Assembly: GCA_963788655.1 (NCBI GenBank)
Contig: CAWBHS010000057.1
Span: 224,001-288,000 of the forward strand
DNA length: 64,000 bases
Direction: 5' to 3'
DNA from: an uncultured Verrucomicrobiae bacterium
GTDB taxonomy: Bacteria > Verrucomicrobiota > Verrucomicrobiia > Limisphaerales > JAFGQR01
Shown here in pieces: positions 1-64,000 of this stretch. The position numbers were made by a program, and so were the translations under genes. The notes under the pieces were generated by a model that was not told where the DNA came from, did no database searches, and saw nothing but the letters and a program-made list of their open reading frames with translations. Positions within the stretch are counted from its first letter, which is position 1; the number at the start of each line of letters is the position of its first letter.

Positions 1-673
1 AATTCACCGAGCCGCTGCCGGAGCCGGTTGCCCCCGCGGTAATGGTGATCCAGGAATTCGTGTTGATCGTCTCCCAATCGCAACCATTGTCGGTGGTCAC
101 CGCCACGGTCCCCAGTCCGCCACCGGCGTTGAACGAGTCACTGTTCGCACCCAATGAATAAGCGCAACTCCCCTCAATGGTCACCGTGCCGTCCACGTAC
201 GTGGAACTCAATGGCGTGGCAAACTCGTCCGACACTTCGCGACCAATCGGCTGGTCTCCAAGAGTCACCGGGGTGGCGACCGTGCTCGTACCGGGAGCGG
301 CGGCGAAGCACACGTCAACAACCACCTGGGAGCCTGCGGGAAAGGTGGAGCTGAAATAAAGCGCCACGGCGCATCCAACACGACCCGACTCAGCCTGATT
401 GGCGTTGAGCACCAAGGGGAACGCGCTGCTGGCGCCGCTGCCCAAACTCGCAGAGACGAAGGTCAGCAGGGCGGGATCGTAATTCAGACTGAAGCCCAAG
501 GCATTTTCATCGCCCTGGGCCTCCAGAAAAACTGACAGACACTGCGTCTGTCCACGGGAAACCGTCATGTCCCCAACCCGCAAACTTCGTTCAGCGCCGA
601 AACTGGCTGACACAAGCGTCAGCATTAACAGCGAAACGACCGCCAAATACCTTGTGTTGACTGATTCTCTCAT
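1..673 (-). CDS. Secreted cohesin-like + BACON-repeat protein (partial; continues beyond left edge; absent from ORF track)
   Basis: Manual translation from ATG at 673: MRESVNTRYLAVVSLLMLTLVSASFGA (signal peptide), then cohesin-like LEAQGDENALGFSLNYDPALLTF...DQPIGREVSDEFA..., then BACON-like CAYSLGANS...GCDWETINTNSWITITAGATGSGSGSV. Open frame to position 1. Confidence 0.85.
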   Translation of the reverse strand, partial: MRESVNTRYLAVVSLLMLTLVSASFGAERSLRVGDMTVSRGQTQCLSVFLEAQGDENALGFSLNYDPALLTFVSASLGSGASSAFPLVLNANQAESGRVGCAVALYFSSTFPAGSQVVVDVCFAAAPGTSTVATPVTLGDQPIGREVSDEFATPLSSTYVDGTVTIEGSCAYSLGANSDSFNAGGGLGTVAVTTDNGCDWETINTNSWITITAGATGSGSGSVN

Positions 674-863
674 ATTTCGATCCCATTTATTGCCAATCCT
701 TTAAATAGTCGGCTGCCAGCCGGTTTTCTGAAATCCGTAAGACCCCTAAGCCGGCCATCGGGGAAATACCTAAAAGGCTCTCCGGGCAATTGCGGTACGG
801 CGCGGCTCGCCCCGCTTAACGCGGTAATCCGGGATTTGTTCCTCATTGGAGACTGCGTCCGGG

Positions 864-3800
864 CTATTGTTGCTTCACGGCCCGGTAAAATCGTTGCGCA
901 AAATTGGTGGTGCCAAGGTCGATGAAATCGATGGTCCCCAGCGTATTGGTCAGGCGAGACAGCGTATCCCAATGCACCAGATTGGTTGAACCTTGCACTT
1001 CCCAAATCTCGCCGGGCACGCCGGACAGCGTCAGCTTCATTTGTCCGGTGGCGGCGGGCATGGTGATCGGCCCGAGGGTGACGCCCACAGTGGAAAACTG
1101 CTGGGTGACCGTGAACAATTGATTGGCCACGACCAACTGGCCCGTACGCTCCTCAAGACCGGTATTGGCGCTCACTTCATAGCTCACGCTGCCGTCGCCG
1201 GAACCACTCTCGCCCGCGGAGATCGTGATCCAGTCATTGGGGTTTTCGACGGTCCAATTGCACCCGTCGCCGGCCGTCACCGTAATCAAGCCGCTTTCCG
1301 AGCCCGGACCATGAGTAGCCTCGGTCGGCGCAATTACCCAGGTGCAATCCGATCCCGACTGGGTCACGGTAAAGAGCGCAAACGGATCGCCGGGAATGGT
1401 CAACATACCGGTCCGTTCATTGCGCGTCGGATTGGGCGCCACGGTGTAGGTCACGGTGCCGAAGTTGGTGCCGTCCGGACTGGAAGTGAGGGTGATCCAA
1501 CTGTTGGTGCTGACCACCGTCCAACTGCAACTGGTCAGCGAGGAGATGGCCACTTGGGCAGTTTCCTGGGCCGGGCCGTGGATGCGGTTGGTCGGCGAGA
1601 ACTCGAAGAGGCAAAACGCGCCGCGTTGGTTCAAGGTGAAAACCTGATCGGCAACAAACACGAGCCCGGTCCGTTCGAGAGCGCTGATATTGGGCGGAAT
1701 CGTATAACTGAATTCGCCGTTGCCGCTGCCGGTGGTGCTCGAACTGATCGTGATCCAGGCGTTCGTGTTGGATACCGTCCAATTGCAGCCGTCGTTGGCC
1801 GTCACGCTCACGGTGCCGCTGCTGGCGCCGCTGCCGTGCAACCGGTCCTCCGGGGATAATTTGTAACTACAGGTTTGGCCCTGTTGCCCCAGGTTGAAGG
1901 GTTGGCCGCCAATAACCACCACGCCGGAACGGTCATTGAACGTGTCATTGGCTGCCACGGAGTAACTGACCTCGCCGGGGCCGGTACCGGTCAGGCCCGA
2001 GGTGATCGTGATCCAACTGTTCGTATTCTCGACGAGCCATTCACATCCGTTCAGCGTGGTCACGCTCACCGTCCCGGCCGCAGCGCCGTAACCGTGCGTG
2101 CGACTGCCCGGGGTGATGGAATAGGTACACGGTGAACCAATTTGCGTCACGCGGAACGCTTCGCTGCCAATGGTCACCACGCCGGTGCGGTTACTCAGGC
2201 CCGCATTGGCGTCCACGGAGTATTGCACTTGCGTGCTGCCGGTGCCGGTGGGGCTGGAGCTGATCGTAATCCAATCGTTGGTGTTGACCACGGTCCACGT
2301 GCAGCCGTCGAGCGTTGTCAGGTCCACCGTGTCCGCGGCGGCGCCGTAACCATGGGTGCGGTCAATGGGAGACAACTTATAGGTGCAGGGCCGTCCCACT
2401 TGACTCACGCTGAACACCTGATTGGCGATCACGATCACGCCTGCCCGGCCTTCGATGCCCGGATTATCTTGCACGGCATACTCCACGTCGCCACTGCCGG
2501 TCATGCTCGGGGCGGAGTTGATCGTGATCCAAGTGTTGGTGTTCACTACGTCCCACGTGCAACCGTCGAGCGTCACCACACTCACTTGGTCTGTAGCCGC
2601 GCCGTAACCGTGCGTGCGATTGATCGGCGTCAATGCATACGTGCAGGGCACGCCCGCCTGGATCAACGTAAAGGGTGTGCCGCCAACGGTCACTACACCG
2701 GTCCGGTCATTCAGGCCGGAATTATCCGCCACGTTGTAGTTCACCGTAGTACTGCCCTGCCCATTCGAGCTCGTCGTAATGGTGATCCAACTATTGGTGT
2801 TAACGATCGTCCAACTGCACCCGCTGAGGGTGGTGAGGCCGATCGTGCCAGCGCTGGCGCCGTAACCGTGGTTGCGACTGGTCGGTGACAAGGCGTATTC
2901 ACAGGGGGCGCCGGTTTGCGTCAGCACAACCGTTTCGCCGCCAATCACGAGCGTCCCGGTCCGGGCGTTGGGACCTTCGTTGGCGGCCACCGTGTAGTTG
3001 ATGGTAGCACTGCCGCTGCCTTCGGGATTGGAGGCAATGGTAATCCAAGTGTTGGTGTTCACCACACTCCAGACGCATCCATCGAGCGCAACCAAGTTCA
3101 CACTGTCGGCCGCCGCGCCGTAACCGTGCGTGCGGGTCGTCGGCGTCAATGCATACGTGCAGGGCACGCCCGCCTGGATCAACGTAAAGGGTGTGCCGCC
3201 AATGGTCACCACGCCGGTCCGGTCATTCAGACCGGGATTGGCCACCACGGTGTAGTTCACCGTGGTACTGCCCTGACCGTTGGGACTCGTCGTGATGCTG
3301 ATCCAGCTATTGGTGTTGACGATCGTCCAAGTGCATCCGCTGAGGGTGGTGAGGCCGATCATGCCGGCGCTGGCGCCGTAACCGTGGTTGCGACTGGTTG
3401 GCGACAAAGCGTATTCACACAGGGCGCCGGTTTGCGTCAGGACGAGCGTTTCACCCCCAATCACGAGCGTCCCGGTCCGGGCGTCGGGACCTTCGTTGGC
3501 GGCCACCGTGTAGTTGATAATCGCGCTGCCGCTGCCCTCGGGGTTCGAGGTGATGGTAATCCAAGTGTTGGTGTTCACCACGCTCCAGGCGCAACCATCG
3601 AGCGTCGCCAAGCTCACACTGTCAACCGCCGCTCCGTAACCGTGCGTGCGGGTCGTCGGCGTCAATGCATAGGTGCAGGGCACGCCCGCCTGGGTCAATG
3701 TGAACGGCGCGCCGCCAATGGTCACCACGCCGATCCGGTCGTTCAAGCCGGGATTGGCCACCACGGTGTAGTTCACCGTGGTACTGCCCTGCCCGTTGGG

Positions 3801-4550
3801 ACTCGTCGTGATGCTGATCCAGCTATTGGTGTTGACGATCGTCCAACTGCACCCGCTGAGGGTATTGAGGCCAATCGTACCAGCGCTGGCGCCGTAGCCG
3901 TGATTACGACTGGTCGGAGTCAAGGTATAGGTACACGGGGCGCCGGTTTGGATCAGGACGAATGTTTCACCGCCAATCACCACCGTCCCACTCCGGTCGT
4001 TGGGGCCTGGATTGGCGGCCACCGTGTAGTTGACTTCAGTGCTGCCGGTGCCTTCGAGGCTCGTCGTGATGGTAATCCAGGCATTGGTGTTCTCCACGGT
4101 CCAGGGGCAGCCGATGACGGAGGTCAAGCTGACGGCGCCGCCAGTCGCGCCATATCCATGGGTCCGCCCGGTCGGCGACAACTTGTAGGTGCAAGGGCGC
4201 CCGCGTTGCGTCACGTTGAACGGTTGGTCAGCAATGACGAGCACGCCCGTCCGCTCGGCGGAACTTGGATTGGCGTCCACACTGTAGAGGATGTCGCTGG
4301 TGCCGGCGCCACTGGCGCTGGACAGAATGTCGATCCAGGTGTTCGTGTTCACCACCGTCCAGGCACAGCCGCTGGTGGTCACCACGGAAACCCGATCGGT
4401 GGTGGCGCCGTAACCGTGCGTGCGCTCTATCGGGGAGAGCGCATACGTACAAGGCTCGCTCGCTTGGGCTGGGCTTTGACCGAGGACAGCCAAAGTTATC
4501 GCCAAGGGCATAAGGGCCCTCCACACCTTCTGGTTGAAGAAATTTCTCAT
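864..4550 (-). CDS. Secreted protein of 13 tandem BACON-like (Cys-containing Ig-fold) repeats with C-terminal RFYR-type tail
   Basis: ORF 864..4592; likely start MRNFFNQKVWRALMPLAITLAVLG at 4550. Counted 13 repeats of ~86 aa (CTYxLxPxxRxHGYG...GCxWxVVNTNxWIxI...RTGxxxIG...FxxxQ). Tail ends QRFYRAVKQQ. Confidence 0.85.
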   Translation of the reverse strand: MRNFFNQKVWRALMPLAITLAVLGQSPAQASEPCTYALSPIERTHGYGATTDRVSVVTTSGCAWTVVNTNTWIDILSSASGAGTSDILYSVDANPSSAERTGVLVIADQPFNVTQRGRPCTYKLSPTGRTHGYGATGGAVSLTSVIGCPWTVENTNAWITITTSLEGTGSTEVNYTVAANPGPNDRSGTVVIGGETFVLIQTGAPCTYTLTPTSRNHGYGASAGTIGLNTLSGCSWTIVNTNSWISITTSPNGQGSTTVNYTVVANPGLNDRIGVVTIGGAPFTLTQAGVPCTYALTPTTRTHGYGAAVDSVSLATLDGCAWSVVNTNTWITITSNPEGSGSAIINYTVAANEGPDARTGTLVIGGETLVLTQTGALCEYALSPTSRNHGYGASAGMIGLTTLSGCTWTIVNTNSWISITTSPNGQGSTTVNYTVVANPGLNDRTGVVTIGGTPFTLIQAGVPCTYALTPTTRTHGYGAAADSVNLVALDGCVWSVVNTNTWITIASNPEGSGSATINYTVAANEGPNARTGTLVIGGETVVLTQTGAPCEYALSPTSRNHGYGASAGTIGLTTLSGCSWTIVNTNSWITITTSSNGQGSTTVNYNVADNSGLNDRTGVVTVGGTPFTLIQAGVPCTYALTPINRTHGYGAATDQVSVVTLDGCTWDVVNTNTWITINSAPSMTGSGDVEYAVQDNPGIEGRAGVIVIANQVFSVSQVGRPCTYKLSPIDRTHGYGAAADTVDLTTLDGCTWTVVNTNDWITISSSPTGTGSTQVQYSVDANAGLSNRTGVVTIGSEAFRVTQIGSPCTYSITPGSRTHGYGAAAGTVSVTTLNGCEWLVENTNSWITITSGLTGTGPGEVSYSVAANDTFNDRSGVVVIGGQPFNLGQQGQTCSYKLSPEDRLHGSGASSGTVSVTANDGCNWTVSNTNAWITISSSTTGSGNGEFSYTIPPNISALERTGLVFVADQVFTLNQRGAFCLFEFSPTNRIHGPAQETAQVAISSLTSCSWTVVSTNSWITLTSSPDGTNFGTVTYTVAPNPTRNERTGMLTIPGDPFALFTVTQSGSDCTWVIAPTEATHGPGSESGLITVTAGDGCNWTVENPNDWITISAGESGSGDGSVSYEVSANTGLEERTGQLVVANQLFTVTQQFSTVGVTLGPITMPAATGQMKLTLSGVPGEIWEVQGSTNLVHWDTLSRLTNTLGTIDFIDLGTTNFAQRFYRAVKQQ
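2650..3941 (-). repeat. Near-identical 516-bp intragenic tandem repeat (2 BACON units per period, ~2.5 copies)
   Basis: Odd-numbered repeat starts at ~3941, ~3425 and ~2909 (516-bp spacing) with long stretches of nucleotide identity. Confidence 0.8.
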
Positions 4551-4616
4551 ACTTCTGCTCTCGTTTGCTTGTGGTTCGTTACACCATTTCATTCGTCACT
4601 GGATTCGGAAATTCGT

Positions 4617-4669
4617 AAATCCCCCCGGCGCGCCCTCCGCAGATTCGCGGCGCGCGGGGACGGGGATTT
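4617..4669. other. GC-rich intergenic stem-loop between CotH gene and BACON gene
   Basis: AAATCCCC...GGGGATTT outer arms and GCGCGCC/GGCGCGC inner arms. Confidence 0.5.
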
Positions 4670-4717
4670 GCTGAAACTGGAACATGATCGCGCATTGCCA
4701 TGATTGGTTCGCACTGG

Positions 4718-7700
4718 TTATTGGCTTACCGCCCGATAGAATCGCGGGTTCGCGTTGATGGCATCCGCGTCGATGTATTCCACGGTGCCGGTCGTATTGG
4801 TCACGGTGGTCAAGGGATCCCAGTGTTCGAGATCCGCCGAGCTTTGCAATTCCCACACGGCACCCGGCTCACCGAACAGGATCAGCTTCACGCCTCCCTC
4901 CGGAAGGGGCGCGACCTCTTGGAACATGACGCCGCTGGTGATGGTGACCGTCGCATTCTCGTAGGTCGCTTCCAGGATGTTGGCAAACGAGTCCGATACC
5001 TCGCGGCCAATGGGGAAATCACCCATGGTGACGGAAGTGGAAGCCGTCTCACTCACCTCCGCCGCCTGGAAACAAACCTCGGCAATCACGTGCGTCCCGG
5101 TTGTGAATGCGGTCCCAAACGGCAGCGCGATCAGCAAGCCCACCGCGCCGGAATCGGCGTGCGCCGTATTGACAATCACGGTGGCGTTGCTGGCGTCGCT
5201 GCCCTTGGTAGCCGACAGGAAGGTCAACAACTCCGGATCGAAGTTGAGGCTGAAGCTCAAGGCATTTTCATCGCCTTGGGCCTCCAGTAGAATTTGCAGG
5301 CAATTGGACTGGCCGCTGCCAATATTCATGTTGGCGACCGTGATCACGCGCTGTTGCTGGGGCGCAAAACCTTTGGTGGACGACGCGCCCGCGCCCGGAT
5401 CGAGCAACAGCGGCGCAAATCCCGGGGCGGAACCGCCCACGGGTACCGCCGGGTCCAATCCCGCGGCATAACGCCCGGCCTGCACCCAATCGGAAATGGT
5501 GATGCTGCCGTTACCGGAAGGTTTGGGCGCGCAGTCCACCCGGGAAAATTCGCACGGATCGGTGGTGGTATCGAGGCCCGCGGCAAAGCGCCCGACCTGC
5601 ACCCAGTCGGAAATGGAAATCGCTCCGTTGCCGTTGGGCCGCGGCGCAGCATCGGCCATCAGACCGCTGCACGAACTGCCGCCACTGACCACCACGGTGA
5701 AACTTTGGGTCGCGCTCAAGCTCGGCACCCCGCTGTCCGTGGCGGACACCAGCACCCCGTTGGTACTGGGGCCCTGACCCGAGCCAGGGGTCCAGGTGAA
5801 GACGCCCGCCGGGCTGACGCTGGCACCGGCGGGTCCCGAAACCAGGGAATACGTGAACGTTTGTGCCGGCAGATCGGTATCGATCACCGGGATCGTGAGA
5901 CTGACCAAGGTGCCGACACTGACCGACTGGTCCGCCATGGGATCAATGACCGGTGGATTGTTCACCTCGTTAACCGTCACGGTAAACGTCTGGGTGTCAT
6001 TCAATGCCGGTTCTCCGTTGTCGGTGACGGCGACGGTGATCGAGTAATCGACGCCGCCCTGGGATTCGATGGGAGTCCAGGTGAACCCACCCGTTGCCGG
6101 ATCAATGGCAGCCCCGTACGGCGCTCCCGCCATCAACGAAAAGGTCAACGGCTGGGCCGGCACGTCGCCGTCGGTGGCGAACACCGTAAAACTCAGTAAT
6201 TGGCCTTCATTCACGCTGCGGTCCAGAATCGGCCCCAGCGTCGGCGCATACACATTGCCAGTGACAATGTTGGAGGTGCCGGGCGTGGGCGTGGTCATGA
6301 ATTGGAAACCACCGGTAAGGTTGCCATCGTGGAAGCGCCCCTGGCTGACGTCGGCGATTTGGCTGCCGAAAATAACCGTATCCACATTCACGCCTTCAGG
6401 ACTGAACAGGCCGATTTCATCCCCGCTCTTCGAGATTTTGAAACTGGTGTGCAGGGCGTTTCCCATCATGTTGGTGCCGGAATTGTCATTGTCCGCCCAG
6501 CAGAGCAGGAAGCTGTTCGGCGCGAGGGTAACGCCCTCGGGAATGCGCCATTCCTTCTCATTGTTCAAGCTGTCGGTCAGATAGAACCCGGACAAATTGA
6601 GCGTGAGCGACCCGAAGTTGTAGAGTTCGAACCAGTCGTCATACCGCTGCGTGAGGGGATCCAGCAACGTGCGCGTGTTGCTGGCCATCCACTCGTTGAT
6701 CACCACCGGCACCGGCGCCGGATTGTTGGCCGCGCCGGGCGTCACGAAATAGAACAGTTGTTGGTCAAACAGTTGTCCGTCCGGGTAGGCGCCAAAGGAC
6801 AAGCCGGGGGACATGTTGGTGTAATTGAGGTAATCCACGATCAACTGCCCGCGGGAGAGCGCCACCGAGCCATTGACCGGATCGAGCCGGAAAGAGGTGT
6901 GCAACACCGACTCCGTGGAAAGCTCCGGCTGGCCATCGGCAAAGATGATGCGGAACTCGCCGGGATTGATCAAGGTGCCGGCGGGGAAGGCCCATTCATT
7001 CAGCGGGTCATAGGTCGCAGAAAGGAAGAAACCGTCGAGCGACAGGATGTTGGTGCTGCTGTTGTACAGTTCGATCCAAGGTTGGGGTGTGCCGGAATTG
7101 TCCACCAAACCGTCCGGATTGTCCGGCTGGACTTCATTGATCCAGACCAATGGATAAGCCGGCAGCGTACCGGTACCCCAATTGGCCTCGCCGGGCGTGG
7201 CGTACGCGGGACGTGCGTCGAGCTCGGACAGAAAGGAGCCCACCCCCAAACGCACAGTGAGCGTGTTGGCGGTGGAACCGGGATTCGAGCGGTACCAGAA
7301 ACTCAGGGTGTAAGTGTTGGCGGTGTTGATGGTGGTCACGTCCTGGTACAGGCAGCGCGACGTACTGCCTGACCGCGCAAAGACCAGGTGCAGGCTGCTG
7401 GCACCGGAATGGGCCAGGGCTGTGCTGACCGCGGAGCCCTCCGCACCGTTGGAGCCCAGCACGCCCCAATCACTGCCCAGCGGTAATTCGAACTCGCCGT
7501 TTCGCACCGCGTTGTCGCCGACCCCGGGCACCGACCCTGGCACCAGCGTCATGTCGTCGATATAAATATCCCCCGCGGCATCGAGGTAGAGGTAAATACG
7601 GGTGCCGGACGGTTTGCCGGTAAAGCTGAAGAAATGCCAGGCGGACCCGTCATCCCAGTTGCTCACCCGGGAGTTGTCCTGGGCGGCATCGATGAGTTGC

Positions 7701-10700
7701 AGTGATTTGCCTGCGCCGGGGGTAGCCGGACCGGCGGGCCAGGGCGGTTCGGCGCGGAACTTCACCTGGTCGATGACGATGTCCGTCTCATTGGTCGTCG
7801 GGGCGCGCTGGAGCAACGTCAGCCGTTCCCCGTCGGGATCGAGGTTGCCGTTGAATTCGCCGGCGATCCGCGGGCCAGTCCCATAGGCCGTTTGGAACGC
7901 GACGGTGTCCTTCACCACCATCAGGAACTCCTGCGGGCCAATAATGGTTCCGGGACCGAAATTAAAATCGACGCCCTTCAACCGAAAGTCGGCCAGGCCA
8001 AACGTGGTGTTGGTGGAGCGATTGTAAATCTCGACGTACTCAGCATTGGTGACGGCAGGATTATACATGATTTCGTTGATCACCAGGCTGTCTTCCAGCC
8101 GGCTGACCGGGCCGTCGAAATAGATGGTCATGGCGGTGGTGGCATCGCCCAGTGGATTGCCATCGGCGTCGTAGCCTTGCACGACGAGGTGGTTGGTCTG
8201 GCCGCTGAGCGGTACTTGCGTGGACCAGTTGGTGATGGTGGACCAGGTGATCGGATAAGCCACGCCGTTGATGGTGATCTCGCGCGCGGAAATCGAAGCC
8301 GTGCCCTCAAGGGTCACCAGGGTGCTGCTACTGGTATAATCAACCCCGCCGTGGGTGGTGATTGCAAAGTCCACGTCCGCCTGCTGGAGCAACCAGAAGA
8401 TGTAATCGCGCCGGGCGCCCAGGAAGTTTTTCACCGCGGTGGGTTCGGCCGCGTTGATGCCGCTAGCCAGGTAGGCGGCATTGCGGGCGTCGAGCACCGG
8501 GTGCAACCGGGAGGGATCGAGCGGGCCGTAGGCGGCATCCTCGAGGGCCTGCCAATAATAGCGCAGCACCAGGGGTTGGTTGAAGAGATTGGTGATCGGC
8601 GGATCGGAGAAATCAAAGAGCGAATCCGTGGGATTGCCGGAGAACGCGGCGTCGATGTCCCAGATGAAGAACCTCCAGGACATCGCCACCGGGCTTGTAC
8701 AGGAAAGCGTTCTGGCCGCCGGGTTTGGTGGCGTCACCTTTGATGCGGCGGCTGCCATACAGGTCGGTGTTATTGATGATGCGCTCCGCCGCAAATGATC
8801 GCGCCCATTCGAGGATATCCACATTAGGATAGACTTGCGCGGCATAGGCATCGCCCGTGGCGGTCGTATTCAAAATGTCCACCAGGCTAAAGAGGTTGGT
8901 GTAATTGTGGGCCGAATCCTTCACCGCGCGCTTGGGAAACGTTTGACGGTAGCGGGCCAGTTTCTTGACCCCACCCGTCGTCGTAAAGGGCAGGAGGCTG
9001 GGAAGCGTATTGCCATGGTGGGTGGTGTCGTCGCTGTACTCATACCAGTACGCCACCTTGTACAATCGCCCGCGGGAGCTGTCGGGATACCATTGGGCAT
9101 CAAAATCCTTGTTCGGCCGCTGGGTATCTTCGTAAATGATGCCCCGGCGCAAACCGTTAATAAACATATTGACCGCGCGTCGATGGAGCGCCGGAATGCC
9201 AAGTTGATCGACCAGCCAGAAACCAATTTGTTCATCCAATCCCGTGGCGTCTTTGCCCCACAGACCGGGTTGCTGCACCCGGATGGAATCCGCATCCATC
9301 AGTCGGTCATCCGACGGCAGGAGAATCTGGTAATCGCAGTTCGTGCCGATAGGCGAATCATACAGTTTGGTGTGGGCCGGACTGCCGGCGTAGTGGCTGC
9401 CCGCGTTGTAAATGGTGCGAAAGTTGCCATAGACAAACGTGCCGGCAAAAATATCGTTGCTGAATTTCTCCTGCGCCAGCCAGTTGTTCAGGCTCGCCTG
9501 GGTCAGCCAGAAACGGTAGGTGCCGTAGGTGGCCAGGGGTTGTTCGCTGCCAAAGTTCACCAGGCATTCGCGGGTCGGGGCGTCGTTCGGAAATCGCGTC
9601 GTCGCCGCCGGCGAATACTGGTCGGTAGCTTGCACGTAAAACGCCACCAAGGTGCCCTTCGGCTGGCCGGGAATGGTGGCCGCATACACCCCGTCCTTGG
9701 GAATCGCGTCGCCACCGGTGCCATTGTCCACCATCGTCAACGTGGCCGGAGCACCAAAGGGATCGATGCGATAGATCACTTGGACGGAGGCCAGCCCGTC
9801 GGGATCGTACACGCGGGCCCGGATGACGACCGGCTCGCCGTCCGCCGGCAGCACCGGAGTAGGAGTGATGTCGTCAATGGCCGGGCCGGTGTTGGCCGCC
9901 CAGCGGCTGTTGCGTTCACCGGGCGTTCCGAGATTGGGCGGCACGTCGAGCACGCCGGCAACTTCCAACATGTTACCGCGAAGTCGAAAGAGGATTTCCG
10001 GCTTGCCATGGAGCCATTTGACGCGAGCGGTGATGGATCCGACGACGTTGGAGGGATAGCTCTGGGTCAGATGGGTATAAATCCGATTGGCACCGGTGTC
10101 GCCACCATCGGTCGCCACGACGTGCAGCGAGCGGGTGCTGTTGTAGCCGGTGGTTTCCAGGTAGCAATGTTTATGGTTGCCCTGGAAGACCCAATAGTCC
10201 AAGCCGGTTTGAAAGGTCGAGTTGGTGACCATGTTCAGACCGCCGGCCGTGTCGGTAACGCGCACATCCACGTTGTCCACCAGGCACTCACCCCGATCCA
10301 GCATCGTAATTTGCAGCGAGTCCCAATCGCTCGGGGAATCGTCGCCGTTGTCGAGCCGGCCACTGGTGGTCACCAGGGTCCACGGGCTCTTGGCCGAATC
10401 GTCACTGTCGGCCCAGTTGCTCGCCAGGCGATTGTCGCTGCGGGGATCGATGAGTTCGAGGCTGCTGCCTTCGCCATCATTCCATTTGCCCCAACGGCCC
10501 CCGGTGCCATAACTCACCTCGTCCACGACGATGTAAATGAGGTTGGTTTTCACCACGCCGTTCAGGTTGGTGCTGACGACGGTGTCGGGCATCGACACCG
10601 CGATCCGTTCCCCGGAATTCTTGAGGCTGCCACCATAGTCGCCCACCGTATTGTTGGCGTTCAGAACGGGATATTTCGACCGCAACTGCAGCGCGTTCTT

Positions 10701-13700
10701 GGCCACCACCAGATAGCCGTTGGCGGGAACGGTGGTGTTGGTAGGAAACGCGAAATCAATCCCGTCCGTCATCTGCCAGCCGGTCAAATTGATCGTCGTG
10801 CCGCCCCGGTTGTACAATTCCACGTACTCGTCGTTATCGTCGTCGGTGATTGGGTGATACATGATTTCGTTGATCACCAGGCTGGGGAGGCGCAAGCCGG
10901 CATTGGGCGCCCCGGGCGTCTTGGCGGACAGCGGATGGAACATTGGGGCCCCATCGGGATACCGGCCGGTGGCTACGCCGTTCTGTTGACCCTCAAACAT
11001 CACCACATCGACGACGCGGGTCTGGTTCGAGTTGATGAAGAAAATGGTTTCGCCACCGGCATCGAGGGCAAAACCCAGCGTGGTTTCCGTGAAATACACG
11101 AATCCCGTTGGGCCAATGGTAGTGCCGTTGGGAATCCGGAATTTGTTCGTGCTGAAATCGTCACTGAGCCAGCAGCCGGATAAATCCACCGGCGAGGTGC
11201 TGTGGTTGTACAGTTCGATCCAATCCAATTCCGGCAAATCGGTGTGGGCCAGGAACTCGTTAATCTTGACGTTGCGCACTGATTCGTAGCGCACCCCGTC
11301 CACCCGGCCCGGTGACCCGCCGATCAATTCGCTGGGACCCCACGCTTCCACGTGCCCCTCGCCGTACGACGGGCGGGCCAAAACCAGCGAATGTCCTGCG
11401 CCATCGGCCACCACCGGCCACGGCGGCTTGGTGTTGTATTCCACTTCGAGGAGGACGGCGTCCGCGGGGTTGCGCAAGCGGACGGTACCGGATTTGTTGG
11501 AGAGACTGTTCGTGTAAGGCCCGATCACATTCGCAATGCCATAGACGGCTTGAAGATCGGCCGGATTGCGCGCAATCACCAGGAAGGCGCCGCCTTGCAG
11601 GATGGTTCCCGGAGGAAACGTATAACTCAGATCCCCCGTGATGCGGTAGCCACTGATGTCTTCGTAGAAGGGATTGGTGTTGTACAACTCCACGAATTCC
11701 AGACTGCGGCCATCAGCACGGGGCGCCGGGTGATACATGATTTCACTGAACACCAACGCCGTGCGACGGGACGACGGACCCAACGGTTCGGTGGTAATCG
11801 GCAGCAGCCCCACCACCTCGCCTGAGCAGTCACTGAAATCCCGGAATTGTGCGCTCACGCTTTGCTCCGGACTGTGGCTGGCGACGGCGAAGCCCAGGTA
11901 GATGGTCGAGGACACCGACAGATAAGCGGTGCCGAGCAGCGTCCAAGTGTGACCATCATAGCTGGCGTAGCCATTGAAGCGGGTGCCACCCACGCGTTCG
12001 AGCCGCAACCACGTGGCCGGGTAGTTCACCGGGAACGTGCCCATTGCCTGTGGCAGCGCGCCCGTGTTGGTGCGCGCCTGGAAGAACGTGCCCACGATAC
12101 TGGGCGTGCAAAACACCCCCGCATACCGACTGTTGGTGCCCAAATCTTCCCGCGCCATTAAACCCGCCATGGTCCACGGATCGGCAAAGTCCAGGCCCTG
12201 CACCCGCACCTTCACATCAAAATCCCCCCGGCGCTGTTGGTAGCCAAAGTTAAATAGATCGCTGGCGCTGTTCAGATCGCCGCCGGCAACGGTCATGTCC
12301 ACCCCGGTGCCCGCAAACACCAGCGAACCCGGTTGGGACACCGTCCCGATGTCTTGCGGAAAGAAATCAGCCGCCAGGAAAGTGAACGGTGAGTTCGCCG
12401 CGATCATGTTCGCAGCGACGGCCCGGTCGCGCACCCCGCTGACGGTGATCGTGTAGTCGGTACCAAACGTCAGCGGCCCGGTGCTGAGGGTCACGGCACG
12501 ATAGTCGCCACTCAACGTCGCGGACACAAGGTCCACTCCCGGGATGTTGTAGTTGGCCAATTGGGTGGCTGACGCAGTCTCGACGGGTTCGGTAAAATAA
12601 ACCACCACATGGTTGGCACCGTCGTTGTACACATTGGCCAGCGCGGGCGGCGTCACGTCCGCCGCGACATTCAACGTGGCGGCCACGGTATTGGTGGTCC
12701 CGACAGGATTGGACAACACGCATCGAAAGGTCGCGCCATTATCAGCGAGGGCCACCATCGAAAGGGTGTAGGCGGCGTTCGTGGCGCCGGAAATATTCAG
12801 GCCGTTTTTCTGCCATTGGAAGGCGACCGGATCCAGGTTACTGACCGCGGCGTTAAAGGTCACCGTGGCGCCCTCGACCACATTGGTGGTGGCGGGTTCC
12901 AAAACAATGAGCGGCAGGGTCATGCCATAAGGCGTGCAGCGAGCCGCCGGAATGGGTTCCTCGAACGTCCCGTCAGGCAATTGCCAGCGCACCGCCAAAT
13001 GGTCGGGTGGGTACCCGCCGGAAACGGCGAATTGCGACAAGGCCTCGAGGTAGTATTGCTGGCCGGCGACCAAGGGAATGACCACGGACTTTTGGTTGGG
13101 TTGCAAGCCCCATTGCCGCGAGGACACAGTACGTGTCCGCGATTACCGACGCAATTTGCCGCGCGCTCGCCGGATTCTCATTGGTGCCCAGCAACAGGAT
13201 GCCGGTATCGTCCGCCGCGATCCAGAAGGTGTAGTCGCCAGTAACCGGCGGCAGGAGCCGGGCACGCAACCGCTGTCCGTAATTGTTGAGCAGCCAACCC
13301 GGAGTCTCGAACGCATTGGTCAACAGTTCGACGCTGGTCGGCGAATTCGGGTACGCCGGGCTATTGGTTAAATCGGACACAAAACGGCTCGCCACTCCGG
13401 TAAAAATTTCGCGGTAGATACCCTTCAACTGCACCGTGAAGGTCCAAGGCGAATTGGCGGCAATCGCGTTCCGCGCGGCGGCCCGATCCCGGACATTTTT
13501 GACCGTGAGCAGGTAGGCCGTGCCGCGCACCAGGGGTGAAGTCGTCAGACGCACTTCACGCGTCGTCGCGCCCATCACGGCCTTGCTGACGGTCGCGCCG
13601 TTGTTGAGGGTGTAATTGGCGGCGTTGGTGGCGGTGTTCAGTTCCACCGGCTCGCTGAAGAGCACCTGCACCGTGTTCGTGGTAAGGTTGGCCGCGCTGG

Positions 13701-14643
13701 AAAAGACCGGGGCAATGGTGTCCGGGAGCACGGTCAGAATGGCTTCGCTCGAGGTTTGCACGCCGAAGATGTTGCTGACCACGCAACGGAACCGTGCGCC
13801 GTTGTCATTGGTGGTCACCGCCGAAAGCGTGTAGGTGGCGCCGGTGATCCCGGAGAGCACCCCACCGTCGCGCTGCCACTGGTAACCCACCGCATCCAGG
13901 TTGGCTACTTCCACGTGGAAACTGGCCGGCGCATTCTCCAGCACGGTGGTCGAGGAGGGCTGCCGCAACAGCACGGGTTGGGTCGAGGGCGCGGCACCAA
14001 AAGGGAGCAGCCGCGTGGCTGGCATCGGCAGTTCCATGGTGCCATCGGGAAGCTTCCAGCCGACGTTGAGGAAATCGTATCCCAAGCCCGCGCTTTGCAG
14101 CGCTTCGATGTAATAGCGTTTGCCGGCTTCGAGATAGATGCTGGGTGATTGCTGGCTGGGATGATTGAAATAGGTACCGTAGGTCACGGTATTGGTCACC
14201 ATGCCAATGAGTTGTTTGTTGGCCGGACTCTCGTCCGTGCTCAAGAGCAGTTGGCCGGTGTCATCAGCGGCAATCCAAAACACGTACGTGCCCGACACCG
14301 GTGGCACCACCAACGCGCGCAACCGCTGCCCGTAATAGTCACCGTATTGAAGCGGCGTCGTGAATTCATTGGTCAGCACCTCGGTGAACGTGGGGAAATC
14401 GGGGAAGCTGGAATCGTTCGTCAACCCCAGCAGCGAACTACTGATGAGCCCGGTATAGACCTGGCGGTAAACGCCGTACGATTGGCCCCAAGCCGGTGTC
14501 CCCGCTCCCAGCAGGAGCAGCAGCGCGGCGAGCAGGCCGCGCCATCCGCTGAATATCCTGGCGACCGGGCGGTGGCGCCGCGCTTCGCTTCCCATCGCTC
14601 GGGGAGTTTGTGGTCTCGCCAAGCGTCTCATGTGCAATTGCAT
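4718..14643 (-). CDS. Giant secreted CotH-kinase family protein (~3,300 aa): PA14 x2, Ig/Big, ConA-like, lamin-tail domains, CBM-like, CotH, cadherin-like Ig x2, dockerin-like, cohesin-like, RFYR tail; split by 2 frameshifts (~13130, ~8680)
   Basis: Joins ORFs 12973..14685, 8613..13127 and 4718..8851. SD AGAAAGG precedes ATG 14643. PA14 motifs (YGQRLRA..PPxSGxYxFWIAADD), repeated LTD starts (V(I/F)(N/S)EIMYHP, INEWMASN), CotH-like ERIINNTD...SWRFFIWDIDAAF across the second frameshift. Confidence 0.8.
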
Positions 14644-14710
14644 AAATGACCTTTCTAAAGGTTGATCCCTCCCTGGACCGACCACGTTCTTGTCTTAACG
14701 AATGATCGGA

Positions 14711-17700
14711 TCAATACTCCACGACTTGATAGAACCTTTGAACTTGTTTGCCCTCAGGATCTTCGATGGCAGCCGTCGTGGCCGTCAGGGTCAGTTGGCC
14801 CGCCACCAGGTTCCAGTCGGGGTCCGATAGGTTGTCTTTGTAATAAATTCGATACGTCTTGCCGGGCAGGGTATCCCAGGTCAGCACCACCGTGGTGTTG
14901 TTGATCACCAGGTTGGGCCGAATGGTGCCGGTCGGTTCCTCGGGAATCGTGCTGGAAACAAATTCCACTTCGTCCACCCAGGCCGCGTCTTGACCGGTCG
15001 CGCCACTGGCATTCTTCGAATAACGCCACTTCAATAGTTGCGTGCCGGACGGCACCGGGAAGGTCAGCCATTGCCAATCGACTTCGCCGGTCAGGCGCGC
15101 CTGTTCGAAGTTGCCCACGTAGAATCGCAATTGATCGACATTCGTTTCCGAAGACACCTTCCACCAGAAGCTGACCGTGCCCGGGCCTTCGACCCAGGTT
15201 TCCAAACGGGTGTTCTGACCGTCCGTAATCGGACCGCTGCGCGCGGCGTCCACGCCGTCGTGGGTCACGCTCGTCTGCGTGAACCAGGAGGCATCGCCCA
15301 CCAGGTCGAAGGTCAGATACGGCGCGTTCAACGCATCCGCCACCGTGATGATGTCCAGGAACGCGGCGGCGCTGGGCACGACGCCGATCGCGTTGCTCAC
15401 GACCACCGAGTAATCACCTTCCTGGGCGGCCACCACGTTGCTCAAGGTCAAGGTAGCCGTCGTGGTGCCGCGGACGTCGCCGCTCTCAACGAGGTTGGTC
15501 CCGTTGAATTGCCATTGATAGCTCAGCGGCAACGTGCCGGCGGCGACCACGTTGAAAGTTGTCGTTTCGCCCGTGCTTGCTCGGGCGCTGGCCGGTTGGC
15601 GGGTAATCACCGGACCGGTGCTCGCCGAGCCAACCGTCAACACGGCCCCGTCACTGGTCACGGTGCCGGCGCCGTTGCTCACCACCAGCGAATAGGTGCC
15701 CGCTTGGCCCGGTTGCACGTTGGCCAGGGTCAACGTGGGGGTCGTCGCCCCGGAGGCACCCGCACCATTGAGCAACCCGGCGCCATCAAAGAGCCATTGG
15801 TACGTCAGCGGCAACGAACCAGTCGCCTCGACGCTGAAGACCAGCGTCGCGCCGGCGCTTTCGTTCCGGCTGGCGGGTTGCACCGTGATGGCCGGCGCGG
15901 TCAGGGCGCCGGTTGGCGCGTATTCCACCTGGTCCACCCACGCCGCATCCTGGCCGGCCGAACCGCTGGCGTCCTTCGAGTAACGCCACTTCAGCAGGTT
16001 CGTTCCGGCCGGCACGTCGAAGGTCAGTTGCTGCCAATCCACTTCGCCGGAAATGCGCGCCTGTTCGTCGGCGCCCACGTAGAACCGCAATTGATCGTTG
16101 TTCGCTTCGGACGACACTTTCCACCAGAAGCTCACCGTGCCGGGACCTTCAACCCAGGTTTCCAGACGGGTGTTTTGCCCATCGGGAATGACTCCGCTTT
16201 GGGCTGCATCCAGGCCGTCGTGGGTAACGTTGGTTTGGGCCACCCAGGCGGTATAGCCCGCCATACTTAAAGTCAGGTACGGCGCATCCACTGCTTCGGG
16301 CAGGGTCAGGACGGTCAAGAGGGCGCTGGCGCTGGTGACGCTGCCCAACGCATTGTTGATCACGACCGAGTAGTTGCCGGTCTCGGTACCCTGCACATTA
16401 TTCAACGTGAGGGTCGGGGTGGTCACCCCACTGGCAGCGCCACCGTCTTCCAGATTGGTTCCGTTGAACTGCCATTGATAGGTGAACGGTGCGGTGCCCG
16501 TGACCACAACGTCGAAGCTGACCGTGGCCCCCTCACCCACCCGATCACCCGAAGGTTGGCGAATGATGACCGGCGCACTGGGTCCGCCGGTGGGAATGAA
16601 CTGAACTTCATCCACCCAGCCCGCGTCCTGGCCCGCCACGCCGCTGGCGTCCTTCGAATAACGCCACTTGAGCAACTGGATACCGTTGGGCACGTCAAAG
16701 GTGAGCTGTTGCCAGCCGGTTTCGCCGCTGATGCGGGCCAACTCGGTGCTGCTCAGGTAAAACCGTAATTGATCATTGTTGGTTTCCGACGAAACCTTCC
16801 ACCAGAAGCTGAGGAGCCCCGGTCCATTCACCCACGTTTCCAGCCGCGTATTCTGGCCATTGGCAATCACCCCGCTGCGCGCCGCATCGACGCCGTCATG
16901 CGACAAGGCCGATTGCGCAATCCAGGAGGCGTCACCGCCCTGGGTCAAATTCAATTGCAGGTCGTCCACCGCTTCGGCCAGCGTGATCACGGTCAAGTGG
17001 GTGGAAGGGCTGGTGACACTGCCCACGGAATTGCTCACCACCACCGAGTAGTCGCCTTCCTGGGCGGCCAACACGTGGTTGATCGTCAGGCTGGGTGAGG
17101 TCGCACCGCTCACGTTGCCGTCACTGGTCAGGTCCACGCCGTTGAACCGCCATTGATAACCGAGCGGCTCCGTGCCGATGGCGCCCACGGTGAGCGTAAT
17201 GTCCAAGCCCTCCATAATGGTTTGTTTCGTGGGCGGACTGGCGATGACGGGCGGAGTCGGAATCGCGGCGGAGACAAACACGACTTCATCGACCCAACCC
17301 CGATCCTGCCCCACCGCCAGGCTGCCGTTCTTGGCGTAGGCCCATTCGAGAACCACGGCGCCGGCCGGCAGGCCAAAGGAGCGCCATTCCCAATCGACTT
17401 CGCCGGAGATGCGCGCTTTCTCGGAACCGTTCACGGAAAACCGCACAATGTCGTTGCCGGGTTCGGACGAAACCTTCCACCAAAAGCCGATGATGCCCGG
17501 GCCGGTGACGGTGGTTTGGAAGGCGGTCACCTGGCTGTTGGCAATCGCGCCGCTGCGCGCGGCATCGACGCCGTCGTGCATGACGTTGGTCTGGCCCACC
17601 CACGGCGGGAAGCCCGATTTCGTCCACACCCAGTCCGGAGTTTCGAGGGCTTCGGCCAGGCCCATCACCGGGGTGACCGTGAGCACGGCGTTGGCACTGG

Positions 17701-20700
17701 TCACACTGCCGGCGGCGTTGCTGACGATCACGGAGTATGTGCCGGCCAACGCCAACTGCGCGCTGCTCAACAGCAGCGTGGCGTTGGTGGCGCCGGTCAC
17801 GGTGCCGCCGTCCATCAGGTTGGTCCCGTTGTGCCGCCATTGATACGCCAAGGGGGGCGTGCCGGACGCCACCACCGTGAACGTGGCGGGCAGTTCCTCG
17901 TCCACGGTGGCGCTGGCGGGTTGCTGCGCAATCGTCGGAACCAAGGGCAAAAACTGGACCTGATCCACCCAACCCCGGTCCTGGCCGGCGGTCACGCTGC
18001 TGTTCTTGTAATAGCGCCATTCCAATTCGTGGCTGCCGGCGGTGAGGGCCAAGATCTGCTGCTGCCAATCCACTTCACCGGAAATCGTCACGGTCGAGGA
18101 GCCGTCCAGGTAAAACCGCAAGCGGTCGTTGCTGGGTTCCGAGGAAACCTTCCACCACCAACTCAGCGTGCCGGGCCCGGTGACGGTCGTGGTCAAATAA
18201 CTGCTTTGACCGTCCTGAACGGTGCCGCTCCAGGCCGCATCAATCCCGTCATGGGTTTGGATCGGCTGCCCCTGCCACAGGGCATCACCGGTGGTGGTCC
18301 AGATCCAATTGGTGGTGTCCAGCGCCTCCGCCAATGGCAGCACCTCATAGACGTTCAACAGGGCGTTGGAACTGACGACCGAGCTTTCCGTATTGCTCAC
18401 TTCGACCGAGTAATTGCCGGCCTGGGCCATTTGCGCGTTGGTCAACACCAGGCTCGCCGTGGTAGCGCCCGTGATGCCCGCGCCGTCCACCAAATTAGTG
18501 CCATTAAATCGCCATTGGTAATTGAGCCCGATGCCGCTGGCGCCCACGCTGAAGGTCGCCGTTTCGCCCGTGCCCACGGTCTGGTCTTGCGGCTGGGTGT
18601 TGATGTTGGCGTCCGTATTGACACTCAACAACGCCTCGGGGCTGATGGCGGTGCCCGACGTGTTCCAGACCACCACGGAATAGATTCCCGCCTGGGCCGG
18701 CTGCACGTTGGCCAACCGTAGCGTAGCGGTAGTGGTGCCGCTCACGTCGCCGCCATTGACCAAGTCAATCCCGTTGAACTGCCACTGGTAGGACAACGGC
18801 TGCGTGCCACCGGCGCCCACTCCGAACGTAGCAGTGCTGCCGACGCCCACGGTTTGACTGAAGGGCGGGCTGATGATGATCGGGCCGAGGGAACCTTCGG
18901 TGAATTGCACTTGATCGACCCAGCCCCGGTCCTGCCCGAGAGTGGTGCTGCCGTTCTTGGAATAGCGCCATTCCAAATCATGATTGCCCGAACCCAATTC
19001 CACCATTTGCCACTGCCAATCGACTTCGCCGGAAATCGTCAACGAAGTGGAGCCATCCACGTAAAGCCGCAACCGGTCGTTGCTGGGTTCGGACGAAACC
19101 TTCCACCAAAAGCTGACCGTGCCGGGGCCGGCGACGGTGGTGAACATGGACGAGCTCTGCCCATCGGCGATGATGCCACTGCGGCCGCCATCCACGCCGT
19201 CGTGCATGACATTGGTTTCGCCCACCCAGGGCAACGAGCCGCCCGTAGTCCACGTCCAAGTGGGCGTGTCCAGAGCATCCGCCAGCGGCAGGCCGCGAAT
19301 CACCGTCAGAACCGCGTTGGAACTGAGCACCCGGGCGGCGGCGTTGGTCACGACCAACCGGTAAATGCCGGCCTGATCAAGGCGGACGTTGGTCAGCTTA
19401 AGCGTATTCTTGGTGGCGCCGCTAATGTCGAGCCCATCGACCAGATTAATGTTGTTGAGCTGCCAGTGGTAGTCCAAGGGGGCGGTGCCCGTGGCGGCGG
19501 CGGTGAACGTCACGGACGCGCCTTCATCGACCGTCAGGCTCAGGGGTTGCTGAGCGTGTACACGGGCGGAAAGATGGGCGCGTATTGTATCTGGTCCACC
19601 CAGGCCTGGTCTTCACCCTGCGTGACGCTCCCATTCTTCATGTAGCGCCAGCGCAACGACTGCCAGCCGGGCGGCACATCGAAGGTCATTTGGACCCAGT
19701 TGGTGTTGATGCCCGAGGTGCTGTCCAGGTCCACGCCCCCGACATAGAACCGCATCCGGTCCAGCAAGTTTTCCGAGGAAATTTTCCACCAGAACGTCAC
19801 GCGGCCCGGTCCGTTGACGTAAGTTTCCATCCAGCTTTCCTGTTCATCGATGATCGTACCGCTCTCCATGCACGTGCCGCCGGCGTGCGCGTAGTTGGTT
19901 GGCCACTTGCCAATAGGCGTCGCCGCCGGTGATCCAATGGCCATTCCAAAGCTGCCCAGTGGTTTCCAGGGCGTCAGAGATCGGCTGGCCGGGAAACAAG
20001 GTGAGCGTCACATTGGTGCTGATGTCGCGGCCGCCGGGATTTTCCACGATCACCGAATAGTCGCCAGCATTCACAGGTTGGACATTCGAGACAATCATCG
20101 TGGAATTGGTGGAGAAAACTATCGTGCCATTATCGAAGAGCAAATTGCCATTGAAGCGCCAACGGTAATCAAACGGACGCGTCCCAATGGCGCTCACCTT
20201 GAACGTCGCCGAGGCACCCAGTTCCGCCAGGACCGGCATCGGCGGAGTGTCGATCACGGGTGCCGCCGGACCAAAGCTCACCTGGTCGAGCCAGGCCCGG
20301 TCCTGGCCGGCGCTGCCACTGGCGTCTTTCATGTACTGCCAACGCAATACCTGACTGACGTTGGTGACCTCGAAGGTGCGCCACTGCCAGTCCACCTCAC
20401 CGGAGATGTTCAGCTTCTCGACGCCATCCACCTGGAAACTCAACCGGTCGCGGTTGGCCTCCGACGAAACCTTCCACCAAAAACTGACGGCGCCCGGCCC
20501 CACCACGGTTTCCACATAATTAGACTGGCCATTGGGAATGGGGCCGCTTTCCGCGGCATCCAGCCAATCGTAATTGACAGCGCTTTGACCCACCCAGGGC
20601 GAATAGCCGCCCAGCGACCAACCCCAAATTGGCGTATCCACGGCCTCGGCCACGGAGATCACCGGAATAATCGTCAGCAGGGCATTCGGTACTGATGGCC

Positions 20701-23700
20701 AGACTGTAGGGATTGCGCACCACGACCGAATACGAGCCTTCGTCGGCGGCCTGTACATTGGCCAGAGTCAGCGTGGGAGTGGTCGCCCCGCTGACATTGA
20801 CGCTGTCGGCCAGGTTCACTCCGTTCACGCGCCATTGGTAACTCAACGGCGCCGAACCCACGGCGGCTGAATTGAAGGTAACCGTGGCGCCGGGGCCAAT
20901 GTTCTTGTTGACCGGCTGAACCGTAAGCACCGGCGGGGTGGGGCCGGACGAAGGAATGTACTGCACCTGGTCCACCCAGCCGCGATCCTGCCCGTTGGAT
21001 CCGCTAACGTCTTTGGCATAAACCCAGCGTAACACTTGGTTGCCCGCCGGCAGTTCAAAGGTGAGCCATTGCCAATCAACTTCCCCCGAGATCGCCGCCA
21101 AACTGGCGTCATTGACCGTGAACTGCAACACATCCCGATTGGTTTCCGAAGAAACCTTCCACCAGAACCGGATGGTGCCCGGCCCGGTGAGCGCCACCTC
21201 AAGACTGGTGATCTGACCATTCCCGATGGCACCGCTGCGGGCGGCGTCGATGCCATCGTGTGACAAGTTGGTCTGGGCCACCCAGGGCGTGGTCAGACTG
21301 GTGAGCCAATTCAAGTAGGTGGCGTTGACCGCTTCCGCCAAGGTCAACGCCGCGGCGACGGAGAGATTGGCCGGGGTACTGATGGCGGCGCCGCACCGCG
21401 TTGCTCACGACTACCGTGTAGGCTCCCGCGTGGGCGGAGCGCACGTTCGAGATGATCAGATGAGGGGTGGTCGCGCCGCTGATACTGCCACCGTCCACCA
21501 GTTGTTCCCCGTTGAACCACCACTGATAACTTAGCGGCGGCGTGCCCGAAGCGGCCACGGTGAAGGACACCGTGGCGCCTTCGCTCACGCTTTGACCGAG
21601 CGGACTGCTGGTAATTTGCGGCGGGGTGAACACCGCCAGATGCGCATCGGCACTGGCCACACTGCCCACGGCGTTCGCGACCATCACCGAATAGGCGCCG
21701 GCCTGTTCGGCCTGCGCGTTGCCCAGCGTCAGCGTCGGTGTGGTGGCGCCACCAACACTACCGCCGTCATTCAGGTTCATCCCGTTGAATCGCCATTGGT
21801 ACGTCAACGGCGCCGTGCCGCTGGCCTCGACCGAAAAGACCACGTTGCTGCCCGCCTGCACATTCAAATTCAAAGGCTCAGTGACAATGTCCGGCGGCGT
21901 ACTCACGGTCAGCAATCCGTAAACCTTTTCATGGGTCACCTTGGTTTGCGCGATCCAGGACGCGTCACCGCCCATGCTCAATGTCAAATACGGTGCGTCC
22001 ACCGCGTTGGGCAAGGTCAATACAGTCAACACGGCTTGAGCGCTGGTCGTCATACCGCTCGCGTTGCTGACCACCACCGAGTAATGGCCGGCGTCAACCG
22101 CCTGCGCATCGTTTAACATCAAGGTGGCCGTCGTGGCGCCGTTGATCGAACCGCCATCGGCCAGCGGCATTCCCGCGCGCTGCCATTGGTAGCTCAACGG
22201 CGCCGTGCCGGCGGCTTCCACGGTGAAGCTGACTGCCGCGCCTTCGCCGACACGTTGGTTGGCGGGCTGCGTCGTAATCAACGGAGCCACCGTCACTGCC
22301 GGAGTATATTGAACCTGGTCCACCCAGGCCGCATCCCGACCGCCGGTGTTGGCGTCGTCTTTTGAATAACGCCACTTGAGCAATTGGATGCCGGCCGGCA
22401 CGGCAAAGGTCTGCTGCCGCCAATCCATTTCGCCGGAGATGCGCGCCTGCTCGATGCTGCCCACATAGAACCGCAATTGATCCTTGTCCTGCTCCGAAGA
22501 AACCTTCCACCAAAAGCTCACAGTGCCGGGGCCTTCGACCCACGTTTCCAAACGCGTGTTCTGACCGTTGGTGATGACCCCGCTGCGCGCCGCATCCGCC
22601 GCGTCGTGCGCAAATTCAGCTTGCGGAATCCAGGCGGCGTCGCCGGCCACGTCCATCGTCAGAGCGGGGGCATCCACCGCTTCGGCCAAGGTCAGGGTCG
22701 TCAGCAGCGCGTTGGGGCTGGTAACGCTGCCCACCGCGTTGGTGACTACCACCGTGTAGCGCCCGGCCTGGGCCGTGGTCACATTGGTCAACGTGAGGGT
22801 GGCGGTGTTGGCGCCGCTGATCTGTTCGCCATCGAAGAGGTTCGTGCCGTTAAGTTGCCATTGGTAATTCAAGGGGGACGTTCCGCTGGCCTCGACGTTG
22901 TAAGTAACGGTCGCCCCCGCGGGCACGCTTTGGTTTAATGGCGCACGGGTGATGATGGGCACGGTCGGACCGCCGTCGGGGAGATATTCCACCTGATCCA
23001 CCCACCCGGCGTCCTGCCCCCCGGTGCCGGTGTCGTCCTTCGAATAACGCCACTTGAGCAACTGGAGGCCGGCCGGCACCGGATACGATTGCCATTGCCA
23101 ATCGGTTTCCCCGCTAATGCGAGCCATTTCGTCGTTGCCCACGTAGAAGCGCAATTGGTCGTTCTCCGGTTCCGAGGAAACCTTCCACCAGAAGCTGACT
23201 GTGCCGGACCTTCGACCCAGGTTTCCAGCCGCGTGTTCTGGCCATCGGTGATCAAACCACTGCGGGCCGAGTCGGGCCGGGCAACCGCGCCTTCCACGTC
23301 TTCGCTGCTGGCGGAGCCGGCGTCGTTGCTCACGCGCACCGAATAGATGCCCGCTTGCGCGGACTGCACGCCGGTGATCGTCAACGCGCTGCTCGTGGCG
23401 CCACTGATGCGGCCGCCATTGACCAGATTGGTACCGTCGTATTGCCACTGGTACTGAAGCGGGGCCTGGCCCAGGGCGCCAACGGTGAAGGTGACCGTGT
23501 CGCCCGCAACCACGCTGAAGCTGTCCGGTTGTTTGGTAATCACCGGAGCCGTGATCAACGACAGAGAGGCATTGGGACTGATCGCGGTACCCACCGCGTT
23601 GGTGACCACCACCGAGTAAGCCCCCGCCTCGGCCTCCTGCACGTTGCTCAACGTCAGGATGTCACTGGTGGCGCCGCTGAGGTTGCCGCCATCGACCAGG

Positions 23701-26700
23701 TTGGTGCCGTGGAATTGCCATTGGTAACTTAGCGGCGTGGAACCCGCGGCGCCCACCCGGAACGTGGCGGTCGATCCGACGACCACGCGCTGGTTGGCCG
23801 GCGGATTGGCAATCATGGGCGCCGTGGTCGCGTCGGTGGGCAGATAAAACACCTGATCCACCCAGGCGCGGTCCTGGCCGGCGGACTGGCTGCCATTCTT
23901 GACATACCGCCATTCCAACGTCTGGCTGCCCGAGGGCACGTCGAACAGTTGCCATTCCCAATCGACTTCACCGGAAATGCGGAGTTGCTCCGAGCCGCCC
24001 AGATAGAACCGCAATTGATCGTTGCTCGGTTCGGAAGAAACCTTCCACCAGAAACCCACCCGGCCCGGGCCGGTGACGGTGGTGCGAATCGCGTTGTTCT
24101 GGCCGTCGGTGATGGCTCCGCTTTGCGCGGCGTCCATGCCATCGTGTGCCACCGTTGGCTGTCCCACCCACACTGGAGTTCCGGTGGTGGTCCAGGTCAA
24201 GTTCGTGGTGTCAAGTGCTTGATCCAACGGCACCACCGGGGTCACCACCAGCACGGCGCCGGAACTGGCGAGGCCGCCGCCGAGACCATCCACGACTACC
24301 GTGTAGGTTCCGGCTTGTGCGGCTGGCACACTGGTCAGTCGCAGCGTGGCGGTTTTCGCCCCGCTCACGTTGCCGCCATCGGTCAGAGCGGCCCCATTCA
24401 ACTGCCATTGATAGGTCAATGGCGGCGTGCCCGTGGCGGCCACACTGAAGGTGACGGTACTGCCTTCGTTCACACTCTGGCTCGCCGGTTGGCTGGTAAT
24501 GGCCGGCGCCACCGCGGCAAATTGCACTTGATCCACCCAGCCCCGGTCTTGCCCGCCATCGGTGCTGCCGTTCTTGTAATACCGCCACTGCAAATCATGG
24601 CTGCCGGAATTCAGGTTGTAGGTCACGAGCTGCCAATCAACTTCTCCGGAAATCGTCAAGATCGAGGAGCCATCCACGTAGAATCGCAGCCGGTCGTTGC
24701 TGGGTTCCGAAGAAACTTTCCACCAAAAACTCAGCGTGCCCGGCCCGCTGATCGTGGCCTCGAGATAGGTGCTCTGGCCGCCAGTAACGGCCCCGCTCCG
24801 GGCAGCGTCCACGCCGTCATGCGCGACCGCCGCTTGCCCGGTCCACGAGGCGGAACCGGTGGTGGTCCAATTGATGTTCGCCGTGTCCAGCGCCTGGGCC
24901 AACGGCAAGACCGGAGAAACAGTCAACAGCGCGTTCTGGCTGCTGACGCTACCCATCGCATTGCTCACCGTGACCGAGTAAACCCCGCCCTGCCCCAACT
25001 GCACATTGGACAGCCGCAGGGTCGTGGTCTGCGAGCCACTCACCGAGCCGCCGTCCGCCAGGTCGGCCCCGTTGAACTGCCACCGGTAACCGAACGGCGG
25101 GGTGCCTGAGGCCGCCACACTGAAACTGACCGTCGCGCCGGCATCCACGCTCTGGCTCGCGGGTTCCTGGGTAATCGTCGGCGCCCACGGCTCGAATTGG
25201 ACACGGTCCACCCAACCGTGGTCCTGGCCGTAGGCCAGACTGCTGTTTTTGGTGTAGCGCCATTCCAACGTCTGATTGCCGGAGCCGACATCAAACGAAC
25301 GCCATTCCCAATTGACTTCGCCGGAAATACGCACCAGTTCCGAGCCGTCCGCGTAAAACCGCAAGGTGTCATTGTCCGGCTCGGAAGAAACCTTCCACCA
25401 AAAACTCACCGTGCCCGGGCCCACAACGGTGGTTTGCAACCTGGAATCTTGGCCATCGGCCACGGCGCCGCTCCCGGCAGCATCAACAAAATCGTGGGTG
25501 ACGTTGGTCTGGCAGGTCCACGCGGCGCTGCCGCTGGTAGTCCAGGCGGATTGCGGCGCGTCCACGGCATCCCACAAGGCGCATTCGCCGATCACCGTCA
25601 CCGTGGCATCCCAGTATTGGCCGGCAAGCGGTTGGGCAATCAGATCCAGCAATTCGCGGCCCACCGGTTGGTCGCACAGCACCAGGGGCGTTGGCACCGG
25701 CCCGCTGGCTTGCAACCCCAGGAAACATACTTCGACCACCGGCTGCATCCCGGCGGGAATGACCCGGCCTGCCGGCATCGCCAGCATGAAACCCACCTGA
25801 CCCGGCACCGCCGGATTGTTGCTCACACTCAGGGATGCACCCGGCGCGCCGGCACCGGGTTGCGCCGACGCAAAAGCAAGCAAAGCGGGATCAAAGCACA
25901 CACTGAAACGCAGAACATTTTCGTTGCCGTGGGCCTCCAATGTCACCGGCACACAAACCGTCTCGCCGCTGGGGATCACGGTATCTGGCACTTGCACCAA
26001 GTGGAGACCGTTGTCTTGGGAAACCAGGTAGGTCTGGCCGGCAATCTCCAAGGCACCGCTGCGCGCGGCGTTGGTATTGGCGTCCACAGTATAAACTACG
26101 CTGCCGTTGCTGAGGCCGGTCGCGCCGGAAAGGATGTTGATCCACGGGTTCGTGTTGATCACGCTCCATTGACAAGCCGGCCCGGCCGTTACCTGGAATT
26201 CGCCGGCCTCCCAGCTTTCACCGTGAATCCAACCGGTCGGAGACAGAGTGTAGGTACACGGGATTCCTGCCTGGGTCACCGTGAACGGTTGGCCAGCAAT
26301 GGTCAACTCTGCGCTACGGGACGTCACAGTCGGATTGGCCGCCACCACGTAACTCACCGTGCCGGGGCCGGGGCCGGTGGCGCCGGCGAGGATGGTGATC
26401 CAACTGCTCGGATTGACGACACTCCAGTCGCAGCCGCCGATGGTGGTCACCGCCACTTCACCGGTTTCCTGCATGTAACCGTGAACACGATTGGTCGGTG
26501 CCAGGGCGTAAGCGCAGGGCGATTGGGTCAGGGTAAACAGCTCGCCGCCAATGTCCAGCAAGCCAGTTCGCGCCGTGGCGCTGGCGTTGGGGGCCACCTG
26601 GAACGTCACGGTCCCGTTGCCGGTGCCGGTGGCTGCCGAGGTCAGGGTGATCCACGCGTTGGTATTGAGGATGGTCCAATCGCACTTGGTGTTGGCCAGC

Positions 26701-29700
26701 ACGCTCACCTGGCCGGCGCCGCCAGCGTCCGGCAGGAGTTGCGCGCTCGGCGCGATGGCCACCGAACAATTGGTACCCCATTGGCTCATGGCGAACACCT
26801 GGTCGGCGACCACCAAGTTGCCGGTGCGCATCCGGGCGCTCTGATTATCCGTGACGGAATAGCCAATGGTGGTGTTGCCCACACCACTGGTAGCGGAAGT
26901 GATGGTGATCCAATTGTTGGTATTGTCCACCGTCCAAGAGACAAGGATCTTTGGTGTAAAGATTGATCGTGCCGGTCGAAGCGCCGTAGCCATGAAAGCG
27001 ATTGGTCGGCGACAACGAGTAGGTGCAGGCCACGCCCAATTGGGTAATCGGGAACATGTCTGGTCACCGATGAACACTGCGCCTGCCCGCGGGCTGGTCG
27101 TCGGATTATCGGCCACCGCGTAGGCGACCTGCCCGCTGCCGGTGCCGGTCGCCCCGGAGAGAATCGTGATCCAACTATTCGTGGAGGAAGCCGTCCAATT
27201 GCAATTACCGCCGGTGACTTCCACGCTCCCACTGGTTGCTCCGTAGCCGTGGACCCGATCCTGCGGGGACAACTCGACCGGACAAAGGGTGACTTTTACG
27301 GCCACCGGAGCGGAAACCGCTTCGGCACCCGCCGGATCGGCAACCCGGGCCCGGACCAACCGGCTGCCAAGGGTCTGGTAACGGTTGGTGTAAAAGAGAC
27401 TCTGCACCGGCGGGGTGTCAAAATAGCCGTCGCCGTTGAGATCCCATTCGACTTCAATCAGGGACGAACTGTGCTCCGGATCCGTGGTGCCCGAGGCGTC
27501 GAAAACCACCTCCTCACCCAAGGCGGGCGTGGCCGGAGTGATTTTGATGATCGGCCAGGGCGCATGGTTCACCACCGGCGTCAATTGGATCGTGGTGCTG
27601 ACGCTCCGCTGGTTGCCCTGGCGGTCCAGGACGGTGACCGTATAGTCGTTGGCCTGCGCCGGATTGTAGAACGGCGTGCTGAACGTCCGGGTTACGTTGG
27701 TGCCCGTGAGCACCATTTCGTCCACGAGCGTCCACTCAAAATTTTCGTTCCAGGACAGCAGCGCCGCCGACAGTCCCCCGACATCCGCAGCGGTAAAAGT
27801 GATTTGCACGACGCCCCGCACGGGGGCATTGGTGCCCGCGGTGATCACCGTCACATTGGGCTTGGTATCGTCGGTGACCAGCGTGCCCGGGTTGAAGAAG
27901 GGATGGACGTTCAAGGCCAACGCGGCTCCGTAGGACAACCGGGTGTAGTTGAAGGGATACAGGCGGGAAAAAAGCGCGCCCCGGATTCCCCGAAAGCCAT
28001 GGCCCATCAGATTGCCGTTGAAGTTCTCGTCGTTGCGATAATCGTGAATCAGCCCGAACGCCTCCGCCAGGTGCTGCATGCCGCCGCCCAACGCGGCCGA
28101 ACTGATGCTGCTCAGCGAGGTGCCTTCATACCAGGAGAAGGATACGTCCTGTTTGAGCGGATAGGGGCCGAGCTCCGGCAGGACCAGATTGTTGTAAATG
28201 ACATTGTTCGTCAAGTAGGCCGGCAGGCAGCGGATCAGGGAATCGCTGCCCATCATGGCCCACCCGGCATTCCGGCTGGAATCGCCATAATTGTCGGCCG
28301 CATCCAGTTTCCCAGAGATGAAACCGTCACTGTTCTCGACATGGGTTTCGGGGACCATCCACCACACTTCGCCGGACGCACCCACTGACAGTCCGGCGGC
28401 CTGCACCGCATCCACGACCCGCTGGCCGGTGATGTCGCCCCGCAAATAGCTGTCCGTTTGGGGCAAATGCACCGTGTGGATCAGGGGCGTCACCCCATCG
28501 GCCTCCGTCTCGAACCCGAAGGTCTTCGGGCCAAATCCATTCCGTTCCATCTGCTCGCGAAACCAGTCGCGGTAAAGCTGGATCGCGTTTTGGAGGCTGG
28601 CCACGGCATTGCTCTGGGCCACCCGGTTGGTCGGGATCAAGTAAGCCACCCGCACCAACGCGGCGTTGAATCCAGCAGCAACGTCAATCGCGACGATGTT
28701 GGTGGCCACCGTGTAATGCTCCAGGTCATTGGGCGTGAAGATGACGGTTAACAACTGGTTGTTCCCCACGGGCAACACGGTGCCGACCGGGGGCGTATAA
28801 GCGAAGGAGCCCGGCACGTTGGCGGTGGCATTGAGTTGAAGGTCGCTCAACGGTGTCCCGCTCATGATGGCGGCCGGTTTGGCCCAGGTAATAATGGGCA
28901 CCACCTTGCCCCCGCTGGTGACGTTGATGGTGACGCTCTGCATGGCGGCAAGGTAATTCACACTGTCGGCCGGGGTGAAGGTCACTGACAAGATTTGGCC
29001 GCTGCCGGCGCTCAAAACGGTGCCCGCCGGCGGGGTATAAACAAACGTGCCCGGGACGTTGGCGGTGGCGTTGAGTTGCTCCACGCTCAAGGCGATCCCG
29101 TTGGTAATATCGGCCGGGGGCGCCCAGGTAATGACGGGCAGCGCCGGCGACACATTAATTGCCACGCTCTTGGTGGCGATCACGTAATTGCCGGAGTCTG
29201 CCGGCGTGAACGTGGCGGTGAGGGTCTGCCCATTGCCGGCGTTGAGCAGGGTTCCCGGGAGCGGATTGTAACCAAACACGCCCGGGACATTTGCCGTGGC
29301 ATTGAGCTGGGCCGCGCCCAACTGCGTTCCGTAGGTGATGGCCGCGGGATTGGCCCAAGTGATCGCCGGCATGGCTTTCAGCACGTTGATGGTCACGGTC
29401 TGCGTGACTACCGAATATTGGTTGGTATCTTGCGGCGTGAAGACGACCGACAAGGTCTGGCCGTTGCCGGCGTTCAACGTGGTGCCGACCGGCGGCGTAT
29501 AAACGAACGCACCCGCCACGTTGGCCTTGGCTTTGAGTTGGGCGTCGCTCAATGCGGTACCATAAGTGATGTCGTTCGGGTCGTACCAGTTCACCAGCGT
29601 GCCGGCGGTCCGCAGCCATAGCGGCCCCACGTCCACGGCCGCCAACGGCGGGTTGGTGATAGCCGCGGCGGACAATTGATCGCAGCCCACGTCTTTGGCC

Positions 29701-31103
29701 GCCGGCCGGAACTGGCCTTCCATATCCACCGTTACGTAATCATAATTCCCCTGGGCGGCGCCGAGTGCGGGACTGTTGGTGGCGGGACGCCACAGGCCGT
29801 CGGGGGCCAACTCCAGCAATGGATCGACCATGGTGATGCCGCTGTTGGGCGGAATGCGCAGGGTGGCGCCATACATGATGTTGCCCTGCCAGAACATGTT
29901 CACCGGCTCGAGACGCTGGTCCACAAGCTTGTTGGTGGTGTAAACGACATTGTTGGCAATCGTGCAATCCAACGGCGGGAGCGTCGTCGTTTCCGAGGTG
30001 CCGGTCAGCGTCGCCTCCAGCCCGATCAGGATGCTGTCATCGCAGTTGACAAACGTGTTGAAAGCCACGGTGGCACGTTTGACCTGCAAGTAACCGTTCT
30101 GAGGACTGTTGATCAATCCCTGCATCAGGGCCAGAGAGGCGTGCGACGCCGAGCCGGTCAGGTCCACGAAATAGTTGTCATAGATTTTATGGTCCTCGCC
30201 GCACACCCGGACCCCACCGGTAAGCGGTTTACCGTTACCAAAGAAGTAATTGCCCTCGACGACGGAGCCGTTGCCATGACGCAAGGTCAGGGCACCTTCG
30301 CATTCGAAGAAGGTGTTGCCGCGATAGGTGTTTTCGCCGGACTTGCCCGAGACCACTTCGACATCACCGTCGCACTGCTCGAAGAAATTGTACTCCACCA
30401 GGGCGCGGGAAAGGTTCAGCGACACGTCGCTGGTGCCAATGCGGATGGTTTCCCCGCCGTTGCGTCCCAGGGGCGGCCGCGGGCCGAAATGATTGTGGTC
30501 GATGCGATGGTAATTGGGATGGTCCGGCTGGCTGTCCACCCACACCACGAAGGTGGTGCCGCCATTGTTCTTGCCTTTGAAGTAGCAGTGGTCCACCCGG
30601 TTGCTGGTGCCATACAGCGACACCCAGAGGGTTTCCAAACTGGGATCCGCCGGGTTATAATCGATGATGGCGCACTCGGTCAGCCGACAATTGTTGGCCA
30701 CCGAGATCGTGGATTCGCGGAAGGAGATGACTTCATCGGACGTCACGAAGCCGTTTACGAATTGCAGGCCATCGACCACCAGGTAGCTGCCCGCCAGGCG
30801 AAGCCGGGATGTGCCGCTCAGGATCACCTGGCCGGGCGTTTGCGCTCGCAGCGTAATGGGATTGGCCGCGGTGCCATTGGCTTTGAACAGGATGTCCGCG
30901 TTCTGCCAGACCCCATCGCGCATAATCAGAGTGTCGCCCGGCCGGGCGAACAACAAGGTCACGGAAAGGTCCGCCACACTCGTCACCAAAAACTCGGTGC
31001 CCCGTGCCACTCCGCTCAGCATTAGTAAGGCAAGCAGCAGGCACCAGCCGCGACCGCGGCGAAGCATTGCCCCATAAGACTTCTCTCGACTCAACACATT
31101 CAT
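14711..31103 (-). CDS. Giant secreted modular protein (~5,460 aa): PL6 (chondroitinase B/alginate lyase) domain, 4 ITW..ITYG repeats, degenerate zincin domain, PKD, 5 BACON, cohesin-like, 14 FWWKVSSE beta-sandwich modules alternating with Ig I-set, RFY tail; about 7 frameshifts
   Basis: Joins ORFs 22935..31211, 26845..27057, 21199..23448, 20520..21347, 19844..20758, 19540..19944 and 14711..19513. Repeat register continues across breaks at ~27057/26940, ~23203, ~21390, ~20690, ~19900 and ~19545. PL6 motifs GGETIRIGTS, EVVSGKS and LTLRHG, with Lys and Arg 21 residues apart as in PL6 lyases. Signal peptide ...WCLLLALLMLSGVARG. Confidence 0.8.
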
Positions 31104-31142
31104 AGTACTTCCATTCAAATTCATCGGACGCACACAGCCGTC

Positions 31143-31168
31143 CGGGAGGTCGTCCAATTGACCTCCCG
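31143..31168. other. Intergenic hairpin (perfect 9-bp stem) between algG-like gene and giant lyase gene
   Basis: CGGGAGGTC-N8-GACCTCCCG. Confidence 0.6.
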
Positions 31169-31236
31169 AACACACTGCTTCATAGGGAAAAATTCCACGG
31201 CGAAACTTCATATAGGTTTTCAGGTCAGGGATCCGG

Positions 31237-33139
31237 TCATGGTCGGATATAGTATTCGATCATACCGGGCTGAACTGCGCTGTCCTTGTAACTGACCACA
31301 CCGGCGCTGTTGGATTTGACGCTCGAAGACACTCCATTTCTGAGCAAGGTGTAAGACGTGCTCGGCGCGAGATCCCCGACGGTGTAAGAGATGCTGTGGG
31401 TGGAGGAACCCGCCTGCACCACCCAGCCCTTGCTCAGGTCGCCGCTCATGTTCCAGATGTTGATCCCCAGTAGGGCGACCCCGGCATCCGGCACCGCTTG
31501 AAAATTTCGCGTGACCACGGTCGAGGTTTTGCTGATTTGCGCCGAGTTCAACGTCAGCGAACTCTTGGTCGGCGAGAGCGTGGTGGCCAAGCCGTCCTCT
31601 TCGGGATCGAAAACGTGCCCCTGGAGATCCTCGAAGTAGGCCGAACTATATACATCCAGTTGCAGGTGGACGGTGGGTTGATCGGCGATGGTAATACTGC
31701 CGGCGAAATTGGGGCTGCCCTCGGCACGGACCGTTTCTTCGTCGGGAATCAAGTTGCCCTGAAGCCGGTTACGCTGGCCATTGACAAACCATAACAGACC
31801 ATAGTTTTGCGTGAACAGGTTCCCCTGGAAAACGTTATCGTCGCTTTCCTTGAGAAAGATGCCCCGGCCCCGATTGCCGTGAACCACATTGTTGAGAAAC
31901 CGGTTGCGCTTGTTGCGGCCATCAAAGTCCGGCCGCGGCGGATCGCTGCCGCGATAAAGATAGATCCCGTAGTTACTGCCGAAGGAAAGACTCGTTGTCA
32001 TCCGCCTCGTTGTCCAGACAGCCGACGCTCAGACGGATGCCGCTCTTGTAGTTGTACCAACAGGTATTGTGGCGAATCAACGTCCGGCTGGTTTCGAAGA
32101 TGCCAATCCCCGAATCCCCATTGTGCAAGCAGGCGTTCTGCTCGACCAGCGAATCGTTGCAACTGCGGTGCAGCATGATGCCGTTGCCACCGTTGTTCCA
32201 CGAGGTGTTGTAGCGGATGGTCAGGTGGTCGCAGCGCTGGGAAGCGATGATGCCGTGCGTGCCGTTGTGGTGAACATTGTTGTTCTCGATCACCAGCAAA
32301 TCCGAATCGTCGTGCGGGTCGAACCCGTAGGCCACATTGTGATCCACCTCATTATCCATCATGCGCATGGCATAGGCGCCAAAACTGTACATGCCGAAAT
32401 AATTATGATGAATTCGGCTGCGGAGGATGTCGCCGTAAACCTCGACCAAGTCGTACAGGTCGGGTTGCAGCGTGGGATCCCCAAGGACTTTCCAAACCAT
32501 CCCGTACGCCTCCGCCCCATGAAAACCCAAGTAGCCAATGTCGCTATCAATGACATCCATTCGCGATTCGTGGGGGGTGACCCCGTCCGGATCGAGACTG
32601 GACCGCACCCGGATAAACGCGCGGCCGAAAGCGTAGTATTCCTGGTCGGGACCATTCGCGGCATCGTCCCACGACGTGATCGCAGTGCTCCGGATGTCGA
32701 TGGTGCCATAGTCGGCGGTGACGACGACGTAACTATTTTCGGCCGCCGAGTTGTTGCTTTGCAGCCGCAACTCGTTGACGTTGCCCCCGATCTTGGTGCC
32801 GTGCAGTAACAACGTGGCGCCATTCTCCAACTGGAGATTGGCCCGCAGATGCCAGACCGCCGGCGCAACCTGGACCAGCGGCGCCTTGGGCAGGGCTGCT
32901 TTCACCTCACTCAACGTCGCCGCGCCGGGCCCCGTGATGTAGATGCGGTAGGAGGAACTGGACCAGCGGAACGTCGTTCCAAAGGCTGAGGGCGACCAGA
33001 ACAGCAGCAACAGCAACGGCAGCCACGCGGCCCGACCCCGCGCCGCGGGCCATCGCGGACGGTCGCGGTCGCGCTCGCCCACGCTGAAGTCTCGCCGCAC
33101 GGCTGCGGGTCTCCACCGAGTGGTTAACAACGTTTGCAT
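31237..33139 (-). CDS. algG: AlgG-like mannuronan C5-epimerase (right-handed beta-helix) with extra C-terminal beta domain; one frameshift at ~31990
   Basis: Joins 31973..33139 and 31237..32001. Signal peptide, YLGF...YG motif, catalytic-type YGFDPHDDS, HGII, and NosD-like N..xGI repeats. Directly downstream of algD. Confidence 0.75.
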
Positions 33140-33186
33140 AGGATTACTGCTGATCCGGCACCGTTTGTCTCGTTCCTGAAACCGTC

Positions 33187-34560
33187 TTAAGCGGCGCCCA
33201 CGGTCTCCGTCTCTTCTACGTCCACTTGGGCCTCGGGCTTTAAGCGTTTTTTCGCTTCGATGATCCGTTTCACGAGATGGTTCTTGCCCCGCAGATCGGC
33301 GATGATCGGTCGTTTGCCCATCTGGACGACCCGGTCCAGCAGTGCTTCGTCGTCCCGAGTAATCACCAAAACCTCAGAGTGTTCGATTAATTCATCCAAG
33401 CTGTTCACCGTGCGGCTCGACAGATGGGGGATGTGTTTTTCGATGTAATCCCGGTTGGTGCCCGCGATCATCGAAGTTGCAATCGCCGAATCATGGATCT
33501 TCACGTCGTACCCCTTGCCAATGAGGTTTTCGGCAATCAGCACAATCGGGCTTTCGCGCAAGTCGTCGGTGCCTGATTTGAACGCCAGGCCATTCAGGCC
33601 GATCCGCAAGTGACCGTTCTTCGGCACCGCGTCCATCGCTCGCTTCAAGTGGGCTTCATTGCTGGCCAGGACGCCCCGCATCAGCGGCAGGTCCACGCCA
33701 TTACGGTTGCCGACCTGCACGAGCATGCGCAAGTCCTTGGGCAGGCAAGAACCGCCGAAGGGAAGTCCGGGCCGTAAATACGCCGGTGAAACGTTCAGCT
33801 TGCGATCCATCACGAAGTGCTTCATCAAGGAATGGCCGTCCACGGAAAGCGCCGAACAGAGCGAGCCGACTTCGTTCGCAAAAGCCACCTTGAGGGCATG
33901 AAAGGCGTTGCAGACCGCTTTCAAGGTTTCGGCCTCGCGCAGCGGAATCCACACCAGCGGATCCTTGATGCCGCCAAACAGCGCTTCAATGGTCTCCCGG
34001 TTGTCGTCCGGTTGGCCGCTCGCACTGCCGACGACAATAAAGGGCGGATCATTGTAATCCGCGATGGCCGAGCCTTCGCGCAGGAATTCCGGCACCACCA
34101 CCAGGTCGCTCTCTTGGAACAGCGCCGACGCCGGGCTGTTCGGGTGCAGCGCCGGGAAGACGACGTTCTCCGCCGTGCCCGCCGGCACCGTGCTGCGCAG
34201 GATCACCACATGCCGATCCAGCTTCTCTGGCAGGGCGGAACCAATCAGTCTGGCCGTTTGCTTGAGCGCCACCAAATCAAGGCTGCCGTCGGGACCGGTC
34301 GGCGTCCCCACACAGATAATGGAGGCGTCGGTCGTCAAGACCGCCGCCCGGCCATTGGTGGTCGCGGTCAGCCGCCCTTGGCGGTGGGCCTCGGCAATCA
34401 ATTCATCGATGCCGGTTTCCACGACGGTAGGCCGTCCGGAAGCGAGTTTTTCCACTTTGTCAGGGAGGACATCTACTCCAATGACCTCATGCCCGTTTTT
34501 GGCCAGGCACGCCGCCGTCACGCAACCCACGTAGCCCAGACCGAATATGCTGACTTTCAT
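33187..34560 (-). CDS. algD: GDP-mannose 6-dehydrogenase (nucleotide-sugar dehydrogenase)
   Basis: MKVSIFGLGYVG..CLAKNGHEVIGVDV, PEFLREG, YLRPGLPFGGSCLPKD (catalytic Cys), GLAFKSGTDDLRESP and GTNRDYIEKHIPHLS all match AlgD-type motifs. The ORF track offers upstream starts to 34599. Confidence 0.85.
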   Translation of the reverse strand: MKVSIFGLGYVGCVTAACLAKNGHEVIGVDVLPDKVEKLASGRPTVVETGIDELIAEAHRQGRLTATTNGRAAVLTTDASIICVGTPTGPDGSLDLVALKQTARLIGSALPEKLDRHVVILRSTVPAGTAENVVFPALHPNSPASALFQESDLVVVPEFLREGSAIADYNDPPFIVVGSASGQPDDNRETIEALFGGIKDPLVWIPLREAETLKAVCNAFHALKVAFANEVGSLCSALSVDGHSLMKHFVMDRKLNVSPAYLRPGLPFGGSCLPKDLRMLVQVGNRNGVDLPLMRGVLASNEAHLKRAMDAVPKNGHLRIGLNGLAFKSGTDDLRESPIVLIAENLIGKGYDVKIHDSAIATSMIAGTNRDYIEKHIPHLSSRTVNSLDELIEHSEVLVITRDDEALLDRVVQMGKRPIIADLRGKNHLVKRIIEAKKRLKPEAQVDVEETETVGAA

Positions 34561-34712
34561 AATGTTTCTTTCCATTACCTTTCGTTCGTTAGTGTTCATC
34601 TATTTCCCCGTCTATGTATAATTAACCGGTTGGGATTACCTACCATGTTGCGGGGACAGCCACCATGGGAACAACTACTTCGGCCCATCACTGTATTTCT
34701 ACGATCACCCCC

Positions 34713-35963
34713 CTAGGGGATTTCCCGAACCGTCGCGGTTTCGTTTCTGGCCGGCGTGGCCGAGCGGGTCCAGGAAAACAGGCCGCTCAGAAATGTGCCC
34801 ACGCTGGCTTCATCACCGTCGGCGTCCCGTCGGATGCCCACCACGGCCGAAAGCCCCAAGGGCAAGTTTGAGTTGTCACCGTCCAATGCGATATAAACCG
34901 GTACCATGGCGTTCTTGCGCACCAGGGTGTGTAAGGTGGTCGGAACGGGGGCAAGCTGCAGGTGTTTGTCGGTCATGACTCCGATGGCTTGCACTCGGCC
35001 GGACAAATTGTGTTTCGGAAATGCATCCAGCGAGATGTCCGCCAGACTGCCCACTCGGATCTCGTTCAGATCCCGTTCGTCCACCCAGGCTTCCACCCAG
35101 GGACGTCCGATCGCCATGGCGATCATCGGTTCGCCCACGCGGGCTGAACCGCCCACCTCGACGATCCGTTCCAACACCCGGCCCTCCGCCGGCGCCCGGA
35201 TGACGGTGGACGCCAAGTCGGCCTCGGCCGCCTTGACTTTAGCGCGCGCCACTTCGACTTGCGACTCGAGCACGGCCAACCGGGCTTCGCGCACGCGCAA
35301 GCCATCGAGTTCGGTCGTTGCGGTTTGATAGCTGGACTCCGCCGCATCCACTGCTCCCTTGGCGGATTTGACCAACGCCAGCGATTGGTTGCGCTGGCCC
35401 GTGATCTGGTCCATCTCGCTTTGCGCGGCAATACCGGTCTTGATCAGTTGCGCGGCGCGGCCGTAATCTTTCTCCAGCCGTTCCAAGTTGGACTTCTCTG
35501 CTTCATAAGCGCCGATTGCTGCTTTGCGCATCCCGTTCAGCCGGGCGATGTCCAACGTTAGCCGGCGGCGCTCCTGTTCGATGGCCATTTTCTCGACGGC
35601 TAATTCGGTGCTCATGCGCGCGAACTCCGCCCGCTCTTCCGCCACCGTCGCCGCCAGATGATCGTCTTCCAAACGCAACAACACGTCGCCCTTGGCTACG
35701 CGCTGGCCGATATCGACCTCCACGCTCTCGACGCGGCCTTCGAGCCGGGCGCCAATGCGAGTGACGACGCCGTTGACGACGGCTTCGCCCAGGACCAGGT
35801 GTTCATAGCGGTAACAGCCCCAAGGAATCCCAATGCCCAAAGCGGCGATGGTCAGCAAACCGACCAGGCAAATGACAGTGACGCGAATCACCGAGCGGGC
35901 CGACCGCTTGGAAGGAGTTGGAGTTTGGGTGGGGGGGGATGATTTATCGTTTGGATGACTCAT
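34713..35963 (-). CDS. HlyD/EmrA-family membrane fusion protein in the Alg44 position (no PilZ domain)
   Basis: Short N-tail, single TM, split lipoyl motifs (GRVESVEVDIGQRVAKGDVLLRL; VIRAPAEGRV), coiled-coil hairpin and beta-barrel. Overlaps the alg8 stop. Confidence 0.8.
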   Translation of the reverse strand: MSHPNDKSSPPTQTPTPSKRSARSVIRVTVICLVGLLTIAALGIGIPWGCYRYEHLVLGEAVVNGVVTRIGARLEGRVESVEVDIGQRVAKGDVLLRLEDDHLAATVAEERAEFARMSTELAVEKMAIEQERRRLTLDIARLNGMRKAAIGAYEAEKSNLERLEKDYGRAAQLIKTGIAAQSEMDQITGQRNQSLALVKSAKGAVDAAESSYQTATTELDGLRVREARLAVLESQVEVARAKVKAAEADLASTVIRAPAEGRVLERIVEVGGSARVGEPMIAMAIGRPWVEAWVDERDLNEIRVGSLADISLDAFPKHNLSGRVQAIGVMTDKHLQLAPVPTTLHTLVRKNAMVPVYIALDGDNSNLPLGLSAVVGIRRDADGDEASVGTFLSGLFSWTRSATPARNETATVREIP

Positions 35964-38055
35964 GCAGCAGGTGCCTCAAAGATTTTGCCTGATCACTATT
36001 GGCATCCTTGCGCACTGGCGGCATCGCCTTCCGTAGCTTCAACATCAAACTGTCCGTCGGCAGTTTGAAACTCTGTTGATAAAGCTCGGTGCGAGTCGAA
36101 GCGTTCTCGTACGCGAGCTGATAATTTGTCAGGGAACGGAAAATTAGTTGTTGCAAATCCGTGGGGGGCTCCGACAACGGATCCGGCCGTCTCTCCGCCG
36201 CGGCTTCCAATAGTGTCGGGACCAACGGCTCTGGAAGCCGCCTCGTGGTCACTGGTTCCCGGTCAGGAGTCGCAATGGTTTGGCCAAACTCAGCCGGATC
36301 GTTCGTCATCGAATGCGACGTGCCGACCTCAAAGGTGGTGGTCCGGGCACGGGGATTAAGAAACAGCCGCGCTTCCCGAAACACGGGCAGAAAACCGACA
36401 AAGACCCCGACGACGATTAGCAATGCCGTGGTGGTGAAAAGATACAAGTAATGGGCGAAGCCGGTACGCAAGCCATAAAAGGCGGAGCCGCGAACGGCGT
36501 TCAGCTTGCGCGCCCCGCGATTGAGCCACGATTGCTTGGCCGGATGGAACAGGACCCAAAACTTGGTCAAGGCGGTCGCCCAGTCCGACACGATTTGCAA
36601 GGGCACGTAATAGGCCGAGAACCGTCGGCCCTGCCGCCAGGCGACGGCGGCATGGGTCAACCGCGAGGTCAACACCCAAAGCAAGTAACCCGCGGCAACT
36701 TCGTAGCGGCCAGCGCAGAGCGCCAGCAGCAACAGGCAAGGTCCCACGAGCACGGTGCCCATCGCCAAGCGCTGGTCCACCAGACTCCACCAGGGGAACA
36801 GCCCCAGTTTCCGAGGCCCAAGTTTGATGGCCCGCCAACTGTGGCGCACACTGTTGCCGGACCACCGCCGGATGTTGGCCAGCGCGCGTTGCACCGCGCT
36901 ACCCTGGACCACTTCAATCGTGGTCACCATGGCGTCCGGCACATACAGCATCCGTTGTTGGTGGGCCGCCATCCAAAACCAAGTGGTCTTGTCATCGCCG
37001 CTCAACATTTCGAACGAGCCCCAGAGCCAATTGCTGATGAGATCTTGCCGAACCAGATTTCTAAAACTCGCATCCTTGATCGCGGTCGCGCGAAACACCG
37101 AAAGCCGGCCGGTCAGACACAGCAGCCGGCCCGACAGCGCCACGGAACACATCGTGCGGTGCCGCAAACCGAACCGGAGTGATATCCATTCCGCAAACCA
37201 GGTCGGACCTTTGACCCAGCCGTTCTCGTTGGTGGTCACGGCGCCGACGGCCGGCTGCAGCCGGAACAGCGGCAGGACCTTGGCCAGCATGCCGGGTTGC
37301 AGCAAGGTGTCGGCATCCATGAAGACCACCACCCCGTCGTCATGCGGATTGCCCTGGGCGATCTCTTCCATGCCTTTGCCCAAGGCTTCGCGTTTGCCAT
37401 TTTCGCCACGCCGAAGAATCAGTTCGGGCGGCCACAAGTCATTTGCCTGGTCCTCCGGTGACGTGCAGCAACGAGCAAAAACTTCTTGGATGTTTTGATC
37501 ATCTTCATCGCATCCAGTCACCACGACCACTTTGGGCCGGCATTGCAGGCCGGTCACGGCGCGCAATTCGCGAAAGACCGATTCAAACACCACGGCGGTG
37601 ATCCAAGGTTTCTCATGATAAGTTGTGGCCAGGATGATCACCTCCGGCACGGGCCCGAATTGCTGCACGGCTCGGGCTGCCGCGCGACGCAGCCGGGGAT
37701 AGGTGAAATAGCGGTATAAAATCGCCCGCACGTTTTGGATGAGGAACCAACTCCACCGCCAACAGGCAATGCCGCCAACCGTAAGCAGGACTTCAATTCG
37801 TTGGAGCATCCAGAAGTGGACGTCGCCCACGATGCTGATGAGGGTCATCATCAGCCAAGCCAGCAGCGCCACCAGCACCAGTTGACTGGTCCACGGCGCA
37901 CCATTTCGGCACCGCCCCACTTCCGCGGAAACCGCATTGCGGAATTCCCCGGGTTGTGGCCCGGTGGTGCCAAAAAACTCCCTCCGATTGGGGGCAAACG
38001 ATAAAACACCGCATGCGTGATCCACATCGGGGGGATATCCTTTTCCCTTGTTCAC
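35944..38055 (-). CDS. alg8: Alg8-type processive GT2 (mannuronan/alginate synthase catalytic subunit-like)
   Basis: MDADT (DxD), LCLTGRLSVFRA, LSGDDKTTW, RRWSGNSVR and LVDQR motifs parallel Alg8 (LTGRMSVFRA, GDDKSSW, RWYGNNLR, LDQR). N- and C-terminal TM helices. Confidence 0.8.
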   Translation of the reverse strand: MNKGKGYPPDVDHACGVLSFAPNRREFFGTTGPQPGEFRNAVSAEVGRCRNGAPWTSQLVLVALLAWLMMTLISIVGDVHFWMLQRIEVLLTVGGIACWRWSWFLIQNVRAILYRYFTYPRLRRAAARAVQQFGPVPEVIILATTYHEKPWITAVVFESVFRELRAVTGLQCRPKVVVVTGCDEDDQNIQEVFARCCTSPEDQANDLWPPELILRRGENGKREALGKGMEEIAQGNPHDDGVVVFMDADTLLQPGMLAKVLPLFRLQPAVGAVTTNENGWVKGPTWFAEWISLRFGLRHRTMCSVALSGRLLCLTGRLSVFRATAIKDASFRNLVRQDLISNWLWGSFEMLSGDDKTTWFWMAAHQQRMLYVPDAMVTTIEVVQGSAVQRALANIRRWSGNSVRHSWRAIKLGPRKLGLFPWWSLVDQRLAMGTVLVGPCLLLLALCAGRYEVAAGYLLWVLTSRLTHAAVAWRQGRRFSAYYVPLQIVSDWATALTKFWVLFHPAKQSWLNRGARKLNAVRGSAFYGLRTGFAHYLYLFTTTALLIVVGVFVGFLPVFREARLFLNPRARTTTFEVGTSHSMTNDPAEFGQTIATPDREPVTTRRLPEPLVPTLLEAAAERRPDPLSEPPTDLQQLIFRSLTNYQLAYENASTRTELYQQSFKLPTDSLMLKLRKAMPPVRKDANSDQAKSLRHLLHESSKR

Positions 38056-38648
38056 TTGTTAAGAGCTTCCTTCTGAATCGCAATTCTTTATGGAATTGCA
38101 CCTATTAAAGCCTATTCCCCGAAAGATGTCAATCAGTTTCGCGGCCCATTGTGGCACCACTGTAACCTGCGTTTTAGCCCGAAAGAACAGTGGAATCCGG
38201 GGAGTTTTCCTACGCAATCCAATTGCGTTGCGCGCGAATGTGCGTCACTCATTACTCATTTGCAACCAGTAAATTAGCCTTCAGCTATTTTTCAGGGCGC
38301 CAGCCTTTGGGATGGTCAGCCCCAGAATTCCCTGGCATGAATGGCTGGTCCAACTTGACCGTCGATTGCTGCATGAACCGTCCATTGAATTGGCTGGTGG
38401 CTGCCTCGTGCGCCGCCCGGCAAGATTTGTCGGCGGTGTTTGTGGATCGCTGGCGTTTGCCACTGAGCGACGATGCTCGCGCCGTCATGCAACACGTTCG
38501 GTGGAATGCTGACCGACAACAGCGGTTGGCGTAATCGCGAAGCTCCCGGAAAATCCGTTCCGCGCGGACGCCGCACCGAAGCAACCTTGACGGCATCGAA
38601 AAACCTCCTTGCTTGACCATTCCAACTCAACCAGTAAAAACAACGACC

Positions 38649-39913
38649 ATGAAAAACAATTGGATTCACCGCCTCAACCGCCGACCGATTTGGCTCACCA
38701 TCGCCGCGTCTCGATTTCCGTTCTCACCCTCCAGGCTGATTGGCCGCAGTTCATGGGACCCAACGGTGACGGCACGTCGCCGGAGAAAGCCTTGCTGCGC
38801 GCCTGGCCGGCGGGCGGTCCGAAAGTCCTTTGGACCGTGCCGCTGGGCAAGGGGTACGGCGGGGCCGCCATTCGCGACGGCAAGGTCTATTTAATGGACC
38901 GTGTGGACATGAAACAGGATGTCTTGCGGGTGTTAAATCTGACCACCGGCAAGGAAGTCTGGACCTACGCTTACGATGCGCCTGGTCGGATCAGCCACGA
39001 CGGTTCCCGGAGCACACCCGCCGTAAGCGACCAACGAGTGTTCACCATCGGTCCGTTCGGCCATTTCCATTGTCTGGACCAAACGACGCACCAGGTGGTA
39101 TGGCAAAAAAACCTGGTGGACGATTACGGGACGCGCGCACCCCGGTGGGCTGTGGCACAATCCCCCTTGCTCTACAAAAACCTGGTGATCGTGGCGCCGC
39201 TGGCCGAAGAGGCCGGAGTCGTGGCATTCGACCAGGCCACCGGCAAGGAACAGTGGCATTCCGGACCACTAGGCCCCATGGCGTATGCCTCTCCCAAAAT
39301 TGTGACCATCGAGGGCCTGGACCAAGTCGTCATCGTCAACCAAAAGGGAGCCGCAGCAATCAAGGCTGCCGACGGCGCCTTGCTTTGGCAGTATGAGCAT
39401 CCCTGCAAAATTGCAATTCCCAATGTGGCCGAACTCGGCCAGGGCAAGCTGTTTCTCACCGGCGGCTACAATGCCGGCAGCGCCATCATCCAGGTGTCGC
39501 AACAAGCCGGCAAATGGACGGTCAAGGAATTGGCGCGCATCGACAAAATCGGCGGGCAGTGCCATCCGGGGCTCGTGTTCCAGAACCACATTTACGTCCT
39601 GTGCAACACCAACGAACGCGCTGATGGCATGGTGTGTTTTGATACCAACGGAAAAATGCTCTGGCAGACCAAGCGCGATCCATTCCTGGACAAGGGCGGT
39701 TCCATTCTGACGGGCGATGGGCTCATTTATGTCATGGATGGTCGCGCGGGTGAATTGCACATCGTTGAACCTTCGCCGGACGGATTCAAATCGCTCGACA
39801 AGTTCAAGCTCTTGGACGGAAGTGAAATTTGGGGCCCACTGGCGCTCACGGACGGCAAACTCATCATCCGCGACCAAAGCCAGATGAAATGCCTGGACGT
39901 GAAAGCGCGATGA
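38649..39913 (+). CDS. Secreted PQQ-binding-like/BamB-like beta-propeller protein; frameshift near 38706
   Basis: MKNNWIHRLNRRPIWLTIAA joins VSISVLTLQADWPQFMGP. Typical DWPQF.GP start, repeated G+xxW motifs, STP/ASP motifs and C-terminal IRDQSQMKCLD. Confidence 0.8.
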
Positions 39914-39932
39914 GCGGCTCGTTCGTCCGCAG

Positions 39933-40886
39933 TCAACGAACCGTTACCGCGAACCTTCCAGCAATGTCTTCGACGAAAGCTTTGTGACGCCGCGGAACGC
40001 GGGCGTACCACCCTTTCAGGTATTCGGCAAAGCTCAACGAAGTGTAACCGTCGTGGCCATTCAAGAAGCTGACGGCCGCCCAGTGTTCCGGGCGCTTCGC
40101 GAACAAGGGCAGCAAATGACAAGCGACCAGCCCGTTCAAATGTCGCAACGTGGCGTGGCCGCGCAGCTCGGCTTCATGCTGATGATACCACTGGGCGAAC
40201 ATTACACCGGCGTCGAGTTGGCGGTCACTCGCGTGTTCAAGATCGGCGGCATACTCGGCGAGTTTGGGGGCGAAATCGCGCCAATTCCCATAAGGCGGCG
40301 AATTGCTCCACGCGATGGCCATCTGTTGGAGGACAAACATTGAGGCCGTCTCGCACAGCGCTTCCTCAAACCACTGGTTGGGATTCCGATCCGTGCGCAC
40401 GCGCTCATAGTGGCAGATGATGTGACCAAGTTCATGGGCGAACTGATAGGCATATTGCGCCCAGTAAGTGCCGCGGGCATTCAAGCGCACCACAATCTCG
40501 CCCTTCAAACCGCGACGATACTCGGTGATGGGACTGTTCGTAGTGTGAAACACCCGCACCGTCCCAAAGCTTTCGGGCGCCAAACGTGGCACCAGTTGCG
40601 CCGCCGACGACGAGAGTAGTCGCTGGATGTTTTCCAACGACACGCCGTCGCCCCAACCGCCTGGCACAATCTCGATGGCCAGTTGATTCGTTGCCAGCGT
40701 GGGCGCAGCGGGAACAGCCGCACAGGCCATTAACACCAGCAGGAAAATGCCATCCGGCCACGAACCGAAGTGCGTTGTCCAAAATGAAGGGGCATGTTGC
40801 CTTCCAAAGTGGGGACCGTTCGCCGAAAGATCAAGAATGGTTGCCAGCCCTTCGAAGTTGCCCGCACGCAAGATCGCTTGTCGCAA
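39933..40886 (-). CDS. Hypothetical zinc metallopeptidase-like (HExxH + downstream E) protein; start uncertain
   Basis: YQFAHELGHIICH followed by WFEEALCETAS; hydrophobic segment near the N-terminus. Confidence 0.6.
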   Translation of the reverse strand: MRQAILRAGNFEGLATILDLSANGPHFGRQHAPSFWTTHFGSWPDGIFLLVLMACAAVPAAPTLATNQLAIEIVPGGWGDGVSLENIQRLLSSSAAQLVPRLAPESFGTVRVFHTTNSPITEYRRGLKGEIVVRLNARGTYWAQYAYQFAHELGHIICHYERVRTDRNPNQWFEEALCETASMFVLQQMAIAWSNSPPYGNWRDFAPKLAEYAADLEHASDRQLDAGVMFAQWYHQHEAELRGHATLRHLNGLVACHLLPLFAKRPEHWAAVSFLNGHDGYTSLSFAEYLKGWYARVPRRHKAFVEDIAGRFAVTVR

Positions 40887-40958
40887 TCCCCTTCCATACC
40901 TTCATCTTCTTCGCGAAAGAAATTGCCCAGCCCCGCCGGCTTAGCCTAATTACGTCGC

Positions 40959-41945
40959 ATGAAACCGCGACAACTTGGGAACAGCAACTTGCACCTGACC
41001 CCCATCGGCTTGGGCACCTGGGCTATGGGCGGCGACGGTTGGGCCTTTGCCTGGGGCCCGCAAGATGACCGCGCGTCCATCGCCGCCATCCAACGCGCCT
41101 TGGACTGCGGCATCAATTGGATCGACACGGCCGCGGTGTATGGTCTTGGCCACGCCGAGGAACTCGTGGGCCAGGCCCTTGCCGGCCGACGCGACAACGT
41201 GATAATCGCCACGAAATGCGAACGCGTTTGGGACGAAACCACCGGCGCCATTGGCAAGTGCCTCAAAGCGGAGAGTGTGAAACGCGAGGTTGAAGCCAGT
41301 CTGCGCCGGCTCCGCACGGATGTGATTGACCTGTATCAGATCCATTGGCCGGAACCAGACGCTGACATCGAAGAAGGTTGGGGCGCTCTTGTCGAATTGA
41401 TCCGCGACGGCAAGGTCCGCTACGGCGGCGTTTCCAATTTCAATCTGAGCCAACTCCGGCGCGCCCAAGCCATCCATCCGGTCACATCGCTACAGCCGCC
41501 GTACAGCATGTTGAACCGCGCCGTCGAAAAAGAGCTGCTACCGTATTGTGCCCGCGAGGGCATCGGCGTCGCGGCCTACAGTCCGATGCAGGCCGGGTTG
41601 TTGACCGGCAAGTTCACCCGCGAACGAGCAGCAGCGTTGCCGTCATCCGATTGGCGCCGGCGCAGTCCTTATTTCCAGGAACCGCAACTCAGTGTGAATC
41701 TCCAGGTTGCCGAGCGCCTGCAACCAATTGCCCGCCGCCACGAGATCACCGTTGCCCAACTTTCCCTGGCTTGGGTCTTGCGTCGGCCCGAAATGACCGC
41801 CGCCATCGTGGGGGCCCGACGTCCGGAGCAAGTCGAGGAAACAGTTCGGGCAGGCGAAATTCGACTGGCTCCCGAAGACCTTACCGAAATCGAAAACATC
41901 CTCCTGGAACGGGAAAAAGCCCTGGGCGGCGAATCGGCGAAGTAA
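40959..41945 (+). CDS. Aldo/keto reductase
   Basis: IGLGTWAMGG, IDTAAVYGLGHAEE, IATK, SLRRLRTDVIDLYQIHWP, GVSNF, QPPYSML, YSPMQAGLLTG. Confidence 0.95.
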   Translation: MKPRQLGNSNLHLTPIGLGTWAMGGDGWAFAWGPQDDRASIAAIQRALDCGINWIDTAAVYGLGHAEELVGQALAGRRDNVIIATKCERVWDETTGAIGKCLKAESVKREVEASLRRLRTDVIDLYQIHWPEPDADIEEGWGALVELIRDGKVRYGGVSNFNLSQLRRAQAIHPVTSLQPPYSMLNRAVEKELLPYCAREGIGVAAYSPMQAGLLTGKFTRERAAALPSSDWRRRSPYFQEPQLSVNLQVAERLQPIARRHEITVAQLSLAWVLRRPEMTAAIVGARRPEQVEETVRAGEIRLAPEDLTEIENILLEREKALGGESAK

Positions 41946-42042
41946 GGCTCTCCACGTCTCGAAACGTCTTTTTGAAGGCTTGACCAACACTCGGCAATTT
42001 GATACTTCCTGATCTTCAGTAAACCAACTAACAACGAATTCT

Positions 42043-42207
42043 ATGAAAAACAAATGGTTGTTCTACTCGGTCTTCGGTTTTGTGTTTGCATTTTCCTCAT
42101 CAATGCTAGCTGTGGGAGGTGCAGTACCCGATGGCGGTTCCACGGTGCTCATGCTCTTGGCCGGCTGCGCCGCTCTATTCGGTCTGGCCAAAGGGCTTAA
42201 AAAGTAA
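42043..42207 (+). CDS. 54-aa micro-protein: signal peptide fused almost directly to a VPDSG-CTERM-like sorting signal
   Basis: MKNKWLFYSVFGFVFAFSSSMLAVGGAVPDGGSTVLMLLAGCAALFGLAKGLKK*: VPDGGST + TM helix + basic tail. Below the ORF-track cutoff. Confidence 0.75.
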   Translation: MKNKWLFYSVFGFVFAFSSSMLAVGGAVPDGGSTVLMLLAGCAALFGLAKGLKK

Positions 42208-42209
42208 GC

Positions 42210-42268
42210 CTTCGGATTTCGGTCTTCGGAGTTTTTTCGGATTTCGAGCCCTTCGGATTTCGGATTTG
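42210..42268. repeat. Degenerate heptamer (TTCGGAT) simple-sequence repeat
   Basis: ttcggatttcggtcttcgga...ttcggatttcgag...ttcggatttcggattt; similar tract at ~53633-53693. Confidence 0.7.
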
Positions 42269-42270
42269 TC

Positions 42271-42888
42271 TTAACGATAGATGTCCACCAAAAAGATCAC
42301 CGCCTCACTCTTCCCCGCGTTTACAATGGCGTGCGGCACATCGGCCCGGTAATTGGCGGAGTCTCCTGGGTCCAATTCATCGGCGTCTCCACCCGATTCC
42401 ACGCGGATGCGTCCCTTCTGCACTGTTAAAAATTCCCGCGTTCCCTCGAAGTGTGGCGAACTTCGCAACGCACCGCCTGGTTGCAATTGCACCTCGTAAA
42501 ACTCGACATCCTTTTCCAAGTTCAACGGCGACAACGTGCGAATGCGGCAATCCTTATCGGACCGGTAGTGGTAAGCCCGGTCATTGGCACGGATCACCGC
42601 CACCTTCGAGGACGCCGCCGGCATCTGGAGCAATTCGCCCAATTCCATTCCGAACGCGCGCGCAATGCGCATCGTGACCGCCAGCGTGGGATTGGCTTCC
42701 TCCCGTTCAATCTGGCTCAACATCGACCGACTCACCCCACTGGCGCTGGCCAGTGCCTCGAGCGACCAGTCCCGCTCCGTGCGCAATTGCCGGACGCGCG
42801 TGCCCAAGTGCCGGCTGATGGCATCATCCATGGCCGGCAGCCTTGACGAAGCCGGTTTCCGTTCCGGCGAAGGTGATTTTTGGCCCAT
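42271..42888 (-). CDS. XRE-family HTH transcriptional regulator with C-terminal cupin domain
   Basis: LGTRVRQLRTERDWSLEALASASGVSRSMLSQIEREEANPTL HTH; cupin H..GTREFLTV...GDSANYRADVPH. Divergent from tdh. Start could be 42888 or 42831. Confidence 0.9.
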   Translation of the reverse strand: MGQKSPSPERKPASSRLPAMDDAISRHLGTRVRQLRTERDWSLEALASASGVSRSMLSQIEREEANPTLAVTMRIARAFGMELGELLQMPAASSKVAVIRANDRAYHYRSDKDCRIRTLSPLNLEKDVEFYEVQLQPGGALRSSPHFEGTREFLTVQKGRIRVESGGDADELDPGDSANYRADVPHAIVNAGKSEAVIFLVDIYR

Positions 42889-42896
42889 AATTGATG

Positions 42897-42973
42897 TTCG
42901 ATATACTGGATATTTGTCTTGCATACCGGAATTTAGAATCTACTATAACGGACATTGGTTCCGGCATATTGGA
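42897..42973 (+). promoter_or_regulatory. Four 14-bp operator-like repeats (TYYNNYATANYGGA) overlapping a putative sigma70 promoter for tdh
   Basis: TTCGATATACTGGA (42897), TCTTGCATACCGGA (42917), TCTACTATAACGGA (42939), TCCGGCATATTGGA (42960); 20-22 bp spacing. TTGCAT-N16-TACTAT overlaps sites 2-3. Confidence 0.65.
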
Positions 42974-43104
42974 AACACCATGCCGCCGGAAGTTGGTTTT
43001 GGCAACCCCATAATGGGCCGCCGGCACATTAAATCATTCCGCACGGATTGTGATTTCAGTTCAGGCTGTCCGGACGCACAATTTGAGTTATGGCAAATCG
43101 CACC

Positions 43105-44133
43105 ATGAAAGCACTGGTCAAAAAAGAACGAAAACCCGGCCTCTGGTTGGAGGAAGTGCCGCATCCCGAAATTGGCATCAACGACGTGCTGATTCACGTG
43201 GATCGCACCGGTATCTGCGGCACCGACCTGCACATTTACAAGTGGGACGAGTGGGCCCAAAAGACCATTCCCGTACCCATGGTGGTGGGCCACGAGTTCG
43301 TCGGCGAGGTCGTCGAGGTCGGGGCCAATGTGAAGGACTTTTTCCCTGGCGAAGTTGTCAGCGCCGAGGGCCACGTGGTTTGCGGACGCTGCCGGAATTG
43401 CCTGGCCGGGCGCCGGCACCTGTGCAACGACACCAAGGGCATCGGCGTCAATCGCCCCGGCGCCTTCGCGGAATACATTTCTGTGCCCATGACCAACGTG
43501 TGGCATCACCAACCGGCGATCGACCGCGACGTGGCGTCCATCTTCGATCCGTTCGGTAATGCGGTCCACACCGCGCTCTCCTTCCCGGTCCTGGGCGAAG
43601 ACGTGTTGATCACCGGCGCCGGCCCCATCGGGGTGATGGCGGTGGCCATTGCCCGGCATGCGGGCGCGCGGTTTGTCGTGGTGACCGATCTCAACGAATA
43701 CCGGCTGGACCTCGCCAAAAAGATGGGCGCGACCGTCGCGCACAACGTCAAAAACGGCTCGCTCCGCGACGTTCAAAAGCAACTCGGGATGAAAGAAGGT
43801 TTCGACGTTGGCCTCGAAATGTCCGGCAGCCCGGCCGCCTTCCACGACATGATCGACAACATGGCGCACGGCGGCAAAATCGCGATGCTCGGCATTCCGC
43901 CCGGTGAGATGGCCATCGACTGGAACAAGGTCGTTTTCAACATGCTGACGATCAAAGGTATTTACGGCCGCGAAATGTACGAGACCTGGTACAAAATGAC
44001 GGTGATGGTCGATGGCGGCCTGGACATCCGGCCCGTCATCACCCACCGGTTCCATTACACGGAGTTTGAGCAAGGATTTCAGGTCATGCTCTCCGGCCAA
44101 TCGGGCAAGGTGATTCTCAATTGGCGGGATTGA
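43105..44133 (+). CDS. tdh: L-threonine 3-dehydrogenase
   Basis: [74 protein letters not shown]. Confidence 0.97.
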
Positions 44134-44149
44134 GTGAAGCGGCCAATTT

Positions 44150-44235
44150 GTAGCAGCCGACGTAAGGAGGCTCATTATTATCGGGAGCATGGCGTTTGTT
44201 CGAGAGAGAATGAGCCTCCTTACGTCGGCTGTTAC
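44150..44235. repeat. REP-like inverted repeat pair (27-bp arms, GTAG end)
   Basis: GTAGCAGCCGACGTAAGGAGGCTCATT (44150-44176) and AATGAGCCTCCTTACGTCGGCTGTTAC (44209-44235). Degenerate single arm at ~50532-50556. Confidence 0.85.
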
Positions 44236-44333
44236 CATTCTTAAACGGCCTCTCTATAAATTGTCCGGGCACGAGAGAACAAATCCGCGGTTTCCAGATT
44301 GAACCAATGAACACGTCAGCGCATCCTCTGCCA

Positions 44334-45800
44334 ATGAACACAAACCTGTTTCGCCGGACCCCAGCCATCGTTGCGGCGGTGTTGGGCGCCATCCTGTTGA
44401 CCAGCCAAGCCACCCGTGGTGAGGAATACGCCGTGGTCGTGTCGCGGCAGACCCAAGCCAATCCCGCCTGGCGCCGGGTCGTGGACGTTCTTCGGGAAAA
44501 CCACCAGGGAACGGTCATCGTTTACGATGCCTCCGTGGAAGAGTCCCTGCCGGCCTTGCGCCGCCAGTTTCCACGCTATGCATGTTTCGTGGCGCAACCG
44601 CAGGAAGCCACGCGCGAATTCGTCGCCCAAGTCCACCAGCTTACGCGGAAGCTGGATGACGATCCATACACCGACGTGTTTTGGGGCATTCTCACCGGTT
44701 ACAACGCTGAGACCGCGCTGCGCATTGCTTCCTGCACGAAACGTTTGACCGTCCACAAAGTCGCCGGTGGCACTGAGGTGGCGCTGAACTCATGCGACGA
44801 GGGCGTCTGGTATTGCGAACTCAAGCAGGGACGCATGGTGCAAAAGCAGCCCGGCAAAGAACCACAGGAGTTGAAAGGCCCCGCGGACACCACCGCCGCG
44901 CTGGTCAACACCTTGAACGACTATGCGGCCGACCTGTTTGTCACTTCCGGGCACGCGACCGAACACGACTGGCAAATTGGTTATGCCTACCGCAACGGGC
45001 AGTTCCGCTGCGAGAATGGGGTGCTCTTCGGCCTCGACACGCAGAGCAAACGCTACCCCGTCCATTCGCCCAATCCGAAAGTGTATCTCCCGATTGGCAA
45101 TTGCCTGATGGGCCACATCGACAACACCAACGCCATGGCGCTGGCCTGGATGAACAGCGGCGGGGTCAACCAAATGATCGGCTACACCGTAACGACCTGG
45201 TATGGCTACGCGGGTTGGGGGTGCCTCGATTACTTCGTGGAACAACCGGGACGCTACACGTTCACGGAAGCCTTCTTCGCGAACCAGGCCGCCTTGATGC
45301 ACCGGTTGCTGACCTATTTCCCGGGCCTGGCGCAGGCTCCTAACCCGGTCAACGGCCGTTTGCCCGCCCCCGGGAAGCCTTCGGAAAAGGCCCAGCAAGC
45401 CGGATTGAATCCCAACGATGGCCGAGGCCTGCTGTATGACCGTGATGTCTTGGCCTTCTACGGTGACCCAGCTTGGGAAGCGCGCATGGATAAACACCCG
45501 TGCGCCTGGGACCAGACGTTGACGGAAAACAACGGAGTTTATACCTTCGACCTCAAACCCAACCGCGGCGAACAAACCTTCGAGCCAATCAACAAAAATG
45601 GCTCTCAACGCGGCGGGCGGCCCATCGTTCAATTCCTGCCCCAGCGTATCAAAAACATTCGCATCCTGGAAGGTGAGGACTTGGCGCCCGTAATCACCGA
45701 CAATTTCATCCTCGTCCCCAATCCCCGCACGTGTGATCCGCAGAAGCAATATCGCGTGCGGTTTACGGCCAAAACAATCAAGCCGGCGACCTCCAATTAA
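44334..45800 (+). CDS. Secreted protein, probable clan CD (peptidase C25/gingipain-like) fold
   Basis: Signal peptide; LFVTSGHAT..W, PKVYLPIGNCLMGHID, AWMNSGG..MIGY and FYGDPAW follow the His/Cys dyad and GDP motif order of C25 peptidases. Confidence 0.55.
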   Translation: MNTNLFRRTPAIVAAVLGAILLTSQATRGEEYAVVVSRQTQANPAWRRVVDVLRENHQGTVIVYDASVEESLPALRRQFPRYACFVAQPQEATREFVAQVHQLTRKLDDDPYTDVFWGILTGYNAETALRIASCTKRLTVHKVAGGTEVALNSCDEGVWYCELKQGRMVQKQPGKEPQELKGPADTTAALVNTLNDYAADLFVTSGHATEHDWQIGYAYRNGQFRCENGVLFGLDTQSKRYPVHSPNPKVYLPIGNCLMGHIDNTNAMALAWMNSGGVNQMIGYTVTTWYGYAGWGCLDYFVEQPGRYTFTEAFFANQAALMHRLLTYFPGLAQAPNPVNGRLPAPGKPSEKAQQAGLNPNDGRGLLYDRDVLAFYGDPAWEARMDKHPCAWDQTLTENNGVYTFDLKPNRGEQTFEPINKNGSQRGGRPIVQFLPQRIKNIRILEGEDLAPVITDNFILVPNPRTCDPQKQYRVRFTAKTIKPATSN

Positions 45801-45888
45801 GCGTCTGACCTGATGATTGACTTAAAACCAATCCAATCGACCAGCACCGGAGGCAAACCTCTGTTCAGGTCACGGCGGGCGGTTCCTT

Positions 45889-46087
45889 CCCCCTCACCCC
45901 GGCCCTCTCCCCCGGGGAGAGGGAAAACGTTCGGCGCTTGTGGGGTGAGGCGAGTGGCCTGCAACTCTCCGCGGCGGAATGGTGTGATCCACTCAGCGGT
46001 GCCGAGGGCTGATGACGCCTCGGAGTTTCGGTGGGCGCTCGCCGGCTGTTCCCTCTCCCCGAGGGAGAGGGTCAGGGTGAGGGGGAA
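45889..46087. repeat. REP/MITE-like doublet (CCCTCACCCyGrCCCTCTCCC..GGAGAGGG inverted pair)
   Basis: Left arm 45889-45924, inverted right arm 46050-46087; same family at 57616-57812. Confidence 0.85.
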
Positions 46088-46178
46088 CATGGTGTTCTAC
46101 GTTCCATCCGCGTTGAATACGTCCGGAACCGCAAAACATCTCAAATCTTCCAAAGGCTGCAGGTTTCCTTAAAAGCAG

Positions 46179-47252
46179 ATGCGTCACCGCAATCATTCGC
46201 GAGCCATCCTGACCTTCCAGCACCTCTACGTCTGGTTGTGCGGTTGCTGCCTGTATGCGGCAGTGCTGGGATCGGCAACGGTTCGGGCAGATTCGGTGGA
46301 TTTGCCTTCCGTTTCCACAGAGCAAATTTACCGGCACTGCCAGGCGGCCGGCGTGGAAATTCTTGTCGCGGGCCGGCACAGTGGCAGTGGCTGGTTTGCC
46401 GACGCAAATGGTTTGCTGGTCACCGCGGCCCACATCTTTTCGCGACGCGGTTCGCGCGTTGAAATTCTCTCGCCGCAATACGGTCGTCTCCCCGCCGAAT
46501 TGGTGGCGGTGAACCGGGGCAACGACGCGGCGATTCTGAAGGTCAGTCCGCGCCCCGAGGGATACGCCACCCTTCCGTTTGCCGCCGAGACTCCGCGCGT
46601 GGGCGAAGAAATCTTCCAGTTCGGTTCACCGCTCTTTCGCCCCGAGGTTCTTCAGGCCGGCAAAGTGGCGCGTTGCGACACCGCCTTCGAGTACGACGGG
46701 GAAGCGATTGGTTATGTGGAAATCATTCACGTGTCGGCCATGATGCAGAGTGGCACTTCAGGCGGTCCCTGGTTGAACCATCGCGGTGAAGTTGTCGGCC
46801 TCCAGTCCGGCGTCATGTCACTGGACAACAAACCCGTAGGGATCGCCTACCTGGCCCCCGCTGACCCCATTCGCAAGCTCCTGAACACCTTGCGCGATGC
46901 GGACACCCCAACCCTGGGCGTTGGCGTGGACGAGCTCTGGCAGCAACCCGCCGATTTGCTGAAGCAACTGCCCGCGGGCACGGAAGGCTTGCGGATCGCT
47001 CGCTTGCGCGAAAACGGTCCCGCCGCCCGTGCCGGCGTCCAGACCGGCGACATTATCCTTGAAGCGGACCATCACCAGTTGAGTCGCATTGGCGATTTGC
47101 TGCGTCTCATCCGCCGCCTGCAACCGGGAAATTCCATGACCTTGAAGATCCTCCGGTCGCCTGAAACCAATCAAATCGGACGGACCGTGGTATTAGGGCG
47201 GGCGGAAGACGCTTTGGGCAGTCCCGCCAAAGACGAAAAACCAGAATCCTAG
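46179..47252 (+). CDS. S1C (HtrA/DegP-like) trypsin serine protease with C-terminal PDZ
   Basis: [35 protein letters not shown] catalytic triad; [17 protein letters not shown] motif. Confidence 0.9.
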
Positions 47253-47265
47253 AAAGGAGCGCATC

Positions 47266-48455
47266 ATGTATGGATCATTGCAACCTCACCTGAAGCAGCA
47301 GTTGGAGCAAATTCAACAGGCCGGCACGTTCAAAAACGAGCGCGTTATCATGACGCCGCAGGGCGCCACCATCCGGGTGGCGGACGGCCAACCGGTGCTG
47401 AATTTGTGCGCCAACAATTACCTCGGCCTGGCGCAACATCCCGACGGTGACCGCCGCCGCGCATGCCGCGCTGGACCAATGGGGCTACGGTCTGGCGTCG
47501 GTGCGTTTCATCTGCGGCACCCAAGGCGTCCACAAACAACTCGAAACGAAGCTGAGCGAGTTCCTCGGCACGGACGACACCATTCTTTACAGCTCCTGTT
47601 TCGATGCCAACGGTGGATTGTTCGAAACCCTGCTTGGCCCCGAGGACGCAATCATTTCCGACGAACTCAATCACGCGAGCATCATCGACGGCGTCCGTTT
47701 GTGCAAAGCGCAGCGGTTGCGTTACCGCAACAACGACATGGCCGACCTCGAAGCCCGACTGCGCGAAGCCAGTCAGGCCCGGTTCAAAATGATCGCCACC
47801 GACGGCGTGTTTTCCATGGACGGTTACATTGCCAACCTGCCGGCGATTTGCGACCTGGCGGAGCAAGCATGGCGCCCTGGTCATGGTGGACGACTCGCAC
47901 GCCGTCGGCTTCATGGGCCAACGCGGCCGGGGCACGCCCGAGCATCACGGGGTCATGGGCCGCGTGGACATCATCACCGGGACGCTGGGCAAGGCGTTGG
48001 GCGGTGCCAGCGGCGGTTACACCAGCGGCCGCAAGGAAATCATCGACTTCCTGCGTCAACGTTCGCGGCCGTATTTGTTTTCGAACACCCTCTGCCCCAC
48101 CATTGCCGGCGCCTCGTTGAAAGTGCTGGACCTGTTGACCGAATCCACGGCCCTGCGCGATCAACTCGAGGCCAACACCAAGTTCTTCCGCGCCGAGATG
48201 ACCAGTCGCGGCTTTCAAATCCTGCCCGGCGAACACCCCATTGTGCCGGTCATGCTGGGCGACGCGGCGCTCGCAACCCGCTTCGCCGATGCCATGCTTG
48301 CCAAAGGTGTTTACGTGATTGGCTTCAGTTACCCGGTCGTTCCCAAAGACAAAGCCCGAATTCGCACGCAAATTTCCGCCGCGCATTCCCGCGAAGACCT
48401 CGAGTTGGCGCTTCGGGCTTTCAGTGAAGTTAAAAGCGAATTGGGCTTGGCGTGA
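47266..48455 (+). CDS. kbl: Glycine C-acetyltransferase (2-amino-3-ketobutyrate CoA ligase); frameshifts at ~47443 and ~47867
   Basis: Three ORFs join: [92 protein letters not shown]. Confidence 0.92.
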
Positions 48456-48473
48456 TCCCGCATCATTGATCCC

Positions 48474-49853
48474 ATGGCCATCTCCGTCCTGGACATGTTC
48501 ACCATCGGCATTGGCCCGAGCAGTTCGCACACGGTGGGGCCAATGCGGGCGGCGCGGCGGTTCGCGCAGGAAGTTGAAGCCACCGGTTCGTTGCCGCAGG
48601 TGAGCACGTTGAAACGCACCTATACGGTTCGCTGGCGTTGACCGGCAAGGGCCATGGCTCCGACCGGGCCCTGATGCTCGGTCTCGAAGGCGAAACCCCC
48701 GAGGACGTGTCATTGGAGCGCATCCCGGCCATCATCGAGCGCATCCACACCGAACACCGTCTCCAGCTTGGCGGCACGCACGAGGTCAAATTTGATGACG
48801 CCACCGATCTTCGGTTCCATCGCACGCAACGGCTCCCGTTGCATTCGAACGGAATTCGATTTTTCGCGCGCACTTCAGACGGAGGCACTCTTCTGGGCCG
48901 CACCTACTACAGCATTGGCGGCGGCTTTGTGTTGAGCGAAGCGGAGGCCAACGATCCCAACCTGCGCCGCGTTCCGGATTCTCTGCCGTTTCCCTACCAA
49001 TGCGGCGATGATCTGCTGCGAATGGCGCGCGAGTCCGGCTTGAGCGTCAGTGAGATGACCTTGCGCAATGAATCCGCCTGGCGGCCGGAAGCCGAAACCC
49101 GCGCCGCGCTGTTGCGCGTGTGGCGGGCCATGCATGAGATGCGTCGAACGCGGCTGCCGGGCTGAAGGAACATTGCCGGGACCGATGCACGTCACCCGTC
49201 GCGCGCCGCGGCTGTTTCGCGAACTGACGGAACGTCCCGAGGTCAACCTGCGCGATCCGCTGGCGGTGATTGATTGGGTCAGCATGTGGGCCATGGCGGT
49301 CAACGAAGAGAACGCCACCGGCGGACGCGTCGTCACCGCGCCGACCAACGGCGCCGCAGGCATCCTGCCGGCCGTGTTGCATTACCTGGTGCAGATTCGC
49401 GGTGCGAACGAGGACCGCATTGTGCGGTTCCTGCTGACCGCCGGGGCGATTGGGATATCTGTTCAAGCTGAACGCCTCCATTTCCGGCGCCGAAGTCGGC
49501 TGTCAGGGCGAAGTGGGTGTGGCCTGTTCCATGGCGGCGGCAGCGTTGACGGAAGCCTTGGGCGGCACCGTGCTCCAGGTTGAAAATGCCGCCGAGATCG
49601 GCATGGAACATCACCTCGGCCTGACTTGCGATCCCATCGGCGGGCTGGTGCAAATCCCGTGCATCGAGCGGAACGCCGTGGGCGCCGATGAAAGCCATCA
49701 GCGCCGCGCGCCTGGCGCTTGGCCGGCGACGGCACGCATCGCGTATCGCTCGACAAGGTCATCGCCACCATGCGGCAGACCGGTGCGGACATGCGGACCA
49801 AATACAAGGAGACTTCCCGCGGCGGTCTCGCCGTGAACGTGGTCGAATGTTGA
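48474..49853 (+). CDS. sdaA: L-serine ammonia-lyase (Fe-S dependent, single chain); about 5 frameshifts
   Basis: [113 protein letters not shown]. Confidence 0.85.
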
Positions 49854-49908
49854 CCAGCAAACGCAGAGTCACCACTGGGGAACGCTGGTTCCGGTCTGCT
49901 GAAGTGAT

Positions 49909-50370
49909 TCACTCGAATTTGATCGCCAGGACCAGATCGTCCTTGTGATCAAAGAGCGGCGCGGTTTTTTCGATTTCCTTCGCCTTCAATCCAAACGCCT
50001 TGACGAATTTTTTGTTCCTGGTCACCAACACGGCGTCGGCGTCCCGATATTGGGCTTGCCGGGCACAATCGCGCTGCCGGTCTTTTTCGGGAAACAGTCC
50101 TTCGGCCAATCCCCGCCCGACAATGCCGATGCCGCTGGTGCGCGGATCGTAAATGCGACCCACGATCTTGTATTTCTTTGCGGCAGACTGAGGTAAATCG
50201 GCACCGCGAAGTCCTTGATAACCTGGGCGCCATTGCCGGTTGGCCAGGCCTCTTGCTGAACCGCCGTAGGCAATAAAGTGCGCGTCGCCAAAAGATTTGT
50301 CGTCGGCCCGGAGGGACATTGTTGTGCCGATGCCGAGCACTGCCATCATACATATCGCTAACGTTTTCAT
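49909..50370 (-). CDS. Small secreted hypothetical protein (compensating frameshift pair ~50185-50260)
   Basis: MKTLAICMMAVLGIGTTMSLRA signal. The alternate frame QEAWPTGNGAQVIKDFAVPIYLSLP bridges to KKYKIVGRIYDPR. Confidence 0.6.
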   Translation of the reverse strand: MKTLAICMMAVLGIGTTMSLRADDKSFGDAHFIAYGGSARGLANRQWRPGYQGLRGADLPQSAAKKYKIVGRIYDPRTSGIGIVGRGLAEGLFPEKDRQRDCARQAQYRDADAVLVTRNKKFVKAFGLKAKEIEKTAPLFDHKDDLVLAIKFE

Positions 50371-50706
50371 AAAACACACCTGATTTACCGTAGCCGAGGT
50401 CCGCTTGGAATCAAGGGGCACTTTGGCAAGCAAGGCCAGCGGACTTGATGGCCGGGCGATGGATTCTGAGTCCGAGGCTCTTGATTCGCAGTCAAGCCAG
50501 CCCGGCGATTTGGCGCCTTCCCCGCCTTCTCGCAGCAGCCGACTTCAGGAGGCTCAAATTTCCTCGAAAGACACAACTGCTGGCGAAAAATGAGCCTGCC
50601 AAGGAACGATAGGGACGCATTCCATGGCGTCCCCAGATTTATTCGAACAGACTCAGGGACGCGGTGGAAGCGCCATACCAGCCGTTCCATGGTCCGATCC
50701 AGCGAC

Positions 50707-53198
50707 TTATGGAAGGTAATGGACCGTGGCCGACCTAGTGCCGCGCGGAAGTTGCCACGTCCCGGCCGGAAACCGCAACGGCCTGCCCAGTCGGCCTCAA
50801 CGGCCTGCACTCCGCTGCCGAAGCGGCAGGGATAAATGAGTCGCACATTGGCCGGTGGCGGCTGGGTGATCTTGATCTGAACTTGATGGGCGTTCAATCG
50901 ATGAGTTAATCGGTAGCCGAAGGTTTGCCCGAACACCGTCGGCGCATTTTCCACGCCGGCGGTTTCTCCATCCTTCAGCCAATGCGGCATCACTCCCGGG
51001 GCGAGGTAGATTTGCGCGTCGCCATCTTCATCGGCCTCGAAGAAAAGGATGTCGCGCAGCAAGGTCATGAACTCCGCGCACGCCCAGCCATGGGGAATGT
51101 CGCCCATGTACCAAAACCGATTGGGCAGTTCCGCGAAGTCTTTGGCAATCGGGTAACAATGTTGTTCGTTCCAGGCGCCAAGCACCACTTGCCAGGGAGA
51201 GGGCGAGTTGATCCGACTGACGGTCGAGTAAGCGGCGTTGCCCACAAGCCATTGCAGGCATTGGTCCATCCGAGCCGGGTCGCCGATGAGCAAAAAGGCG
51301 TGGGCCAATTGCAGGGTCAAATAGGGTCCGTAGCAATTCCAGGCGCTGTCGTGACGAAAGCCGCCGTCCATGAAGTGGGCCCAAATCGTTTCGAGCGTCA
51401 TGCGCGCGGCAAGATCAATGTCCGCTCCCAACTTGGCGCCGTCGTAAAGCCGACAGGGATGAAAATAGCAGAGCACGCCAATGATTGTGGAATCGAGGCG
51501 TCCCACGTCGCCGGGACCGGTGGGAATGAACGTTTCCCAATAACCGCGCTGCCGTTGTTGATCCAGCACCCAACGAATGGAATTGGCCGTCGCGTCGCGC
51601 AGCGAATCGTAAGCGTGCCAGAGTTCGTCAGCTTCGCCTGCACCCAGTCGTTGCGCCAGTCGCGCGGCTTCCCAGAGGCCGGCAATGCTCCACAAGTCAT
51701 CCCAAAAATGGGGCTGGCCTTTGTCCCCGATATGCTCGGCGCTCCAGCCGCTGGGGAGCAGGCCGAACGGTGTGCGATTGTCGCGAATCCAGCGCGCACC
51801 GTCGAGGATGTACGGAGTGAACAAGCCGCGCCCGAAATTCGCTGCGCTCCCGAGAAGGCGGTCCATGCGGCCAAAGGCCCACAGCGCCTCGCCGTTGCTG
51901 TCCCACTCGCGATCGTTCTTCTCGTGCGTGCCGCCAAAGAAACCGTGCAGCGAAACCCCGTCGTTTTGCTCGTAGCCAAAGTTGAACACCGAGGGATGCC
52001 AGTAGCCGAGTTGGCGCTGGGCAAGATTGGCATCGCCGACCAGCGCGGCGGCGATGGCTTCGACCGACGAATCACGAATCCAGAATTCATCGTAGATGGT
52101 CGGCCCCGGATGAATCTGGCCGTCGTCGGCGAGGATGAGCAAGTTGGCGCGGCACGTGCGGAACAAATTCCACAAGGGCGTGACCAGCGGTGGGAGCGTC
52201 GCTTGCAATCCGGTCGTATCGAGCTTTTGCGTCCACCAGTTGCGGTTGGCCGTATCGAGCGCACCGGCATCGGCGGCGCGGAGTGTGACGAGGTCGTTGG
52301 CGCCGCGAAAATCGTCCACGGGCAATCGCACATCGAGTGCGAAGTTGGGCTGCGCGGGCGACAAATTCACCGGCCAGACGAACGCACCCCGGCAGATGCC
52401 GGCGATATTGTCCACCGCGACCTGGAACCCATTGAGCGCCCCATGGGTGGCCAGATGGTTGAACGGACTTTGCTCCAGGTAAAAATCCGGATCGTAAGAA
52501 TTGCCATTGCCATAGGTGCCGAAAGAAGCCGGCGCCCGGTCAAACAACGGACCGTGGCTGGAGTTGATCACGAGCCTTTGTTCCGCCGGAAGATACTGCA
52601 TGAACGTCAACCGCCGATCGGCCGTGTAGCGGCCGGCGCGGTCGTGGCGTTTAAAGCCAGTCGGGCCTTCGGGTGAAACAACCAGTCCAAACCAGAGCGA
52701 AGCCGGCGCCGCTTGCGTGAGCCTGAGTTGGTACCGGGCCAACACCGCGCTCTTTTGGTCGGGACCAACCGTCGTGGCGAACGCTTTGGCTTGCACTTCG
52801 CAGCCCCAACGCGCGGGCCAGGTGGTGACCACGGTGGGCAGATAACCATTCTCCAGGTGTTGTTGCAGCGGCGTGAATTGGGGGAAGTCAAACTGGCGTG
52901 TGGCCGGATCGAAGAGAAAGAAGCTCAGCGCGTACTCATCATAAACCGGCTCGATTTCGCCCGCCTGGCCCACCAGGCATTCCTGCGGCGCGTCCTTGAC
53001 GCCGATCATGTTCCAGTAGCGGTAATTGGCATTGGACGCGAAGGCGCCTTCTTTCGTGTCGAACAGTCCGGCGTCGAACACATCCGTCCAGCGTCGGAAG
53101 TATTGCTGCACCCACCAGGGCAACGGCGCCGGCCGACCTCGTCCCTGAATGCGCCACATCACTTCGTAGAACAACCACTCGTGCGTTTGCGGTTGCAT
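50707..53198 (-). CDS. Putative (alpha/alpha)6-barrel glycoside hydrolase (GH15/GH63/amylo-alpha-1,6-glucosidase-like superfamily); indels near C-terminus
   Basis: PGPTIYDEFWIRDSS, EWDSNGEALW, GLLPSGWSAEH, HFWDDLW, MGDIPHGWACAEF. SD AGAAAGGA. True end probably ...SATVHYLP* at 50707 rather than 50385. Confidence 0.65.
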
Positions 53199-53439
53199 AA
53201 ACAGATTCCTTTCTTTTCGGGTTCAACCCTTTTCCGACGATTTCGCAGCGGTTACTTGCGGAATCTAACCGGTGGCAAGCGGCTTGCAACCTAAATGGAG
53301 AAGAAGGAATCACGGTCTTTGCAGTGTGAAAAACGACCCATCCCTGCGTTCACGTATCACTCGACCGCATCGCAGAACGGTAAACTGCATGATGCGGCTT
53401 CCATCCCCGGCAGCCTGGACATGGCGAACGGTTTGCCGA

Positions 53440-53695
53440 AGGCACTTCGGCGATACAGCAGGTTGATAATCTGCGCTACGGAAAAGTGTAGCCGAACCTG
53501 CCGTCTCATCAGTACGTGTTGAGGGGGGTGAACGTTCGAACACTCCGTTCCGGCAAGCTGCCGGCAGCACGTTGCGTCTGCCACCGGGAACTGGGTTGGG
53601 GCCCCCACGTTGCCGGCCCGGCAAAACCCCAGCGGATTTCGGGAACCGGACTTCGGTCGGACGTTGGATTTCGGATTTCTCACTTCGGATTTTAC
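53440..53695. repeat. Cluster of degenerate REP-like palindromes and heptamer repeats upstream of cysS
   Basis: GATACAGCAGGTTGATAATCTGCGCTAC, CCGGCAAGCTGCCGG palindrome and TTCGGAT repeats. Confidence 0.45.
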
Positions 53696-53754
53696 TGCCA
53701 CATTTGCCCTTTTCTTTCGCCCTTGGCTCCCTGATGATCACCGCGCTTTTCGCT

Positions 53755-55171
53755 ATGACATTGAAGCTGTTTAACACATTAACCCGCTCCGTCGAAGAAT
53801 TCGTGCCGCTGGACCCGGAAGGTAAAAAAGTCGGCATGTATTGCTGCGGCCCGACGGTGTATGACTTCGCGCATATCGGTAATTTCCGGACGTTTGTTTT
53901 TGCCGACCTGGTGCGCCGTTACCTCGAGTTCCGCGGCTTCAAGGTCAATCACGTGATGAACATCACGGACGTGGAAGACAAGATCATTCGCCGCGTCAGC
54001 GAGACCGGCAAGCCGCTCCCGGAATACACTGCCCAATACGAAAAGGCCTTCCTCGAAGACCTGCAGACCCTGGGTTGTTTGCGGCCCCACCAAATGCCGC
54101 GAGCCACCGAGCACATCGGGGAGATCATTGGCCTGATCAAGAAACTGGTCGATCGCGGCATTGCTTACCAGGCGCCGGACGGATCGGTGTATTTCAGCAT
54201 CGAGAAATACCAGGGCTGCGGCTGCCGTTATGGGCAATTGGTCAAGTTGAATTTCGAGCAAATGCGTCCCGGCGAACGCGTCGCGAGCGACGAATATAGC
54301 AAGGAATCCCTGGCCGATTTCGCGCTCTGGAAAGCGCGCGTGCCCGAGGACGGCGCGGTGTTCTGGCCCAGTCCGTGGGGCGAGGGCCGTCCCGGCTGGC
54401 ACATCGAGTGCAGCGCCATGAGCATGAAAATGCTTGGGCCGAGCTTCGACCTGCACCTGGGCGGCGAGGATCTGGCGTTTCCGCATCACGAAGACGAAAT
54501 CGCCCAAAGCGAAGGCGCCGGCGTGCAACCGCCGGGCCAGGGTTTCGTCAAGTATTGGCTGCACGGCGCCCACTTGCTGGTGAACGGCAAGAAAATGAGC
54601 CAAGTCGCTCGGCAACTTCTTTACGCTGCGCGACCTGGTGGACAAAGGATTCGCGGGCCGCGAAATTCGCTTCCTCATGCTCTCGGCCCATTACCGGGAA
54701 TCCTTCAATTTCACCGAGGATGGTCTCCAGGGAGCCCGCTCGTCATTGGCACGTTTGGATGAGTGCCTGGCCAAACTCACCGAGTTGGCCGGCAAGAAAA
54801 AGGCGAACGCGGATGCGCAATTGCTCGAACGCTTCACTGAAGCTCTGGACAACGATCTCAATGTCTCGGCCGGTTGGGGTGCCGTGTTCGAATGGGTTCG
54901 TGACATGAACCGCGCCCAAGCGGAGGAGCAATTGTCACCCGAGCAAGCCGCGGCCGGACTGGCGGCTTGGGAGAAAATCGACAAGGTGTTTGGGTTGGGG
55001 GAAAAGGGGGGCGAGGAAGCACCACCGGAATTCACGGACCTGTTGGCGCAGCGTCAGGCCGCGCGCCAAGCCAAAGACTTTGCGCGCGCCGATGCCTTGC
55101 GCGACGAATTAAAAGCCAAAGGCTGGATCATCGATGACACCCCCAAAGGGCCGCGGTTGAAGAAAGCGTAG
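53755..55171 (+). CDS. cysS: Cysteine--tRNA ligase; +1 frameshift at ~54601
   Basis: LKLFNTLTR, MYCCGPTVYDFAHIGN, NITDVEDKII, DFALWK, GRPGWHIECSAMS, FPHHEDEIAQS. AAA ATG AGC C AAG TCG CTC GGC AAC gives KMSKSLGN if one C is removed. C-terminal ADALRDELKAKG. Confidence 0.95.
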
Positions 55172-55200
55172 CCGGGTGGACGGACCATGGAACGACGTGG

Positions 55201-55365
55201 ACAATGGCCCTTGCAGAATGCCCAATGCCCAATGCCCGATGCCCGATGACCAAAGATTGCCCAATTGCCAAAAACCGCCTTGCCAGTGTAAGGCTGCCCA
55301 GTCACAGATTGGACCTGGGGATTGGGAAATTCTCTGGTCATTGGTTATTGAGCATTGGTTATTAG
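55201..55365. repeat. Inverted heptamer repeat tracts (CAATGCC / CATTGGT) between convergent genes
   Basis: aatgcccaatgcccaatgcccgatgcccgatgacc ... ggtcattggttattgagcattggttatt. Confidence 0.7.
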
Positions 55366-55369
55366 TGAG

Positions 55370-57391
55370 TCACTCCGTCCGCCGCACGAACGCATCGACT
55401 GCACCGGCGGCGGTGTAGATCGCAGCAGTTTTTTCAAGCGCGGCATTCGGCGGCGCAACGATGGTGAGCGAATCTGGCGCGAGCATGCCCAATACGTCTG
55501 GCACGTCGCACACCCGCAACACGTTCAAGAATTGCGGGGCCGCATTGTCGGCGTGCGTCAGGGGCGGATCGCGCAGGATGAGGGCGTTGATCTCCGGTTC
55601 CCACAGCGCGGCATAAGCCGCCAACACCGCCGCCTGGCCTTCGCCGACGAGCACCACCGGCAACTTCCCTTCATACCGCTTCCGCAGGTAACGCGCGGTG
55701 GCGATAATGTCCCGCACGCGGCCCGTGTCCACTGTCTGCCCCAAGAGCACTTGACTGCGCTCGACGTAATTGGGCGGATTCTTTTGTGTCCACCGGGTGG
55801 CTCCGATTCCGCGCGGTTCACAATAACAAAGGACATCTTTGGGGTCGCTTAGACTACGCATGAACTCCAGGGGTGGCTTGCCCGATTCCGCATCGGCAAT
55901 GCCGAGCAAGATGCGTCCCGTCGGTGAGGCGGCCCTCGTGACTTCAACCCATCGCACGCGGATGCCCGGCTCCGTCTCCAATTGTGGGCCATCCGAAGAC
56001 TCCGGCTGCCGCAATTGAGCCGCGGGAATGCGCTCGGGAAAACTGCGGAACGTCACTCGACGCAATTCGGCCATGAGCTTGGCCTTCCATTCCGGAAGTT
56101 GTTCGGAGGTGGGCACGGCAACCTCTGCCACGGGAACGAAGTGTTCATCGATGGTGGTGTTTAACTCATCTTTTGGGATGTCGTTGTCTTCGGGAAAGAC
56201 GCGCAGTTTGTCAATCGGGATGGGATAAGTGCGGTTATCCCGCTCGCCCGTGATCAGGTCCACTTCGCTGTCTGCAATTACTCGCGGATCATTCTTGAGA
56301 TGCGTGTTGATGAATCGATAAGCCGCCTGCCGGATGTCCTGCCGGTAAGCATGGCCGCCGATGCTCACAACGGCGTCAACAAAATCGCTTCGCCCATACA
56401 AACTGTAAATGCGCTCCAGCCGGTTGATGACGCGCTCATTGGCGTCCATCGGGAAGATTTGGTCGTGGTCGCTGTTCACGAACAACAGCGCCCGCGGCGC
56501 AATCAGGGCGGTGAGGCGTGTCCAGGGCCATTGAAAGGTGTTGTAGAGAAACATGCAATCGCAGTGGCCATTGATCACGCGGTTGTTCACGTACGATGGC
56601 AAGTCGGCCATGCCGCTGACCGGCACCGCCACCTTCACGCGTTCATCGGCGGCGGCGATCCAATGGGTGGCCGCACCGCCACCACTGATGCCGGTCACCG
56701 CGATCCGTTCCGGGTCCACGTCCGGCCGGCTGACAAGGTAGTCGATGCCCCGGATGCCGTTCCAGCATTCGACGCCGGCGGGCGTGTAACCGCGCGAGTG
56801 CCACCACCAACGATTCTCGCGATACGTGCCATGATGGATCGCGGCAATCTCCCCGAGTTGGAGGGAATCCACCACCAGGCAAACATACCCGTGCCGGGCG
56901 AACCAGATTCCGTGCGACTGGTAAGCGGTCTTGTTGCCGGCCCGTCCTTGATACGAATGCCCGCACACATAAAACACCGCCGGCAAGCGTTCGCCAGGCT
57001 TGATTGATGCGGGGCGATACAAATTGCCGGTGACGTACAACCGGGGCCGGCTTTGATAATGGATCAGGTCCACCATATAGCCGTCGCCTGGGTGCGTGCC
57101 AGTGATGGTGGCCTTTAACGGCGTCCGCTCCAGGATCGGCCACAGGCCCAGCATGTAAAGGTACTGCTCACGATACGTGGGCAGATGCGCCTGCCAATCT
57201 TCCAGGGACTTCAAATCATTGGTGAAGGAATCGTGGATTCGATTTGCCTCGGCCGCCAGATACGCCTGGATCATTTCGTCGCCCGGCTGACCGCGATCCG
57301 GCGGGCTGTATTCCTGGGCGTGGCTGGCGCCGGGTCCGATTTGAAGAATGAGAAGGAAAACAATCCCGAGGAGTAAGCGGTGCATCGTCAT
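55370..57391 (-). CDS. Secreted alpha/beta-hydrolase (acetylxylan esterase/dienelactone hydrolase-like)
   Basis: Signal peptide; VTGNLYRP, YVCGH, IDYLVSRPDVDPERIAVTGISGGG nucleophile elbow, GHCDC, LIAPR; second degenerate hydrolase domain. Confidence 0.85.
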   Translation of the reverse strand: MTMHRLLLGIVFLLILQIGPGASHAQEYSPPDRGQPGDEMIQAYLAAEANRIHDSFTNDLKSLEDWQAHLPTYREQYLYMLGLWPILERTPLKATITGTHPGDGYMVDLIHYQSRPRLYVTGNLYRPASIKPGERLPAVFYVCGHSYQGRAGNKTAYQSHGIWFARHGYVCLVVDSLQLGEIAAIHHGTYRENRWWWHSRGYTPAGVECWNGIRGIDYLVSRPDVDPERIAVTGISGGGAATHWIAAADERVKVAVPVSGMADLPSYVNNRVINGHCDCMFLYNTFQWPWTRLTALIAPRALLFVNSDHDQIFPMDANERVINRLERIYSLYGRSDFVDAVVSIGGHAYRQDIRQAAYRFINTHLKNDPRVIADSEVDLITGERDNRTYPIPIDKLRVFPEDNDIPKDELNTTIDEHFVPVAEVAVPTSEQLPEWKAKLMAELRRVTFRSFPERIPAAQLRQPESSDGPQLETEPGIRVRWVEVTRAASPTGRILLGIADAESGKPPLEFMRSLSDPKDVLCYCEPRGIGATRWTQKNPPNYVERSQVLLGQTVDTGRVRDIIATARYLRKRYEGKLPVVLVGEGQAAVLAAYAALWEPEINALILRDPPLTHADNAAPQFLNVLRVCDVPDVLGMLAPDSLTIVAPPNAALEKTAAIYTAAGAVDAFVRRTE

Positions 57392-57615
57392 GGCGTATTG
57401 GTGCGCCTCTGCCGAGCTGGCTGTCAAGGCGCTTGTAAGGCGTTTTCGGACGGAAAGTATCCCCCAGATCAATGCTAGCTCTTTGTATATTTTTGCACGA
57501 CGCAAGGCAAACGAAAGCGGGAGCAAGCTCCACGCACTCCAAACGCTGGCGCGACTTTTGGGCGCCAGACATTTCAAAGCACTTGGAGCAGCCGTAGCGT
57601 GGTTGGGGGCGACGT

Positions 57616-57812
57616 TTCCCCTCACCCTGACCCTCTCCCCAAGGAGAGGGAAGAGCGATCGACCCCGCCTTGATCTTTGGGCGCGTCATAACCGGCGCCG
57701 CCTGCATCGGAGTACGCGCATCGGCAATGAAGCTCCAAAGAATGCACGCACTCTCAGGTGGGCGGCGAACGTGCTCCCTCTCCTTTGTGGATAGGGCTGG
57801 GGTGAGGGGGAA
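57616..57812. repeat. REP/MITE-like doublet (same family as 45889-46087), flanked by other REP-like relics (57514-57547, 57928-57950)
   Basis: TTCCCCTCACCCTGACCCTCTCCCCAAGGAGAGGGAA and inverted TCCCTCTCCTTTGTGGATAGGGCTGGGGTGAGGGGGAA. Confidence 0.8.
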
Positions 57813-57978
57813 GTTGGCGTCCGCAATTCGATAACGCAACGATTCGCACCGGTACCGGCAAACCGGCTCTGGCTTTGAGTCGTTCGTTGATTCATGCTTT
57901 TGGCTTTGCCAGAGGGTGCTGACGCGGAACAGCCGGGACGGCTGTCCTACCGGGTTGCCGCACCAACAGTTCTCCAAA

Positions 57979-60596
57979 TCACGGCGTCGCGCCGTTCTTC
58001 GCGGCCTGCCACGGCGTGGCTGGTTCCGCCGCTTCGTCCCCGCCGACCACGCAGCACTGCAAACCGCCGCCCTGGCCGGTGTAAAAGAGCCGTCCATTCG
58101 ACGGGATAGCCCCCACGCACTCGCTCGGGTCGAGGGCCGGTCCGGTGGAAATCAATTGATTGTCCGCCGACAAATCGCGCACGTCGAGATTGCTGCCGAG
58201 CAAATAGGATCCCGAAAGCGTGAAGCGCGTGCATTTGTAGCCATTAGTGTAGGTGCAGAGGATTTTGCCCGTGTCCGGCGCGAGCAAGTAGCTCTGTTGG
58301 TATTGGACGTGGGCGTACAGGAACTTGTCGCCAATCGCCACGTCGTGAATGGCCATGGCGAGCGGATCGGACTTCCAAATCAGCGAACCGTCTCGCGCCT
58401 CCAGGCACCAGACAAACCGGTCCTCGGTGCCGGGACGCGGCCGATTGTAGCCGCCCAGGTACAACCGACCGTCGCGGCCGGAAATCGTGCAGCCGCCGTG
58501 AACAGAGTAGTTGGTGGTGAGCCAGATGGTGCGGCCGGTCTTTGGTTCCAACGCTGCGGTCAGACCCGTCGGGCCAGGTCGGTCGCCGCGTTGCGCCAGG
58601 TAGCCGAAGAAGCACGAGTAGTAGAGCGTGTTGTTCATCAGGCACAAGCCCGCTTCATCGCCGCCGTTACCGAACTCAGAGAAGTCGCGCGTCCAAACCT
58701 CCTTGCCGGTTTGCAGATCCCACGCTTTGACAAGCGGCTTTTGGTCGGAGGGAAAACGCCGCACGTCCTGATGCTCAAATAACCAAGCGGGACGACCTTG
58801 CGTTGCGCCCGCTCCGTATTTACCGGTGCTGAACATGTAGAAGACCAGCCCGTCACGGACCAGCGGCGGCAACTGGCGGTTCCAACTCGGCGAACCGCCA
58901 AACGGCACTTCCCACAGCAGCTTGCCGGTCGCGGCATCCAGGCAACGCAAATGGCACGAGTCCAACCCGGCTTGCGGCACCAGCACCTTCTCCTGGTAAT
59001 ACAGGGGGCTGGTGTAAGAGACGTGGACGCCCGGCCAGTAGCGCCGCCAGAGCAACCGGCCCGTTTCCTGTTCAACGGCGAAGATTTGGCCTTCGGCAGT
59101 GTGCGTGTAGAGCCGGCCGCTGCCGCACGTCGAGAATTGTTTGATCGTGCCTTCGAAACGGCGAATCCACTTTAGCGCGAATGGCGGCTTAAGGTCTTGC
59201 GGATGGTTGTCAGTGTTGGCCCAGTTGCCGAAGCTCGTGAACCAATCGTCCTTTGGCTCCGGCAACTTGCTGGTCAACGGACTGCGCACTTTCCACAACG
59301 CCAGCTCCTTGGTTGGCAACGGCGCGCTTGCCATTCGGTCCCAGCGCGTAAAAGTAACCGTCTTCGGCGCCGAAATAGATGCGAGCCATCGCAGACTGCC
59401 GGCGATGCGGTGATGGCTTTGCCGAATGCCGTGCGGAAGGACCAACCCTTGTCGCCGGACAGCGGGACCACATACAAGCTACCGTCCAATCCGCCATATA
59501 CTGCGGCGTCGCGCAGCAGGATCGGCGAGCAGGTTGAGGGATAGCCGTCCAGCGGCTGGGCAGGGGCGCTGCCACTGTGTTTGCACAAGCCAAAGCCCGC
59601 CTCGGGGCGGCACCGATACACGTCATTACCGCGCAGGCTGACGGACGAGAAACTCACCGCGCCGCGCGTGGTTGGTCCCGTCTGCGTGCCAGGCACGTAA
59701 CGTTTCTCGATCTTCCCGTCGTGCAAACGATAGACCTCGACGCGTCCGCCATTGTCGAGCCGGTGCCATTGCCGATACACCGCGCCATCCTCGCCCAGGC
59801 TCAGGCCAAACGTGGAATCGTATCCGGGCACTTGGCCGACCATTTCCGCTTGCGCGCCGGCGTCCCTCAGCCAAATCACCTGGCCGCCAGCCGGCACCAC
59901 AATCGTCCGTCCCTGCGCCGCCAGGTCACGCACACAGCAGAATTGCTGCGTGGTGCGGACCCGTTTGCCCAGATACTTCGCCCACTCGACGCCGCTCCAA
60001 CGGTTGCCGGGGAACTTCAGCACTTCGCGCACGAAATCCCAGGTCCAACACGTCGTGCCATTCGGCTGCAAGGCATACACCCGCGAACCAAGCGTGGCAA
60101 AATACACGCGGCCGTTGACCACCACGGGCGAACTGAAGATCGGTTCGCCGCACGCGATCTCTCGCACCACCATGCCCGACTGGGCCTCGAGCACATAATA
60201 GGAGCCGGCCATGGTGCCGAAGTGCAAATAACCGTCGGCGAGAGCCGGGGACGACACGTTGTTGCAGTTGGCCTGGCCGCTGCGGCTTTCGAACTTCCAA
60301 ACGACGGTCAACGTATCCGCGTCCAGACAGAACGCGACGCCAGAACCATCCACCACATAGACGCGGCCATCGGCCACCACCGGCGACGTGAAGATGGCGT
60401 CCGTGAGCGGCACGGCGGCAGCGAGTTTCAGCGGCGTGGTGACACTCCGTTCCGGGACATTGCCGGAGCGGCGGCTGTCGTGCTTGGCTTGCAACCAATT
60501 CTCGGCCCGTCCCTCAACGACAGTGCTCCATAATCCGACAATGCCCAACAAAACGGCGAGTTGCCACTTGGTGAATTGAAATGTCGTTTTCATCAT
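57979..60596 (-). CDS. Large secreted PQQ-binding-like tandem beta-propeller protein; frameshifts at ~59385 and ~59325
   Basis: Joins 59274..60596, 59210..59626 and 57979..59445. Repeated SPVVADGRVY / SSPALADG / LDAATGKLLWE motifs; signal peptide. Confidence 0.8.
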
Positions 60597-60655
60597 TGTG
60601 CCCTTCTCTAAACGGATTTGACATTTGCGTCCAGCGTGAATGAATGGAGCCCGTT

Positions 60656-62176
60656 ATGAACCGACGCAAATTCCTCGAACGGGCCGGGGCTTCGGCCGCC
60701 GCCATCACCCTTATTCCCCGCCACGTGCTCGGCGGTGCCAACCAGGTCGCTCCCAGCGAGAAAATCACAATGGCCTACATCGGCTGCGGCACGCAGGGCT
60801 TGCGCGAGCTGCTGCCCATACTCGGCATGCCCGAGGTGCAAGTGGTCGCCGTTTGCGATCCCAATCGCGACAGCACCGATTACGTTGATTGGTCCAAGAA
60901 CGGCATCCGCGACGCCATCCGCAATACCTTGGGCAACTCCAATTGGCGTGCCGGGTTGGATGGAATTCCAGGCGGACGCGAAGTGGCGAAAGAAGTGACC
61001 GAAAGCTATTACGCGAAAAAGCGGCCCAACGACCAGTTCAAAGGGTGCGCATCCTACGAGGACTTTCGCGAGTTGCTGGCAAAGGAAAAAGACGTGGACG
61101 CGGTGAAGATCATGACGCCGGACCATCTGCACGCAACGATCGCGATTGCAGCCATGAATCGGGGCAAACACACCATGGTCCACAAGCCGCTGGCCAATCG
61201 CGTTCACGAAGCCCGGTTGGTGATCGAGACGGCGCGCCGGACGAAAGTGGCCACGCACTTCCTGCCGGCCAGCGCGGGAGAAAACGTGCGCATGGTAGCC
61301 GGGTGGATTCGCGATGGCGCCATTGGCACGCTGCGCGAAATTCACAACTGGTCGAACCGTCCGGTCTGGCCGCAATACCCGACCATTCCCACCGACACGC
61401 CGCCGGTGCCGAAAGGATTCGACTGGGACTTGTGGCTCGGCCCTTCGCTCCCGCGTCCATATCACCCGCATTACACGCATGCCGTGTTTCGCGGCTGGTA
61501 CGAGTTTGGCGGCGGTTCCATTGCGGACATGGGCCATTACAGCCTGTGGCCGGTCTTTCAGGAATTCGATTTGGATGCTCCCGTCGTCGTGGAATCAAAC
61601 CCCAGTCACGTCTGCACCATCACGAATCAAGTCAGCCACCAGATTCACAACGATTATTCGTTTCCGTACGCCGGCACCATCCGGTTCAAGTTCGCGGCCA
61701 AAGGCGACCGGCCCGCGCTTGATCTGCTCTGGTACGATGGCGGCATCAAACCGGCAACGCCCGAAGAACTGGAAGAAGATCGCGGCGAACTCGAAGCCGA
61801 AGGCATGCTGTTCGTCGGCGACAAGGGCAAGATTCTGGCGCGGTTCCGATGTGAGAACCCGCGCATCATTCCCGAGCGCAAAGCGCGGGCTTTCCGGGAG
61901 TCCAAAGGCGGGGCGGCGTCCGCGCCGGCAGAGCGCAACCGCAGCCGGGGCGGGCGCAGTTCGTCGTGGGTAGAAGCGTTCAAAGGGGGCAAACCGACTT
62001 ACGGCGACTTCCTGTTGGCCGGCCCCATTTCCGAAGCCTTCAACCTCGGCGCCATTTCGTTGCGCCTGGGTGGAAAACGCCTCGTATGGGACGCCGCCAA
62101 CATGAAAGTCACCAATGTCCCCGAAGCCAACCGCTATCTGAAGCGCGAGTATCGTAAAGGATGGGAATTGGGCTAG
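60656..62176 (+). CDS. Tat-exported Gfo/Idh/MocA oxidoreductase
   Basis: MNRRKFL Tat motif, IGCGTQG, DFRELL..KDVDAVKIMTPDHLHA, HKPL, DWDLWLGP, FGGGSIADMG, YLKREYRKGW. Confidence 0.92.
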   Translation: MNRRKFLERAGASAAAITLIPRHVLGGANQVAPSEKITMAYIGCGTQGLRELLPILGMPEVQVVAVCDPNRDSTDYVDWSKNGIRDAIRNTLGNSNWRAGLDGIPGGREVAKEVTESYYAKKRPNDQFKGCASYEDFRELLAKEKDVDAVKIMTPDHLHATIAIAAMNRGKHTMVHKPLANRVHEARLVIETARRTKVATHFLPASAGENVRMVAGWIRDGAIGTLREIHNWSNRPVWPQYPTIPTDTPPVPKGFDWDLWLGPSLPRPYHPHYTHAVFRGWYEFGGGSIADMGHYSLWPVFQEFDLDAPVVVESNPSHVCTITNQVSHQIHNDYSFPYAGTIRFKFAAKGDRPALDLLWYDGGIKPATPEELEEDRGELEAEGMLFVGDKGKILARFRCENPRIIPERKARAFRESKGGAASAPAERNRSRGGRSSSWVEAFKGGKPTYGDFLLAGPISEAFNLGAISLRLGGKRLVWDAANMKVTNVPEANRYLKREYRKGWELG

Positions 62177-62308
62177 GCGCCCCTGAGGATGCGTTAGATC
62201 CGTGCTGAAATTTTTGCCCGTTCGAGCCTGACTGGCAGCGCTTGGTTATTTTGCATGGGAGAAAGCGGTCACACAACCCAGCTCGATCTCAAATCCCCTT
62301 GATTTTTA

Positions 62309-62337
62309 TGGTGCGCATAGCAGGACTTGAACCTGCA
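62309..62337 (-). mobile_element. tRNA 3'-end fragment (T-arm + acceptor + CCA, Leu-like) = att site of an integrative element extending rightward
   Basis: Minus strand TGCAGG-TTCAAGT-CCTGC-TATGCGC-A-CCA with a perfect T stem. No D or anticodon arm upstream; abrupt AT-rich flank. Confidence 0.75.
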
Positions 62338-62463
62338 AATCGACCTTTTCATTGTTGCCGGTTAATGGTGTTTCGTTGCTTCTCATTACACATAGATACA
62401 TTATGAATACCTTTATTTTCAAGCCTTTTATTGCATTTGTGGGTAATAACGCGCAGAAGAACG

Positions 62464-62549
62464 TGTGCAAATTCTGTACAACTCCGCTTGATGTGCAAAT
62501 GTTGTGCAAAACAAAACTCGCGGATAAATCTGTGCAAACCGTGTGCAAA
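62464..62549 (+). repeat. Three pairs of TGTGCAAA direct repeats (11-bp spacing), integrase arm-type site-like
   Basis: Copies at 62464/62475 (variant TGTACAAC), 62492/62503 and 62531/62542. Confidence 0.7.
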
Positions 62550-63190
62550 CTTTGAAGTGAGAATTCGCCCCCCCAGCGGAAGCCTCACACAGGCTTCATG
62601 GCGTCGCGTGGATAGGGCGGCATGGCATCGACAACCCTCTTGGCCCGGATGCCCCACCCGCAGCATCCAAGGTCACAGCAGCCCGCCAGCAAGCAAGGCT
62701 GCGGGTGCCTTGGTGAGTGGTGCCTTGGTCGCCGGGCGAGGACGGATGAATGGGTGCCGTCATCCGAGTGGCACTCGACCATCACGACGCTGACCTTTCC
62801 GCCTGCCGGTCGTGGTGCCAGGTCGGGTCCGGGGCGAGCCCAGGTGCCAGGTGCCGTCTGCCCGACGCTATGCCAAACGTCCGGGGGCGGGGGGCATCAC
62901 GCACTGCGAACTCGCCGAGCACGCTCTCACCGCCGTTCTTTGCGTCGGCGTAAGGAATCTCTTTTTTCGCAGAGGGGTGCGAGTCGAAGGGGGGGGTAGG
63001 CGGGCTTTCGGGGGCCGGGTCGAACGAATAGGGGGCTGCTTTACCAAAGTTGGTTTTGGGAACTTTGGGCGGCTACTGTGCGCTACCAGGCGTTGCAACG
63101 GCACGGTCCAGATCGCACCGTCGAAGAAGAACAAGCGATTGGATTCGGTTTGCGGTTTCAACGATTTGCAATAGCATCCCGCCAAAGTTC

Positions 63191-63424
63191 ATGATCTGGA
63201 TCGCCCCATCCGAAAAGGACGCTGACACCGCCGCGCTGGAAAAACGTCTCTGGGACAGCGCCGATCAGTTCCGCGCCAACTCCGGGCTGAAGCCCCAGGA
63301 ATATTCCGCGCCCGTCCTCGGCCTCATCTGCCTCCGCTTGGAGCGGGAGATAGACGAGTTGGTGTATGCGCTCTACGGCCTGACCCCGGAAGAAAAAGCC
63401 CTTGTCCAAGCCGCCGCCAAATGA
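63191..63424 (+). pseudogene. 77-aa restriction-modification remnant: HsdM N-terminus fused to a type IIG/Eco57I-like C-terminus
   Basis: [34 protein letters not shown] (HsdM_N) joined to [23 protein letters not shown]. Confidence 0.7.
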
Positions 63425-63732
63425 AAACGCTTCAAGATTGTTTCGGCCATCAAGTCCGGCTCACGGATGAGCGGCTGGCGCACATTCTGGAACATTCCGA
63501 AATGAAGGGGATGGGCGCGGAGATTGAGCGCGTGTAGCGCCAGCCCCAGTTGGTGCGGCGCTCGCGGTCGGATGAGGCGGTGCGGTTGTTCTACGAATTT
63601 TACGCGCAGACGGTTGTGGGTGGCAAATGGCTGTGCGTTGTGGTTAAATATGTGGAGAACGATGCGTTTGTGGTCACGGCCTACCTGACCGACAAACCGA
63701 AAGCCGGAGACGATTTATGGCCGAAAAAGTAA
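63421..63732 (+). pseudogene. RelE/BECR-fold toxin-like gene with in-frame TAG at 63535
   Basis: ATG overlaps the upstream stop (ATGA). [28 protein letters not shown]...IERV*RQPQLVRRSRSDEAVRLFY...KWLCVVVK...FVVTAY. Overlaps the downstream DUF2283-like gene. Confidence 0.65.
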
Positions 63733-63926
63733 AAGTCTGGTTCGATGCCGAAGCCGATTACCTTGAAGTGAGGTTCTCGGAGGCTGCCGGCTACGAAAAG
63801 GAAACCCGCCACGATGCCGTAATGGAGCGCGTGGATGCCAAAGGTAACGTCATCGGCTTCAGCATTCTGGGTGTGAGCCGCTTCAAAAAGGACAAGCCTC
63901 TGGAGGCGGACCTCGCCCCGGTTTGA
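63717..63926 (+). CDS. DUF2283-like small antitoxin
   Basis: VKVWFDAEADYLEVRF...RVDAKGNVIGFSIL matches the YDxExDxLYI / D..G.VIGxEI pattern. Confidence 0.8.
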   Translation: MAEKVKVWFDAEADYLEVRFSEAAGYEKETRHDAVMERVDAKGNVIGFSILGVSRFKKDKPLEADLAPV

Positions 63927-64000
63927 CTTTCCTTCCCGCCGCCCCGCCGGAAAAGCAAAAGGCGGTGGAGCGGTTGGTTAACCGCATCCTCGCGGCGAAG

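Follow-up and report, generated by a model that had tools for sequence, protein, structure and literature searches.

A predicted alginate-type biosynthesis operon coupled to giant secreted proteins with cohesin and dockerin modules in an uncultured Verrucomicrobiae bacterium

Bacterial alginate synthesis is characterised in Pseudomonas and Azotobacter, where the operon reads algD-alg8-alg44-algK-algE-algG-algX-algL-algIJF-algA, while the alphaproteobacterial alginate operon on a Loktanella plasmid keeps the acetylation genes. 'Atypical' alginate operons without algKE or the modification genes have been described (Bundalovic-Torma 2020, PMC7112194), so that canonical outer-membrane export genes are already known to be lost in environmental bacteria; the main text of that paper holds 0 occurrences of Verrucomicrobiota and names no giant proteins. 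The cellulose of Thermosynechococcus is described as exported via the synthase, an HlyD-like protein and TolC (Maeda 2018, as reported in PMC8892547). With respect to cohesins and dockerins outside cellulosomes, a 'planctosome' has been proposed as a non-cellulosomal system (PMC6461901), and Cag_2037/Cag_2038 of Chlorobium chlorochromatii are described in a preprint (bioRxiv 10.64898/2026.03.19.712371).

The locus presented here shares with the Pseudomonas/Azotobacter operon an Alg8-type GT2, a GDP-mannose dehydrogenase, an AlgG-type epimerase, a membrane fusion protein (MFP) partner and an alginate lyase in one operon, but differs in its order, alg8-MFP-algD-algG followed by 45 kb of giant surface-protein genes, in an adaptor without PilZ, in a cluster without AlgK, AlgE, AlgX, AlgL and AlgIJF and in a lyase that is a PL6 domain on a 5,500-residue secreted protein. 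As in the Thermosynechococcus system as reported, a GT2 synthase is paired with an efflux-type adaptor, and TolC is the likely way out; the polymer there is a neutral glucan, whereas here a polyanion is predicted alongside an epimerase, with TolC linked only in relatives. Likeness to the Chlorobium proteins as described in the preprint extends to large Ig-repeat surface proteins, a cohesin-bearing alginate lyase/epimerase and a neighbouring dockerin protein, yet that enzyme is of the AlgE/RTX type, exported by a T1SS and attacks the capsule of a partner cell, while the PL6 lyase belongs to the producer's own operon. Cellulosomes and the planctosome as proposed have in common with the locus a type I cohesin fold, a dockerin fold, lamin-tail domains and a dockerin-plus-cohesin protein, in contrast to which the context here is biosynthetic, there is no multi-cohesin scaffoldin and each cluster has one divergent dockerin missed by Pfam. 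We consider it somewhat better than an even bet that the cluster is an operon that makes an unacetylated, alginate-type polymer by the synthase-dependent route and finishes it outside the cell; what is new is an alginate core coupled to cohesin-dockerin proteins via the PL6 giant.

Table 1. Features of the cluster, with positions in the window.
Feature	Position	Strand	Basis or remark
Alg8-type GT2 synthase (mannuronan synthase)	35944..38055	-	PF13641 E 2e-29; homologue labels; motifs
EmrA-type membrane fusion protein (adaptor)	34713..35963	-	one N-terminal TM helix, ~150-residue alpha-hairpin
AlgD-type GDP-mannose 6-dehydrogenase	33187..34599	-	PDB match 1mfz; GMD-type motifs
AlgG-type mannuronan C5-epimerase (beta-helix)	31237..33139	-	signal-peptide-like N-terminus, conserved C-terminal extension
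Giant 1, ~5,500 aa across 7 frameshifts	14711..31211	-	intact orthologues 4,259-5,550 aa
PL6 alginate-lyase domain of giant 1	29928..30986	-	PF14592 E 6e-102
Metallopeptidase-like domain of giant 1	27849..28799	-	PF12044 weak; Atlas lead M64/Metallopep 0.83
Cohesin of giant 1	25590..25991	-	profile A3 matches cellulosomal cohesins, E 2e-6
Giant 2, ~3,300 aa across 2 frameshifts	4718..14685	-	intact orthologues 3,310-3,451 aa
CotH-like kinase domain of giant 2	8673..9251	-	PF08757 E 1e-6
Dockerin of giant 2, divergent cysteine-flanked subtype	5429..5656	-	predicted fold, pLDDT 90
Cohesin of giant 2, directly after dockerin	4937..5338	-	PF00963 above cut-off
Giant 3: 12 BACON repeats and C-terminal tag	864..4592	-	PF13004, 12 stretches
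Giant 4 start: signal peptide, N-terminal cohesin (~173-577), BACON	1..673	-	continues to C57:209493

The eight cluster genes, alg8, a PilZ-less EmrA-type adaptor, algD, algG and four giant secreted proteins, occupy approximately 52.6 kb of the minus strand and extend 14.5 kb beyond the left edge of the window (the whole 64,000-nucleotide stretch of DNA that was analysed) to C57:209493 (Table 1). The sequence-only reading had drawn a co-directional row of alg8, MFP, algD and algG with about 31 kb of giants carrying a PL6 lyase, a CotH kinase, cohesins and a dockerin; all these parts lie on the minus strand within that span, and PL6, CotH, three cohesins and one dockerin were recovered in the window. 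Its count of eight genes stands as well, with the amendment that frameshifts split the genes, the window part comprising 15 listed ORF pieces, and that the cluster runs past the window. These 11 frameshifts in 52.6 kb (0.21 per kb; one in algG, seven in giant 1, two in giant 2 and one in giant 4) are most likely assembly errors, as conserved genes elsewhere in the genome are shifted at a similar rate (9 of 44 controls, at least 0.19 per kb) and the orthologues of the shifted cluster genes are single ORFs in relatives. The left flank, to which that reading had looked for export genes, shows beyond giant 4 a CPBP protease on the opposite strand and then sucA, with no export gene seen there.

The alginate-type assignment of synthase, dehydrogenase and epimerase is supported by motifs, homologues and PDB matches. 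The single-copy alg8 product has numerous near homologues annotated 'glycosyltransferase Alg8' or 'mannuronan synthase' and is 34% identical (E 5e-77) to the GT2 of the Loktanella algD-alg8-...-algI-algF operon. The Alg8-family motifs DxD, TGR, GDDK and E..RW are invariant across 27 aligned GT2 rows, none of them a Pseudomonas Alg8, and an invariant Glu 16-17 residues ahead of RW agrees with the E322/R339-W340 spacing given in PMC4436075. For the dehydrogenase, where a preference for UDP-glucose had been the alternative, the top PDB match is P. aeruginosa GMD 1mfz (374 bits vs 230 for the best UDP-glucose dehydrogenase), and GMD-type K...N..H and KLN.S..YLRPG..FGGSCLPKD are present, from which the UGD-type paralogue of the genome differs; motifs and structure match thus support a GDP-mannose dehydrogenase. 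The GMD-type motifs also occur in an algD paralogue (42-44%) that in this genome sits in another EPS locus, and therefore the motif alone is no proof of alginate. The epimerase, frameshifted near 31985 with intact orthologues of 630-700 aa in relatives, matches NF038177 (AlgG) at E 5e-30, under the equivalog cut-off, and has AlgG 4ozz as top PDB match (E 8e-18) with the catalytic-site Tyr and DPHD of Y-G-F-DPHD intact (catalytic roles in PMC4444821). As this main AlgG is without the C-terminal tag shared by the giants, its secretion is putative only.

The adaptor gene overlaps alg8 by 20 nt and directly follows alg8 in all 15 genomes with a visible flank (17 fetched), its product having EmrA (4tko, E 1e-16) as best solved structure. 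Pfam finds no PilZ on it, while the same scan does detect the domain in the G044 locus adaptor; approximately 27 residues precede the TM helix, the N-terminus is short also in the relatives shown, and the protein is 24% identical to an adaptor that neighbours another alg8 and does bear PilZ. The claim that Alg44 has no canonical counterpart holds for the N-terminal PilZ co-polymerase, with the amendment that the adaptor is, minus PilZ, the positional counterpart of the periplasmic part. The families of AlgK, AlgE, AlgX, AlgL and AlgIJF, likewise proposed to be missing from the window, had no match in a Pfam scan of 29 of its 99 listed ORFs (operon pieces of at least 150 aa and larger ORFs to the right), and neither an AlgK TPR scaffold nor an AlgE porin occurs in the cluster, its flanks or the clusters of relatives. 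The cluster contains none of the acetylation genes algI, algJ, algF and algX; PF16822 and PF11182 gave no match in the 86%-complete genome, where control profiles gave none either, and two AlgI-like MBOATs are unlinked to the cluster.

As for the exit, the efflux-type adaptor of a tripartite exporter is present, whereas this genome has no TolC gene in its cluster and a channel gene on another contig. TolC and a PL8 lyase directly follow giant 1 in four relatives (G015, G016, G095 and G028), which suggests synthase-adaptor-TolC export with extracellular remodelling. At loci L108 and L111, a TolC of a different subfamily lies just upstream of alg8; the cluster TolC family itself is widespread, with members in 75 of 151 genomes of the order.

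Giant 1 is composed of the PL6 lyase, a degenerate metallopeptidase-like domain, PKD, BACON, the cohesin, repeats (at least 12 jelly-roll and 16 Ig) and the C-terminal tag. In its PL6 beta-helix, alginate lyases 7o84 (333 bits) and AlyGC (315) outrank chondroitinase B (120), and the catalytic N, K and R-H positions are retained in all 12 copies listed, one acidic position being Asp where 7o84 has Glu; after AlyGC, we take the Asn/acidic residues to form the Ca2+ site, Lys to be the base and Arg the acid. HExxH is absent from all 8 listed copies of the metallopeptidase-like domain, which is probably inactive. Giant 2, with intact orthologues in G015, G016, G071, G095 and G315, runs through two PA14, Ig/Big_5, lamin-tail, CotH-like kinase, CBM4_9-like, He_PIG, dockerin and cohesin modules to the tag. 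Its kinase domain continues across a frameshift near 8725 and retains what we take to be the CotH motifs N.D and WDxD, with HYAGS in place of the presumed RG motif; six further CotH loci are present in the genome. Giant 3 has no catalytic domain, and its orthologues (970-1,158 aa) keep the same position in G015, G016, G071, G095 and G211, while giant 4, of approximately 5,100 residues, joins its cohesin to about 34 BACON repeats, Ig repeats, an SBBP propeller and the tag.

On the favoured reading of an alginate-type operon, homology indicates that AlgD would provide GDP-mannuronate and Alg8 would polymerise and translocate it, upon which the PilZ-less adaptor may link Alg8 to a TolC-type outer-membrane channel, adaptor and TolC standing in for AlgK/AlgE and for direct c-di-GMP control. 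AlgG would turn part of the mannuronate into guluronate (activity by homology, location predicted). The four giants, whose shared C-terminal tag is frequent on secreted proteins of this genome, may cover the surface with a layer of long Ig/BACON stalks in which the PL6 domain of giant 1, far from the cell, would trim or release the polymer, the role of the absent AlgL, while giants 2-4 would bind, anchor or pattern the matrix. Cohesins and dockerin would be a lineage-wide structural module taken up by the cluster that may link the giants, with the adjacent cohesin as the default partner of the dockerin.

The coupling of alg genes and giants is supported by comparative genomics as real, conserved and specific. 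As to the expected synteny of alg8, algD, algG and PL6/cohesin, the stretch from alg8 over algG to the PL6 giant sits on a single contig in 8 genomes, and 3 contigs of the metagenome set carry it as well. The giant-1 marker, a segment that includes the metallopeptidase-like domain, is found in 14 of the 401 genomes of the order, and all but one of these 14 belong to the 18 genomes that have cluster-type alg8; in genus g1 and family f15 marker and alg8 are either both present or both missing; as 9 of the 14 genomes belong to one genus, this co-occurrence is not independent. A generic adhesin island that merely adjoins an alginate operon, with export via unlinked AlgE-like parts, is a very improbable account of the giants: 107-189 ORFs of this genome do carry the tag, CotH/LTD proteins are common, as are dockerins, a sister alg8 clade works without giants, the single PF13372 (Alginate_exp porin) gene of the genome is unlinked on another contig and the cluster of G071 is split into three loci, but just 1 of 383 genomes without cluster-type alg8 has the marker, giant 1 starts 25 nt past algG and keeps next to it where the cluster splits or duplicates (G071, G211), and giant 2 directly follows the adaptor in G071 and L127. 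Improbable, too, is that the four enzyme genes make a polyuronide other than classical M/G alginate, or draw on another nucleotide sugar, and that the giants serve that polymer. It would fit three relatives without operon-type algD that have only the 42-44% paralogue (G015, 98% complete, G094 and G315), the relatives' PL8, which is nearest xanthan lyase and not alginate lyase, an Alg8 just 31-35% identical to proteobacterial Alg8-type proteins in a long-branch clade of its own (in a tree without Pseudomonas or Azotobacter Alg8) and several other Alg8-family loci of the metagenome set without an AlgG neighbour; against it, GMD, AlgG with intact Y..DPHD, PL6 and PL7, a CBM96 module and PMI-PMM co-occur, each of which indicates mannuronate. 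The sister clade likewise points to a mannuronate polymer through its PL7 lyases, its PMI-PMM fusion and its additional copies of AlgG, of which some bear the secretion tag.

Of the verrucomicrobial alginate matrix with a cohesin-dockerin scaffold originally proposed, enzymes, setting and alg-giant coupling stand, while the cellulosome-like, biosynthetic scaffold is not established. The identity of the giant 2 dockerin is confirmed only by its fold, a duplicated loop-helix: every one of the 14 VIA-align matches of the model is a dockerin or a chain that contains one (best Z 8.5, rmsd 1.4, 62 residues) and Foldseek puts dockerins on top, yet at E > 0.001, whereas its loops read D..P..[G/N]G..[T/S]..D in place of canonical Ca2+ loops, Pfam Dockerin_1 matches 0 of 52 members of the type and a profile search of the PDB with the type matched no dockerin. 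The adjoining cohesin is a nine-stranded jelly-roll of the type I fold (Z 19.4, rmsd 1.9, 136 residues; top 20 rows all cohesins). In a biosynthetic scaffold, which we regard as unlikely, this dockerin and other dockerin-bearing lyases would pair in trans with the lone cohesins of giants 1 and 4, and the resulting complex on the surface would trim and anchor the alginate that the cell itself makes. Consistent with it, the operon cohesins group together (quick tree, 28 rows, SH-aLRT 88), giants 1 and 4 retain their lone cohesin from family to family, giant 1 in every intact orthologue read, and the distinct cysteine-flanked operon dockerin is without the upstream cohesin seen in 41 of 53 cases and the sole one of its type in G015, G016, G071 and G095 (this genome has three); PL6-Doc-Coh and PL8-Doc-Coh proteins exist in this genome (C103) and in G094, and the Chlorobium preprint proposes a cohesin-tethered alginate lyase. 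An elaborated form, the 'alginosome', is equally doubtful: alginate would exit by an adaptor-TolC tunnel, and stalk giants chained by a dedicated cohesin-dockerin subfamily would load PL6/PL8 lyases and a CotH-type kinase, in which case cohesin-dockerin assembly would build or shape a polysaccharide instead of digesting one. Against a scaffold, each operon has one dockerin and each chain at most two cohesins (one per giant here, up to two in orthologues), and there is therefore no multi-cohesin scaffoldin and no dockerin-enzyme set; no module of either kind is present on the synthase, the adaptor, the dehydrogenase or the epimerase, and therefore synthesis and epimerisation are not on a scaffold by that route. 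This type of dockerin is a generic feature of the order, present in 136 of 401 genomes and in 121 of the 383 without cluster-type alg8, and has its own cohesin directly behind it in 52 of 53 cases, and the joint model (pTM 0.86, across a disordered linker) suggests that the dockerin docks on this adjoining cohesin. In G028, the PL6 giant is present in a cluster without a dockerin gene.

The cluster is genuine and conserved: over 50 kb it encodes an alginate-type system whose export is apparently rewired and to which a giant protein bearing a lyase is tightly coupled. Its polymer is very probably of the alginate type. The predicted synthase, dehydrogenase and epimerase functions, as put forward in the sequence-only reading, hold at the level of motifs and homology. 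The alg8-type GT2, present as one copy in the source genome (G000), retains DxD, TGR, GDDK and E..RW; among its 120 best homologues the label Alg8 or mannuronan synthase is frequent, the sources assign the close ones to Verrucomicrobiota or Verrucomicrobiales with few exceptions, and the GT2 of a Loktanella operon that also holds a dehydrogenase, a beta-helix protein, MBOAT and algF shares 34% identity with it. Sequence and profile searches for a solved Alg8 structure gave no match. For the dehydrogenase, P. aeruginosa GMD gives 374 bits and the top-scoring UGD 230. Its GMD-type motifs alone do not prove alginate, as they also occur in a 44% paralogue that belongs to another EPS locus of G000. 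AlgG is the best match of the beta-helix protein, which retains Y-G-F-DPHD, and the PL6 domain of giant 1 is nearest to alginate lyases with its catalytic positions retained. Unlinked to the cluster, G000 harbours one Alginate_exp porin, three PF05426 genes, two AlgI-like genes and one small PilZ ORF; single queries for PL7, PL8, CBM96 and a PMI domain found none in this genome.

The assembly of G000 (8.96 Mb, 86% complete; window G000:C57:224001-288000) places the listed ORF ends from a 20-nt overlap up to 190 nt apart. Giant 4 extends 14.5 kb beyond the window to C57:209493 and is followed by a CPBP protease on the opposite strand and by sucA; export genes were not seen there. Between 30500 and 39000, promoter and terminator sites were no more numerous than in shuffles. 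The cluster contains 11 frameshifts in 52.6 kb. As 9 of 44 conserved control genes elsewhere in G000 are frameshifted too (at least 0.19 per kb) and the orthologues of the cluster genes in relatives are unbroken, assembly errors are the likely cause, and pseudogenisation of the operon is unlikely since the frameshift rate is the same as genome-wide. To the right of the cluster (38609-64000) lie unrelated genes for PQQ/BamB-like propellers, an M78 peptidase, an aldo-keto reductase, an HTH-cupin protein, HtrA and an S9 esterase.

Features of the cluster, in window coordinates
Feature	Position	Strand	Remark
GT2, MFP, dehydrogenase, beta-helix protein, four giant secreted proteins, in this order	38055 downward	minus	
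C-terminal tag	864-1080, 4718-4930, 14711-14930		about 60 residues, ends RFYR
Metallopeptidase-like domain	27849-28799		without HExxH in 8 of the 8 copies listed
Repeat alternating with Ig domains	14711-25600		about 125 residues, SFWWKVS motif

The alg8 type of the window occurs in 18 of 401 genomes of the order, with the relative G044 as a 19th match of another type, while a phylum-wide sample of 401 genomes matched only in G000, the relative G015 and one PilZ-type locus. A pattern scan of genome contigs, the patterns being poorly conserved, returned one locus, as did a viral scan. Loci were fetched from 16 of the 17 relatives (G177 excluded). The adaptor directly follows alg8 in all 15 genomes with a visible flank, window included, and two contigs end at alg8; algD comes next in 11 genomes. 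In G015, G094 and G315 algG follows without algD in between, and only a 42-44% paralogue was found, and in G071 the cluster is split into three pieces (alg8-MFP-giant 2-3-4, algD-algG-giant 1 and lyase-TolC-PL8). In a FastTree phylogeny of Alg8 with 89 rows, the GT2 of the window falls inside a 19-row subclade with support 95. Within this subclade the anticipated synteny was recovered: 8 genomes and 3 of the 80 metagenome loci (L103, L104, L116) have alg8, algG and the PL6 giant on a single contig; sister groups have, instead of the PL6 giant, extra AlgG copies, PL7 or PF05426 lyases or a PMI-PMM fusion. The claimed coupling of alg genes to giants is likewise borne out, as 13 of the 14 genomes (of 401) with a giant-1 marker segment carry the window's alg8 type; the 14 span five families, but nine are of a single genus and, as kin, do not count as independent cases. 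Of the five alg8 genomes lacking the marker, four belong to the sister clade and the fifth is G249 (80% complete). It is highly probable that the giants are a functional part of the system. In the sister clade, a 1,598-aa ORF directly 3' of algG in G022 (L016:11649-16445) combines phosphomannose isomerase and phosphomannomutase with an unassigned C-terminal domain.

In Pseudomonas and Azotobacter, where bacterial alginate synthesis has been characterised, the process requires c-di-GMP and a periplasmic scaffold. The adaptor of the cluster resembles EmrA, has a long hairpin and lacks PilZ; the G044 locus of the same order, whose alg8 is of a second type and has a PilZ adaptor and a GGDEF/EAL gene beside it, served as the positive control for the PilZ scan. 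In four relatives (G015, G016, G095 and G028) giant 1 is immediately followed by a gene of TolC type and one for a PL8-CBM96-PA14 protein, and in G015 and G016 this TolC is the sole close copy. The pair is absent from the window; G000 has its TolC on C91, and a search for a PL8 in it found none. The PL8 of the relatives is nearest to xanthan lyase, and CBM96 is reported to be alginate-specific (PMC9971899). We lean towards export via TolC, a role that counts as inferred because this TolC family is widespread in the order (75 of 151 genomes). The second verrucomicrobial alg8 type with a PilZ-bearing adaptor was seen at L020:10174-15247 (G044, where the neighbour is a PAS-GGDEF-EAL gene) and at L212 (G409), and its homologues include the Planctomycetota Stieleria, Rubripirellula and Mariniblastus.

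The cohesin of giant 2 matches type I cohesins (Z 19.4), and its dockerin, for which Pfam gave no match, retrieved dockerins in 14 of 14 structure matches. The predicted model of the pair (pLDDT 91, pTM 0.86) suggests that dockerin and adjacent cohesin are docked together despite a linker under pLDDT 50, although this may stem from a resemblance to solved complexes. A complex prediction of giant-1 cohesin with giant-2 dockerin scored 0.00 with unfolded controls, which counts neither for nor against binding. Of 401 genomes, 136 have this dockerin type, among them 15 of the 18 with the window's alg8 and 121 of the 383 others; the 53 dockerins fetched come from the operon loci and from 40 stretches chosen at the head of the list, and 52 of them have a cohesin after and 41 a cohesin before them.

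A dedicated role of these modules could be argued from the operon dockerins, which are a cysteine-flanked subtype without upstream cohesin, from the operon cohesins, which form one group (28 rows, SH-aLRT 88, quick tree), and from lyase-dockerin-cohesin proteins in G000 (PL6) and G094 (PL8). Yet each cluster has a single dockerin, the biosynthetic enzymes have none and the G028 cluster lacks one altogether; cohesin-dockerin links in trans are rather unlikely. The cellulosome test came out negative, and the cellulosome-like scaffold of the sequence-only reading is improbable. That lone cohesins are the split-off upstream cohesin of a Coh-Doc-Coh tail was rejected, as the two profiles score them about equally and the tree places them among cohesins of the downstream type. 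The G000 lyase protein is stand-alone and of cellulosomal-enzyme architecture (C103, L044:9795-12182), its PL8 counterpart in G094 lies at L067:1404-6401, and a second, conventional cohesin-dockerin type exists in G000 on C38 (L049:7965-11042), with an alkaline phosphatase bearing a canonical Pfam dockerin and a cohesin, then a small cohesin protein.

All four giants end in the C-terminal tag, which matches neither Pfam nor NCBIfam, occurs on 107 of 37,989 G000 ORF tails after the first search round and on 189 after the second, and is probably a secretion or sorting signal. The metallopeptidase-like domain was, in the sample examined, restricted to giant-1 family proteins. For the SFWWKVS repeat, Atlas leads below 0.9 are CBM4_9, cleaved-adhesin or MAM folds, the best cluster (0.98) being nameless. 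A second, frameshifted giant-1 paralogue (cohesin-PL6-...-cohesins-Ig repeats; G000:C99:121k-135k, L045:3904-17143) had no alg gene in the 2.9 kb to the contig end.

At the level of homology, the system covers the making of the precursor, its polymerisation, the epimerisation of the chain and its cleavage by a lyase; it would act independently of PilZ, export through adaptor and TolC, and secrete giants which may trim or anchor the cell's own polymer at the surface. It works similarly to the alginate pathway, yet is not a member of the canonical Pseudomonas system. If this is true, the four-gene core, which has no PilZ, scaffold or acetylation, would lead to unacetylated alginate by a simpler route and would directly test whether the periplasmic part of Alg44 is an efflux-type adaptor, uncultured Verrucomicrobiota would join the alginate producers, and the widespread, little-studied cohesin-dockerin tails and C-terminal tag of verrucomicrobial giants would gain a first functional handle, with new AlgG-type epimerases, some apparently secreted, as a further resource. 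In the literature covered, which took in few subscription papers, no description of a verrucomicrobial alginate operon or of one joined to cohesin-dockerin proteins was found; operons without algKE and putative alginate clusters of other bacteria are already on record (PMC4444821, PMC7112194), and such clusters may be listed in the supplementary tables of the epsSMASH preprint and PMC7112194.

Alphaproteobacterial plasmids or chromids carry alginate-type operons with acetylation genes in 14 records, among the loci seen being a Loktanella (L059) and a Rhizobium plasmid (L060). Another clade, distinct from these and 21 rows strong, comprises Alg8-like proteins most of which are about 700-760 aa long (L134-L147, L151-L152, L154, L156-L159, L163-L165, L168, L176); neither algD nor algG is nearby in many cases, and several members follow a PilZ-less adaptor. 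The operon AlgG does not bear the tag of the giants, a possibility that was ruled out, the tag being found only on some AlgG paralogues. Such paralogues form arrays at L124, L117, L200, L204, L206 and L036, some with repeated N-terminal domains and some copies ending in the secretion tag, and are reminiscent of the Azotobacter AlgE family, but are of AlgG type.

Follow-up and report, generated by a model that had tools for sequence, protein, structure and literature searches.

In the type I cohesin-dockerin pairs of clostridial cellulosomes (PDB entries 2vn5, 6kgc, 2ccl, and 1ohz), the dockerin is built from a duplicated loop-helix segment. According to published descriptions, a type I dockerin holds a single cohesin at any one time, via either of two near-identical faces. 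A review found no definitive evidence of selection for this dual mode. In C. thermocellum, a type I pair engages only one Ser/Thr motif at a time (PMC5772552), and specificity resides in loop positions 10 and 11 (PMC8063739). The type II X-dockerins of C. thermocellum ScaA and CipB combine two cohesin specificities, read in opposite orientations, in one dockerin (PMC5141474); their partners are separate cell-surface proteins, the fused neighbor is an X module, and the excerpted text of that study carries no report of simultaneous binding. The secreted Ruminococcus bromii amylase Amy4, a single Firmicute enzyme, contains a cohesin and a dockerin that recognize each other (PMC4611034). Outside cellulose degradation, cohesin and dockerin modules have been detected by standard domain models in ANME archaea (PMC9012536), where some proteins carry one dockerin and several cohesins, and in Cloacimonadota (PMC8542988), with no repeat-specific partner assignment reported in the excerpts of these papers. 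In the Gram-negative Chlorobium chlorochromatii, the neighboring large Ig-repeat proteins Cag_2037 and Cag_2038, of which one carries an N-terminal cohesin and the other a C-terminal dockerin, are tied to alginate-modifying activity, and their pairing was predicted by modeling (bioRxiv 10.64898/2026.03.19.712371).

The locus described here shares with the clostridial type I pairs both folds, the duplicated loop-helix organization, and the specificity positions, but its dockerin loops have an insertion and are missed by the Pfam model PF00404, the dockerin and cohesins of its family lie in one chain in a fixed order, and the two repeats track different cohesins. In contrast to ScaA and CipB, the fused neighbor is itself a cohesin, with a face that co-varies with repeat 1, and both folds resemble type I; unlike Amy4, the arrangement is a fixed cassette found on many unrelated proteins in several phyla. 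The Chlorobium pair differs in that its cohesin is described as type II and sits on an RTX protein secreted by the type I route, with the lyase on the cohesin-bearing chain, and the excerpted text describes no dockerin-cohesin cassette. No description of the cassette was found in the titles, abstract openings, and passages searched, a coverage outside which most subscription journals lie.

An alginate-type locus with giant proteins

The window (the whole analyzed stretch of 64,000 nucleotides from an uncultured Verrucomicrobiae bacterium, genome G000) contains the following features.

170..592, minus strand: coh1, free cohesin at the N terminus of the left-edge giant, immediately following a likely signal peptide
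673 (start) to G000:C57:209493, minus strand: left-edge giant, ~5,060 residues through one frameshift
864..4592, minus strand: BACON-repeat protein, 1,242 residues, lacking both cohesin and dockerin; syntenic in genomes G015 and G016
4718..14685, minus strand: CotH giant, ~3,300 residues, in three ORF pieces (12973-14685, 8613-13127, and 4718-8851)
4721..4930, minus strand: C-terminal tail of the CotH giant, ~70 residues, common to the giants
4934..5350, minus strand: coh2, cassette (downstream) cohesin of the CotH giant, predicted type I fold
5351..5446, minus strand: dockerin-coh2 linker, 32 residues, rich in Pro, Gly, and Ala; low confidence (disordered) in the model
5447..5665, minus strand: dockerin, 73 residues, with three predicted helices and two insertion-bearing loops of the form Asp...Asn/Asp...Ser/Thr..Asp
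14711..31211, minus strand: lyase giant, ~5,500 residues through seven frame changes
25587..26003, minus strand: coh3, free internal cohesin of the lyase giant, with an altered face
31237..33139, minus strand: AlgG-like mannuronan epimerase, two pieces with one frame change
33187..34599, minus strand: GDP-mannose 6-dehydrogenase (AlgD-like; match to 1mfz, E 1e-110)
34713..35963, minus strand: HlyD-type membrane fusion protein (domain searches)
35944..38055, minus strand: family 2 glycosyltransferase (domain search)

The glycosyltransferase presumably has an Alg8-like role, judging from its context; no solved relative was found for it at E<=1e-5. The CotH giant consists of PA14, Ig, and lamin-tail domains, a CotH kinase domain, and Ig, dockerin, cohesin, and tail segments, in that order, and the lyase giant of a PL6 alginate-lyase domain (29928-30986) with peptidase-like, PKD, BACON, coh3, Ig-repeat, and tail segments. 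All three giant cohesin-bearing proteins are likely to be secreted, and the shared tail is likely a sorting or anchoring domain; the tails scanned against Pfam and NCBIfam (two in the NCBIfam scan) gave no match, and NCBIfam had nothing for the dockerin or the cassette either. Synteny of the locus is conserved in two other families.

The original prediction placed the domains on three co-encoded proteins, which holds only when the genes are read through their frameshifts. These are likely assembly errors, since rpoB and sucA are also split in the same assembly and the orthologs of the CotH, lyase, and left-edge giants each occupy one ORF in G015 and G016 (those of the CotH giant being unbroken at 3,307 and 3,442 residues). 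A pseudogene reading was dropped. The window encodes no multi-cohesin scaffoldin and no bank of dockerin-bearing glycoside hydrolases. A cellulosome was rejected: in the genome (86% complete), no protein carries more than 3 cohesins, and these are dispersed; dockerins of this family number 3, with 5 matches to PF00404.

Fold assignment of the cohesins and the dockerin

The three cohesin-like domains that had been proposed for the window are 39-54% identical in pairwise comparisons (BLASTP E 2.7e-32 or better), and Pfam Cohesin (PF00963) is the best family for coh1, coh2, and coh3 (E 0.018, 3.4e-6, and 0.003, respectively); at 27.7 bits only coh2 exceeds the gathering score of 24.1, with coh1 (15.7) and coh3 (18.2) falling below it. 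The profile of the cohesin family retrieves type I cohesins of known structure (4ums, E 1.9e-7; 1g1k, E 1e-6). The model of coh2 superimposes on 6kgc_A with a Z score of 18.9 and an rmsd of 1.9 Å over 135 residues, and on 2vn5_A with a Z score of 18.7, so the domain is predicted to have the type I cohesin fold, and the sequence identity suggests a cohesin fold for coh1 and coh3 as well. Instead of the three cohesins and one dockerin originally proposed, the genome as a whole carries 9 and 3 members of this subfamily, respectively. In a tree built from 19 cohesins, no branch was starred.

All four domains lie close to the positions proposed for them, and the duplicated EF-hand-like repeats were found as predicted. 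A dockerin had been said to precede a cohesin directly; the order is correct, but the linker separates the two. The window dockerin has no PF00404 match, only 2 of 82 family members match that model at E<=0.1 (best 0.043), and a sequence profile of the dockerin retrieved no dockerin from the PDB. The identity of the domain rests on the fold match: the model, with helices at residues 18-28, 37-43, and 57-67, matches 2ccl_B (Z 9.2, rmsd 1.4 Å, 62 of 62 residues), and the copy on contig C88 repeats the match (Z 8.8), which points to a three-helix type I dockerin. In the protein atlas, clusters in which 13-16% of members have PF00404 scored 0.93-0.94 for the dockerin, at low shared-feature counts and as a lead only.

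A canonical dockerin calcium loop has 12 residues, with Asp or Asn at positions 1, 3, and 5 and Asp at position 12. The family departs from it in having a longer Pro-containing segment in place of position 3. The first and last Asp are near invariant (359-361 of 361), and position 5 is Asn or Asp in 333 and 354 of the 361 members in the two repeats; ligand-type residues are thus conserved, and the domain may depend on calcium for folding and binding. Dockerin residues D18/19 and D58/59, the two residues before the last Asp of loops 1 and 2, would correspond to loop positions 10 and 11; in the window dockerin they are Ile-Ser in both repeats. On the cohesin side, position 73 (profile numbering) falls, in the alignment with the C. 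cellulolyticum cohesin, on the pocket leucine (PMC12484212, section 3), an equivalence that would require a numbering offset of one.

The cassette and its repeat-specific co-variation

The dockerin family comprises 1,459 clusters from Verrucomicrobiota, Acidobacteriota, and other phyla. The dockerin is nearly always followed by a cohesin ~30 residues on, and a second cohesin is usually fused just upstream. In dockerin-only DNA searches, 92 of 100 dockerins had an in-frame downstream cohesin and 61 of 100 a fused upstream one; the corresponding counts in the representative search were 133 and 102 of 161. These searches replaced the 133/133 linkage of the first homolog search, which was biased because its query contained the cohesin and the tail as well as the dockerin. 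The linker to the downstream cohesin is tightly distributed (quartiles 26-31, never below 20 residues, n=316), and the gap to the nearest upstream cohesin has a median of 0. The cassette, which most often has two cohesins for its one dockerin, sits just ahead of the C-terminal tail in many unrelated proteins; the CotH giant of the window has the dockerin without the upstream cohesin. Small tandem-dockerin proteins also exist and could cross-link. Neither the fixed cassette nor a division of labor between the repeats was part of the original prediction.

Across 225 cassettes, the top interdomain couplings joined D19 to position 119 of the upstream cohesin (Cup119; z 14.8), D18 to Cup73 (z 11.0), and D59 to position 119 of the downstream cohesin (Cdown119; z 10.2). 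After stratification (n=176), the odds ratios were 23.3 for D19 and the upstream cohesin (p 7e-16) and 9.3 for D59 and the downstream one (p 2e-9), with nonsignificant values of 1.7 and 1.4 for the crossed pairs. The direct pairs were strongest in both tail-type lineages; in the Acidobacteria-type one, significance before stratification extended to the crossed pairs. Among the 20 cassettes of a third, T9SS/FlgD-like tail class, variation was too low for the comparison. In the 91 cassettes with no detected upstream cohesin, Cdown119 was tracked by D59 (p 3e-8) and not by D19 (p 0.4), and repeat 1 was still conserved. In tree-based pairs of full cassettes, D59-Cdown119 (rank 180 of 4,920) was not separated from D59-Cup119 (rank 198 of 4,840) and D58-Cdown73 was not significant (p 0.14); discordant-pair tests gave p values of 0.14 and 0.09. 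It is likely from these patterns that each half of the dockerin pairs with a different flanking cohesin, repeat 1 with the upstream and repeat 2 with the downstream one. The code sets Thr/Ile against Ser, and Ala/Ser against Val/Ala. The code of the window's own domains departs from the common pairing: 25 of the 37 cassettes with Ile-Ser in repeat 2 have A73/V119, and coh2 has L73/S119.

Co-variation is blind to simultaneous versus alternate binding, and it would fit equally well a dockerin that uses one site at a time by strand exchange, with two mutually exclusive orientations and coh2 as a tethered cap that a coh1-type cohesin displaces in the repeat-1 orientation. The canonical one-motif-at-a-time mode (PMC5772552) and the opposite orientations and different specificities of type II dockerins (PMC5141474), as given in excerpts of these papers, agree with such an exchange. 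It is nevertheless fairly unlikely: the near-zero upstream gap suggests a fixed geometry, and the AlphaFold model of the cohesin-dockerin-cohesin segment from contig C88 reached a pTM of 0.83, a confident placement in which the interfaces are not visible, compared with 0.56, the residue fraction of the dockerin plus one cohesin and a rough yardstick, as loosely placed domains also add some pTM. Foldseek and VIA searches with this model, neither of which can show an interface, found no chain with a like arrangement.

The kinase protein had also been suggested to bind itself, and pairing of its dockerin with its own coh2 is supported by the co-variation and by the single-chain AlphaFold model of dockerin, linker, and coh2, which places both domains (pTM 0.84) in a format that cannot show domain swapping. 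Co-variation does not distinguish cis from trans either, and the linker is flexible, so the dockerin could bind coh2 of another copy by swapping, making dimers or chains of the CotH giant and networks of two-cohesin cassettes, with the tandem-dockerin proteins as possible cross-linkers. Excerpts on Amy4 offer a precedent, in that its cohesin binds its own dockerin (PMC4611034) and the full-length enzyme aggregated when the dockerin-deleted form did not (bioRxiv 2025.03.31.646359). Against this stand the tight linker length, as expected for reach in cis, and, within the limit just given, the single-chain model; the open-ended polymer of the original prediction is a weaker rival that we consider quite unlikely. 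We infer both that coh2 is bound in cis rather than by domain swapping and which cohesin would serve as the trans partner.

Free cohesins and a candidate docking partner

Free cohesins were found in 9 of the 19 genomes with this dockerin and in 2 of the 42 without it (weak matches). The comparisons that follow leave out three weak free-cohesin matches in dockerin-bearing genomes (G028:C355, G021:C187, and G021:C147). A cassette-type residue (Ser, Val, or Ala) at position 119 is present in 10/10 N-terminal free cohesins examined versus 4/15 internal ones. In four relatives (G015, G016, G018, and G021), 7 of 8 N-terminal free cohesins match the repeat-1 code of the dockerin in their own genome; whole-face scores are low, at the 4th to 25th percentile, for 7 of the 10 N-terminal ones. 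Among nonadjacent cohesins near a dockerin, many of them paralogous copies that are not independent, 15 of 16 scorable cases match the D19 code versus 8 of 15 for D59.

In the window, coh1 retains 16 of 17 consensus face residues and its whole-face score is at the 81st percentile, on positions that were chosen by conservation and strand pattern rather than from coordinates; coh2 likewise preserves the face. As this conserved face is kept, the suggested docking on the left-edge protein is plausible, and coh1 is the likely partner of the window dockerin. Ser at D19 goes with S119, the coh1 state, in only 8 of 31 cassettes, and the N-terminal cohesin of contig C99 fits the window repeat-1 code as well as coh1. 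A complex prediction for coh1 and the dockerin, both supplied as alignments, gave no verdict either way, with a score of 0.10 for a mark of 0.32 and controls that did not fold. The suggested docking on the lyase giant is unlikely: coh3 scores at the 4th percentile, has an altered face (Arg32, Ser61, Met73, and Leu119 in profile numbering), and bears an Arg that is found at the same position in 0 of 553 cassette cohesins. The domain is therefore probably not a partner of this dockerin, and would be a stalk domain or the partner of another dockerin class.

That free cohesins co-occur with the dockerin may simply reflect copying from the cassette. On a closed-module reading, the cassette would be a clamp or sacrificial bond, self-contained and stiffened by calcium, beside the C-terminal tail; free cohesins including coh1 would be copies reused as stalk domains, and no docking between proteins would take place. 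The 10 of 19 dockerin genomes whose cohesins lie only inside cassettes fit it, as do the 11 of 15 internal free cohesins that lost the cassette-type residue at 119, and repeat-1 conservation could be structural. The preserved face of coh1 and the agreement of free cohesins with the repeat-1 code speak against it, and we regard it as improbable.

The explanation in which we place moderate confidence, on the strength of sequence and models, is a dockerin with two sites. Its repeat 2 would bind coh2, which follows on the same chain after 32 residues, and its repeat 1 would capture a free N-terminal cohesin. The repeat-1 site is likely vacant in the CotH giant because no upstream cohesin is fused there, and it would catch coh1 on the left-edge giant. 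This would give a defined clip by which the CotH kinase giant is loaded onto the end of a BACON/Ig stalk of ~5,000 residues, as part of an alginate-type matrix and not of a cellulosome. More tentatively, dockerins of this widespread family might bind two cohesins at once, one per repeat, in a calcium-locked sandwich; with the upstream cohesin relocated to the N terminus of a second giant, as in this locus, the sandwich would become a clip, programmable by a small residue code, between surface proteins of Verrucomicrobiota and Acidobacteriota.

The family offers a natural case of two repeats tracking separate partners, with a readable code and small expressible domains. A 1:2 complex, if it exists, would add a new geometry of binding and supply designer scaffolds with a branching part. 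The family further hints at an unannotated route by which Verrucomicrobiota and Acidobacteriota may connect their large surface proteins, in this case at an alginate-type locus.

Cohesin and dockerin domains

The three paralogous cohesin-like domains and the duplicated dockerin-like segment of the original prediction proved to be real and lie as follows:

170-592, minus strand: coh1, in the giant protein at the left edge; best Pfam family Cohesin, below the cut-off
4934-5350, minus strand: coh2, in the CotH giant; best Pfam family Cohesin, the only one of the three above the cut-off
25587-26003, minus strand: coh3, in the lyase giant; best Pfam family Cohesin, below the cut-off
5447-5665, minus strand: dockerin-like domain; fold match to 2ccl_B, no PF00404 match

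The expected Pfam assignments thus stood for coh2, fell short of the cut-off for coh1 and coh3, and failed for the dockerin, for which a PDB profile search found no dockerin either. The three cohesins share 39-54% identity, and a 101-sequence cohesin profile matches type I cohesins in PDB. In an AlphaFold model of dockerin, linker, and coh2 (89 sequences; pLDDT 91, pTM 0.84), coh2 has the type I cohesin fold (Z 18.9), and the dockerin part aligns with the Clostridium thermocellum dockerin 2ccl_B over 62/62 residues (Z 9.2, rmsd 1.4 A); both folds are almost certainly correct. The first and last Asp of both loops are near invariant across the family, and a Pro-containing insertion stands at the usual third position of the canonical dockerin loop pattern. 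Because the domain has the dockerin fold but neither the Pfam match nor the canonical loop, it is assigned to a divergent dockerin family. In its mode of action the pair would correspond to type I cohesin-dockerin pairs; a cellulosome reading of the window was rejected.

Non-cellulosomal cohesin and dockerin modules are already known (PMC9012536, PMC8542988), as are a type II dockerin that has two specificities (PMC5141474), a single cohesin that serves as partner to two truncated dockerins (PMC12270676), and, for an alginate enzyme of Chlorobium, a predicted link of the cohesin-dockerin kind (bioRxiv 2026.03.19.712371). The cassette, a cohesin-dockerin-cohesin or dockerin-cohesin unit in one chain, is not described in the available portions of PMC11557425 and bioRxiv 2023.11.21.568195, and a literature search of limited coverage found no account of it or of repeat-specific partners.

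Giant proteins and the spread of the cassette

The window covers positions 224001-288000 of contig C57 in a genome (G000) of 8.96 Mb that is 86% complete, and the giants belong to a single gene run:

1-38055, minus strand: GT2, HlyD, GDP-mannose dehydrogenase, AlgG-like epimerase, PL6 lyase giant, PA14/lamin-tail/CotH giant, BACON protein, and the giant running off the left edge
within the run: GDP-mannose dehydrogenase (match to 1mfz, E 1e-110); AlgG-like epimerase (E 8e-18); PL6 lyase giant (match to 7o84, E 2e-98)

Reading-frame traces revealed seven frame changes in the lyase giant, one in the left giant, and two in the CotH giant, which divide it into three ORFs. In the same assembly, rpoB (contig C45, 51013-54792) and sucA (the window's contig, 203876-206635) are likewise split, so its ORF calls are unreliable. 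Two genomes from other families of the order, G015 and G016, have the same gene order and unbroken orthologues of the giants (5,053/5,315, 3,307/3,442, and 5,709/5,846 aa), with cohesins and dockerin at equivalent places. Given these orthologues and the broken rpoB and sucA, the frame breaks are most likely assembly errors. The CotH domain, a putative kinase, has the same motif residues as the unbroken orthologues. An extra gene of 1,500-1,700 aa between the lyase and CotH giants (G015:C31:71976-76988, G016:C241:52339-56913) is absent from the window. The alginate-type set (29928-38055: GT2, HlyD, GDP-mannose dehydrogenase, and AlgG-like epimerase, plus a 5,500-aa protein tipped by the PL6 lyase) is syntenic in G016 and in G015, where the dehydrogenase was not seen; one literature search on alginate synthesis in Verrucomicrobiota found nothing clearly on topic.

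All giants end in a ~70-aa tail, seen in the window at 4721-4930 and as the last part of ORFs 864-4592 and 14711-19513. Its six-seed profile gave 184 matches in the genome, 163 of them within 12 residues of a stop; the tails scanned had no match in Pfam or NCBIfam, and named homologues with the same tail come from Pedosphaera, Limisphaerales, and Verrucomicrobiae, which suggests that the DNA is from a member of Verrucomicrobiota. The tail may be an unnamed sorting domain, since homologous cassettes carry a TIGR03437 or T9SS tail in its slot.

The dockerin family comprises 1,459 clusters at E<=1e-10 (1,740 at 1e-3). Named records are mostly from Acidobacteriota (Blastocatellia) and Verrucomicrobiota, with fewer from Planctomycetota, KSB1, and records titled Heliomicrobium; the family is present in 19/61 genomes searched in the order, including the source genome. 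With dockerin-only queries and own-genome loci excluded, 92/100 distinct dockerins are followed in frame, after 20-72 residues, by a cohesin; of the other eight, four are truncated where the contig or locus stops, one is apparently frameshifted, and three are protein-terminal. Among the best 150 representatives the figure is 133/161, and 27 of the remaining 28 are found no more than 100 residues from where the sequence ends; they include fragments and probable frameshifts as well as genuine terminal or tandem dockerins. Directly upstream, a second fused cohesin is present in 61/100 dockerins from loci and 102/161 from representatives. The cassette usually stands just before the C-terminal tail, whether of the 70-aa, TIGR03437, or T9SS/FlgD-like type.

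Several related architectures were seen. The source genome encodes a full cohesin-dockerin-cohesin protein (G000:C88:187176-190754) and a PL6-dockerin-cohesin protein (G000:C103:29792-32164). PF00404-type dockerins are placed comparably, ahead of this same tail, at G000:C103:7965-8108 and G000:C38:218013-220319: one comes after a divergent cohesin and is itself followed by another cohesin-like stretch, as judged by eye, and the other precedes a cohesin on an alkaline-phosphatase-like protein. Four small proteins (P0121, P0125-P0127) with two or three family dockerins in tandem and no cohesin, possible cross-linkers, have mostly charged or polar repeat-1 positions and retain the usual repeat-2 code.

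Co-variation of dockerin repeats with flanking cohesins

Co-variation was analyzed in 361 distinct dockerins, of which 316 have a cohesin downstream (Cdown), 237 have one upstream (Cup), and 225 have both, using profile numbering (D18/D19 and D58/D59, recognition positions of repeats 1 and 2). In Gaussian coupling analysis, the top upstream couplings were D19-Cup119 (z 14.8) and D18-Cup73 (z 11.0), and the top downstream one was D59-Cdown119 (z 10.2; 13.2 on all 316). A joint three-domain model gave 14.9 and 9.3 for the direct pairs versus 5.5 and 4.2 for the crossed ones, an order kept in 20/20 subsamples. After stratification on the other two positions (n 176, rare residues dropped, relatedness ignored), the direct-pair odds ratios were 23.3 and 9.3, whereas the crossed ones, 1.7 and 1.4, were not significant. 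Direct pairs were strongest in both the 70-aa-tail and TIGR03437-length-tail groups, and the residue code is Thr/Ile vs Ser and Ala/Ser vs Val/Ala. In 91 cassettes with no detected upstream cohesin, some possibly incomplete, only D59 tracks the downstream cohesin; the same contrast in 45 tree-based pairs gave an OR of 10.5 (p 0.001) for D59 versus 1.8 (p 0.27). Among full cassettes, 112 tree-based pairs placed D19-Cup119 at rank 5/4,840 but did not distinguish D59-Cdown119 from D59-Cup119, and D58-Cdown73 did not reach significance. Discordant-pair tests were underpowered.

Cohesin position 119 is taken here to correspond to Ala125 of C. thermocellum, and position 73 aligns with a leucine in the pocket of the Clostridium cellulolyticum cohesin. 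That leucine is described in PMC12484212, and Ala125 contacts the Ser/Thr motif (PMC5772552). The coupled dockerin residues, the two just before each loop's last Asp, were equated with loop positions 10 and 11, known specificity determinants (PMC8063739). The co-variation indicates that each repeat has its own cohesin, repeat 1 the upstream and repeat 2 the downstream one; cognate pairing of repeat 2 with coh2 is quite probable. In the AlphaFold model of the C88 cassette (pLDDT 93.8, pTM 0.83), the three domains seem to be positioned jointly, by the rough argument that dockerin plus one cohesin make up only 0.56 of its residues. Strand exchange, with one site occupied at a time, is an unlikely alternative.

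Free cohesins as candidate partners

Cohesins outside cassettes (free cohesins) occur in 9/19 dockerin-bearing genomes and weakly in 2/42 others. When 17 conserved positions presumed to form the face are scored relative to 553 cassette cohesins, coh1 falls in the 81st percentile, coh2 in the 60th, and coh3 in the 4th (21st for its other conserved positions), with Arg32 found in 0/553 and Leu119 in 3/553 cassette cohesins. Counterparts of coh3 in the corresponding lyase giants (G015, G016, and contig C99) also score low (0-11th percentile). Internal free cohesins (coh3; L003, L117-L120) recurrently have an altered face, often with Leu119, Arg or Ala32, and Gly123, which may represent a second specificity class and not decay.

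Ser, Val, or Ala at position 119 is found in 10/10 N-terminal free cohesins examined versus 4/15 internal ones, and of eight N-terminal ones from four relatives, seven agree with the repeat-1 code of the dockerin in their own genome; the whole-face score is at or below the 25th percentile in 7/10. A closed clamp with no docking in trans seems improbable; capture of an N-terminal cohesin in trans is mildly favored. The window's own code does not single out coh1, since Ser19 pairs with Ser119 in 8/31 cassettes and in 9/31 with Ala119, the residue of the N-terminal cohesin of a PL6 giant paralogue (G000:C99:122171-135281), which is a candidate trans partner. That paralogue has an intact face on its N-terminal cohesin (55th percentile) and altered faces on two internal ones. 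The repeat-1 code of the C103 dockerin, Ile-Thr, fits coh1 (Ala73, Ser119) better than that of the window dockerin does.

Self-recognition is known from Amy4 (PMC4611034; bioRxiv 2025.03.31.646359); a comparable self-polymer, in which the protein would dock onto its own kind, is doubtful here, to the same degree as the closed clamp. The preferred mechanism, to which we give about an even chance as a whole, is that repeat 2 would grip coh2, and repeat 1, filled in most relatives by the fused upstream cohesin, would be vacant and take a free N-terminal cohesin. Export, calcium dependence, and a role of the tail would presumably be part of it. In this way the CotH giant would be clipped onto the tip of a long stalk.
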